Shown here: piece after piece, positions 1-64,000 of the stretch
Numbering within the stretch: the stretch's first letter is position 1
Layout: the number at the start of each line of letters is the position of its first letter
Assembly: GCA_965287045.1 (NCBI GenBank)
Contig: OZ336892.1
Location: forward strand, 33,170,001-33,234,000
Direction of reading: 5' to 3'
Length of the DNA stretch: 64,000 bases
From: Carcharhinus amblyrhynchos
Lineage: Eukaryota
Translations under genes and position numbers: made by a program
The notes under the pieces: model-generated
What the model was told of the DNA's origin: nothing
What the model saw: only the letters and a program-made list of their open reading frames with translations
Database searches by the model: none

Positions 1-475
1 TTGCACAATATCTGGTTTTCAATCAGGGTCTTATTCTTGCCCATAGTTGCCAATTATTGTGACAACATAAACCACAGTCAAACAACCATCACAAAATAAC
101 ACTGCTCTTTAGATGTGTCAGAACATTTGAAGATTGTTCTAAACATGAATCTGTGAATTCTCAAAACTAAGATTTAAACTGGGAAACACTTGAGAGATTG
201 TAGAGCTTGTTTTGTTTGTGATGGTTTCTGATTCTTCGAGCAATGTAATGAGCCAATTGCCATTTCACTGATGGCTTCTCCTCATTCTATATCTGACATT
301 TTTGTACAGAAATTCAACTCCCCAAAAGAAACGATAGGTAAATCCCAAAACACAAGTACAATCTATCCTAGATATTTTACTTCCTTGCAAACAGACTAAA
401 ATAATTTTAAAACAGAGGGGTCTGGATGGATACACAGAGTTAAAGTATATAGAATGTATTCAGGACTTCTTCCCC

Positions 476-481
476 TTTATT
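476..481 (-). promoter_or_regulatory. Polyadenylation signal AATAAA of gene A
   Basis: tttatt on the + strand, about 45 nt after the stop codon. Confidence 0.6.
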
Positions 482-526
482 GGGGTGAAGGCTCATCTGG
501 ACCTCACTGGCTCTAAATTCTTTGTA

Positions 527-1161
527 TTAATATACCTTCCTACACACATTGTTAGGTTTGATCAGAATCTGAGAAGACCTGCAGTTGCCATTGCACGAGC
601 CATACCAGTAGATTGAGCTCTTTGTATTCAAGTTAACCCTGTAACAGTTATTAAACCAGAAGCCGCCCCCACAACGTTTTGCACAGTTTGACCTTGACAA
701 ATCCTGGTCTCGGTCAAATGTTGAAAACTTCATGTTATCATGTAAAGCGGTCTTCAGAGTTCCGATCATAGCATTGCCTGCATTTCCTGTGTATCGACCT
801 AAACTTAATCTGTAACCATTTCTTTCATTCCCGATAGCGAATGAGTCATAATTAGCAACACGTAGTTTATTGTATCTATTCCTCAACAAGAACTTTATTT
901 TGTAATTTCCCTGACTTATGATCTTATATATGTATTCATTTCCCAGCCAGTGATCCCGAAGGATATTGCCAAATCCGTACTTGTAGGCTGTCCAGTATTC
1001 TTTCCAGGTAATTTCCGAACTCCGACTGTTCCTTTGAATCATGGTCCATCCACCACCATCTGTATTCATGTTGCAATACACAACAAGTAGGGGGGATCTG
1101 TTAGGCTTGATGACATAAAGTCCACTTCTACCCCTGACACCACTGCAATCCTTGGGATAAC
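527..1161 (-). CDS. FReD gene A, terminal exon encoding the whole fibrinogen C-terminal domain
   Basis: Translation GYPKDC..SGLYVIKP..VYCNMNTDGGGWTMIQR..YKYGFGN..HWLGNE..FSTFDRDQD..NCA..GGFWFNNC has the FReD hallmarks. Phase-1 acceptor atattgcAG at 1163-1162; TAA at 529-527. The first ~61 aa of the track ORF are intronic. Confidence 0.95.
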
Positions 1162-1530
1162 CTGCAATATGTAAAATTGATTTATTGATCTGTTGGTGAA
1201 AGGAGAGAGGGTTGAGGGTAGGGGATAAGAATGAGTGGCATAGTGTGGAGGAATTGAATGAAGTGAGAAACCAAAGATTACAGACAGAGGTAAGTGGGAG
1301 GAAAAGACAAAATAAGGGAGACAGAGAGAGTGGGAAAGTGGACAAAGTGTGGGAGAAGATGAAAAGTTAAACTTTATTTATTAGTGTCACAAGCTTGTTT
1401 ATATATTGTAGTGGTTTTCATGTTTGCCTAACACACCAAAGGACCTCTGTATGAAACTGGGCAGAAGCATTCATTAAGCTTTTTCATGTAAGGTGAGGAT
1501 AGTCTGTATGATTTCAGTTTCAAGGTAGAA

Positions 1531-1825
1531 CGGTGGTTAGCACTGCTGCCTCAGTGCCAGGTTCAATTCCGACTGTCTGTGTGGAGTTTGCATTTGCTCC
1601 CAGTGTCTGCATGGGTTTCCCCCCGGTGCTCCAGTTTCCTCCCATAGTCCAAAGTGTGTACATTAGGTGGATTGGCTATGATAAATTGACTCTAGTGTCA
1701 GGGGGATTAGCAGTGTAAATGTGTAGGGTTACAAGAATAGAATCTGTGTGGGATTGTGGTCATGACAAACTCCATGGGCCAAATGGCCTCCTCTGTACTG
1801 TAGGGATTTTATTCTATTCTATTTG
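1531..1825 (+). mobile_element. tRNA-derived V-SINE (HE1-like) with CR1-type tail
   Basis: Head ggtggttagcactgctgcctca/ggttcaattcc, V-domain gtctgtgtggagtttgca...ggtttcc, tail gggccaaatggcctcc...attct. Confidence 0.85.
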
Positions 1826-1831
1826 ATTCCA

Positions 1832-2098
1832 AAGTAGGCTTACATTAACACTGCAGTGAAGTTACTTTCAAAATCCTCTTGTCACCATACTCTGGTGCCT
1901 GTTTGGGTACACTGAGGGAAAATTTAGCATGGCCAATGCACCTACCCAGCATGTCTTTCGTACAGTGTGACAAACCTGGAGGAAACCCACACAGACATGG
2001 GGAGAATGTGCAGATTCCACACAGACAGTGACCCAAGTTGAGAATTAAACCTGGGTCCCTGGCGCTGTGAGGCAGCAGTGCAACCACTGTGCCGCCCC
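1832..2098 (-). mobile_element. V-SINE with the alternative tail (cagtaacttc...gtgacactaataaa); tail tip displaced to about 1367-1394
   Basis: Reverse complement has the tRNA head and V-domain; the tail matches the intact copy at 60481-60775. Confidence 0.8.
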
Positions 2099-2904
2099 CA
2101 GCACTGGAATGGATTGCAGACAGATTAAAAAGTGGATGGGATAGGGAGAGAGTGGGGAGAAACCATCAATGAGAGGAGAAGAGGAAGGGAGTAACTGGGA
2201 GGGAAGAGGAACTGAGCAAGGAGAGGATTGATGTGGAGAGAAGGGGACAGGATCAGATGGAGAGAAGTGGAAGAAGGAAAATTGAAGAAGGGGAAATGAA
2301 GGCAGAATAAAGGAAATGAGGGCTAGGGAAGAGTTAAGGAAATGGGAGGAAACAAGATAGAGATAAGAACATGACTGGGAAATGAGGGATCAGAAGGACA
2401 GAAAAAGAAAGAGAAATAACAATGATGAGGTGAAAAGTGGACAGAACAAATTAATGGGAATAGAACATGGAATGGGGAAAGGAGAAGAGAGGTAGGTGAA
2501 ATGGGAGGCAGATGCCAAATGCATGTTAGAAGTGAGAAAGGGAGATGAGGTGAAAGTGGAAAGGGAGAGTGTACCTCAATGAAAACCTGAAGCTTATTTA
2601 TCAAAGGGGGAAGGGGCTACCAATATTAGTTTGGATATGAATGGAGAGTTGGGTGCCAGTTGAAGATTTCACTGAAATTTTAGGACTGAATTTGTAGATC
2701 ACCAATATTATTTCATATTTACAAACCTATCCCTGGCCCAGGTTTTAACTAAAGCAGATTTTCTTTCAAATTCCAGGGGTCTCTAACAGTGGCTGCAGCA
2801 ATCTGTATCACATATCTGAGTGGGCAAACAGCCCTAAGCTAACCAACTCACTATTTCTTCATCCAACTCATTCATATACACAGTAAAAGCTAAGATCCCA
2901 TTAC

Positions 2905-3141
2905 AGAAAATGGGAGGTCCACACCAACTGACACAAGAACAGCTTCTTCCCTGCTGCTGTCAGACTTTTGAATGGACTTACTTTGCATGAAGTTGATCTT
3001 TCTCTACACCCTAGCTGTGACTGTAACACCACATTCTGCACTCTCGCGTTTCCTTTTCTGTGAACAGTATGCTTTGTCTGCATAGTGTGCAAGAAACAAT
3101 ACTTTTCACTGTATGTTAATACATTGACAATAATAAATCAA
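2905..3141 (+). mobile_element. Rex1/Babar-like LINE 3' end
   Basis: Encodes KNSFFPAAVRLLNG and ends tgacaataataaatcaa; same family as 54727-55806. Confidence 0.75.
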
Positions 3142-4063
3142 GAAACCTCGACATATTTCTCAATTTGGAGACATTCCTTAATCCCTACTCTCTCTCCAAC
3201 AGTGTGATATGTTAATTGCTTTTGGTGAATGATTGAGGGAAAACAAGGTAAGGGATAGGGTCCAATTTTCTGAATGTTGGCAGCACCCCATGTGGACAGC
3301 AGTGATTTTTTGGGTGCAGGGCATTCCTGTTCTTGTTCTTTATTTCAAAGAGAACTGGAGTGACCCTGAGTGCTAGGAATTCTGCGATAGTCACTGCAAG
3401 TTTTCACCATTTCAGAAAGATATTGACATTTGCTAGTGATGCTGTACTAATCCTCCTGTTCCATTTAGCAGGATGCTCCTAGCAATTTAAGGAGTGTTTT
3501 AAAGGAGAAAAGTGAGGTAAAGAAGCACAGCAATGTATAATGAATTCCAGAGCATGGGGCAACTGGAGGCACAGACATCAGCAGTGGAGCGATTAGAATT
3601 GGGGACACGCAAGAGACCAGACTTAGAGGAGCACCGATGAAAACTTGTGTAAATTAAAAAATGACAGTAGGGTTTTGGATGGCCTCAACTTTATGGCGGA
3701 TACGCTAGCCATGTGTGGAGATTAGAATCATCATGATTAGGGGTAGCATTGTGAATAAGAATTTCTGAAGGAGATGAGGTGAGATGAGGGCCAAGCCAGC
3801 CAATATTACTGAGGGGGAAATAGGTGGTTTCAGTCATGGTGCAAATGTGAGGTCAGAATTTCATGTTGGGGTTAAATGCGATGCTAATATCATGAACAAA
3901 CTGGCTTAACCTCCGACTGTTGCCAGGGAGAGCAATGGAGCCTGACTCTCTTCTCACAATTGCTTTTTGGGTAAAGCCAGCTAATTTTGGTGATTAACTT
4001 TTAACAAGGATCATAAGGGAAAAGGATTGATCTCAAATATTAACCAGAATTCCATATACTAAC

Positions 4064-4192
4064 CATGTTTGGCTTTTGTTGGGAGGCCTCTGATGACCCT
4101 TTCTTCAGTGCTTAACATGTGCACGTTTGCAATTTCCTCTTCACAGTTTGCGATACCCATTGCAAGAAAAATGATTGCAGTCAAAACACAAC
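4064..4192 (-). CDS. FReD gene A, exon 2: signal peptide core and acidic propeptide
   Basis: ctcAG|GT TGT GTT...CAT G|GTTAGT; 129 nt, phase 1-1. Reads (G)CVLTAIIFLAMGIANCEEEIANVHMLSTEERVIRGLPTKAKH(G) and joins in frame to YPKDC. Confidence 0.88.
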
Positions 4193-5254
4193 CTGAGATT
4201 TACAAACAAAAGGCATTACGAATCATGAAACAATTACAACAATCAGACAGACACAAACACAGAGCATCGAAAAGAGAGAGCCATAGCACGAGTTAAACAG
4301 TAACAATGCAAACTTCAGAGAGAGGCACAATGCAAAGCAGGAAGGTGGAAGATAGAGTAGAAAATTGAAGGGACAGTCAAGAGAGAACAAGTGATTGAGA
4401 GAAACATTGCAAGAGTCACAGATAGTATGTGAGAGTCATAGAGAGACAAAAAGACACAGCTGAAGTGTCTGAGGGAGAGCGACAACATCTTAGAGAGACG
4501 ATGGGGGGAGGATTTTAATCTTCAAAAATGGGAAATGGGTGAGATGCAAATATTTTTAGAATCCCAAACACAATTCCAGCCTACCCATGTTGGGTTTAAT
4601 GGAGACTAGACAAGGAGCAGTCAACCAACTTGCTTCGAGAAACTGGTTGAGCTGTTCAAATGCCACAATGAAGACAGGTTCTTTATTTTTATCTTCCCTT
4701 ACCTGCTAAACAATTAACCTTCTTTATTTCCCAGGAACCCAACAGTCCAAGGGAGGTGAGGACAGTTCGGCAATTGGCCAAGGTCTTTGCAGCACTGCTT
4801 CTGGGCCATGTGGAACAGTACAGCTCCCTGGTCCACCTACATCCTTCCTTAGAATCTGACTCCACTCCCCCCACTGTCCCCAGCCATGTCCAACCCAGGG
4901 GCTATACTCACCTCATGCCCCAGCATTGTCACCACAACTGGTTTCTGTTTTTGCAAACCAGTAGTGATTCCCACTGGCTTGACGCATGCCAACAGGAGGA
5001 GCATTCCATGCTCCTGGAAGCAATAGCATTAAGCTGTACAATTATACTTAAAGTAGTCAATTTCATAGTGAAACTGATTGTATTTCTGGCTGTGTTATAA
5101 AAGGTAGCAGTCATATTGGGATTTGCATCCGTAGCAAAAAGAGAGGCCCTGAGAATCTTGCCCTGTGTTAGCCTCTGTGAGAATCAGTTAAACAGTAGCT
5201 GGCTGCTGTGGAAATTGTTCTTTTAAAAGTAGTTTAATTTCTCTCAGAATGCTG

Positions 5255-5800
5255 ACGTGTTGAGAGATCTTTGACCTTGCACACAAAACACAAGAGGTTA
5301 GCATACAGGTACAGCAATTAGGAAGACAAATAAAATGTTGAACTTTATCATAAGGGGGATGAAATATAAATTAAGGAAACCATGCCCCAACTATTCAGGA
5401 CATTGATGAGACCACACTTAGAGTACTGTGTACGTTTTTGATTCCTTATTAAAGGGGGGGATATACATTCTTTGGATTTTAGAAGAATGAGCAGTGATTA
5501 TTTTGAAACAGAATAGACGCTGAGAGGATGTTTTCTCACCTGGAGAAGTCTAGAACTAGGGGACACAGTTTCAAACAGTGAGTCATGAATCTTTGGAATT
5601 CTCTAGGGAAGCTGACTCATTGAATATATTCAATGCTGAGATAGACAGAATTGAATTGACTTGAATTATAGAGCGTCAAAGCTTAGGGGGAACAGACAGA
5701 TAAGTGAAGCTGAGATCAAGTTCAGATCTACCAGAATAAATGGCAGAGCAAATGTGAGGGGCTTCACTGACCTACCCCAGCTCCCATTTCTTATGTTCCT
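5255..5800 (+). mobile_element. Degraded CR1 LINE 3' fragment
   Basis: RPHLEYCV-like codons (agaccacacttagagtactgtg) and a ttcttatgttcct tail. Confidence 0.7.
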
Positions 5801-6888
5801 AAGCCACCCTGTAAACCAATCTCCACCCCACCCATCACACTCCCCAGACCTGATCTCCTCCACTATTGTCTCCTCCCATAATGCTGAAGAACCACACAAT
5901 CTTTCCATTCCCCCAAGAATCAGATTTGCAGAAACAAACTGCAACAAATCCTGGAGTAAAGCTCCACAGCATTTGAGGAAACCTGCACTTTTTCCAAGAG
6001 AACTCCTCTCTCTGTTCCCAAACTCATGCCTCGGTTAATATTGAGGACAGGTGAAAGAGAAAGAAATATTGTATGTCAGAAAGAGAGAAGACAAGACAGG
6101 CAGAAATAATGGAGTAAGAAAGAAGGAAAAGTGTGTTAGTGAAAGTAAGTGGAAGGCAGCCTGAGAGAGAATGAAGTTTAATAGGTTACTGAATTAAATT
6201 AATTATGCAGATTAGATTCAATTCTCCTTTTTTGCTTAAACAATCTTAAGATTTAAATCTTACACAAAGATTTGTGGTCTGCATTACACTGGTATGGAAC
6301 AGCTTTCATTGGTCCCAGGCAGTTTCACTCTGAGCAGCAGAGAAGGCTGATCAGATACAGTGATAGCAATTTCTCTGTCCTGACCCTTAACAGTTTGTAT
6401 GACTGAAATAACAAGTGAGTGCTCTTTATTTCTGCCACTGCTCAACTCCATTTCGGTTCTCTTGAAGGTGTTCTACACTCACAATCACCTGTCACTTTCC
6501 TTATCTCTCCCAAATGATCATCCTTTCTATCTGAGCCCAGAGATCAGATTACAGTCTTTTTAACCCAGGGGCATTTGGAGCTATTTACAGCTCCGATTGC
6601 CATCTAGCTTTCTTGTTTCTGATTGTTGTGCTGCAAAGTTTTTGCACATAGGGATGTTGGTGAGGATAGGAATGACACACTGCTAAATCAAGTAACCTGT
6701 TGCCATTCATTATGTAGATAGACACAGGAAAAATATCTTCTTGGGACAAGGTACTGAGGACCCCCCTGTGATCTGCAGAAATGTACCCTACAAGAGTCAG
6801 CAACTTGGAAAGGACAAAACTTGAAACAAAATAAACTCAATTTTAGGAATGTTTTTGTTTAGTAGAAAACACAGAAACTCAGACTTAC

Positions 6889-6904
6889 CCATTTTGGTTG
6901 CCAT
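6889..6904 (-). CDS. FReD gene A, exon 1 (MATKM + G)
   Basis: Good Kozak context aggATGG, consensus donor G|GTAAGT, phase 1 matching exon 2, TATA-like element about 40 nt upstream. Confidence 0.75.
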
Positions 6905-6942
6905 CCTGCCTCAAATAGTGCAGATTAGCTCTGAAACCTCTG

Positions 6943-6950
6943 TATTTATG
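6943..6950 (-). promoter_or_regulatory. TATA-like box of gene A (CATAAATA)
   Basis: Lies 39-46 nt upstream of the proposed ATG, implying a short 5' UTR. Confidence 0.5.
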
Positions 6951-8780
6951 CTGACTGAGATCAAGGTATTTGCATAGACACACCTACACAATAGTTCCAG
7001 TAGCCTGCTCAGTGCGAGCACTTGAGATATTTGATATTGACACTGAGACAGAACCTGCTAAAAGTTCTTTTTTAACTAGCATGTCTGATTAACTCTAAGT
7101 ACTGCAGTTATGTTAACCATATTTTTGCCATTTGTCTCTCTATCTCTAATTTATATTGGCCCAGTTTCAGGGTACCAGATATCATCTGCCATCACACACA
7201 AATGACTAAGGAATGAAATCTCTACACGGGATACGTTGTTTGGGAAGTGTATGGTTGGAGTCATGGTGGAAATTATTCCTCAATACTTTAGGAATTAAAG
7301 AAGTTAAGAGGTGGCCAAGGTGGGGTCCTAAGCTGAAACATTGGTTTAGCTGAATTTTGGCACAAGGCACCAATTGTTATAAAGAAATTGATACCAGGGT
7401 AGGGACAGTCCCCCAGTGGCTTATTAAGTAATTGCCTCTTAAACTGCCTGTTGAAATCCATTAAAATGTTGGCATGGTATATTGGTAGTTTTCACAAAAA
7501 TTAATGCCTTCTCCTAACAGTTGGGAGTGAACACAGTATCAAAGTTTATTTCCCAGTAATTCTCACTATTTCATGTTGACTAGCTGCTGGAGCTGTGAAG
7601 CAATCCCCTGCAACATGCTGGAAGATTTAGTGGAACAGTTTACTCAAGATTTCACCAACTTCCTGGAAATTCTCTGAGAATTTTAGCTTCAAAAAATTAA
7701 TTGTGTGTTACTCTATCTCATTGGACACCTTACAGGAGTCATCAGGAGAAAGGAAGTTCTCAGTCAAGGGCATCTTGTTAGGGGACCCTTTTGGTTTGGA
7801 TGAGGAATGGGTGTGGGATGTGAAGTCAGACAGAGCAGTAGCAACTGCTGTAGGAGAGCGACAGAAGGGTGAGGTGGCTTTTGCCACCCCACTCAGCGTA
7901 AATGACATCTGTTCTCCAGACCATCTCCACCTGGATCTCCAATGCTGCATCCAAGTACCTGTCCCCTCATTCCCTTAGCCCCCAAGCTATCCAACAACCT
8001 GCTGCTGTGTGTCCGACAGAACAGTATGTATACACAAGTAAATTGGCTCATCAGCACTTGGGTGTTAAAACTGTAGGTTTTTGGTTAGCATTTCCAGACA
8101 AGTTGAAATCAGCAATTAAGTTAGGACCAAAATTACATGTTAAACCTTGACTTTCAAACATTCGTCTTATTAACTCTACATCCATTCAGAGCCTGAATAT
8201 TTGACTAAAATAACCCTCAGGAAGAGGAAGGGAACCAGCGATGTGATCATAACTGAGAACTTCACAACTTTGTAACATTCATTGGTGTGAAGTAGTTAAC
8301 ATGTAAAAAAGATGATCACCAGGCAGAAGAAATCAATGATTAGAGAATAGAGCAACATGGATGCAATTCTAATGCAAGGTAAGTTGTAAGTAAGTTAGTC
8401 TAATTTAATCACATTTCTATATTGTTATGCCTTAGAATGTGCCATTCATATTTATCAACATGGTGCTTTTGTAAGTAAGACACGGATTACTGGGCAGATT
8501 AGAGAAGTAAAAGAGCTGGCCAATGGTGTAGTGGTGGGCAGCACAGTGATTAGTACTGCTGCAGAGCTGGAACAAAATTTTTCATGCAGCCAGACCTTGG
8601 TGGCACCCAGCTCAGTAGGAGGCCAGTGGCATTGCGCTTAGCAGTTGAAGGTTCAAAACCATGTTCTGCAACCTCCAAATATGGAAAGCAGTTACTTCAT
8701 TGCATCTTCCTGCTTCCCACTTGATGCTAGTATTGGACGCAGGTCGTATAATCTTTGAGAAGGGCGCGAATATTCGGCAT

Positions 8781-9005
8781 GGTGACATGGTGTTTAGCAC
8801 TACTGCCCCACAGCGCCAGGGACCCGAGTTCGATCCCCAGCTAGGGTCACTGTCTGTGCAGAGTCTGCATATTCTCCCTGTGTCTGCGTGGGTTTCCTCT
8901 GGGTGCTCCAGTTTCCTCTCACAGTCCGAAAGACATGTCGGTTAGGTGCATTGGCTTAATTCTCCCTCAGTGTACCTGAACAGGTGCCGGAATGTGGCGA
9001 CTAAA
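8781..9005 (+). mobile_element. V-SINE
   Basis: tRNA-like A/B boxes (gttcgatccc) and V-domain. Confidence 0.8.
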
Positions 9006-9257
9006 ATGGTATTCTTCAATTATGGAGAAGACCAGTGAGATGGTGATGGGCAACAAAGCCTGTCCCTAGGAAATCAACATTAGTCTGTATAGTTCTGCTA
9101 AAGAAACATTTCTTCCCATTATGCCTAAATCTGGAAGACTGCTTATTCGTGTAAAGGAGGAATTTCCTGTTCATGTTTAGGTTACAGTATCATGAATAAT
9201 GAATGAGGTGGTAACATCAATAACAAATTTGTAATTCAGTATGCCACCGCCCTTCAT

Positions 9258-9560
9258 AGCCTTTTTCCTCGGATGGAGAAAGCTAGCACGAGGGGGCATG
9301 GCTTTAAATTAAGGGGGGGTAGTTAAAGGACGGATGTCAGGGGTAGGTTCTTTACCCAGAGGGTGGTGAGGGATTGGAATGCCCTGCCTGCTGCGGTTGT
9401 AAATGCGCCTAGTTTGGGGGCGTTTAAGAGATCCGTGGATAGGTTTATGGACGAAAAGGGATTGGTTTAGGTTAGAGGGTCATTGTTTTTTAACTGGTCG
9501 GCGCAACATCGTGGGCCGAAGGGCCTGTTCTGCGCTGTAATGTTCTATGTTCTATGTTCA
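9258..9560 (+). mobile_element. CR1 LINE 3' end, CpG-retaining
   Basis: FFTQRVV-type codons, gggccgaagggcctgttctg, (TTCTATG)n tail. Confidence 0.8.
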
Positions 9561-10369
9561 TGGTCCTCTTTCAACTGACTAATATTAATGATACATTGTT
9601 ATAACATAATGAATATGTCACAGAAAAATTGTATACTCTAAATTCTTTACTGAAGCAACATTCCAATAACAAGGAAGATATTTCTGTTTTGATGTGGTTT
9701 TCTGATTGTACCAGGAAGAAAAGCTTTAAATAACTCACTGACCTTTAAGTGAAGAAGTTTGAAATGTTTTGCAGGTCATGTCATTTAAATAAACAATGCA
9801 CAAGACTAGATTTGTCGATACATTAAACAAATTCACTCATCTCTCTGGTGTCAGGCTAATGGCATCAAACTCAGGTCTAATTGTTTTGAATTTCAATCAT
9901 CACATTTCATTTCAAAACTGTTCATCTGACATTTTCTCACCAAATGAAAATCTGAAGGAGTCCTGTCATGGGTCATCTTAATCTTGGTGGAAGTTTGTGA
10001 CCAAGCACCAGACATGCTGTGATTAGACAAAGTGTAGGAGGGATCAGAAATCAGAGTACTGGACAGTTGATGACAATCAACTGTGTTCTAATTCATCAAG
10101 AACTAGTCAGCTAATGCCATCAAGAAGGTGGCCAAACATCTGAAAGTAGCCTCACAATAAGAAAACCCTGCTATTTGTTACTCATTTCAAAGGTCTCTTT
10201 TAGGACTAATCAACTAAAATAATTTATTAACTGAATGTTACAGGTCTATCTAGAACAAAGTTTGGGATCCTGTTGATCTTAGAACACAAATGTTTTCTCA
10301 TCTCCTTGTATCCAATCCATACTTTATGCAGATAGATGGATTCCACATGGCATGATGCCAATACCATAA

Positions 10370-10692
10370 TGGCACAGTGATTAGCATTGCTGCCTCACAG
10401 AACCATGGACCTGTGTTTGATTCCAGCTTTGGGTGACTGTTTGGTGTTTGCATGTTCTCCCCGTGTCTACATGGGTTTTCTCCATGTAGTTACTTCCCAC
10501 TGCCCAAAGATGTATTGGTTAGGTGGATTGGCCAAGCTAAATTGCCCTTTAGTGTCCAAAGATGTGTAGATTAGGTAAATGTGCGGGGTTATGGGGATAG
10601 GGTAGGGTGTGAACTTGGGTAAGATTCTCTTTTGGAGAGTTGGTGCAGACAAATGGCCTCCTTCTGCACTGTAGGGATTTTATGGTTCTATG
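10370..10692 (+). mobile_element. V-SINE with CR1-type tail
   Basis: tggcacagtgattagc head, V-domain, aatggcctccttctgcactgtaggg tail. Confidence 0.8.
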
Positions 10693-11512
10693 GTATTGTG
10701 GTATGGCCTCATGTTCAGCCAATCTCATCACTGAAGCTGAAGAAATACCGCCTTCTTCATTGCAATCAGAGTGGGCAAACTGGATGTAGTGAGCGTTTAC
10801 GAGCCCCTGATAGGGATGTGGAATCATAGGAATAAGGTATTCAGCCTCTTGAGCTTGTTTCACTATTTAATGAGATAATGCCTGATCTGTGACCTAACTA
10901 CACATACCCCATATTCTCAGTGCCTTTGACTAACTAACAAAAATCAATGAATCAGTTTTAAAATGAACAATCGATTGCTATTTAGCAAAGAAAGTTCTAA
11001 ACTGCTACCACACTTTGTGTGAAAAAGTGGTTTCTAATTTCACTCCTGAAAGATTTGGCTGTAATATTTTGATCATGAGCTCTGATTCCTGGCCCCTTAA
11101 CTAGCACAAACAAGCTGCTAGGAAAGAACTGCGTGCTTAATTCTGCAAAAAGTGACTTACCCATGACCCTCTTGCCAGAATACACAGATAGGATTCTCAC
11201 CTATGACCTCAATTCACCAACACTAAACCAAAGATAAAAGCCAGAGTAATCTTGGCCTGGAAACGTGCTGTAATGTAATAGGGGGAGCACAACCATAACA
11301 AAGGGTCATCTGGACTCGAAATGTCAGCTCTTTTCTCTACTTACAGGTGCTGCCAGACAAAACAAGGAAACTGGAAGTAATCATCTGTAGACAGGAATTA
11401 GGTCTAGCAAGGATAACGATTAAAACTTTCATATGTCAGGAATAGGTTATAGTGGGATCAAAAGAGAAAATGCTGGAAAATCTCAGCAGGTCTGGGTTGG
11501 TAAGTTTGTTAG

Positions 11513-11882
11513 TTGGAGAGATGAGGGGTGATCTGATAAAGGTGTATAAAATGATGAGAGGTATTAATCAAGCAGACTTTCAGAGGCTTTTTCCCAGGGC
11601 TGAAGTGGTTGCCACAAGAGGATACAGGTTTAAGGTGCTGGGGAGTAGGTACAGAGGAGACGTCAGGGGTAAGTTTTTCACTCAGAGGGTGGTGGGTGCA
11701 TGGAATCGGCTGCTGGCAGTGGTGGTGGAGGCAAATTCGATAGGGTCTTTTAAGAGACTTTTGGATATGTACCTGGAACTTAATAAGATAGAGGGTTATA
11801 GGTTAGCCTAGTAGGCAGAGACATGTTCGGCAAAACTTGTGGGCTGAAGGGCCTGTTTGTGCTGTAGTTTTTCTATGTTTCT
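11513..11882 (+). mobile_element. CR1 LINE 3' end
   Basis: MRGDLIKVYKMM...FFTQRVVGAWN translation plus CR1 tail. Confidence 0.85.
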
Positions 11883-11892
11883 ATATATATAA

Positions 11893-12108
11893 TGTATGTT
11901 GGTCTTGTGGGGTGCATACTGCCCCTTTAAGAGCCTAGGTCAGGTGACCGCTGGGGGGATTAGCTCCTCCCATTGTGGGACCGGGTTGTGCACTCTTAGA
12001 TCTGACTGTGGAACACTGCACATTTACAATAAAGAATTCCCAGTGTTCAAGTTAGCAGTTCTACCTTGTGGTTCCTTATGCACCATGCTTTGGTAGTGCA
12101 TACATAAT
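11893..12108 (+). mobile_element. Probable solo LTR
   Basis: About 215 bp starting TGT, with cccctttaaga TATA-like motif and an internal AATAAA; no coding sequence. Confidence 0.45.
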
Positions 12109-12396
12109 AACTATCAGATCCCTCTTTCCATCTCACTTTAATTTACTGGTGTCAGTAGCAAAGTTCTCATTTATATTTTTGCAGTAGGTGGATTTATACA
12201 AATAGCACCCACTGAAGAAGGAATTCTGCCATTTTTCATGAAGCCTCTTTCTTTGATTTAAAGATAATTTATTTGGAGGTCAGGAGAAAGTGAACAGGAG
12301 AGTTTGTTCCAACTCATGATTCATAACTTTCTGCACTTTTTTCCCTTCCAGTCATAACAATATCTCTATTAAACTATTATGTTCATGACATACCCT

Positions 12397-12592
12397 TGAT
12401 TTGATTTGATTTATTATTGTCACATGTATTAACGTAACTGAGAAAAGTATTATTTCTTGTGCTCTGTGCAGATAAAGCATACCGTTCGTAGAGGAGGAAA
12501 TGAGACAGTGCAGAATGTAGTGTTACAGTCATAGCTAGGGTGTAGAGAAAGATCACCAATGCAAGGTAAGTCCATTCAAAAGTCTGACAGCA
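12397..12592 (-). mobile_element. Rex1/Babar-like LINE 3' end
   Basis: (gattt)n-attattgtcacatgt tail shared with 2905, 20876, 54727 and 58570. Confidence 0.75.
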
Positions 12593-13401
12593 GATTAGGA
12601 ATAAACAGATCATCCTCACATTGACAGCCTGTGACTAGCGGAGCGCTGCAAGGGCTAGTATTTGGACCGTAGCTATTCACAATGCATATCAATGATTTGG
12701 ATGTGGGGACCAAATGTACTATTTCCAAGTTTGCAGATGATACAAAACTAAGTGGCAATGTGTGTTGCAAGGAAGGTGTAAAGCGATTTCAAGAGGATTT
12801 AGACAGAGTTAGTGAGTGGACAAAAATGTGCAGGTGGAATATAATGTAGAAGAATATGAAGTTATCCACTTTAGTATGTGGAACAAATGTGTAGAGTATT
12901 TCTTAAATGGTGAGAAATTAGGAATTGTAAATCCACAAAGGGAGCTGGGTGTCCTCATAAATAAGGCACTGAAAGTTAACTTGCAATTGCATAAAGCAAT
13001 TAGAAAGGCTAAATTATCCTTAATCAGAAGAGGATTTGAGTTTAGGAATTGGGGTGTCTTGCTTCAATTGTATAGAATCTTGGTTAGGCTGAACATGAGG
13101 TACTATGTGTAGCTTTGGTGCCTCTATCTTAGGAAGAATATTATTTTCACAGAGGAAATGCAACAAAGATTCACCAGCTTTGTTTCTGGGATGATGGGAC
13201 TATCCTATGAAGAGAGATTGGGAAACTGGGGCTGTATTCTGAAAGGTGATCTAATTGAAACCTACAAAATATTTAACAGGAATAGACAGGGTAGATGCAG
13301 GTAAGATGTTCTGCTGGCTGAGGCATCTAGAACCAAGGGGCACAATTTCAAAATAAGGGGAATGCCACTTAGAACCAAGATGTGGAGAAATTGTTTTAAT
13401 G

Positions 13402-13748
13402 ATAGAATCGATCATAGAATCCCTACAGTGCAGAACAGGACGTTCGGCTCTCTGACAGAATATCTTACCCAGGCTCTTTCCCCCATCCTATCCCCCTTTC
13501 TCCACACATTTACCATGGCTAATCCATCTAGCCTACGCATCTTGGGGCACTATGGGGCAACTTAGCATGGCCAGTCCACCTAACCTGCACATCTTTGGAC
13601 TGTGGGAAGAAACTGGAACACCCAGAGGAAACCCACGCAGACATGGGGAGAATGTGCAAACTCCATACAATTACCCAAGGTCGGAATTGAACCCAGGTCC
13701 CTGGAGCTATGAGACAGCAGTGCTAACAACTGTGCCACCGAGCTGCCC
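13402..13748 (-). mobile_element. V-SINE nested in CR1
   Basis: Reverse-strand head, V-domain and tail; the CR1 resumes at FTQRVV after it. Confidence 0.85.
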
Positions 13749-13902
13749 TAGAGGGTTACTCAGAGGGTTGTGAAACTTTGAACTTCTCTACCTCAGAGGG
13801 CTGTGGAAAGCCTGTCACTGAGTATGTTTAAAATAGAGATTAATAGATTTCTAAATACCAATGGCATAAAGTGATATGGGAATAGTGCGGGGAAAAGGAC
13901 AA

Positions 13903-14030
13903 TGGGTGGAATTTTACAGCCTCGCTTGTTCCAAAACTGCAAAATCCCACCCCAGGTCAACGGACCTTTCCGTTTTCCGCCTCTCACCTGCTCTGATTCG
14001 TGTGGTGGATGGGGCAGTAAAATTCCAGCC
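13903..14030. mobile_element. MITE-like element of about 125 bp
   Basis: Terminal inverted repeats ggaattttac / gtaaaattcc; relatives at about 26702-26828 and 35436-35555, and a similar-sized element at about 25101-25232. Confidence 0.6.
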
Positions 14031-15559
14031 ATTGAAGTTAATGATCAGCCATGATTGTATTGAATGTGGAGCACGCTTGATGGGCTGAATGGCCTACTCC
14101 TGTCCCTATACCCTATGTTGACATGAATGCCACATGTCACTTTCACCCAAGCCTGAATGTTGTCCAGGTCTTGCTGAAGAGCTATGTACCACCAAGTGCT
14201 TTCAGGTTTACCAAAATCATCCTTCATCTCCATTCATAAACTTCTAATTCTCACTTCCTGCATTACATTATTCAAGACTCTTCGCTCTCACTCTGCAACT
14301 ATCTCTCACTTTCAAATTCTCCTTAAGATTCCTTTAATTCTTCCAGACTCATTTCATTTTCTCTCTTTCATGGATTCCTCACTTGCTATTCAACCTGCAA
14401 AGCTTTTGGGGACAACTCTTCACTACATAATAAACATCAACAAAATGTAAGTTCCTTTGGAAAAATAATAATTGAATTGGAATTTTGTGGTTTAAAATTT
14501 TAAAAATAGCCAACCAGAAGCTGCTTGCATCTTTTCCAGAAAGCCACTATGGCCAGACCGTCACCTTTGACACAAGACTGAGAGCCATACAGGAGAGGAA
14601 CCAAACTGCGAGGCTTGAGACAAGAATTGAGGGAAATTGAATTATGGCATGTTATTGCTGAAGGAACTATCCGTGGAGCCACAATAAGGACAAGTAGAGA
14701 CCAGCTTTGCCATCTGTTGAGATATGCTTAATGGAAAACAAAAGATCCTACCAAATCAATTCCCTCAAAGGTATGGGCTCCAATGAGATTGGAGCACAGA
14801 TCCCAGGATGGAGGAGGTTAGTCCAATCCAGTAAGTGGAGAGTAGTTATTAATGGTAGTCATGCTGCTCAGAGACCAGCTCTGGTGGAGTCCTGTATGGG
14901 TTAGTGTTAAGAATGTTTTTCTTTGTGACCAATAGTAATGATATGGATGAAAGTGCTGGGGGAGCTGTCAGCAAGTTTGAAGATGACATACCAAACATGA
15001 GCACCATTCTCATGTCACATCCTAACTTGTGCACAAACAACAACTACTCACGCTGCTGCTGTCTCGCCATCACACAATCTTTACATTCAACACTTCCTCA
15101 TTCTTATTCCTTCTTGTTTCTGTTGTGCTTCTCACGAGAAATGGGAACGATAGTAGGCCACCAGGCCCTTCAAGCCTGCCCGGCCATTCAATACGATCAT
15201 GGCTGATCTATGTCTCAACTCCTTTTCTGTGCCATTTCCCCGTAGCCCTCTATTCCTCGACCAATCAAATATTTATCCACCTGCACTTTATGTACTTCTA
15301 ATGATCGGCCTCTTCTCCACTCCTGATCATCAGCCCCTTCTCAATAATGACATACTAATGTATTAAAAAGGCATGTTTCACACCACTCCACCATCGAGGG
15401 GCTGGTAAGATTTGAACTCAGAAACTCATCAGCGCGCATCGCATTCTCCGGATTTTGAGCACGTGCCACCATTCCCACAGATGGAGAGTGTGGGCTCAAA
15501 ATTGCTCCCAACGTGTCTGATAATAGAACAGTTTTCACAAGTGCTGCGTTTCAGAACTT

Positions 15560-16270
15560 CACTGCCTTCATTGGTATCAAGCACATTAGGACTGTGCCTT
15601 ACCACCAGGAATCCAACAAGTTAGCTGACCCTTAGGTTTGGTCTAAAGAAGCAGTCAGACCCTGGAGACCAGAATCTCATGCTTCCTTCTGGCTTATAGG
15701 ACAACTCCACGTGCAACAGCAGAAGTCCTGTCAGCAGAGCTGAACCATTGTCTCAGACCGGGACTGAGCCTCAATTTGGGGATGGTAGAGGCAAGCCAAA
15801 GTAATCAGAAAACAAGCCATGATTCATGTCAGTCAACATTGTCATTTTCATGAAAGTTGTTTGCATGAAGCCATGTGGGTGAGGAATTTTATAAGTGGGT
15901 CAAGCTGGGTCTCTGGTGTCATTGTAACTAAAACTGGACCCCTGTCTTAACAAGTGGATGGAGAAGGGAGTATCATCTGGAGACACATAGGCCATTTGAG
16001 AGAGTTCAAGGATGTTCCAGCAGTCTGTACTGCCGTCAAGAGCTATATTGCCATCTGGGAATGTTGTTGACTATCCAAGCACTGAAGTACGTGGTCTCCT
16101 GTGTCAGGCACAACCGGCATCTCCATGGAAACAGATAGAACTGAACAGCCTGTGCCTGAAGAAGCATCTGTCATTGTGGTTTCAGCTAACAACAATCTAG
16201 TGGAAGTGTCCCAGGCAGGAGAGGTATACCACTCTACAAGGATTAAGGAAACCCCTGAAAGAATTAATTT
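15560..16270 (+). mobile_element. Gypsy integrase C-terminal relic
   Basis: WVRNFISGSSWVSGVIVTKTGPLS..IWRHIGHL-like sequence typical of Gypsy pol C-termini; many stops. Confidence 0.6.
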
Positions 16271-17134
16271 GATATTGAAGGGTTTGTGAAATAACTTCCA
16301 CAAGATCGGTGTCCTTTCACCAAATCCAGATTTATTTACAATAGTTAATAATACTCAGCCAGGTACTTTCCAGTACAGGGTATACACCCTGAGTACCAGT
16401 AACCTGGATACTCCACATTATATACCTCTACAGGGCTCACAGACTGGATAGCATTAACTGCCTCAATTAGGGAGCCCATAAACTATCAGGTCCACCTCAT
16501 GGACCTTGTTAAAGTCATTATAGTTTGAAGGGTTTGAAGGTCTGTAGCGAGCAGGCCGGTAGGTAGAGTTGAGGCTAAGATGAAATCAGGCATGATTATA
16601 TTAAATGGTGGAGTAGGCTTGAGGTGCTGAATTACCTCTTTCTCCTAGTTCTTGTGTTTCTTATGACTAAATTCATGTACTAAATGTTTAATTATCTTGG
16701 ACTGTGTAAATGGAGTATTGACATATGTATTAAGGACTTGGAGGTGGAAAGATGTGGTGATTGTCCCTTCAAGGATCCATCTGCAGCATAAGCATCACAT
16801 GATCCAAGGAAGCAATCAGACAGCAGGGTGGAGGAGCACCCTGGTTGGCTCAGGTTTCTGTTCCAGAATCTTCTCAGAAGTTGACTGGCAGCCATGAGGT
16901 TGTAAACCTCTACATTAGAGTCAATGAACATTGCAGTTGTTATTTACCTAACTGGTAAACATAAATTATTGACTGAACTGCTCAGATGACCCCAGAGTGG
17001 CCAATTCAGACACATTGCACCATGAGCGTGATGTTATTCCCATGAAAATGTTTATCCCAAGGATCTAACAATTCCAGTGTGGATCATGCCAAAAATGACA
17101 CTTAGCTATATTTTGGAAGATTTTGTCCTCCGTG

Positions 17135-17565
17135 TAGGTTAGGATTATATTCATTGGAGTTTAGAAGAGTGAGAGAGAATCTCATAGAAACTTATAAAAT
17201 TCTAACAGGGTTAGGCAGATAAGATTCAGAAAGAATGTTCCCAATCTTGGGGGAGTCAGAATTAGGGGTCATAGTTTGAGGATAAGGAGTAAACATTTTA
17301 GAACTGAGGTGAGGAGAGATTTCTTCACCCAGAGGGTGGTGCCTATGTGGAATTCACTACCATTGAAAATAGTCAAGGCCAAAACGTTGTCTGATTTCAA
17401 GAAGAAATTAGATATTGCTCTTGGGGCTAAAGAGATCAAGGGATATGGGAGGAATTGGGGATCAGGATATTGAATTTGATGATCAGCCCATGATCAAGAT
17501 GAATGGTGGAGTAGACTTGAAGGGCCGAATGGCCTGCTCTTGCTTCTATTTTCTATGTTTCTACG
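17135..17565 (+). mobile_element. CR1 LINE 3' end
   Basis: SLEFRRVR..LIETYKIL..FFTQRVV..WNSLP and CR1 tail. Confidence 0.85.
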
Positions 17566-17927
17566 TGTAAGACAAATGGTGATCTAGAGGTGTCTATCTG
17601 TATGTAGAGAAGTATATAATACCAGTGGCAGGGGCAATACACAAAATGAGGCATGCTTCTTGGCTAGCTCAGGACGATAGAGATTAGAATTTCCAGCAGT
17701 AAAACAAGTGGAAAAACTGCTGGCCTCACACAGAGGGTTGTGCAGGTGTTGGAAGACAGGTTAAAGTCTTATCACTATGGTCAAGGATATTAAAAATATG
17801 GTGTCTCTTCATGTGATATCACTATAGCTGGCCTAGAGGGTATGGCTAACTCCAGCCTTCCATGTGGGCATGCTTGTCAGCATTGATGGAAGCTCAAATA
17901 TGTGCAGACTCTAGATGCCACAATACT

Positions 17928-18283
17928 GGCGAGGCGATGGCCTAGTGGTATTACTGCTAGACTATTAATCCAGAAACTCAGTTAATGTTCTGCGGTCCCA
18001 GGTTCAAATCCCACCATGGCAGATGGTGGAATCTGAATTCAATAAAAGATATCTAGAATTCAGGAACTTCTGATGACCATGAAACCATTGTTGATTTTGG
18101 GAAAAACCCATTTGGTTCACTAACGTCCTTCGTTGAAGGAAATCTGCAGTCCTTACCAGATGTGGCCTACATGTGACTCCAGAGCTACAGCTATGTGGTT
18201 GACTTTCAACTGCCCTCAGGCAACTCGGGATATGTAATAAATGCAGGCCAGCAATGTCCATGCCCCACGAATGAATAAATAAA
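17928..18283 (+). mobile_element. Deu-domain tRNA SINE (SacSINE1-like)
   Basis: tRNA head (tggcctagtggta / ggttcaaatccc), Deu core gaaggaaatctgc..tggcctacatgtgactccaga..tgtggttgact, tail aataaatgc..gaatgaataaa. Confidence 0.8.
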
Positions 18284-18802
18284 GAGCGAATAATGGCAAA
18301 TCGAATGGACAGAGGATTTGGAGATCTAAGTGATCTTCTGCAATATTCTCTCGACAGTTTAATGGTGCTGAGGCGCTTTAAACCCAAAAGGGGTGAGAGT
18401 GACACAATGGGAGACATTCATACCCTTCACCCACCCCTCAAACCAATACCCACAACGTTGCCAGCAGCCCAGATAGGCCAGATTGTGTAGCAGCACAAAT
18501 CCCAGTTCAGTGTTGAACATTGGCTGCAAATACCTTTGAAGGTCTGCACACGAAGAAGAGCAGCCATACACCAACTCGTAGGTCATTAAAGCAACATTTA
18601 GTCTATGTTAAGAAAATTTCTTTGAAGAATATCAGGGATTTGAACACTGAGTGGGAAATGAATGGAAAACATTTGTAAGTTTGACACACAGTTGCTTGTA
18701 ATACTTTGGAACTTGATCTTTAGAATGGTTTCATGGCAGCTCCTGAGTCTGCTTGGTCAGAATGTCATTTCTGTAGTCATTTCATCATAATGAAAGAAAG
18801 GT

Positions 18803-19138
18803 TCATAGAAATCATAGAAACCCTACAGTACAGAAAGAGGCCATTCAGCCCATCGAGTCTGCACTGACCACAATCCCACCCAGGCCCTACCCACATATCC
18901 CTACACATTTACTCAATAATCCCTCTAACCTACGCAGCAAAGGACACTAAGGGCAATGTTTTTTTAAGCAAGGCATATCCTTGGATTGTGGGAGGAAACC
19001 AGAGCACCCGGAGGAAACCCACACAGACACAAGGAGAATGTGCAAATTCCACACAGACAGCGACCCAAGCTGGGAATTGAACCCAAGTCCCTGGAGTTAT
19101 GAAGCAGCAGTGCTAACCACTGTGCTACCATGCCGCCC
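18803..19138 (-). mobile_element. V-SINE
   Basis: Near-complete reverse-strand copy with (atagaa)n tail. Confidence 0.85.
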
Positions 19139-19224
19139 CCATTGTATCAATCACTGTTTGTCGAGTAATGACAAAGTGAGTTTTGTAGGCAAGTAACCTA
19201 CTCCCTGAGTCCCTAAATCCCACA

Positions 19225-19690
19225 AGTCCCAAACCAGGAGTGTGATTGAATACTCTTCACTTGCTCAGATGAGTGCAGTTTCAACAACACTCAAGAAAAT
19301 TGACACCATCCAGAACAAAACATCTCACTTTACAGCTACCCTATCCAAAAACAATCATGCCTTCAACTGCCGACAAGCAATGGCAGCCACGTGTATCATC
19401 TACAAGATGCTCTGCAGCAAATCACCAAGAATCTTCCAAGCTACCATTTTGGAAGACAAGGGCAATAGGTACAACTGAACATCACCACCTAGAAGATCCC
19501 CCCCAAGCCACTCATCATCCTGACTTGGAAATATATTGGCCATTCCTTCACTGTCGCTAGACCAAAATCCTGGAACTCCATCCCTAACAGCATTGTGGGA
19601 CTGCAGCAATTCAAGAAGGCAGCTCACCCCCACCTGCTCAGGGGTAATTAGGGGATAGACAATAAATGCTGGCCTAGCCAGCAATGCCCG
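19225..19690 (+). mobile_element. 3' end of the CR1/L2-group LINE that shares its tail with the Deu SINE
   Basis: IEYSSLAQMSAVSTTLKKIDTIQ; tail aataaatgctggcctagccagcaatgccc. Confidence 0.8.
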
Positions 19691-22288
19691 TAAATTATTT
19701 CTTAAAAAGCAGTCAGGGCATGCTCAGAACTACTGAGCTATGAGTTGAACACTGGTGCTTCATATTACAAGGAAATAGAAGTGCTTTTCTGTCATTTATT
19801 TATTTATTAATATATTTGAAGAAAGATTGCACTGATTCTGAGTGGAAACCTGCAGTCCAAATCACATCTTTGTCTTATTTGACTTAAAAGTGTTTTATTG
19901 ACACTGGTTTTGAAAATGGAAATGTATTTTGTTCCTTAGTCTTGGTGATCCTCAATTGAGCAAAAAATAAGTAGACAAGTTCTTTGTTTATTTGTCATGT
20001 TTATTTATTCAACTGTTCTCCAAATGTAGGAATGACCAAAAGGTTCTTGTGGAACTTCCTGTTATTTTTCTTTGTTCCACTCATCACTGAATATGGGAAC
20101 AGGCTAAAATCATTGCTCATGGATGAGCTGTGACCCACACATTGCAGGCAATTGTAATTGGAATTGAAATATGCAAAATGAACTGTCAATTCATTAACAC
20201 AAAGTCAAAATTGCCTGCAAGGGGTTCTCATTCTGTGCCTATAAAAACAAATCTTTCCTTCTGATTATTTATTTTACTTTATCCTCATATAATCATAATT
20301 GACATGACTGTCAATGTGAAGCAAACTAGCTGAACCTGTCAAGCAACTTGACATCTTCCTTACAGGAATCGTCTGAAGCAAGATAAAAATAAATTCTTCC
20401 TTCTGTTCACATGTTCTCTTAAGGAATGTAACATGTTGGGAATTAACTATTTTACCATCATTAATATCCTTTTGGTTGTGTGAGACACTACTTAAAGTTT
20501 TGTAGCATTGCTAGGTGTCGCTTGGCAGGAATTTGTTCTGTGCCTCAGTTGTCTTGGAAGGAAAATCAAAACTCATTTTGCACATAGTAAAGCAACGCAA
20601 ATGGTGAAGAGTAGAGAAATGGCCATTTCGTGGTCTGGATTAACATAGGAAAACATATGTGAGGATCGTACTGCAGGGTTTACTTGAACCATTTCAGAGC
20701 AATGCAGCTAGCACATAAAATTATTGCAGCATGGTCATTTCCATGACTGCTGTGTGCATCCAGCTCCACCTAAGATATTCTTTGACTGGAGAGTCCTAAT
20801 GCTCAGGAGCCACAATATTGGTTTTAAAAAGCCAACGGATCTTAAAGGGAAATTACATTCTGTCTGGAAGGATAGTTGATTTGATTTATTTATTATTGTC
20901 ACATGCATTTGTCTACAGTGAAAGTACTTTTTCTTGTGCACTATCCAGACAAAGCATACCATTCATAGAGTACATAAGGAAGAAGGAAAGGAGGGTAGAA
21001 TGTAGCGTTATAAGGATAGAACGCAGAATGTAATGTTGTGGTAGCTAATAATGAAATGGCTGAAACAAGGAGAGGGGGCAGTGAGATTCTCTGTTGTCAT
21101 ACTGGAGCCCTTGATGCAGAAAGTAGAGTAGATGAGAATTGTCCTCTTTTCCTCAGAACTTCGGGAATGAGGAGAAGCCAGTCTGCTGAAGAGCAGGTTT
21201 GTATACAAGTTCAGCTGCAGAGGAATCAAATACGAACTTTAGCGGACCAATGTGCCAAAGACAAATAATAGGTGGTTACCAGGAAATCACATGACTCCAG
21301 CACTCTATTTTCCAGCAGAGTAGTAGGGGTACTGTGGCACAATCTCAGGAGCTTGGTCTTAGCGCCCTGAGAAAGAAACATTCCTAGAATGCTTGCGTGT
21401 CTGCTCCCCCACCAGCCATTCCATTATTGCATTTCTTGATGTGATTCAGCCAGCTTTCCCAGGCTGCCTCAGCTAAGATCTAGAGCTGCTCAAGGTGTTC
21501 TCCCAAATCTATTAGAGAACATTTCATAGGAGAATCATAACAGGCAAAGGGACAGAAAAGATAAACAGTAAATGGAATGGGCAAAGGTGAACAGTAATCT
21601 TTCGTTTGCAAATTATTACGTTATCTCTTTGATAAATTTGGTTTTGTCTCTGGATGTAGCATTGACATTTATTTTTGTGATAAAGGGTGAAATCAAGGTG
21701 TGCAGTGAAGGAGATCAATGTGATGGAGGTTGTAAAAGGAGAGGAAAGGATTTCTGAAACTGTTTTAGAATCCAGAGAATTCTGGAAGATCACAACAATG
21801 CATCCACTCCAGGCACCTCCTCTAAAACCCGACACCATCAGCTCTGGGGGATGTGTTAGCTATTGGTCCATTGACTTCCCCAGTACATTTTCATTATTAA
21901 ATAGTAATGACTTTAAGTTTCTCAAACTCACTAGGCTCTTGGCTCCACACCATTTCTGATTTGTGTTTGTAACTACTGCCTGCCTTGGTCACTGTCTCTC
22001 CTCCTCCACTTCCTGTTGCATACATGGATTTGTTGGTCATGGGTTTGAAAGCTAAAATATGAATATTCAAAATGAATACACAGAATCATAGAATGATCCA
22101 GCCACTGGAAGTTACTATTTGGCCCATAGGGTCTGTGCTAGGTCTTTCATAAGTTAGTCTCAATCACTCAATCTTTCCTCAAATCCCTACTATTTTTCTC
22201 CTTATCCAATGCTTTGTGAAACCTGTTATTGAATTTCTGTTCTCCACTTCTTGGCATAGCATTTCAAAGCCTAACTACTTGTCACATT

Positions 22289-24496
22289 GAGGGGAGTATG
22301 ATCAGATGAGGGCGGAATTGGCGAATGTAGATTGGGGGTGCAGATTGGTTGGTAGGACGGCTGAGGAACAGTGGAGGATTTTTAAGGAGATCTTTTTCGG
22401 TACTCAGCAGAAATATATTCCAATGGTAAAGAAGGACTGTAAGAAAAGGGATAACCAGCTGTGGTTATCGAAGGAAATAAAGGAGAGTATTAAATTAAAA
22501 GCTGATGCGTTCAGAGCGGCTGAAAATAGTGGGGAATTAGAAGATTGGGAAAGATTTAAAAAACAACAAAGAATGACTAAGAAAGCGATAAAGAAAGGAA
22601 AGATAGAGTACGAAGCTAAACTAGCTTTAAGTATAAAAAATGATAGTAAAAGTTTTTACAAATATATAAAGAAGAAGAGACTGGCTAGAGTGAATGTTGG
22701 ACCCTTGGAGGACGAGAGGGTGGGATTTAACAGTGGGTAACGAGGAAATGGCTGAGGCTTTAAATACGTTTTTTGTGTCGGTCTTCATGGAAGAGGACAC
22801 AAATAGTTTGCCGAATATTAAAGATAGAAGGATGGTAGGAGATGAAGTCCTTAATGCAATTACTGTCACTAGAGAGGTAGTGCTTCATAGACTAATGGGA
22901 CTGAAGGTAGACAAGTCCCCGGGACTGGATGGAATACATCCTAGGGTTCTGAAAGAAATGGCAGAGGTGATAGCAGATGCCTTAGTAATTATTTATCAAA
23001 ATTTGCTGGACTCTGGGGAAGTGCCGGAAGATTGGAAAATAGCTAATGTTATGCTGCTGTTTAAAAAAGGTAACAGACAAAAGGCAGGGAATTATGGGCT
23101 GGTTAGCATAACGTCCGTAGTTGGAAAAATGCTAAAATCCATCATCAAAGAAGAAATAGCAAGACACTTAGAAGAGAACAGTTTGATCAAGCAGACACTG
23201 CATGGATTCATGAAGGGGAAGTCGTGTTTAACGAATTTATTGGATTTCTATGAGGATGTGACTAGTGCGGTGGACAGAGGGGAACCGGTGGATGTGGTGT
23301 TTTTAGATTTCCAGAAGGCGTTCGATAAAGTGCCTCACAAGAGGTTGCTTCAGAAGGTTAGGGTGCACGGAGTTGGGGGTAAGGTGTTAGCGTGGATTGA
23401 GGATTGGTTATCTAACAGGAAGCAGACAGTTGGAATCAATGGGTGCTTTTCTGATTGGCAGTTGGTGATTAGTGGAATGCCGCAGGGATCAGTGCTGGGG
23501 CCTCAACTGTTTACCATTTATATAGATGATCTGGAGGAGGGGGCTGAGTGTAGGGTAACAAAATTTGCTGATGAGACGAAGATGAGTGGAAAAGTGAATT
23601 GCGTGGAGGGTGTGGAAAGTCTGCAGAGAGATCTGGATAGGCTGTGAGTGGGCAAGGACCTGGCAGATGGAGTATAACATTAGCAAATGTGAGGTTATCC
23701 ACTTTGGTAGAAATAATAGTAGGAAGGATAATTATTTAAAGGGTGAAAAGCTGCAGCATGCTTCAGTGCAGAGGGACCTGGGGGTCCTTGTGCACAAATC
23801 GCAAAAACCCAGTCTGCAGGTGCAACAGGTGATCAAGAAAGCAAATAGAATGCTGGCCTTTATACCGAGGGGGATAGAATATAAAAGCAGAGAGGTCTTG
23901 CTGCAACTGTACGGGGCACTGGTGAGGCCGCAACTGGAGTACTGTGTGCAGTTTTGGTCCCCGTATTTGCGAAAGAATATATTGGCCTTGGAGGGAGTAC
24001 AGAGAAGGTTCAATAGGCTGATACTGGAGATGAGGGGGTTAGCTTATGAGGAGAGATTGAATAGACTGTGCCTGTACTCGTTAGAGTTTAGAAGGCTGAG
24101 GGGGGATCTTATAGAGACTTACAAGATAATGAAGGGGCTAGATAGGGTAGAGGTAGAGAGATTCTTCCGGCTTAGAAAGGATAGCAGAACTAGGGGGCAC
24201 AGCCTCAAAATAAGGGGGGGGCGCAGTTTAGAACAGAGTCAAGCAGGAACTTCTTCAGTCAAAGGGTGGTGAATCTCTGGAATTCTCTGCCCGTTGAAGT
24301 GGTGGAGGCTACCTCATTGAATATATTTAAGTCACGGGTAGATAGATTTCTGATAGACAAGGGAATTAAGGGTTATGGGGAGAAAGCAGGAAAGTGGACT
24401 GATCCACTTCAGATCAGCCATGATCTTATTGAATGGCGGGGCAGGCTCGAAGGGCTAGATGGCCTACTCCTGCTCCTATTTCTTATGTTATTATGT
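22289..24496 (+). mobile_element. Young 5'-truncated CR1 LINE ORF2 (RT), frameshifted
   Basis: KSPGLDGIHPRVLKE, HGFMKGKSCLTNL, LDFQKAFDKVPH, SGMPQGSVLGP, KFADETK; split over four track ORFs; possible TSD tcacat at 22282-22287 and 24497-24502. Confidence 0.95.
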
Positions 24497-24814
24497 TCAC
24501 ATACTAACATTTTTCTTTCTCACCTTTGGCTCTTTTACCAATCACTTCAAATCTAAGCCTTCTAATTATTGACCCCTCTGCCACTGGAAATAAATGATTT
24601 TCTTTATTGTATCTATATTAATAATGATTTTAAACACTTCTGTCATCTCTCCTCTTACACTTTTGTGGTCTTCATAGAACTATCACAGCTTCAACAGAAT
24701 TGTCATCTCTTATCTCTGATCAGTGCCATTCTAGTAGGTCTTTTCTGTACACTCTCCAAATCTTTACGTCCTCCCAAAATGTTGGCGTCCAGAACTGGAT
24801 TTTGTATCTGGGAT

Positions 24815-25784
24815 TGAACTAGCCTAGCTCTGCATTCAATAAGATCATAACTGATCTACTTGTGTTGAGTTCCACATTCCATCTACCCCGAGTAAAGAAT
24901 CTTTCTACCTCCACCTTAAAAATATTCAATATTCTGACCTTCACCATCTTCTGAGATAGCGAATTCCAAAGTCACACAACCCCTGAGAGAAAAGATTTCT
25001 CCACACCCCTGTTCTATAAAGGTCACCCCTAATTTTAAAACAGTGCCCATTCTTTCTGGGAGGAAACATCCTTTCAATGTCCACCTTGTCAATACTATTA
25101 AGGGGCTGGGATTCTCCAGCCGTTCACACCTCACTGTCAATGAGAAAGGAGAGTTTGGCACTCAGTCAAATTTCCATTTACTACAGTGAGACCAGAGAAT
25201 CCCAGCTGTCAGCAAGTTTGGAGAATTTTGGTCAAGATCTTACATACTTCAATCAACACCTCACCCTTCTAAATTCCAACCTGTCCAGCCTTTCCTCATA
25301 AGATAACCCACTCATTCCAGGTATCAGTCTAGTAACCTTTTATTTGGGATAACATTCAGGCCTTTATACTCTCTGCCTCTATTTATAAAGTGCAGGATCC
25401 CAAAAGCTTTAAGAATGACCTTGCTAAGCATCCTGTTACTTTAAAATCTGGACACAAACTTTGAAGTTTTACCATTGAGTTTGCACTGTCAGTTCTCATT
25501 CTTCCTACCAAAATGAATCACCTCACATCGAATTCCACTTAGAGTATCTGTTCATTCTAGAAGCATGCATCCTCTTGAAGTCTATAATTATCTTTCTCAA
25601 TGTATACTACATTTAAAGTTTGGTGTAATTGAGAAAACTTGTGCCTAGTACCGCCCCCCCGCAACCCCCACCCAAGTATAAGTCATTAATGTATATAATG
25701 ATCAGTAAAGATCGTAGTACTGAACCCTGTGGAGCATTGCTGGGAACTTTTCCCATTGGCTCCATCCTCACTCCCCCCACCCCC

Positions 25785-25824
<40 letters not shown>

Positions 25825-25970
25825 TCATCCAGTGTGAAAAATAACCATTGACTACAAATTTACATTTTATTCCGTGGTTTCTAATGCCCTCTTTTAAACC
25901 ACAAGCTTCGAATTTGCTAATAAACCTATTATTTGGTACTTTATCAAAGACCTTCTAAAAGTCCACCCTT
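24815..25970 (-). mobile_element. Old CR1 fragments
   Basis: SNAPQGSVL..IIYINDL RT remnant and CR1 3' region on the minus strand. Confidence 0.6.
25786..25824. repeat. (CA)n microsatellite
   Basis: About 19 CA units with one interruption. Confidence 0.95.
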
Positions 25971-26259
25971 AAAGCTGCTCTTTGATGTTATCTAGATACT
26001 GTAACAAGCTAAAGCTTTGTATTGTGTTAGAGGTACTGAGTTTCAAGGTCACTGCTACAAAATCTGAATCATTGCAATGGTGAAAGCCCAGCAATATTGA
26101 ATTTTTAAAAAACTAAAAACATTTCTTCTTTTCTGTTTCTGTTCTGTTGGAAACAAGACAGCAGATTCACAAGATCCTTGCTGTATTGCCAGTGATAGTT
26201 GATTCACAGCTACTGGCAACTTCAAAGAAGCTAAATATTTCTAGTTCTTCTTTCCTATG

Positions 26260-26600
26260 ATCAGATAACATCAGAATGGATTTACAAAAAGGAGATCACG
26301 CTTGACGAATCTATTGGAATCCTTTGAGGATATAACTAGTAGAGTTGACTGAGGAGAATCAGTGGATGCGAATTATTTAGATTTTCAGGAGGTTTTTGAC
26401 AAGGTCTCACATAAGAGACTACTCCGTAAAGTTAAAGTACATGGGATTGCAGGTAATGTCTTGACATGGTTAGAAAGCTGGTTAGCAGATAGGAAGCAAA
26501 GAGTTGGCATAAATGGGTCTTTTTCTGATTGGCAATCAGTGACTAGTGCGGTTCCACAGGGATTCTATGCTAGGACCCCAAATAGTTCACATTATATATC
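26260..26600 (+). mobile_element. CR1 RT fragment
   Basis: YLDFQEVFDKVSHKRLL..QRVGING..VTSAVPQG. Confidence 0.85.
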
Positions 26601-27446
26601 ATAATATAATGATAACATACCATATATCATATTACATATCATAATAATCATGATAACAACATATCAATGTTATCATGACTTGAATATGTTTGGCTGATAT
26701 TGGGGCTGGAACTCTACCCATCTCGCCTGTCCAGAATTGGAGCAGGCAAGGATCAAACAACGGACATCTGCGTTGACCTCAGGTGGGAATTTCCGGTCTT
26801 GCCCGAACATGGCCATAAATCCTGCCCTGGGTGTGAAAAGAGGAAAACTGCTTCATTTCTCAGTGTCTTGATTGAGCACAATATTCTCTAAACATACAAA
26901 TTTGAAATTCTTATTTATTTACACAACAGAATGGCTATAAGGCTGGTGGGGTTGGAACTTTCAGTTTCTGTTTTTATTCTTTATTATACAGGACTCCCCT
27001 CCAAATATGGTGCTCACTAGTGAAGGCTGCTAGTTTTGTATCAGTCAGGTACTACATGACCTGAACACAGAGGGACGATTATTTTAACATTGTGCAATCT
27101 TGTAAATGGGTAATAGCAGCATGAGATTGACAACATGTTAAAATAACAATCCAAATTGGGGGAAATGGACTCAGCAACCTTTAAAGCTAGAATGCAATTT
27201 TGAATTTGCCTCCAAGGTAAATGCAAACATTCTCTATTGTGTTCTTTTCTTCCTTGCATAACTTTAAATAACACAACTGACAGAGTTATCGTTAAATGTG
27301 ACAGATTAGTTTCACCTTTCATATTAACAATCGCTGAACAGTCAGAAATTAAACATAAACAATTCTTCTGTAAGGGATGTAATATGTTGAGCTTTTACCC
27401 TCATTGTTTATTGTTTGTTTGTTTTAATGTACTTATGGAACATTGG

Positions 27447-29277
27447 TGTGATACCACCCCTACAAAGGCTATGGGGAATCACTGATTGATTTCCATTGGG
27501 GATTTTCCAGTAACTTCATTACAGTGCAAATGCAAGCCTACTTGTTTCTAATAAATAAACTTAACTTATGGGGCTCATTGAGTATGAGTTCCCCTGGTAA
27601 AGGCAGTGGCCTACCCAGTTGGAAATCATTAGCTGAATGACAGGCCCAGGACTTCAATTCTGTAATAAACTATATTCTTTTCCAGTTAGGCTTCCTGAGT
27701 TATTGCATTGGCAGCAAGGGGAACAAGAAAAGTTTCAGACAGCCTTGCCTTCCAACAAACCTGGTTAGACAGTCAGAGGGAGATATTGAAAATGCTGCTA
27801 TTTGGGAAACTGGAAGCTTATGATGTGGGAGTGTAGGATTGACCCCAGTATGTCAAAATAATTAGATATTTCTTCTGGGCAAATGGGATAAAAGGGAATA
27901 ACCGACAAAAAGTCATCCTCCTGACTGCTTGTTGGGCCCTGACTTCCAGCATCATTAAGAGTTTAACCTACCCAGCAGCCCAGGATTCTAAATCTTTTGA
28001 TGAATTGGTAGATGTGATATCGGACCACTGCAGCCCTAGACCTTATGTTATATTGCAATGCTACAGGTTTAACACAGCAATTAGGCTCCCTGGGGAACCA
28101 GTCACTGAATTTTTGACGAGACTGCGGGAATTGGCAGAACATCATCAGTATGGGTCAGCACTTCCAGAAATGTTAAGGGATCATTTAGTATGTGGAATTA
28201 ACATTATTACAACCCAAAGGAAGCTACTGATGGAACCAACTCTGGACCTCAAGAAAGCCATAGCATAGGCCCTTTCCCGTGAAAATGTGGAAAAATGGCC
28301 CAGGGGTTTTAGGGATCTATGGACGTTACCATCCTCAGCCTTCGGCAACCCCTATACTGCAGAATCATATCCCCAGTGGAGAATACTCAATTCTTCCAGT
28401 TACTGCTAAGAAAGGATGATTGGAGTCGGAGGCCATGGAGTAACCCCACAATAGAGTGAGGTTACATTCCCCACATTCATGCTGCATTTGTCATAGGGTC
28501 CATCCTGGATAAGGTTACTGAAACAGGCAAAACACAGCACGCAAAACCTGCCCACTAAACGCTCCCCTACCTCCACTGACCAGCCCCTATCAGCAATGGA
28601 AATTAGGCCACGGGCGAAAAGACAGAGAATGCCCCATCATCATAGCAGCGAGGGGGATCTCTCTGACTTTGGGCGGGGTGTGAGATGGTTGTGCTAACCC
28701 ATCGAGGCCCATGGGGAACGGCTGATTGATCTTGCTGTGGGGCTCATTGAGTATGAGTTCCCCTGGTAACAGGCAGTGGACTGTCCAACTGCAATTCATT
28801 GCCTGAGCCATTTATAAGTAATGCCTAGGACTGGGTCTGCTGAACTGCAATCCCAGGCAAGGACTAGGGTGTGTACATCATGGTAGTAGTTTTACTTTAC
28901 ATACTGTAAATGAACTATATTCCTTTCATAGAATCATAGAATCCTACAGTACAGGGGGAGGCCATTCAGCCCATCGAGTCTGTACTGACCACATCCCATC
29001 CAGGCCCTATTACCGTAAACCCACACGTTTATCCTGCTAATTCCACGAATACTAGGGTCAATTTAACATGGCCAATCAACCTAACTCACACATCTTTGGG
29101 CTGTGGGAGGAAGCTGGAGCACCCGGAAGAAACCCTCGCAAACATACGGAGAATGTGTAAATTCCACACAGATAGTGACCCAAGGTCAGAATTGAACCTG
29201 GGTACCTGGTGCTGTGAGACAGCAGTGCTAATCACAGTGCCACTGTGCCACTCAGTCAGGCTTTCTGAGTTATTACA
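27447..29277 (+). mobile_element. Gypsy-type LTR element reduced to LTR-gag-LTR
   Basis: LTR1 about 27447-27707 (TG..CA) followed by PBS-like ttggcagcaagg; gag remnant RFNTAIRLPGEPVTEFLTRLRELAEH..LRDHLVCGI; LTR2 about 28690-29277 sharing gggctcattgagtatgagttcccctggtaa. Confidence 0.75.
28927..29250 (-). mobile_element. V-SINE inserted in LTR2
   Basis: Complete reverse-strand SINE; the LTR sequence resumes after it. Confidence 0.85.
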
Positions 29278-30354
29278 GTCGGCAAGAGTAGGTTTATAAC
29301 AAAAACTGAGACTGGCTTTCAGATCTAGATTTTGTTTTAATGAACTGAATTAATTAATTGAATTTAAATTACACCAGGTGACATTTGAACACATGCCCCC
29401 ACAGGCTTGAGCCTGCGTGTCTGTTCAGGAATTTGCCATCTGCCTCTTTTGTATTGGAAGCAATCTCAAAAGCCACTTTTTGACAATAAGGAGCCACAAA
29501 TGGAAAAGAGTAAATAAGTACTACTTAATGGCTCAGAAATATTTGGCATGATAGACTGTACACAGGAGTTGTGTTGCATGGAAATTGTGGTCTGTGGGGA
29601 TTAACTGACAGCATTTTAGGCCAATACAGTCAGCACATAAATGTCATTTTCACATTTGTTGAACCCATGTTACCCATGATGATCATTGGCTACAAGCATG
29701 AAGGGAAGCTGCAATATCAGACCACAATACCATTTAAAATCTGCTAGCAACTCAAAAAGGGAAGGTGCATTCTGCCTGGAAGAGCTGTCATGGTATCTAA
29801 TATTCAAATAGCTGGAGGAGGAAGTGAGCAGATACCAAGGTTACTGGTGCAAGGAAATGGAGCTGAGGAAGAGAATCAACCTCCTCTTTCACCAGGGGCA
29901 TTATAACATCAAAGATGCTGGAGCAGGAGTCTGCATACTGGTTCTGCTGCAGACAATTCTATTCTGGACTCTGTTAGGCCAGGGTACTGAAGAAGGTGCA
30001 TAGGCATACAACAGAAAATGCTTGGTGCACGATGGAGCCTGCTGGGCAGCTTGCCCACAATATGGGGAAGCATGGAGGAGTCCATCTCCAACTTGCTATG
30101 TCAAACCTGCTCCATCATCCAATTAGACCAAGGCTGATCATCTAACTCAAAACAAATTTCCTGCTCAATCTCCAAATCCCTGGAAACTCTTGGTCTCTGT
30201 CTTGGGTATAGCTAATGAATGAGCATCCTCAGCGTTCTGTCTGATAACCAATCCTCAATCCAAGCTAATGTGTTAAACCTAATCCCATGAATCATAATCT
30301 GTGGAACAATTCTCTTGTGTGGCACCTTATCAAACCCCTTTTGAAAATGAAGCA

Positions 30355-33300
30355 GCGTGCAATCAATGAGCTGGATGACAGAATTAGGTGTCATAACTCC
30401 TATAGATGAGACCATAGAATGGGTTTCAACATTGGTGACCCGTGGTAAAGAAGGATGGCACGGTCAGCGTTTGCATTGACCCAGTGACTTAAACAAGCCA
30501 CTGCTCAGACCTCATCATCCAATGGAGCAGATGATAGCAGACATGCCAAATGCTAAAGTTTTCAGCATCCTGGGGGCAATATTTGGGTTCTGGCAGATAC
30601 TGCTAGATGAAGAATCCTTGAAACTTACCACATTCATATCTGATATAATTTTCTTCATGTGCCCTATGGGATCTCCGTTGGCAGTGAGGTATTCCAGTGG
30701 TGCATGGAGCAATTCTTTGTAGGACACCCTGCAAAATCATTATTGATGATTTCCTGATTTGGGGTCATACTATGCAAGAATGTGATATATGTCTTTGTCT
30801 TGTCCTTGACAGAATCAGGACCATATAGCTGAAACTCAACCCTGTGAAACACAGATTCAGGGTCACCCAGTTTCCCTATGTGAGCCACTTACTCACAGCC
30901 GAGGTGTAAGTCCAGACTCAGACAAGATGGCTATATTACAGATGACCATCCCCGTCGACAAGCATATCTTACAGTCTTTTTTCAGTATGACAGATTATCT
31001 TTCTGCTTTTACCCCTATAATACTGAGGTCACTGGACTTTCTCATCAACTCTTCCCCCAGGATGGCGCTGGCAAGAGCACCACACAGCAGTCTTCAACAG
31101 ACTCAAACAGGCACTCTCACCACCAGCAGTGTACAATACTTTGACATTCGAGTACCTGTACTCCTAGCAGCAGCTACTTCCCAGCACTGACTTGGTGCAG
31201 CCTATATCCAGAATGGCTGACCAATGGCCTTTGCTTCAAAGGCCTTCACTGAGACTCACTATGCACAGATTGAAAAGGAACTCCACGCTCTAGTTTTTGT
31301 CTGTCAGAAATTTAACAACTTCAGATATGGTCATCCTACAACTGTTGAATCTGATCATCAGCCACTCACGACTATCTGAAAAGGTCTCTTCATACTGCAT
31401 CTGCATAATACTAAATCTGCTACCTTACAATCTCAGCATTGACTGCAAACGTGGGAAGGAGCTGTACTTGCCTGATGCCCTTTCAAGAGCCTTCTTACCC
31501 ACCACAGACAGGCAGATTGTGAAGAAGACATAGACATCATGACAATAGAGGCGCTGTCCTCTCATAGAACACAAAGATGCCTTACAGGTGGAAATTGCAT
31601 GCAGATAACTTCAGGACATCATCATGAGGGGCTGGCTGGAGTCCTCAATGGAACTTCCCCATGAACTCTGCACATTCTTCATCATCAGAGATGAAGTCAT
31701 AAAGTCATAGAGGTTTACAGCATGGAAACAGGCCCTTCGGCTCAACATGTCCATGCTGCCCCTTTTTTAACCACTAAGCTAGTCCCAATTTCCTGCATTT
31801 GGCCCATATCCCTCTATACCCATCTTCGTCTGAACACTTTTTAAAAGACAAAGTTTTCCCTGCCTCTACTAATACCTCAGGCAGAGGTATTGTTCCAGAG
31901 ACTCACCACCCTCTGTGTGAAAAAATCTCCCCTCTGGACCCTTTTGTATGCCTCCCCCTTCACCTTAAACCTATGCCCTCCAGTTTTAGACTTCCCTACC
32001 TTTGGGAAAATATGTTAACTATCTAGCTGATTTGTGCCCCTCATGACCATACAAGTTCGATTGATATTGTGTGGCCAGCAATTTATTATATCTTCTTCTT
32101 TTTAGAGGTACTACACTCAACAACTTCACCAAGGGTACCCTGGGTTGGAAACAACTAGATACAGGGCCAAGGAATCACTGTACTATCCTTCCCTGTATGC
32201 CAACATGGAAAAGGAAGTCTCCAGATGTGTGCTGTGCTATGCACTCAAGCCACACCAAGCAAAAGAACCTCATTTACATGAATTCCTGGACCTCCCATGG
32301 TCATTCACAACAGCTGACATTTTCGATGGAATGGAAGATAACATTTAGCCTGAGTCAATTTGTATTCGGGTGGTTTGAACTTGTCTAATTGCTAAACATG
32401 ACGAACACCACTATTATCATTAAGCTGAAGAGACACTTTGCCACACATAGCATCACGCAGGGACACGTGACAGACAGCGCTCGCCAATTCATCTCCACGG
32501 AATTTTGAAACTTTGCACAGATGTGGGACTTTGACTATATTATGAGCACCCCCTATATCCATAGTCCAATGGGCTTGGCAGAACACACAGTATACTCAGC
32601 TATGCACCTTCTAGAGAAATGTGCTCAGGATCACACAGATTACTATGTTGCACTCCTCAGTCTGTGAAATCTGCCATGTCAGGGCCTACCCTCTTCAGCG
32701 CAATAACTCTTTTCCAGGTGGATCAGGATCACAATTCCTATTGCCAAGGCTCTGTTGCAGCTCAAACTTAAAACCAATGTGAATGATACCAGCTTCAATG
32801 CAGGTTGAGAAGCAAAATGCACTATGATCAAAATGCTTACAAACTCAGTCCTCTCACACCAGGTCAAATGGTCTGGATGCAGAACACATGTACCCATGAC
32901 AAGTTGGTGGTGATGCACAGCCAAGCCTTCAACCAAACAGTTACGTGGTAGCCTCAGACAGTGCCCAACTCCTACAGGTAATGGAACCAGCATCAACAGA
33001 CACCGCAGCATTGTTTTCATCCGGCCTAGAATACAGGCCTCGTACATCAGTGGACATGCAGACTCCTTTGAAGGTCTACACAGGCAGCCCTGCACCCACT
33101 CAAGACATTGATGAAACACCACAGGTCGTCTACACTGAGAGTGCCAGCCTGCGGAAACCTACAGTAAAACCAACTGGCATAACAACACACTCAAAGAATG
33201 TGATCAAACTGAATACAAGGCTCAAGGACTTGGTCACTGCTTGGTTTACACCTGGCCCTCGAATCTTATCTTCACACAACATGAAAAGGGCAAGGGAAGG

Positions 33301-33620
33301 GCATGGAATGGGCTATGCACATGCTGCAACAGCTTAATCTGTGTCTGACATATGTAAATAGTTATGTATTGTTAACCTATTCAGTCTGTGTGTTGTATAA
33401 GGGTTTATACAGTGGTCGCGCACATTGATGCATCTCAATACCAACAGTTGGGAAGATGTAGGTCGAGTGGTTATGTGATGACATAAAAGGGTCACAGGTT
33501 GGGCGTTCTCCCTGGGAGCGTGGGCAGAGCACAAGCATGGAGTAGCTGCCCAGCTAGTGAATAAAGTGTTGTTTGTTAGAAGTCTTTGTTGTCAGTGTTT
33601 GGGAACCCAGCAATTCTACA
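30355..33620 (+). mobile_element. Decayed Gypsy pol (RT, RNase H, integrase) with a probable 3' LTR at about 33391-33620
   Basis: AKVFSIL..GFWQILLDEESLKLTTF (RT), YAQIEKEL (RNase H), LHQGYPG..CVLC (integrase zinc finger); TG...CA segment with AATAAA; CR1 fragment inserted at about 31700-32045. Confidence 0.85.
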
Positions 33621-33624
33621 ATAC

Positions 33625-34460
33625 ACTCAGCACTTCAGGCTGAAGATTGTTTCCTTATCTTTTGACCTGATATGCTGGGCTCCTCCATCACTGAGGATGG
33701 GTTGTTTGTGGAGCCTCCTCCTCCAGTAAGTTGTTTAATTGTCCACCACCATTCATAACTGGATCTGGCAGGACAGCAGAGCTTAGATCTGATCATTTAG
33801 CTTTGTCTCTTACTTGCTGCTTATCTTGTTTGGCATGCAAGTGGACCTACGTTGTAGCTTCATCTGGCTGACACCTCATTTATTTTAGGTATGTCTGCTG
33901 CTGCTCCTGGCCTTCCCTCCTGCACTCTTCATTAAATCAGGGTTAATCTCCGGCTTGATGATAAGGGGAATGATAGTGGGAGACATGATCAGCCATGAGA
34001 TTACAGGTTGTGCTAGAGTACAATTCTATTGCTGCTATTAATGCCCACAGTACCTCATGGATGCCCAGTGTTGAGCTGCTAGATCTGTTCAAAGTCTATC
34101 TCATTTAGCACAGTGGTAGTGCCACACAATGTGATGGAGGGTATCCTCAATGTGAAGATGGGACTTTGTCTCCACAAGGACTGTGTGATGGTCACTCCTA
34201 TCCATACTGTCATGGACAGATGTATCTGCGGCAGACAGATTGATGGGGATGAAGTCAAGTTTCCCTCTTGTTGGTTCCCTCACCACCTGCCACAATCCTA
34301 ACCTAGCAGTTACATTCTTTATGATTTGGCTAGCTCAGTCTGTGATGGTGCTACTGAGCCACTCTTAGACAGGGACATTGAATCCCCCTCACCCAGAGTA
34401 CACTCTATGTCCTTGCCAGTTTCAGTGTTTTCTCCAAGTGGAGGAATACTGATTCATTAG
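33625..34460 (-). mobile_element. Fragment of the Deu-associated CR1/L2-group LINE (endonuclease to linker)
   Basis: QVVREPTRGK..SDHHTVLVETK endonuclease C-terminal motif; homologous to 37950-38780. Confidence 0.8.
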
Positions 34461-34461
34461 C

Positions 34462-34620
34462 AGGATGGCACCAATGTCAGTGTTCTCACTGAGGCCAACA
34501 TCCCCAGCATTGAAGCATTGACCATGCTCAGTCAGCTCTGGTGGGCAGACCACATCATCCATATTCCTGACACAAGACTCTCAAAACAAGCACTCTACTC
34601 AGAACTTTGACACAGCATGT
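34462..34620 (+). mobile_element. RTE LINE C-terminal fragment
   Basis: TNVSVLTEANIPSIEAL..QLWWADHI..DTRLSKQALYSEL. Confidence 0.7.
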
Positions 34621-35649
34621 ACACCAGCAGAAGACAAGCTAGTGTTTTGTTTAAGTTTAGCGCAACATCTAAGCTTTCCAATCGGCTTGTATTTATAAAG
34701 CCCAGACTGAATCACTGCAAACAGAAATGGACAAAGTGGGACAGTCTGTGACCATAATTACTCAGAGATGTCATTTAGTTAGTTAGTGAGAGAAAGGGTA
34801 ATGTCATATAGCTGCTATGGAAGAACTTTTCTGACACTAGAATTAAGAATTCTTGTTGTGTTACTCAGGCAAAGCTTTAGTTGAAATCAAATCCATGTTA
34901 TATTTGATTTGATGTGTTCATGTCTGACACTGGGTTTGAAAGTGGAAAAATGGTACATTTCACAGCGTTGATGTCACTCAATTGAGGACAAATTCTCCAA
35001 ATGCACAAATTTAACCATCTTATTTATTTACTTTGCAACTTTTCTAATGTAAAAAATGACTAGAAGATTGATTGTGATGGAAGTTTGTAGTTTTTTTTGT
35101 ACTTCCCCCATTGAATATAGACTGGTGAAGACCATTGTTTTGCACTTCATGGACTGTAACCTGGATACTGAGCTGGGATGATTTCACTTTGCGTGATAAT
35201 GTAGAATGGGTGTTAGTGAACAGAAAGGTGTAAAATACACTGCCAAGAAGTCAAAATTCTTCTAATGGGCTCCAGTTCAATGCTGCTGAAATGAAACATT
35301 TCCTTCTTCGAAATTCTGTTAACTTTACTTCAAATAGAACTATAATTAATGCACAAAATCGAGGTATGTTTGAACTTGACAAAAAAACATTCAAAATACT
35401 CTTTCCTGAAATAGCTCAAAAACCCACAAGATAAAGGGTAGGTTTTTACTCCTGAAACAATAAAATCCTGCCCAGAGTCAATGGACATTCCCATTATCCA
35501 CCCTCGCCCATTCCATTTCCCCTGTGGAATCGGCGGAGCGGTAAAATTCCGTCCCAAATCTTCTATACTCTCACAATATTGTCCAAAGGAATGTAACATG
35601 TTGCTATCTCAATCAAGTCTTTACCCCCATTAGTTTCCATTTGGTATTT

Positions 35650-38600
35650 TTTAAATGGGATGTAGGCATCGCTGGCTAGACTAGCATTTATTGCCCATCC
35701 CTAGTTGCCCTTCAGAAGATGGTGGTGAGTTGCCTTCTTGAACCACTGCAGCTCCCAATGTATAGGTACACACACAATGCTGTTAAGGACAGAGTTCCAG
35801 GATTTTGACTTAGGGATAGTGAAGGAGCGGTGATATATTTCCAAGTCAGGATGGTGAGTGACTTACTTGGAGGGGGACCTCCAGGTGACAGAGTTCCCAG
35901 GTATCAGCTGCTCTTGTCCTTCCAGCTGGCCATGGTTATGGGTTTGGGAGGTATTGCCTAAGGAATCTTGGTGAGTTCTTGCGTGCATCTTGTAAATTAT
36001 ACACATGGCTGTCACTGTTCATCAGTGGTGGAAGGAGTGAACATTTGTGGAAGGAGTAGCAATCAAGTGGGCTGCTTTGTCTTGGATAGTTATCAAGCTT
36101 CTTGAGTGTTGTTGAAGCTGCACTCATCGAGGCGAGTGCAGACTATTCCATCACACTCCTGAATTGTGCATTGTAGATTTGTGGACAGGCTTTGCGGAGT
36201 CAGGAGTTGAGTTACTCACCACAGGATTTCTGGACTTTGACCTGCTCTGGTAGCCACAGCATTTATATCACTAGTATAGTTCAGTTTTTGATCAGTGGTA
36301 ACCCCAGGATATTGATAATGGGGATTCATAGACAGTAATGTCATTGAATGTCAAGGGGTGATGGTTAGACCCTCTCTTGTTGAGATGGTCACTGCCTTGC
36401 TTTTATGTGGCGCGAATGTTACTTGCCACTTGTCAGCCCCAGCCTGGATATTGTCTAGGTCTTGTACATTTGGATATGGGCAGCTTCAGTATCTCACAAA
36501 TGGTGCTGAACATTATACAGTCATTAGAGAACATCCCCACTTCTCACAGAATCATATAGTGCAGAAGAAGCCCTTTGGCCCATCGAGTCTGCACCGGCAT
36601 GCAAGAAACACACAAACTCCCACCTAATCCCATCTACCAGCACTTGGCCCATGGCCTTGACTGTTATGATGTGCCAAGTGCTCATCCAGGTACTTTTTAA
36701 AGGATGTGAGGCAACCTGCCTTGACCACCATCCCAGGTAGCACGTTCCAGATCGTCATCAACCTCCAGGTAAAAAGGTTTTTCCTCACATCCCCCCTAAA
36801 CCTCTTGCCCCTCACTCCTTCCTTTTTAGATCCTCTACATCTTGATCTAAAAAGTTCTCCTCTACACATTTCAAGAAATCTACTCCATCTAAGCCCTTAA
36901 CACTATGTTAACCAGTAATGAAATCACCTAATATAATAACCCTATTGTTATTCTCTTTACACTCCTCTGCAAATTGAGCATATATTTGCTCCTCAATATC
37001 TCACCGACTTTCTGGGGATCTATAATAAACACCTAACATTGTGGCTGCCCCTTTTTTATTCCTAAGCTCTACCCACAAAGCTTCATTCAGTACCCTTTCT
37101 GAGGTATCATCTCTCCTTACTGCAGTAATTGACTCCTTAACCAATAATGCAATGTCTTCCTTTTTGACCCCCTCCTCTGACCTGCCTCAAGATTCTGTAT
37201 CCTCATTCTGTCCTTATGATGGAAGGAAAGTCATTGATGGAGGTGCTAAAGATGGTTGGGCCTTGGACACTACCCTGAGGAACTCCTGCAGTGATGTCCT
37301 CAAGCTGAAATGATTGACTTGTGACCCCCAAAATCATCTTTCTTTGTGCAAGGTATGACTCCAACCAGTGGAGAGTTTTCTCACTGATCCCCATTGATTC
37401 CAGTTTTGCTAGGGCTCCTTGATGCCATACTCAATCAAATGCTGCCTTGATGTCAAGAGCTCTGTCACCCTCACCTCACCTCTGGCATTCAGCTCTTTTG
37501 TCCATGCTTGAACTAAGGCTGTGATGGGATCAGGAGCTGAGTGACTCTGGCAGAACCCAAACGGAGCACCTCTGAGCAGGTTATTGCTGAGTAAGTATCT
37601 CATGAAAACATTGCTGATGTCCCCTTCTATCACTTTACTGATGATCAGGGGTAAACTGATGGAGCAGCAATTAGCCCAGTTGGATTTGTCCTTTCTCTTG
37701 TGTACAAGACATATTGGACAATTGTCCACATTGCTGGGTAGATACCAGTGTTGTAACTGTTCTGGAACAGCTTGGCTAGGAGCTCGGCAAGTTCTGGAGC
37801 ACAAGTTTTCAGTATTATTGCTGAAATATTGGGTCCATGACCTTTGCAGTATCCAGTGCCTACAGCTATTTTTTGGCATCATGTGGAGTGAACCGAATTA
37901 GCTGAAGGCTGATATCTGTGATGCTGGGGACTTTTGGAGGAGTCTGAGTTGGATCAGCTACTTGGCATTTCAGGCTGAAGACTGGTGTGAATGCTTCACC
38001 CTTATCTTTTGCACTGATGTGCTGGGCTCCTCCATCATTGAGGATGGGGATATCTGTCGAGCCTCCTTCTCCATTAAGTTGTTCAATTGTCCACCACTAT
38101 TCACAGCTGGATGTGGAAGGACTACAGTGCTTAGATTTGATCCATTGGTTATGGATCATTTAGCTCTGTTTATTACTTGCTGTTTATGCTGTTGGGCACA
38201 CAAGTAATCCTGTGTTATAGCTTTACCAAGTTAACACCGCATTTTTTTCAGTATGCCTGGTGTTGCTCCTGGCATGCCCTCCACCAGTCTTCATTGAATC
38301 AGGGTTGATCCCCTGGCTTGTGGTAATAGTAGAATGAGGGATATACTGGTCCATGAGGTTCCAGGCTGTGATTGAGTACATTTCTGTGCTGCTTATGGCC
38401 CACAGCCCCTCATGGATACCCAGACTTGAGTTGCTAGATCCATTTAGCTCGGTGGTAGTGCCACACATCACAATGTGAAGATTAGACTTTGTCTCCACAA
38501 AGACGTACAGTTGTCACACCTACTAATACTGTCATGGTCAGGCAGGTTAATGAGGATGAGGTCAGGTATGTTTTACCCTCTTATTGGTTCCCTTATGACC

Positions 38601-39370
38601 TGCCACAGACCCAGTCTAGCAGCTATGTCCTTTAAGACCCAGCCAGCTCGGTCTTGCGGTGGTATTACTGAGTCACTTTTGGTGATGGACATTAAAATCT
38701 CCCACCCAGAGCACATTCTGTGCCCTACTACCCTCAGTGCCTCCTCCAAGTGCTGTTCAACATGAAGGAGAGTGATTCAGCAGCTGAGGAGAGATGTACA
38801 TGGTAATCAGAAGGATGTTTCTTTGCACATGTTTGACCTGATGCCATGAGACTTCATGGGGTCTGGAGTCAATGTTGAGAACTTCTAGAGCAACTACCTC
38901 CCAAACATATACCACTGTGCTGCCACTTCTGCTGGGTTTGACCTGCCAGTGGGACAGGACATATCCAGGGAAGGTGATGGTAGTGTCTGGGATATTATCT
39001 GTGAGGTATGATCATTATGTGAGTATGACTATGTCAGGCTGTTGCTTAACTAGTCTGTGAGACAGCTCTCTCAATTTTGGCATAAGTACTAGATATTGGA
39101 AAGGAGGACTTTGCAGGGTTAACAGAGCGGGGATTGCCATTGTTTCCTGTGCCTAGGTTGATACCAACCTGTCTGCCCGGTTTCATTCTTTTTCATTTCC
39201 TTTGAAATGATTGGATACAACTGGGAGGCTTACTAGGCCATTTCAGAGGGCACTTAAGAGTCAACCACATTGCTGTGGGTCTGGATTCACATGCAGAGCA
39301 GACCAGTTAAGAATCATGTTGCATCCTTCCTTAAAGGACATTAGAGAACCAGTTGAGTTTTTTATGATAG
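35650..39370 (-). mobile_element. Near full-length CR1/L2-group LINE with a Deu-domain 5' region; insertions at about 36545-37200
   Basis: 5' to 3' on the minus strand: Deu core (about 39370-39215), endonuclease start PKLRELSHRLVKQQPDIVILT, RT (FGFCQSHSAPD, AGVPQGSVQGP), SAASTTLKKLD, tail aataaatgctag. Confidence 0.85.
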
Positions 39371-39399
39371 TCCGAAAAAAAAGGAAATGATAAATACAA

Positions 39400-40320
39400 C
39401 CCCTGTGAGTAAGTTGGCAGAGGAGCCAAAGGAAGGATCTGAGGCTTACACACTCAATAAGGTCCAGCTTGGCAAGATACCTCTCACTGAGTTTGTTTTA
39501 ATGGTTAATGGCACCCCCCCTCCCCCACCCCCTGCCCCCTCACCCCCATAAATGGAGGTTGACACTGGTGCTGCAGCCACTGGTATAGGTGATAAAACAT
39601 TCAAATGTCTTCAGAAGGGATGCAACCCTTAAGCTGTTTGGCTAATTGAGACTACTTTGGTAACATACACTGGAAAGACACTAAAGATTATGGAGACAAC
39701 CTTCGTGCTTGTTCCTACAGGAACTAGTCAGCTCAGCTCCCATCATGGTGACTGAAGGACAGAGGTCAAGTCTCATGGTGACAGAACTGGTTAAAACAAA
39801 AAAAACTGAATTGATTGGAAATATTTACTGTCCAGGAAGGAGGATTCCAAGAGTTCCTATGTAAATATTAGGAGGTATTCCAGAGAGAACAGCGTCGGAT
39901 AAAAAGGGTTAAAGCAAAAGTTTATCCAAACCTTAAGGCTACACCTAGATTTTTTGAGCTTGTCCAGTACCATGTACATTACACCAGAAGGTAGAGGCTG
40001 AACTGAAAAGGTTGGAGGATCTAGGCATCATTAAGCCTAGCAATTTTCCGATTGGGCTGCATCCTGAAAACAGGCCACACTGTGAGGATCTATGGGATCT
40101 ACAAACCAACAGTAAACAAGGAAGCTCAGCTGGATTGTTAGCCCATTCCAAGCATAGAGCTAAGTTAGCAGAAACCTCAAATATACCAACCTGGACCAAA
40201 GTCATGTTTATCAGCAATTGGAGCTGGAAGGAGTCTCCAGGAAGTTAGTCACAATAAGTATCCACAAGGGCTTATATCAGTCCATCCGATTGTCCTTTGG
40301 TGCCTTGTCTGTCTGTGCTG
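39400..40320 (+). mobile_element. Gypsy protease to RT N-terminal relic
   Basis: MEVDTGAAAT protease motif; QKVEAELKRLEDLGIIKP; THKGLYQ..RLSFG-like RT. Confidence 0.8.
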
Positions 40321-41750
40321 GGCCATCAAGTAAAGATGCATGCCAACCACTCTGGACCACCTTCCATTCTTTGCGATAAAACTGCTTCAAAAGGCTTTGC
40401 AGATAAAAATGATTTATTTTGAGGGATTAAAATGAACTAAGAGAGAGGAGGACTGCAAAGCTAGTTTAACCTGTTTAGAAGCTTCATTCTGATGCTCTCC
40501 AATACCACCTCTGGTGTTTCTTAAGCAGTGTGTGTAGGGGTGTCAACATGGTAGAAAGATTAGGAATAAATCAGCCATAATGATAGTACAGTGTTCCTAA
40601 AAAAAATTTCAATTCTGATATATTTTTAGGAGCCAGCGCTTTTTTGATTACTTCTATTTTTTCTTCGATAGGGCATAGACTTTGAGCATCAACTCTAAAC
40701 CCGAAGTACATTACTTCATGAGCTTGGAATGTGCATTTTTCTCTTTTATGCCTTACTTCAGCCTTCTTAAATGTTTTTAACATTTCTCTGAGATTTGAAA
40801 GGTGCTCTTCTTTTGATGCTCCTATAATCAGTACATCATTTAGGTAGACAACCACCTTCAGTAGCTTGTGTAGTAAGCTTTACACCAAGAATTGGAAAAT
40901 TTCACATTCTAATGAGACTCCAAAGGGCAGTTGGGTGTACTGATATAAGCCTTTGTGCATACTTAGAGTCACAAATTCTCTAGATATCTCATCTAATTCT
41001 AATTGTCAATGCACATGGCATATATCAAGTTTAGTATAAGTTAAGCCTCCTACTAATTTAGCATATAAATCTTCAATTCTTGGTGTTGAGTATTGGTTTC
41101 ATTTGGTCACTGTTAATTTGTAATACCCGCATGTTCTGATGGTTCTGTTGGGCTTGAGCACAGGCACAATGAAAGCTGCCACTCTGAGAATTGCACAGGC
41201 TTGATAATGCTTAATTCTTCCAATGGCTTGAGTTCAAACTTAACATTCTCAGGTAAGTCATAGGGTACTGGTTGGGGTCTGTAAAACTTAGGATTGGCCT
41301 CAAGGTCCACAGGGTTTTTAAGCCCTGTGTCTTGCCTGACTTGTCTTGGTATTGCTTTAAGACATCCAGAAAATCTCCTTCATTAATTTTGAGCCAATTT
41401 AATCTGATTTGGGCATTGTTGTTTTTGTTCCCAGGATCCTTAAAAGTTCCCCATTATACATGGCTAGCCTGACTGTCATGCTTTTTAAAGTTAGGATCCA
41501 ACCTGCAGATAATGATACATTTAGTCACTTACAACTGTTGTGGAGGCCCCCATGTCCACTTCCATTCTGAGTGACTGAACGCTTACTACCAACACAATTG
41601 TAATCGGGGCCTTCTTGCCCACCTTACTGTTGTTTAATTTGTATTCTGCAGATTCGTTTGCAGGCTCTTCTCAACATATTTTACTGGAGTCGCATTATTT
41701 GTTGGCCTCCGATGAGCTTTGCTTAGTTTTGCTCCTAATGCCTCCTCGTA
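40321..41750 (-). mobile_element. Gypsy protease-RT relic on the opposite strand
   Basis: MEVDMGAST protease; LEELSIIKPVQFSEW; VVYLNDVLIIG (YLDD box)..FFLGTLYY. Confidence 0.85.
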
Positions 41751-42139
41751 TTGTAGGGAAAGCACGCAGCGGGCCCTATTTTACCTTGTTGATCCTAAGT
41801 GCCTGGCGGAGTTGAAACTGGGAGTGTTTCAGATCCGACTTTTAGACCAGTTCTCAGGTGCCCCATACACACTCTGCCTGGAAAAATATCTGTTTCTGAA
41901 TTGTGCTGCACAAGCCTGTGGGCCCAATGCTCAAAACCTTGCAGCTCCAATTGGTGTCTCAACTGCTCATGTGCAAAAAAAAGATAGAATGCTGCCCTCC
42001 TGCCATATCTTTCTTGGGCCAAATAATGTCTCCCCTTGGTCCCCACAGACATTGCCCCACCCCCACAACATTATTGACAGCCTTATCCCCCCATCACTCC
42101 ACCACCAAGACCAATCGCAGGCCCCTCACCCCCTGCTTC

Positions 42140-44435
42140 CCCCTACAGGCAGAGTGGCAGTGGACCCCCCTTCCATCTCACCAATCTCAGGCAGAGTGGC
42201 AGTGGAATCCCTTCCACCCTACCGATCTCAGGCAGTGTGGTAGTGGCAATTCCCTTCCACACCACTGATCTCAGGCAGTGTGGTAGTGGCATTCCCTTCC
42301 ACACCACTGATCTCAGGCAGATGACAGTGGCATTCCCTTCCACACCACTGATCTCAGGCAGATGACAGTGGCATTCCCTTCCACACCACTGATCTCAGGC
42401 AGTGTGGTAGTGGCAATTCCCTTCCACACCACTGATCTCAGGCAGTGTGGTGGTGGCATTCCCTTCCACACCACTGATCTCAGACAGTGTGGTAGTGGCA
42501 ATTCCCTTCCACACCACTGATCTCAGGCAGTGTGGTGGTGGCATTCCCTTCCACACCACTGATCTCAGGCAGTGTGGTAGTGGCAATTCCCTTCCACACC
42601 ACTGATCTCAGGCAGTGTGGTAGTGGCATTCCCTTCCACACCACTGATCTCAGGCAGATGACAGTGGCAATTCCCTTCCACACCACTGATCTCAGGCAGA
42701 TGACAGTGGCATTCCCTTCCACACCACTGATCTCAGGCAGTGTGGTGGTGGCATTCCCTTCCACACCACTGATCTCAGGCAGTGTGGTGGTGGCATTCCC
42801 TTCCACACCACTGATCTCAGGCAGTGTGGTAGTGGCAATTCCCTTCCACACCACTGATCTCAGGCAGTGTGGTAGTGGCAATTCCCTTCCACACCACTGA
42901 TCTCAGGCAGTGTGGTGGTGGCATTCCCTTCCACACCACTGATCTCAGGCAGATGACAGTGGCAATTCCCTTCCACACCACCGATCTCAGGCAGTGTGGT
43001 AGTGGCATTCCCTTCCACACCACCGATCTCAGGCAGTGTGGTGGTGGCATTCCCTTCCACACCACTGATCTCAGGCAGTGTGGTAGTGGCAATTCCCTTC
43101 CACACCACTGATCTCAGGCAGTGTGGTGGTGGCATTCCCTTCCACACCACTGATCTCAGGCAGATGACAGTGGCATTCCCTTCCACACCACTGATCTCAG
43201 CCAGTGTGGTAGTGGCAATTCCCTTCCACACCACTGATCTCAGGCAGTGTGGTAGTGGCAATTCCCTTCCACACCACTGATCTCAGGCAGTGTGGTGGTG
43301 GCAATTCCCTTCCACACCACTGATCTCAGGCAGTGTGGTGGTGGCATTCCCTTCCACACCACTGATCTCAGGCAGATGACAGTGGCATTCCCTTCCACAC
43401 CACTGATCTCAGCCAGTGTGGTAGTGGCAATTCCCTTCCACACCACTGATCTCAGGCAGTGTGGTAGTGGCAATTCCCTTCCACACCACTGATCTCAGGC
43501 AGATGACAGTGGCAATTCCCTTCCACACCACTGACCTCAGACAGTGTGGTAGTGGCATTCCCTTCCACACCACTGATCTCAGGCAGTGTGGTAGTGGCAA
43601 TTCCCTTCCACACCACTGATCTCAGACAGTGTGGTAGTGGCAATTCCCTTCCACACCACTGATCTCAGACAGTGTGGTAGTGGCATTCCCTTCCACACCA
43701 CTGATCTCAGGCAGTGTGGTAGTGGCAATTCCCTTCCACACCACTGATCTCAGACAGTGTGGTAGTGGCAATTCCCTTCCACACCACTGATCTCAGGCAG
43801 TGTGGTAGTGGCAATTCCCTTCCACACCACTGATCTCAGGCAGATGACAGTGGCAATTCCCTTCCACACCACTGATCTCAGACAGTGTGGTAGTGGCATT
43901 CCCTTCCACACCACTGATCTCAGGCAGTGTGGTAGTGGCAATTCCCTTCCACACCACTGATCTCAGACAGTGTGGTAGTGGCAATTCCCTTCCACACCAC
44001 TGATCTCAGGCAGTGTGGTAGTGGCAATTCCCTTCCACACCACTGATCTCAGACAGTGTGGTAGTGGCAATTCCCTTCCACACCACTGATCTCAGACAGT
44101 GTGGTAGTGGCATTCCCTTCCACACCACTGATCTCAGACAGTGTGGTAGTGGCAATTCCCTTCCACACCACTGATCTCAGACAGTGTGGTAGTGGCAATT
44201 CCCTTCCACACCACTGATCTCAGACAGTGTGGTAGTGGCAATTCCCTTCCACACCACTGATCTCAGCCAGTGTGGTGGTGACATTCCCTTCCACACCACT
44301 GATCTCAGGCAGATGACAGTGGCATTCCCTTCCACACCACTGATCTCAGGCAGATGACAGTGGCAATTCCCTTCCACACCACTGATCTCAGACAGTGTGG
44401 CAGCAGCAGACCCCCTTTCACCCTCACTGATCTCA
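42140..44435. repeat. Minisatellite with 41-43-bp unit, roughly 50 copies
   Basis: Consensus ggcagtgtggtagtggcaattcccttccacaccactgatctca with recurrent variants; degenerate units at both edges. Confidence 0.97.
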
Positions 44436-44884
44436 AGCATTATAGCAGCAGCACCACCAACCCTCCAGCAACCCCCTCCCACCAACCAACCTCAGGCAGA
44501 GAGCTATCGGTTGCTAGGCACTTACCTACTCACTAACTAGAGTGCCCAAATCGGACCTATAAAGAGCATGTCTGTTTTGTGTTGATTCTGAATGGACCAA
44601 TGTGGTGGTAAAGGGGGAAGTGCCGGTAAAGTTGAACATGCAGCCCCTTAAGTCAATTTAAATTTAAATGCATGCAAATACATTTAAATGGTTATTGCGC
44701 CCATTTTGGGTGCAGTCCCAGTCCTGGACAATTTCAGGTGTTGGTAAAAGGGGAACTGGCGTGGAGGTTGGCACAGATTGCACTGCTTGCTTCATGCCCG
44801 ACTTCACCAAGTTTTCGCACCCGAAAACGGGTGCAACGCGATGGTCCAGCATCCCTGAATATACATCTCTCCTTGGAGGGTGAT

Positions 44885-45460
44885 ACAGTTTGAATTCAAT
44901 CCATAAAAATCCGGAACTAAAAGTCTAATGATGATCACTGTCATAAAAATCCACCTGGTTCATGTTGGTGTTCTACAGACTCCGGGCTCACAAGAATGTG
45001 GTTGGCTTTTAAATGTCCTCTGAAATGAGTTTGCTAGCCACTTGGTTGTATCAAGCTGCAAGTCTAAGAAATGGAAGCAGATGGATGCATTAATATAACA
45101 AAGGAAAATGACAATGACTTTGTCAGCCCTCTTGACCCTGCACAGTCCTCCTTAGAAAAATTGGGACAACTTTCCTATAGACTAGTCAAGCAATTGCCTG
45201 ACAATCACACCCACAAAATCATACCTTATAGACAATGTCCCAAACGCCACCAACACCATTTCTGCAGATGTCCTGACTCACCAGGCTCACCAAGACTTCT
45301 CAGTCAGCACTTTCTAAACCCATGATCTAGAAAGTGTAGAAGGAGACAGGCATCAGATGCAAGGAAACTGCACCACTTGCAAGTTTACTCCAAGCCACTC
45401 ACCATCCTGATTTGGAAATATATCACTGTTCCTTCACTGTCACTGGGTCTAAATCCTGAA
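44885..45460 (+). mobile_element. Internally deleted copy of the Deu-headed LINE
   Basis: Deu remnant, then KLGQLSYRLVKQLPD (endonuclease start), then an abrupt jump at about 45283 to the 3'-terminal region (ccatcctgatttggaaatatatc). Confidence 0.7.
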
Positions 45461-45957
45461 TAATATAAATACCATGAGGCCCTGAATCTTTTTGCATCAT
45501 TGAGTATTTGGACCATGTCAATCATTTGGTTCAAAGCTCCATCATTCTTTTGAACAATGGCTGGACTGTTGCCAACTTTATATTACCATGGCTTGCAAAC
45601 ACTTTCGGGAAATACATTTAAGTTCCCGAAATACTTGCAAAACATGCTTCAGGGTACCTGGTATCTTGAGATCAAAATGAATAAATCATATTGCATTCTT
45701 CTGCATAGATTATCTGTCTAGATTGTTACTTATCATAATTTCCTGTTGCCTAATGATAATTTTCATTGTGTTTATGAAAATTGCCTATTTCATATATTTA
45801 GATTTACAGCAGACATTCCTGCTCACCAACCCAGTGATGGTTTAGAGGGGACAAAGGGAATTCCAAGGTAGTTTTGTTGAGGAGGATATCTAGCAAATTG
45901 GGGTTTTTTTTAACCCATCTTGCAGAGTGGGACACGATTTGGATCAGATGAAGTTCT

Positions 45958-46255
45958 TTATTTTATGTTCATTTGTGGGGCATGGGCATCACTGGCTGGC
46001 CAGCATCTATTGCCCATCCTTAATTGCTCTTGAGAAGGCGGTGAGGGGGCTGCCTTCTTGAAATACTGATACAGCTGAGTGGATTGATAGATTATTTCAG
46101 AAGGCAGTTGGGAGTCAACCACATTGCTGTGGCTCTGGAGTCACATGTAGACCAGATCAGGCAGTATGTGCTGTGACAGGATTCGAGCCCGGGTCCCCAG
46201 AACATTACCTGATTTTCTGTATTAATAATCTAGTGCTAATATAACTAGACCATCC
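45958..46255 (-). mobile_element. Deu-domain SINE
   Basis: tRNA head, partial Deu core and LINE-type tail on the minus strand. Confidence 0.75.
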
Positions 46256-48134
46256 CCCCTCTTAAAATATATAAATATGAATGGCATCTTCAAATGACCA
46301 AACCATTCTCAGTGACATCACGGATTCTCCCCAAAAAATCTAAGTGTGGAATTTACATAAAAACTGGAGTAAATTCCACTATTTTTTCAGGAGGATTTTC
46401 TAAATGAATCTGCTACACGCTGCGCACCACAAAGTTCACTAGCGTGAATCACGTGAAAAATAAGGAGACAGGGCCTATTCCCACTGAGAGGCCAGCAGCA
46501 TAGCGTGAGTGGGTCATTGTGCATGTGGCCATCTGTCAGCACCGAGATTGGAGCATGCACAGTAGCCCTGCACTGCCAGCCACCTGATCACTGGCCTCCC
46601 AGATGTGTCCGGGCCAGCATCAATTCCTCCCCCATCAGCCCACTCATCTCTGCCCGGCAGTCCCTATCTACCCTCCCCACATGCAGCTGAAGTGACCCCT
46701 GGGTATTGCCACTTTGCCCCTTGGGGAGTGAATGGGGCCAGACTGGCACTGCCAAGCTGCAATGCCCAGAGGACACACCCCCCCCTTACCCCCAGCCCTC
46801 TGGGTGGCCTCCATGGCCCACCCTTCACTCCAGTGGGGTCGGGTCACCACAAGCAGGGAGCCATTGTAAACGCTGCTGGAGTGAAACACTCCTGGCACTG
46901 GGGGGATTCCCTGGTAGGCTGGGAGACTTCAGTTCCGGGCCCACTGATGATATCCAAATGCCTATTAGAATAAATTATTCAGCTCTGTGCTGATTTCTGG
47001 CACAGAGCTGATGGCACTGGAAAAGAGTCTCCATTTTCCTTGAACTTGGATATCACTGTGATGTTGGCCATCCCTCCTCCTCTCCCTCCTGTTGTGGGCA
47101 AGCCTGGACTGCCGACAGAAGGAAGGAATGTGAGGAGAAAGGATGGAGCAGAGGTTGTGAAATTTACAAGTGTCTGGTGTGTGCGGTGAGCCCACTCCAG
47201 AAACGGTTGACAATGAAGTTTGTGCAGCATGATTGGTGAGATAGTGGTGATATGAAAATATCATGAGACAATTTGTGTTGATATATGTCCCCTGCTAATG
47301 TTGTGAGATCCCTGAAGATTGTAGCCCTTTGAGTGCATGACAGTGTGATTTACAGAAGCTGAAGATTAACTTATCCTAGCGGAGTGGATATGATCCTGCA
47401 CTGGATAGCATTTTGGGGGCAATTGCCGACTGCACTGACCTGATATGCTATGGCCTCCCAAGTGAGAGAACTGAAGCTAGTGTGCTCCTGGAGCTATCCA
47501 TCAGGAAAAGCACATCCCAGTATTGGTGAACTCCTGGTATCAAAGCCTCGAGGGAGTCATGGCTAAATCTTGGAACAGTCTTCTTCTACTTCTGCAGCGT
47601 AGATATCTTTACAGGTCCCTTGAAAAACAGCTGGATTGGAGAGAGTGGAATGTGTGTGTGCCCAGGGGCATTTAGATATGGCATTTGGACCTTTGACCCA
47701 TTAGACAATGGTGGGGCGGACTGATCAGTTCCCAGGGGGTTAGGAGAGATAATCGACTGTACAGAATTAATTTGTTTCTGAGTGTGAAAATGGGAGCTAT
47801 TTTCCACCAGTCCAACCAACAGGAACCCAGCCATGGAACCCAGCCACTAAGATACTTAATTGCTAAAATGGAATGTTCTACCCATTGTTCCTGAGCTACT
47901 GCCAACTTCACACACCCATGGAATAATACACTTTACATTTAAGATTATGCAAGAAAAGCCCAGAACATCTAGTGGTATTTTCACATGAATATTTTTGGAA
48001 CATCAACAAATCAATGTTGCATTCTTCTGCATATATTATCTACCTATGTAGTTATTTTATCATAATTTCCTTATTTCCTGAAGACATTTTACATTGTACT
48101 TTTGAGAATTGCCCATTTCATATATTTAATTGAT

Positions 48135-48551
48135 TTGAGAATTGAGGGGAGATCTCATTGAGACGTATAAGATGTTGAATGGGATGGATAGGATAGAGGT
48201 GGAGAGGCTCTTCCCGCTCAGAAAGGACAGTAGGACTAGAGGGCACAGCCTCAGGATAAAGGGGGGGGGGCGGTTTAGAATGGAGTTGAGGAGGAACTTC
48301 TTCACTCAAAGGGTGGTGAATCTCTGGAATTCTCTGCCCGTTGAAGTGGTGGAGGCTGCCTCGCTCAATATTTTTAAGACGCGGGTTGATAGGTTTTTGA
48401 TAGGCAAGGGGATTAAGGGTTATGGGGAGAGGGCGGGAATGTGGAACTGAGCCACGACAGATCAGCCATGATCTTATTGAATGGCGGGGCAGGCTCGAGG
48501 GGCTAGGTGGCCTACTTCTGCTCCTATTTCTTATGTTCCTATGTTCTTATG
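48135..48551 (+). mobile_element. Young CR1 3' end
   Basis: RGDLIETYKM..FFTQRVVNLWNSLP; (TTCYTATG)n tail; very similar to 63411-64000. Confidence 0.92.
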
Positions 48552-48776
48552 TACTGCCGTTGCTGGAATCTGAAACAAAAACAGAAAATGCTGGAAAATC
48601 TCACATATCTGACAGAATCCATGGAGAGAGAATAGACCCAACATTTTGAGTCTAGATGACCCTTCATCAGAACTTTTTTTTGACTAAGGATAATCTATAC
48701 TCAAAACATTGGCTCTATTCTCTCACCATACAAGCTGTCAAACTGCTGAGATTTTCCAGCATTTTCTGTTTTTGTT
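48552..48776. mobile_element. Inverted pair of Penelope-like terminal repeat fragments
   Basis: aacaaaaacagaaaatgctggaaaatctca ... tgagattttccagcattttctgtttttgtt; the same motif occurs singly at about 11460, 60860 and 63270-63400. Family assignment is from recall. Confidence 0.6.
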
Positions 48777-49009
48777 GATGTAAGCAGGGGGCTGGCAGTT
48801 TGGATGGCAGGGCAGAAGGGGCAAGAGCATTTCTGAGGAAGAGGTAATTGGATTAGGTGCATTGATAGGGGCCAGCGGTCTTTAAGGGTGCAGAGGAGGT
48901 TAGGTCATTGAGGAAGGTTAAGGGGATCTTAATCAGCCGAATACCTTGGATGCGGTGTCACAGAGGTTGAAGAATTTCCAATTTGTTCTGTAAATTTACT
49001 CCAGACTTG

Positions 49010-49300
49010 TGCATAGTTTGCTGGAGGTGAGATTCAGTATTGCAGCAACAAAGATAGAGAAGAGAGTTTGTGCAATAATATAGCCTTGTTTGACTCCAGT
49101 CTTCACTGAGATAGGGTGTGTGGTACTTCAGTTGGTGAGGATCATGGTTTCCATGTCATGGTGCAGAAGACGGAGTATGGTGATAGATTTCTTTGGCCAG
49201 CCAAATTTGCGGAGAATACTCCAGAAGCTTTCACCTTTGACATAGTCAAAGGCAGGTCATGTATAGCAGTTGGTGCTGTCCCTTGCATTTTCCTGAGGAA
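49010..49300 (-). mobile_element. RTE LINE RT fragment
   Basis: WSILRKFG.PKKSITILRLLHHDM..ISVKTGVKQG..TLFSIF. Confidence 0.75.
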
Positions 49301-51039
49301 ATTAGATAAAGTGCTGCCCACCAAAACACGATACAGACTTTTTAACAAGACAGGCATTTAAAATGGCAATTTAACAAGCCTACAGACGACTATTCCATGT
49401 GCTGGCTTCAACTACTTTGCCAAATAAGATGGTAAACTGAGCACTTCAGCTTAATACTCCCATCTTGGTAACATCTTTACCTCCATTTGGCGAAAGTTCC
49501 CTCTGGCCCGCACCTCCCGACTGATGTTTAAAATGGAACTACGGATCTTTGCCTTACTGCTAGTTTGTTAAAGGTATGTTATTGCAGATAGCCAGCATTT
49601 CAGGACTGGTTTTGTTTTTATTACACTGTGGAAAAATAGCTCTGATGTGAACCAAATTCATATCCACCATTCCCACAACCCTCAAGTTGCTCCAGTGAGC
49701 CCATTCTACAGTAGGGTGACATTTCTGTCATTTGTTATATCATCCTGGGATTTCATGGACCAAGAGGGTAGAGTGGTGAAGAAGAAGTTTCCACTGATGT
49801 CATAATTCAAACAAGTTTTATTGTCACAATCAGAGACATCCCCCCCCCCCGCCACATTTACAATTCCTAATAGTACCCTTCTCCCGAGTTTAACTTTATG
49901 AAAATTGAATAAAATGCTTATGTTAACATCTAGTGAAGCCTGTTTGACAGGTGTTTGGGAGAACGTCAACGCCTCTATTAAACGTCACATACATATCACT
50001 ATAACATACATCACCCAACCTCTCAAAATACAGTGTGCCTTCCAAACTCTCTGTGGCTGGAAACCTGTCCACAATGTAAGTATGTCTGTAGCCTTGTTTG
50101 TTGTTCTAAGCTACTAATTCAATATGTGCTGTATAGTAACGAGTCTGAAGGTAATGGAACAGGGTCAGTTCCTGCTTTACATTCCCTATCTACGTGTAGC
50201 TAATTGTAAGTCATGTTAAAGGTGCAGGATTTGCAGAAATGATCTCAGACAGATCTAAGTTTAGATCCACACACTTTGTGCTGAGTGTTCTTAAATAGCT
50301 TTGTGCTTGGTGATGTGAATACGTCTGTTTCCTTTACACAAAAGAGGAAACAATATGGGCTTTTGACAGTAATGCTTCATACATGAGAATGAAATAATAA
50401 AGTAATATCACTGAATTATAAATAAAAATGCATTGATAGTACATATGATAATCAGATATTTAATTATTTGGAGACATGTGCTAAAGAGATCTTTAATCTG
50501 CAAAACAACAACAATAACTTGTATTTATGTGGTGCCTTTAATGTAATGTTCTTAACAGGAACAAGTGTTTAACCGGAACATTATCAAACAAAATCTGACA
50601 CATTGGTCACCCTATCACACATGAAGGTTTTAGGACAGGTGACGGAAAGGGATTTCACAGTAACTTCATTGCAGTGTTAATGTAAGCTTACTTGTGACAC
50701 TAATAATAAATAAACTTTGATAACTAATAAAACTTACTCAGAGTGAAGTCTTAGAAGTATGTTAAAGAGGGAGGAGAGCTCTCGAGGAAATTCGACGATT
50801 AGACAACTGAAGGCACATCTGCCAGTGCTGAAACAATTCAAATTGTGGAAATAAGAGCTTGCAATTGAGACAGTGCTGAGATCTCAGAGGGTGGTGAGAC
50901 TAGAGGAAGTTTCTGGGATGGGGAAGGAGGGAGAGTTAGTGCGGGGTAAAATGGAGGCTACGCTGGAACATAAGCCAATGTAGGTTAGCGAGCACAGGGG
51001 TGATAATGGTTGAATATTGGTGAAATATGAAATGAGTGT

Positions 51040-51215
51040 TCTAAAAATCCATCTGGGTCACTACTGAGAAGGAAATCTGTAATCCTTACCTGATCTTGCC
51101 TACCTGTGACTCACAATCCATAGAAATGTGGTTTAGTGTTAACTGCCCTCTGTAATGGTGCAGTAAGCCATTCAGTTCAAGGCAACAGATGGGCATTGAT
51201 GCTCACATCTCCTGA
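51040..51215 (+). mobile_element. Deu-domain SINE fragment
   Basis: gaaggaaatctgtaatccttacctg...aatgtggttt...actgccctctg. Confidence 0.65.
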
Positions 51216-52156
51216 AAGTATAATCGAAACAATGAAATATTAATGAAACATTATACAGAAAGACAACTCGAGAGCAAACATTTGATGAACAATTGTTTAA
51301 TGTTAATCTCCTTGCATCCAAATTGTTCGGTACCCTTGCTCATGCATCTTCCACCTTTTCAGCACCGGGAGAAAGTCAGCTGGAAAGCTGAAGAGCTCAA
51401 AGAAATTTGAGCACATTGTAGGGCTGTGAATGATTGGGACGTTGATCCATTGATAATGTCAGAATCACAGCAGCGGAGTGTCTTTGTTGCTGATGTTGGG
51501 AGCCAGAGGAAGGTTCCCTAATTGGCATTTAAATGGTGGATGCCATCACCACAGTGTTATAATAGTTAAAAAGCCACCAGCTGCTAGACTGTGGGAGAGG
51601 GTTACTAGGTCTTATCAGGAACCTTATTCTGTGGCACCCCTGATATTCCTCCACACAATGAACTCTAAATCCACCACTCAGTGCCCAGGTTGCTTATAGC
51701 TATTGTGCTACTCAACATGTTCACTGAGTAGGCAGGGATGTGGAAATTCCAACACTAGATCACAGTCCTTCCTGCATCAGTGGCTGCACACACTTCTGCC
51801 ACACTTTTGCTGGAGTATGGTGAGAGAGGAGGAGCAGAACCATGGTCTTTTGATCCTATACCTTTGTGCATGTATGATTTTTCTGCCACATGTATAAGAT
51901 TTCAAATTGCAGAGAGAACAATGCTGCGACAGAAGGAGAAGTCTTTGCTGGAGATGTTGTATCACTAGGAAAAAGTGGAACTAGTCGCATTGAATCATTC
52001 CAGTAACATAGTCAGGGATAGAGAGTAGGTATGGAGGATGCTGCTGATGTACGTTATTTACTGCGACAGTGGATTTTAAGTTCCTTTTTGTCTGAGTTTT
52101 TTAAAAGGTAACTGTGACCACGATCTATTAAATGACCTTTACTTCCCAGGAGATTG

Positions 52157-52229
52157 ATGAAAATGGAGCAAAGAATCTTCTTTCAGATTGGTTTCTTCCT
52201 CATACTTACAGTGGCAACAATTTCAGCAG
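52157..52229 (+). CDS. FReD gene B, signal peptide exon
   Basis: MKMEQRIFFQIGFFLILTVATISA + G|GTAAGA (phase 1); acceptor ttacttcccAG at 52148-52149 implies a non-coding upstream exon. Confidence 0.85.
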
Positions 52230-52352
52230 GTAAGAAATATTATTGCAAAAATCATCATTAAGACCACTCAGTCAGATCCCTAAATCTCCTACTGAGAATT
52301 ATTCTGTTCATATTAGCAGCATTATAGCTGCAGTCCCAGATCACAAAAGCAG

Positions 52353-52427
52353 ATACATCTGGTGAACTGGATGCTGAGAGGAACAACCTTCTCGCTTCCA
52401 ATGAAAAGGAAAGGTCTGTGAAAGAAG
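52353..52427 (+). CDS. FReD gene B, propeptide exon (open portion; 5' boundary uncertain)
   Basis: (D)TSGELDAERNNLLASNEKERSVKE + G|GTTAG, phase 1-1; resembles the gene A propeptide. The stronger acceptor at 52316 gives the same frame but includes a TAG. Confidence 0.6.
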
Positions 52428-52902
52428 GTTAGAGCGCGACAGTCTAAAGACCAGATAGTAAAGAGGGAAATTCATTGAGGTGTAAAAAAAATGTAATGTT
52501 ACATATCAGCTAAACACAGGTGACTTCAACGTACTGAGGGTGTAAGTAAATACATTTAAATGAGTGAGGAACAGTTTCACAAACAATTATTAGAATAAGT
52601 TTCTTTCCAGAAAGAGAAATAAATACCTGGATCTGCTTACCAGACAAAGTTGTGCAGAAAAATCTATTAGAAATTGTAACTAGAGAGATTGGAACCAGAT
52701 GATATGTTTCAATAAGCTGAAAGATCTTTTTCATCCTTAATTTTTCTTATGAAAAATGAACAGTTAGGATTCTTTTATTTTGCATCCATTTAAGAGACAA
52801 CACTATTAGCTGGGACTGACTAGATACCCAGCTTCCCAATATGTATATGAACCATTATTGTGTATGGATTCAAATTGTTGGCATGATTTTGTTTATCTTC
52901 AG

Positions 52903-53513
52903 TGCCACGTGACTGCACAGCAATTCACCAAAGGAACAAAAGGGCTACTTCAGGGCTTTACGTTATTCGGCCTGCACGGTCCCCCCTACTTGTGGTCAGA
53001 TGTGTCATGAAACGCAATGGTGGCTGGACAGTGATTCAAAGAAACAGCAGAGGCAGCAAGATCACCTGGAAAGAAAGCTGGACCACATATAAATACGGTT
53101 TTGGTGATGTGTTGAGTGATCACTGGCTGGGCAATGAGTACATCTACCTTCTAACTAAGCAGAATAGGTACAAACTGAGAATAGAGTTTATAGATAGTAG
53201 GAATAGATTTAAATATGCAGAATATTCCTCTTTTTACCTAGAATCTGAGAGTGGGAAATACACCATCAGACTTGGCTCATTTTCTGGGAATGTGATTGAC
53301 CAAATGACCCGAAATGTAAACAAAGGAATGGTTGATAACCAGCCCTTTTCCACAAAGGATCGAGATTATGATAGTTACCGAGGGTCATGCAGTTCTAGTT
53401 ATGGGGGATGGTGGTTTGATGCTTGTGGTTATGTGTATCTTAATTACAAATATCCATACTGGAATGGAATTTCCATCAAGAAAGTTACCATGATGATTCA
53501 ACCAACCTGTTAA
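52903..53513 (+). CDS. FReD gene B, terminal exon encoding the whole fibrinogen C-terminal domain
   Basis: Acceptor gtttatcttcAG; (V)PRDC..SGLYVIRP..GGWTVIQR..YKYGFGD..HWLGNE..FSTKDRDYD..GGWWFDAC; clear paralogue of gene A. Confidence 0.93.
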
Positions 53514-53705
53514 CAAGGAAAGATATCTGCTTGTTGGTCACACCTATTTATTCGGTGACCATGATCATCATGTCGCATAGAAGCAATCAAATTATTTCCA
53601 TTACTGCAAATTGCCAGGTGGGCACAGTACCCAATCCATTCTTAGCTCCATGTGTATGCTAGATAATCAATCCCACAATGGATATACTCTTAAATATACC
53701 CTTCT

Positions 53706-54046
53706 CACGCACAGCAGCACAGTGATTAACACTGCTGCTTCACAGCTCCAGGGACCTGGGTTCAATTCCTGGCTTGGATCACTGTCTGTGTGGAGTTTGC
53801 ACATTCTCCCTGTGTCTGCATGGGTTTCCCCTGGGTGCTCCGGTTTCCTCCCACAGTCCAAAGATGTGTGGGTTAGGTTGATTGGCCATGCTAAAATTGC
53901 CCCTTAGTGTCCTGAGATGCTTAGCTTAGCGGGTAAAATACGGAGGGATCTGGGCGTAGGGCCTGGGTGGGTTTGTGGTCGGTGCAGACTCGATGGGCCA
54001 AAGGGCCTCTTTCTGTACTGTTGGGTTTCTATGATTTCTATGATTT
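53706..54046 (+). mobile_element. V-SINE in the probable 3' UTR of gene B
   Basis: Full head, V-domain and (atgatttct)n tail. Confidence 0.88.
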
Positions 54047-54582
54047 CTCCCTATCCAGTTGCCCAATTATTCACTATTCCCCTGATTTCAAATATATTTA
54101 CTATTCATACTCGTCTATGAGAAACTCATACAGATTCTCTCACCTAGAAACTATTAATTCTGTGCGTCACAATATTCATAATTTCTCCCATCCATATTGT
54201 TCTCTAACCCCTGGTTAATGATCACAGAATGAAAAGAATTAGTTACCCTGGTGGTGATGATGTCTAATTATTTCAGGGTGCTAATGATTTACATAATTCT
54301 GGGACAATCTCAATATTTTCCACACCTCAGTCACTGTTTGCAAAATTCTAATGCAGGGAAATTATATGGCCAAAACATGAGTGAACATGTTTATATTCTG
54401 CAAAATAATGTACCACAATGTGTAACTGTGTTTGGAGAGTTCACTGACTACCACTTGGGTTGTTTCTACTGGGGATAGCATGGCACTCGATCCAAAGAGA
54501 ATTCCATAAATCTGCTTCTATGTTTTCACTGTGCTGCTGTACTTTAATCATCTGTGTATGTTTGATTACTACGATCTTGTTC

Positions 54583-54588
54583 AATAAA
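54583..54588 (+). promoter_or_regulatory. Candidate polyadenylation signal of gene B
   Basis: First AATAAA I found after the stop, followed by a GT-rich tract (gagtttgtgattgtatg). Confidence 0.5.
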
Positions 54589-54726
54589 TCCACATGAGCG
54601 AAGAGTTTGTGATTGTATGCTTATAACTATGAGCATTTCCTGCCTGATTTTGCCATAAAATAAAGAACACAGAACTGTACAGCAAAGGAACAGGCCCTTC
54701 GGCTCACCAAGTCTGTGCTGACATAG

Positions 54727-55806
54727 ATGATTTGATTATTATTGTCATATGTATCAGTATACAGTGAAAAGTATTATTTCTTGCACACTGCACAGACAAA
54801 ACATACCGTTCATAGAGAAGGAAGAGTGCAGAATGTAGTGTTACAATCATAGCTAGCGTGTAGAGAAAGTTCAACTTAATGCGAGGTAGGTCCATTCAAA
54901 AGTTTGATAGCAACAGGGAAGAAGCTGTTGTTGAGTCGGTTAGTATGTGTCCTCAGACTTTTGCATCTTTTTCCCAATGGAAGAAGGTGGAAGAGAGTAT
55001 GTCCGGGGTATGTGGGGTGCTTAATTATGCTGGCTCTTTTCCAAAGCAGCGGCAAATTGGACACAGTGTCAATGGGTTGGAGGCTGGTTTGAGTGATGGA
55101 CTGGGCTTCATTCCTGACCGTTTTTGTTTCTTGCGGTCTTGGACAGAGCAGGAGCCATACCAAACTGTGATACAACTAGAAAGAATGCCTTCTATGAAGC
55201 AAAAGTTGTGTGAGATTCATATGGGACATGCCAAATTTCCTTAGTCTTCTGAGAAAGTAAAAGCATTGGTGGGCTTTCTTAACTATTGTATCAGCATGGA
55301 GCAACCAGGCAGGTTGTTGGAGATCTGGACACCTAAAAACAAGAAGCTCTCGACTATTTCCAATATCCCCCACTGATGTGGACAGGAGAATGTCCTCTAC
55401 TATGCTTCCTGAAGTCGATGACATGTCCTTTGTTTTGTTGACTGAGGGTCATCGCACCAGTTCACCAGATTCTCTATCTCTTTTCACCATTGTTTGAGAT
55501 CTGACACACTATGGTGGTTTCATCAGCATTGAAAATTGAGTTGAAGGGGAATTTGGCCACACAGTCATAGGTGTGTAAGGAGTAGAGTAAGGACACAGCC
55601 TTGTGGGGCACCAGTGTTGAGGATGATCATGGAGGAGGTGTTGTTGCCTATCCTTACTGATTGCAGTTTGTGGTTTAGGAAGTTCAGGATCCAGTTGCAG
55701 AGGGAGGGGCCAAGCCCCAGGCCACTGAGTTTGGAGATGAGTTTCATGGAAATAATGGTGTTGAAGGCTGAGCTGCAGTCAATGAATAAGAGTCTGACAT
55801 AGGTGT
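54727..55806 (-). mobile_element. Rex1/Babar-like LINE, RT to 3' end
   Basis: [25 protein letters not shown]; KKAHQCFYFLRRLRKFGMS; RLNNSFFP. Confidence 0.88.
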
Positions 55807-56116
55807 CACAAGATTGAAAGGTCTCATGGGATGCAGGCAGACAGCTGTTTTAATGACCATTCACGAGATTCAAATACATGGAAATCATGTTCATGCCACC
55901 AACCAGTTTGAAGAGTGACCCACCATTAACCCGCCACTTGGAGAATTGCAACGTGATTTTATGTTGATGGTTTTACAACTTCATAATTCCATTAGATTCT
56001 TTGCTCTCACCTGCAGCAAACCCACAGCAGTGGGATGAGAAAATTCCTCCCAATGTATCTGAGCAAACATCAACAGGAAGAATGGCAGAATCAGGAACAA
56101 TTCAAACATTATTCCT

Positions 56117-57134
56117 GAATTTAATCCTGACAAATGCGAGGTGATGCATTTTGGAAGGAATAATGCAGGGAGGAGTTACGTGATAAAAGGTAGACCGATT
56201 AAGAGTATAGAAATACAGAGGGACCTGGGAGTGCAGGTGCACAAGTCTCTGAAGGTGTCAACACAAGTAGAGGTTGTGAAGAAAGCTTACGGAATGCTCG
56301 CCTTTATAGGAAGGGGTATAGAGTATAAGAGCTGGCGTCTAATGCTTCAGTTGTACAGAACGTTGGTTAGACTGCATTTGGAGTACTGCGTCCAGTTCTG
56401 GTCACCTTACTACCGGAAGGACGTGGAGACCCTGGAGAGAGTGCAGAGGAGGTTTACCAGGATGTTGCCTGGCATGGAAGGACTGAGTTACGAGGAAAAG
56501 TTGAAGAAACTGGGGCTCTTCTCCTTAGAAAGATGGAGATTAAGCGGGGGATATGATAGAGGTGTATAAAATACTGAAGGGAATAGATAGAGTCAACAGT
56601 GGTAGGCTTTTCCCTAGATTGGGGACAATTACGAGAGGTCACGATCTAAGGGTGAGGGGGGAGAAGTATAATTTGGATACGAGAGGAAGGTTTTTCACGC
56701 AGAGGGTCGTGGGGGTATGGAACGCGCTATCGAGTAGGGTGGTGGAGGCAGGCACGTTGGACTTGTTTAAGGTTTACTTAGATAGACACATGAGCGAAAC
56801 AAGGATGGAGGGTTATAGTAGAGGGTATTAGATAGGGACAGAGCCTTGGGACGACACCGGAAATGTAGTATTACATGTTAATGTTTTGTCTTTTTATTCC
56901 ACAGGTGTGGGTCCACCTTGTTGTCAAACGAGGGGCATGCACATGGTGGGTCGTGCGTGGGCTGCTCTTGGAGGTTCCGGGAGTGGCCTAGTACTTTGTG
57001 TCGTTGTGTATGCTCAATCCTGGACCAGCAGACGGGCGCCACAACAGCTCAGTGCTAGCTCACTGCTAGCTGTGCAGATACATGGATTTGGGCCTGTGTC
57101 TGTGGGAGCTTGCGCATTCTCCCTGTGGTTGCGT

Positions 57135-57165
<31 letters not shown>

Positions 57166-57355
57166 ATACCCCAAAGACGTGCTCTTAGGCTGATTGGTGT
57201 GCCAAATTGACATTATTCTCCCCTGAATCTGGCCACATTAGGGGTTCCACTCACATACACAGGGCAGGGTAGGTGTAGGAAGATGCGGCGGCGCGGGCTT
57301 ATTGGGCCGAAGGGCCTGTTTCCTGTGCTGGGTTGTTCTTTGTTCTTTTGTTCTT
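56117..57355 (+). mobile_element. CR1 LINE 3' part with a long 3' UTR containing a V-SINE-like body
   Basis: FNPDKCEVMHFG..LEYCVQFWSP..FFTQRVVGVWN, stop at 56831; V-domain at about 57090-57210; CR1 tail gggccgaagggcctgtttc followed by (gttcttt)n. Confidence 0.85.
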
Positions 57356-58569
57356 TGTATTGTTTCCTCAGTGAAGAATCTTAAACTGAACAAAGTTAAA
57401 TGCCAAGACCATGGAAAAACTATTGTTGGGGAGGTTGTTAAATATTGCTCCTGTATTTGATATAAGCATGTTAACTACCTATAAAAGAGCAGAGCCACTC
57501 AGTTCCTGTACTAAGAGAGAATTAGTGAGAGAAAGAAAATTAAGGAAAGATGAAGTATTGGAAAGTTATTCTCTGAAAAATAAAATGAAATAAACACAGG
57601 AAAGGGATGAAAAATACATTTTGCTAAGTTAGCTGTGTCTGTGAGCTGCGCAGAAGCCATCGCCACAGAATTGTTAAAGTTTGCAACCGTAAACTCACTT
57701 CATTCCCGCACTCTTCATTTTCATTTTCCAAATCTCCATTCAGTTCTCTTTTATTGTCAATGTAAGCCTATTTGTGACACTAATAAATAAACTTTTAAAC
57801 TTTATTAGCGAACCTGAGTAACTGCAGAGCAAAGTTTCTGAATGAAATTACTGGGTACAACTGAAAGACAAATCGACACCAAAATTGAATATTGATCTAA
57901 AAGATAAGGATTAAGGCTTTGGAGATGAAGATAGAAGAAAGTAGAGAGGCAAATGTAAATGAGGGGTTTGTTAAAGCTAAAGTGGTTTGCAATAAAGGGA
58001 TCCACACAAATCAGTATTAAAGCCAGGCTAGCATTTAACTTAACAAATCATATGTTATGGAGACGTGTGATGTCAAATACTAAATTTCAATCTGCTGGAC
58101 TGGAACTTTTTTAAAAGACTGTTAAAACAGAGGAAGTGACAAGATGGCTGCCATAGGTCACCTGACTTGTCTGCCACTGCAAGTTGGTCAAGTTTGGAAG
58201 TTTCCAATGAAGGTTACAATAGTATGTCCAGTCAAACCTCTTATGGAATTTCGCATCTGTTAATGTCAAGGATTACTTCAAAGATGGATTGAAACCTGAA
58301 ATGGCTATCACCATGAGCATTACTATAAAAGTTACATTCTATTTCATCAGTCAGAGACAGAAAATCTACAAAGATAATAGCTATATTGGGGATGTGGATC
58401 ATAAAAGAATGGGCCAATCAAAAGGGATGACTGAAACATTTTTAAAAAAAAATCACATAGGCAAAGGCCTGTTTAGACATGAGCTAATCTATTATTTTTT
58501 GTGAAATATTCAAATCAGCCTTGTCTTTTGCACTGATGTGCTGGGCTTCTCCATCGTTGAGGATGGGGA

Positions 58570-59780
58570 TTTTGATTTGATTTGATTTATTATTGTCACA
58601 TGTATTGGTACACAGTGAAAACTTTTGATTCTTGCACGTGATGTAGGCAAAGCATACTGTACATAGAGAAGGAAATGAGAGAGTGCAGAATGTAGTGTTA
58701 CAGTCATAGCTAGGGTGTAGAGAAAGATCAACTTAATACCAGGTGGGTCCATTCAAAAGTCTGATGGCAGCAGGGAAGAAGCTGTTCTTGAGTTGGTTAG
58801 CACATGACCTCAGACTTTTGTATCTTTTTCCTGACGTAGAAACATAGAAACTAGAAGCAAGAGAAGGCCTTTTGGCCCTTAGAGACTGCTCTGCCATTCA
58901 TTTTGATCATGGCTGATCATCGAATTCAATATCCTGATTCTTCCTTCTCCCCAAATCCTTTGATCCCTTCAGCTCCAATTTCTATGGAATTCTTGAAATC
59001 AGACACCATTTTGGTCTCAACTACATTTTGTAGTAGTGAATTCTATACATTTACCACCCTCTTGGTGAAGAAGTTTCTCTTTACCTCAGTTCTAAAAGGT
59101 TTACCCTTTATCCTTAAACTATGACCCCTAGTTCTGGACTCCCCCACCATTCAGAACATTCTTTCTGAATCTACCCTGTCTAATCCTGTTAGAATTTTAT
59201 AAGTTCTTATGAGATTCCCTCTCACTCTTTTAAACTCCAGTGAATGTAATACTAACTGATTTAGCCTCTCCTCATATGACAGACCTGCCATCCCAAGAAT
59301 CAGCCTGGCAAACCTTAGCTGTACTCCCTCTGTAGTAAGGGCATCCTTTCTCAGGTAAAGACACCGAACTTCCACACAATATTCCAGGTGTGGCCTCACC
59401 AACGCCCTACACAATTTCAGCAAAAGATCCCTATACTCAAATCCTCTCGCTATGAAGGCAACATACCATTAGCCTTCTTTCCTGCCTGTTATACCTGAGA
59501 ATTTACTTTCATCAACTGATGCACAAGGAAACCAAGGTCTCACTGAGTATCCACCTTTCTCAATTTACAGCCATTCAAGTAATAATCTGTCTTCCTATTA
59601 TTGCTACCAGAGTGGATAACCTCACATTTATCCACATTACACTGCATCTGATGGAAGGTGCAAGACATGTGTGGGGTCCTTGGTTATGCTAGCTGCTTTT
59701 CTGAGGCAGAGGGAAGTGTTGACAGACTCAATGGATGGGAGACTGGTTTGCATGATGGACTGGGCTTCGTTCACAACCCT
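58570..59780 (-). mobile_element. Rex1-like 3' end interrupted by a CR1 fragment (about 58837-59647)
   Basis: Rex1 tail at 58570-58836, CR1 RALVRPHLEYC..SLEFKRVRG, and Rex1 sequence resuming at about 59648. Confidence 0.8.
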
Positions 59781-60480
59781 GATATTTGTGGAGCTTCTTC
59801 CTCCAGAGAGTTTTTTATGCCCACTACCATTCATGGCTGGATGTGGCAGCACTGCAGAGCATTGATCTGACCCATTCATCGTGGAATTGCTTAGCTCTGT
59901 CTTTTGCATGATGCTCCCCAGCTATGTCCGTGCTTGTATTATAATAGTGTGGATTGCCCTTTGGGGTGGTGACATGGATTTACCACTGTTTCTCCCAAAG
60001 GAAAGTTGAAACCACATCAACTACAGTACCCTTTGCCTGTGCTCTTTCTGGCTTTTAAATTTGATGCCCATTATTATTCTTGCATTGCCACCCTCTAGTG
60101 GACCCATAGATAATATCAGCAGGTTAACAACAACTTGTATAGCACCTTTAACACATTAAAATATCCTAAGGTGTTTCATAGGGACATCATAAAAGTTACA
60201 ACAAACGACATAAGGTGATGGCAGGAATAGATGCTTGCAAGTCCATCTCAAGTTCAAGTATGACACCAACACTGCAAACAGTCTGGATTTATTTCAGTTA
60301 CCTGGGGGTGGGATACAGTCAGTGGCGAAGTAACAAAGTCTGCAGCAAGAATGGAAGACAAAGGTTTCAGTCTTCCCATTACTTAACTGGTGGAAATTTC
60401 CATCCATCTGGCATGGGTACATGTAAAAAACTGATTTTATATTTTTGGATGATGTTGTTGAGGGTCAGCATGTAGATGAG

Positions 60481-60775
60481 GCAGCATAGTAGTTAGCACT
60501 GCTGCCTCACAGTGCGAAGGACCTGGGTTCAATTCCTGGCTTGGGTCACTGCCTGTGCAGAGTCTGCACATTCTCCCCATGGCTGCATTAAGTATCTCCG
60601 GGTGCTCTTATTTTTTCCCACAGTCCGAAAGGCATACTGGTTAGGTGCAATGGCCATGCTAAATTCTCTTTCAGTGTACCCAAAGAGGCGCCAGAGTATG
60701 GCAACAAGGGGATTTTCACAGTAACTTTGTTGCAGTGTTAATGTAAGCCTATTTGTGACACTAATAAATAATAAA
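60481..60775 (+). mobile_element. V-SINE with the alternative tail
   Basis: Head and V-domain, then ggggattttcacagtaact..gtgacactaataaata. Confidence 0.85.
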
Positions 60776-61341
60776 TTAAGATGAGTAACAGCCAGAGGCC
60801 AAGGGTAGATTCTTGGGGGACAGTAAGGTAACAATAAGATAAAAGCAAATTACTGTTAACAGAAAATGCTGGAAAGTCTCAGCAGGTTCGACAGCATCTG
60901 TAGAGAGAGAACAGAACTAACATTTTAAGTCTGGATGACTCTTTGTCAGAGCACATCAGAGGATAAGTATGGGAAAGGGAAGCAAGTGGATTTTACTCTA
61001 CCACCTCCTGGCTCTGCATCCCTAATATTCATTCTTTTCATACATTGCACATGGATTAGCTTCACTTCCCACTATCTGATTTTCCATTTCCTTTCTGACA
61101 TTTGTGTCCAACCTTATTATCTACAACTTTTTGTGGCCTGTCCTTTATATGCCTGTTTTCTGGTAACCATTTCTCAAAGATCTTAAAGTTTCCCCTCTGC
61201 TTCTGAATACCTCCACCTACCCATTTCTTTCTAGTCTTTGCTCTTGTTGAGTCTAAATGTCAGTTTCTTCTGCAGTCCTCTCTTTGTGCCTTCTCAATTC
61301 CAACATTTCTCTCCTCTCCCAGCCTTCTCCTGCATCCCACA

Positions 61342-62157
61342 ACATAAGAACATAAGAAATAGGAGCAGGAGTAGGCCATCTAGCCCTTCGAGCCTGCACC
61401 GCCATTCAATAAGATCATGGCTGATCTGAAGTGGATCAGTTCCCCTTTCCCGCTTTCTCCCCATAACCCTTAATTCCCTTGCCTACCAAAAACCTATCTA
61501 CCCGTGACTTAAATATATTTAGCGAGGTAGCCTCCACCACTTCAACAGGCAGAGAACTCCAGAGATTCACCACCCTTTGAGTGAAGAAGTTCCTCCTCAA
61601 CTCCGATATAAACTGCGCCCCCCACCTTATCTTGAGGCTGTGCCTCTAGTCCTGCTATCCTTTCTAAGCGGGAAGAATCTCTCTACCTCTACCCTATCCA
61701 TCACTTCCATTATCTTATACGTCTCTGTAAGATCCCCCCTCATCCTTCTAAACTCCAATGAGTACAGACCCAGTCTATTTAGTCTCTCTTCATAGTCAAA
61801 CCCCCTCATCTCCGGTATCAGCCTAGTGAACCTCCTCTGCACTCCCTCCAAGGCCAAAATATCCTTGCGCAAATGCGGCGACCAAAACTGCACACAGTAC
61901 TCCAGCTGCGGCCTCACCAGTGCCCTGTACAGTTGCAGCAAGACCTCCCTACTTTTATATTCAATCCCCCTCGCTATGAAGGCCAACATTCCATTCACCT
62001 TCTTGATCACCTGCAGGCTGGGTTTTTGCGACTCATGCACAAGGACTCCCAGGTCCCTCTGCACCGTAGCATGCTGCAGCTTTTCGCCCTTTAAATAGTA
62101 ATCCCTCCTACTATTATTCCTGCCAAAGTCAAAAACCTCACACTTGCTAACATTGTA
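61342..62157 (-). mobile_element. Young CR1 3' fragment
   Basis: YNVSKCEV..RPQLEYCVQFWSP..; closely similar to 23670-24496. Confidence 0.92.
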
Positions 62158-62399
62158 CACCAGCTTGTCCTTGGCCTTCTGGATTCTTTTCCCATCCCCT
62201 TACACCTCCAAATTTCATCTTTCCAAATAACCCAAGCCTACCTCCCCTCTTTCTAATTCAAAATATATATTAGGATCAGGAAATAAAGAGAAGCTTTGTT
62301 TATTTCATAATTTAGCTCATTTCTCCTTTTCTAAGGGGCTCAGTTGTGTTTTTTAAAACTGAAATTAGAACATATAAGGTAGAAGTAACAATAAATCAT

Positions 62400-62795
62400 A
62401 CGGGTTTTTGCAGTTTGCCGCGGGGGCGCGGTATTTCCGGAGTTTGCCGCTGGGGGGGGTCGGTGTTTCCGGAGTTTGCCGCTGGGGGGGGGTCGGTGTT
62501 TTCGGAATTTGCCCCTGGGGGGGGGGGGGGGGGGGGGCGGTGTTTCCGGAGTTTACCGCTGGGGGGCGGTGTTTCCGGAGTTTGCCGCTGTGGAGGGGGG
62601 GGGGGCGGTGTTTTCGGAGTTTGCCGCTGGGGGGGCGGTATTCCCTGCGTGTGAAGCCGGTCTCGAGCGGTGTTTGAATACCGCGGCTGCGCTGCGAGAC
62701 GGTTGAAGTGAGTGGGAGTCGAGCTTGGGCTGAAGGGACGCCGGGAATAGCACATTTACCGAGGGTAGAAGTGCACCTGTGAGTACCCGGGGCAA
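62400..62795 (+). promoter_or_regulatory. CpG island; probable promoter and non-coding first exon of a downstream gene (donor at 62779)
   Basis: High CpG density in sequence not recognisable as a transposon; GC boxes, ETS-like CCGGAA on the minus strand, donor cct|GTGAGT. Confidence 0.5.
62412..62648. repeat. G-rich minisatellite, about 7 units of agtttgccgct(G)n cggtgtttccgg
   Basis: Direct repeats with variable G runs, the longest about 21 G. Confidence 0.9.
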
Positions 62796-63410
62796 GGAGA
62801 GAATGAAACAAATATCATAATGCGGAGAAATTACAAACACGTGAATGCAAAGTCCTGGAAATGCTGGCATGGTGGGAATAGCAGATTATTCCCCCACCAC
62901 CGCCCCCCCCGCCTAATTCGTGTGTATCTCACTCAGTAAATGGCTGTTAGAAGATATGTGATGTACCTACTGATTACCTTGCCCCATAATACGTGCAACC
63001 ACTGCCAAAATTATGCTGAAAACAGGTTATTTTTCGATACATTTGAAGGATGGACACATAATGCATTGACTGGACTTCCCTCTGCACCTCCAGCCCTTTA
63101 AAAATCAACGAGTTGGTGCAGAGGGAGGTGCTTGAAACCAAAACTCAACATATTCCTCCTCCAAATGGGTCCAGGCACAAACAGCTCGCACTTTCCTATT
63201 CTAGAGCAGCCAATTTAATCCCTTTGCCCAACACTAAAAACAGAGAAGTAAGAGGTCCTGATTTCATGTCGTGATCTTTCACTGACCTGAAACATCAACT
63301 CTGTTTCCCTCTACGCAAATGCTGCCAGATCTGCAAAGTATTACCAGCATTTTCTGTTTTTACTTCAGATTTCCAACACCTGCTGTATTTTGCTTTTGTC
63401 TTGTCCAGTG

Positions 63411-64000
63411 AACATAAGAAATAGGAGCAGGAGTAGGCCATCTAGCCCTTCGAGCCTGCCCCGCCATTCAATAAGATCATGGCTGATCTGTCGTGGCTCA
63501 GTTCCACATTCCTGCCCTCTCCCCATAACCCTTAATCCCCTCTCTTATCAAAAACCCATCAACCCGCGTCTTAAAAATATTTAGCGAGGTAGCCTCCACC
63601 ACTTCAACGGGCAGAGAATTCCAGAAATTCACCACCCTTTGAGTGAAGAAGTTCCTCCTCAACTCCGTTCTAAACTGCCCCCCCTTTATCTTGAGGCTGT
63701 GCCCCCTAGTCCTACTGTCCTTTCTGAGCAGGAAGAGTCTCTCCACCTCTATCCTATCCATCCCATTCATCATCTTATACGTCTCAATGAGATCTCCCCT
63801 CATTCTTCTAAACTCTAACGAGTACAAGCCTAGTTTATTCAGCCTCTCCTCATAGCTCAACCCCCTCAACTCCGGTATCAGCCTAGTAAACCACCTCTGC
63901 ACTCCCTCCAAGGCCAAAATATCCTTGCGTAAGTACGGCGCCCAAAACTGCACACAGTACTCCAGCTGCGGCCTCACCAATGCCCTATACAGCCGCAGCA
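63411..64000 (-). mobile_element. Young CR1 3' fragment, running off the window edge
   Basis: RPQLEYCVQFWAP..RGDLIETYKM..FFTQRVV; tail at 63411. Confidence 0.92.

What the first reader, a model, noticed from the sequence alone, without database searches (positions are those of the whole stretch)
527..53513. Divergent pair of stand-alone, strongly cationic FReD preproproteins with acidic propeptides
Seen: both genes encode only a signal peptide, a short propeptide and a FReD. They lack the coiled coil of FGL1/FGL2/angiopoietins and the collagen stalk of ficolins. Hand counts in the terminal exons give about 32 K+R against 12 D+E for gene A and about 31 against 16 for gene B. The propeptides are acidic (EEEIANVHMLSTEE; DTSGELDAE..). 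Known: acidic propieces neutralising cationic mature domains are typical of defensin-type precursors, and FReDs often act in innate recognition. From memory, the QRNS..EITWKESW..YKYGFG signature resembles the poorly characterised bird/reptile 'fibrinogen-like protein 1-like' group. Inference: a protease-activated secreted effector family (antimicrobial, or a self-assembling mucus/oviduct/egg-case component) in sharks.
Basis: partly seen in the sequence, partly recalled or inferred. Interest (0 to 1): 0.75.

Follow-up and report, generated by a model that had tools for sequence, protein, structure and literature searches.

The report
Cationic shark gut-type fibrinogen-domain pair
Two shark genes encode small fibrinogen-domain proteins, predicted to be secreted, from an old and little-studied vertebrate family whose chicken members coat gut bacteria; the shark versions are unusually positively charged and likely bind microbes in mucus, but only one of them has a propeptide.

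Summary
Both genes are real, intact and head-to-head, 45 kb apart. The charge counts are right (A 32/12, B 31/16). B's 'acidic propeptide' is intron: 4 of 4 runs (3 studies) join the signal exon straight to the FReD exon, and 13 orthologues show no propeptide. A has a 14-residue pro-segment plus RVIR, but it is -5 against +22. Its IxNxHML motif also occurs in neutral relatives, so it is not a charge neutraliser. Both belong to the FGL1L clade (lamprey, sharks, non-teleost fish, amphibians, reptiles, birds). A and B are ancient paralogues; a shark-only pairing is rejected (AU p=0.00016). Published primers tie three chicken clade members, misnamed CDD, ANGPTL6 and DMBT1-L, to microbiota-induced caecal proteins that co-purify with gut bacteria. 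The clade keeps the calcium aspartates but lacks the 10-12-residue loop of the ficolin/FIBCD1 acetyl pocket. Strong positive charge appears only in elasmobranch A and B. Best reading: secreted mucosal bacteria-binding proteins with an added cationic surface (0.55); tissue and activity in sharks are untested. Interest 0.4.

The parts
6889..6904 (-). Gene A exon 1, coding part (MATKM, phase-1 donor)
   Evidence: Only match to the orthologue N-terminus pattern in the window; GT donor
4064..4192 (-). Gene A exon 2: rest of the signal peptide (predicted by eye), pro-segment 4142-4101 (net -5; IANVHML motif at 4133-4113), RVIR site 4100-4089, short basic linker
   Evidence: tblastn of P0037 84% identical; AG/GT sites, charges and motif counts; single copy in the genome
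527..1161 (-). Gene A exon 3: whole FReD in one exon, 32 K+R / 12 D+E, 8 Cys
   Evidence: Pfam; AlphaFold pLDDT 93.8; Foldseek FReD fold
476..481 (-). AATAAA, likely poly(A) signal of gene A
6905..52156 (.). 45 kb between the two start codons; repeat-rich (LINE/SINE pieces, 43-bp minisatellite); no FReD or SRCR exon
52157..52229 (+). Gene B exon 1, coding part: 24-aa signal peptide (predicted by eye)
   Evidence: tblastn of P0001 96% identical; joined in transcript contigs
52230..52902 (+). Gene B intron; holds the false 'DTSGELDAE propeptide exon' (52353-52427)
   Evidence: Skipped in 4 of 4 runs; donor changed in X1 and X7; weak acceptor
52903..53513 (+). Gene B exon 2: whole FReD, 31 K+R / 16 D+E, 5 Cys including a C-terminal Cys; shortest P-subdomain tail (25 aa)

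Best explanation
Genes A and B are ancient paralogues of the FGL1L fibrinogen-domain clade that likely encode secreted mucosal (probably gut) proteins, which would coat and clump bacteria and so keep them off the epithelium, as proposed for their chicken relatives. Shown here: gene structures, B's splicing, clade membership, retained calcium aspartates, loss of the acetyl-pocket loop, and a strong positive charge confined to elasmobranch A and B. Shown in chicken by others: microbiota induction and co-purification with caecal bacteria. Inferred steps: (1) Signal peptidase releases mature B directly (VPRDC...). (2) A keeps a 14-residue conserved pro-segment that a furin-type or luminal trypsin-like protease removes at RVIR; it probably aids folding, sorting or assembly rather than masking charge. 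(3) Binding uses a remodelled, calcium-stabilised P-subdomain rather than the ficolin acetyl pocket. (4) The elasmobranch cationic surface (+15 to +22) adds electrostatic affinity for LPS, teichoic acid or mucin. (5) The conserved C-terminal Cys, unpaired by count in B, may link monomers into multivalent oligomers.
For: Trees: the FGL1L clade has support 100/99, and A sits in a 19-row group (84/82) with the three chicken proteins. Primers in the supplement of PMC5042506 translate into P0025 (CDD, both primers), P0071 (DMBT1-L, reverse primer only) and P0073 (ANGPTL6, both primers). That paper's Table 3 ranks DMBT1-L, ANGPTL1-L, ANGPTL6, CDD and FGL1-L 1, 2, 3, 5 and 6 among bacteria-bound proteins in recipient chicks, and Table 1 shows induction by microbiota. 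PMC5447358 finds CDD, ANGPTL1-like and fibrinogen-like A-like proteins in chicken intestinal digesta. Spliced B lies in a metatranscriptome library, X5 (tissue not shown). Spliced-contig depth is 16,302 in X7 and 7,729 in X8, against 18.7 and 12.3 for the intron and 12 in X1. This is only a hint of strong, tissue-dependent transcription, because contig depth cannot rank expression. Calcium aspartates are conserved in at least 90% of 91-98 aligned members (site defined in PMC3908420). A caspase-1-like gene is a neighbour.
Against: No shark tissue is known for either gene. The chicken proteins are near neutral (-2, -1, -1), so bacteria binding there needs no cationic surface. Co-purification with bacteria may be indirect, through mucus or IgA; the paper itself says they may bind food particles. 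B has no bird orthologue in the trees (B + CDD-type clade AU p=0.046), so function is transferred across a deep branch. The acetyl pocket of known bacteria-binding FReDs is not retained. Sawshark B is -2 and lungfish B -7. Proteins of the same name also occur in turtle plasma and trout liver (subfamily not checked).
Confidence: 0.55

Rival explanations
1. Directly bactericidal cationic effectors, with A held inactive by its acidic pro-segment until cleaved (RegIII- or defensin-like; the analogy is recalled, not from a call).
For: Mature A is +22, pI 9.86; B is +15, pI 9.65. The pro-segment is acidic, and RxxR is conserved in 10 of 11 elasmobranch A proteins. Five alignment columns gained positive charge in both A and B.
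Against: B has no pro-segment. -5 cannot offset +22. The pro-motif is shared with neutral and acidic relatives, and tetrapod members are neutral (medians -3 to -4). No killing is reported for the chicken members in the passages read.
Confidence: 0.15
2. Plasma or tissue signalling / acute-phase ligands, like the FReDs of FGL1 or ANGPTL, using the basic surface to bind glycosaminoglycans or a receptor.
For: Two proteins named FGL1L rose about 2.2-fold in plasma of moribund turtles (PMC8084024), and one rose in infected trout liver (PMC6167799). The best solved-structure matches are ANGPTL2, ANGPTL3, tenascin and FGL1.
Against: The subfamily of those proteins was not determined, and the clade has at least five subfamilies. 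The closest characterised relatives of A are luminal gut proteins. There is no coiled coil for receptor clustering.
Confidence: 0.15
3. Structural, self-assembling component of mucus, oviduct secretion or egg case, cross-linked through the C-terminal Cys.
For: The C-terminal Cys is nearly invariant, and B has an odd Cys count. Contig depth is very high in two runs.
Against: No paper found links the family to egg case or oviduct. The genes are conserved from skates to requiem-type sharks, and in birds the relatives are gut proteins. The main text of a shark skin-mucus proteome lists only fibrinogen beta (PMC10707392; a pilot study, weak).
Confidence: 0.12

Closest known systems
FGL1L clade, including chicken CDD (P0025 cluster), 'ANGPTL6' (P0073) and 'DMBT1-L' SRCR-FReD (P0071) of PMC5042506
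   Same: Single FReD after a signal peptide or short pro-segment; QRN..ITW.E.W..YKYGFG signature; short P-subdomain tail; C-terminal Cys; about 48-52% identity; one clade
   Different: The shark proteins are strongly cationic (+15, +22 vs -1 to -2) and have no SRCR form. B lacks the C-x2-4-C tail disulfide and any pro-segment. Shark tissue and activity are unknown.
Tachylectin 5A / ficolins / FIBCD1 (acetyl-binding FReD lectins)
   Same: Same fold (B model vs FIBCD1 Z 27.9, rmsd 1.6, 194 aligned; vs TL5A Z 27.5, rmsd 1.8); calcium aspartates kept; TL5A is also a stand-alone FReD
   Different: The loop carrying Tyr431/Ala432 (TL5A Tyr236/Ala237) is missing, and His415 is replaced by Tyr (A) or Gly (B); no collagen stalk or membrane anchor
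FGL1, FGL2, angiopoietins, ANGPTL2
   Same: FReD fold, 28-42% identity; FReD in one exon, as in the genome's FGL2-like and FGA-like exons (L006, L008)
   Different: No coiled coil. FGL2-like, ANGPT and fibrinogen rows fall outside the clade. FGL1 and ANGPTL rows were not in the tree and were judged by score only (best E 7.9e-35).
RegIII lectins / alpha-defensins (recalled, no call)
   Same: Gut-type secreted cationic protein with a short acidic pro-segment (A only)
   Different: Unrelated fold; the pro-segment is too small to balance the charge and is absent in B

Membership tests
FGL1L clade (chicken CDD/DMBT1-L/ANGPTL6-named proteins) | Falls inside the clade in a maximum-likelihood tree | tested here: met
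   39-row clade at 100/99 with 8 outgroup rows; 62-row clade at SH-aLRT 99 with 15 outgroup rows
FGL1L clade (chicken CDD/DMBT1-L/ANGPTL6-named proteins) | Shortened P-subdomain tail (second Cys to last Pro) | tested here: met
   A 29, B 25; clade 25-32 (62 rows) vs 38-49 (15 outgroup rows)
FGL1L clade (chicken CDD/DMBT1-L/ANGPTL6-named proteins) | 1:1 orthology with one chicken gene | tested here: inconclusive
   A with the CDD-type clade AU p=0.49; A with the DMBT1-L-type clade p=0.18; B with the CDD-type clade p=0.046
FGL1L clade (chicken CDD/DMBT1-L/ANGPTL6-named proteins) | Secreted into the gut lumen and bound to bacteria | not testable with these tools
   Shown for chicken only (PMC5042506)
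Acetyl-binding FReD lectins (ficolin/FIBCD1/TL5A) | Calcium site Asp pair (FIBCD1 Asp393/Asp395) and P-domain disulfide | tested here: met
   A D151/D153 and C159/C172; B D154/D156 and C162/C174; conserved
Acetyl-binding FReD lectins (ficolin/FIBCD1/TL5A) | S1 pocket residues Tyr405, His415, Tyr431, Ala432, Trp/Tyr443 | tested here: not met
   By sequence register: His position is Tyr (A) or Gly (B). 6 residues lie between LN and the conserved W, against 16 in TL5A and a 12-residue gap vs ANGPTL2. The Tyr405 position is Tyr in B and Cys in A. No residue-level 3D superposition was available.
Ficolins | N-terminal collagen stalk | tested here: not met
   Full models of 259 and 227 aa match their orthologues end to end
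FGL1/FGL2/angiopoietin/ANGPTL | N-terminal coiled coil | tested here: not met
   none of the 30 longer hits is a named shark A or B form (weak evidence by that tool's note)
SRCR-FReD form (bird/turtle DMBT1-L) | SRCR exon before the FReD | tested here: not met
   No tblastn or HMM hit in the window or +-100 kb
Defensin-type preproproteins | Acidic propiece that balances the cationic mature peptide | tested here: not met
   A -5 vs +22; B has none
Defensin-type preproproteins | Activation by proteolysis | not testable with these tools
   Only a conserved RxxR site in A (10 of 11)

The most novel reading that the evidence does not exclude
FGL1L is an unrecognised, lamprey-old family of mucosal microbe-binding FReDs that replaced the acetyl pocket with a new ligand surface and is absent from mammals. 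In elasmobranchs, two paralogues that split before the shark-bony fish divide became strongly cationic in parallel, turning neutral agglutinins into salt-tolerant bactericidal effectors, one constitutive (B) and one protease-gated (A).
Probability: 0.2. Interest if true: 0.7.

Novelty: new variant of a known kind. Interest (0 to 1): 0.4.

Why it matters
The genes already carry automatic database names in many sharks, so their existence is not news. Three things are useful. First, several misnamed chicken gut proteins (CDD, ANGPTL6, DMBT1-L) and these shark genes form one old clade with a remodelled ligand domain, which gives a testable function to an orphan family. Second, the cationic shift in elasmobranch A and B is a natural experiment on how a FReD gains charge-based microbe binding. 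Third, the analysis corrects the gene model of B. If bactericidal activity were shown, it would add a new class of vertebrate mucosal effector.

Tried and rejected
B propeptide exon: rejected. Logan contigs drop rare variants, so a minor isoform is not excluded. Recent shark-specific duplication of A and B: rejected (AU p=0.00016). Hidden SRCR or extra FReD exon: none found. Shared bidirectional promoter: not supported, as the starts are 45 kb apart; promoters were not analysed. Synteny with the chicken chr1 gene named FGL1L (near THSD1 and MRPS31; PMC10976558): MRPS31 lies on C10, not beside the window. Synteny of the myotubularin / caspase-1 flanks with birds was not established (search listing; PMC11258412 passages, say nothing on it). 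Cytidine deaminase activity, suggested by the labels on chicken and Callorhinchus members: only PF00147 was found in A and B, so the label is treated as a misnomer. RNA support for A's joins was not obtained. Surface charge could not be mapped, because the models come without coordinates. Shark tissue evidence was sought and not found: PMC10707392 passages; PMC8923501 main text had no hit and its supplements were unreadable; PMC3466250 main text has no mention and its supplements were unreadable. These unread supplements may bear on tissue. PMC3575912 (Doolittle 2012) is not held; it may already discuss these proteins. Earlier scan findings: none. Loss in mammals was not tested: no mammal appears among named clade rows, but these searches are word-limited and some rows are unnamed.
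Full report
Setting. The window is G000:C23:33,170,001-33,234,000 of a 2.9-Gb genome. The nearest named proteins are from Mustelus asterias, at 87-89% identity. Each of the two long ORFs matches only Pfam PF00147.

Gene models. Gene A (minus strand) has three coding exons: 6904-6889, 4192-4064 and 1161-527. Exon 1 was found by the orthologue pattern. All four splice sites are canonical, and the product is 259 aa with 225 of 260 identities to P0037. Its joins were not checked against RNA. Gene B (plus strand) has two exons, 52157-52229 and 52903-53513, giving 227 aa with 204 of 227 identities to P0001. Of 11 runs listed I laid 4, from 3 studies. All 4 show one joint that skips 673 nt, GT..AG. 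The runs are mostly 90-99% alike to the window, so they come from relatives or other individuals, and only X5 is on record as RNA; no intronless full copy of B turned up in the genome search. Of 13 B orthologues, 11 visibly have no propeptide and the other two have the same length. Signal peptides were judged by eye.

Charge. Mature A after RVIR is +22 (pI 9.86), and its pro-segment is -5. Mature B is +15 (pI 9.65). FReD net charge, median (rows):
- elasmobranch A +13 (11; range +7 to +17)
- elasmobranch B +11 (11 of 12 parsed; sawshark -2)
- chimaera A +2; lungfish B -7
- birds and turtles -3 (20); amphibians -4 (16)
- bichir/holostean/lungfish -2 (8 of 9 parsed)
- the genome's own other paralogues +2, -6 and -8
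The cationic character is therefore specific to elasmobranch A and B, not a family trait. Fifteen positions gained positive charge in each of A and B. Five columns are shared, and by their letters they fall in the N-terminal quarter. Parallel gain is an inference.

Pro-segment. An [IVL]xNx[H..][ML..] motif (IANVHML in A) occurs in 10 of 11 elasmobranch A proteins. It also occurs in neutral or acidic subfamilies (11 of 13 C-type, 7 of 8 D-type) and in 0 of 13 B proteins. RxxR occurs within 22 residues of the FReD in 10 of 11 A proteins, and four turtle relatives have RGKR, RRKR or RQKR. Cleavage is plausible; charge neutralisation is not what the segment was kept for (inference).

Phylogeny. 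FReD-only trees (77 rows quick; 47 rows careful with a mixture model) were built from hand-picked subsets of the hits. They give one FGL1L clade (100/99) that includes a lamprey protein (named). B groups with lungfish (100/98) as a deep branch. A lies in a 19-row group (84/82) with chimaera, lungfish, coelacanth, bichir, bowfin, frog, turtle and bird members. Shark A + shark B as one clade is rejected (p=0.00016). A cannot be assigned to one chicken gene. A and B share the same listed contig length in 9 of 9 chondrichthyans that have both; this shows the same chromosome, not adjacency. FGL1, ANGPTL, ficolin, MFAP4, FIBCD1 and tenascin were not in the trees. Some bird and turtle members carry an SRCR domain. 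None is present here or within 100 kb on either side.

Structure. The AlphaFold models are confident (A 93.8; B 91.7) and match FReD structures (TM 0.84-0.89; Z up to 28.8, rmsd 1.4-1.6). The calcium aspartates and the P-domain disulfide defined for FIBCD1 (PMC3908420 passages) are conserved. The tail from the second P-domain Cys to the last Pro is 25-32 residues in 62 clade rows, against 38-49 in 15 outgroup rows. The missing 10-12 residues include the loop that carries TL5A Tyr236/Ala237, equivalent by spacing to FIBCD1 Tyr431/Ala432. The pocket His is replaced. The classical acetyl pocket is therefore likely lost across the clade. Most members have a W-x3-C-x2-4-C tail instead, which B lacks. 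A C-terminal Cys is at least 90% conserved, and B has five Cys; an inter-chain bond is a guess.

Function from relatives. I read passages, the Discussion and supplement rows of PMC5042506. It reports FReD proteins called CDD, ANGPTL6, DMBT1-L, ANGPTL1-L and FGL1-L as top-ranked proteins on chicken caecal bacteria. The first three are induced by microbiota, and the authors propose that they aggregate bacteria in mucus. The paper's primers translate into P0025, P0073 and P0071 (5 of 6 primers matched). All three are in the group that holds A. PMC5447358 passages list similarly named proteins in intestinal digesta. Against a purely gut role, FGL1L-named proteins appear in turtle plasma (PMC8084024 passages) and trout liver (PMC6167799 passage), subfamily unchecked. 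For B, one holder is a metatranscriptome library, and two runs have spliced-contig depths of 16,302 and 7,729 against 12 in another. These are hints only, and no tissue is given.

Literature. Ten searches of the open-licence library found no paper that defines this clade or studies the shark genes. Subscription papers are missing, Doolittle 2012 was not held, and two sets of supplements were unreadable.

Verdict. These are ordinary annotated members of an old, neglected clade. Most likely they are mucosal bacteria-binding proteins (0.55). Rivals are direct killing (0.15), plasma or signalling ligand (0.15) and structural secretion (0.12). Interest 0.4.

Noticed in passing
L041:2873-3202 and L042:1867-2154 (C23 about 33.277-33.286 Mb, +): Caspase-1-like gene (CARD and caspase exons; best PDB hits caspase-1) 43-52 kb right of the window.
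   Followed up: partly
L032:5-343, L033:841-1122, L033:2042-2299 (C23 about 33.12-33.13 Mb, +): Myotubularin-related gene about 40-50 kb left of gene A; subfamily not resolved.
   Followed up: partly
L002 and L004 (C11:82.43-82.45 Mb); L005 (C14:76.10 Mb): Three more FGL1L-clade paralogues (C-, D- and E-type), each with a single-exon FReD, and none strongly cationic (+2, -6, -8).
   Followed up: yes
L007:963-1647 (C11:41.42 Mb) vs window 53364-54048: 685-bp, 99%-identical copy of the 3' end of gene B plus the downstream repeat on another contig: a recent segmental copy or transduction, or an assembly artefact.
   Followed up: partly
L009 (C23:31.69 Mb): Decayed FReD fragment with three stops, 43% identical to B, about 1.5 Mb from the pair.
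   Followed up: no
window 42184-44439: 43-bp minisatellite, 53 copies, 93% matches.
   Followed up: no
window 53513 (just after B's stop codon): All four runs carry a 9-nt insertion here that the window lacks.
   Followed up: no
upstream of window 52100: Contigs in X1 and X7 both run 1,423 letters beyond 52100 on B's 5' side: a possible long 5' UTR or upstream exon. S. torazame isoform P0002 matches an in-frame upstream stretch at 52038-52073.
   Followed up: no
P0244, P0238 clusters (Callorhinchus): Clade members labelled 'cytidine deaminase' or 'ryncolin-like'. The C-type cluster has 28 members, most listed ones with serial AFM accessions, suggesting an abundant transcript; tissue not found.
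   Followed up: partly
window 22291-24556, 61627-62199, 63498-63998: LINE reverse-transcriptase-like fragments, recognised from the translations without a family search.
   Followed up: no
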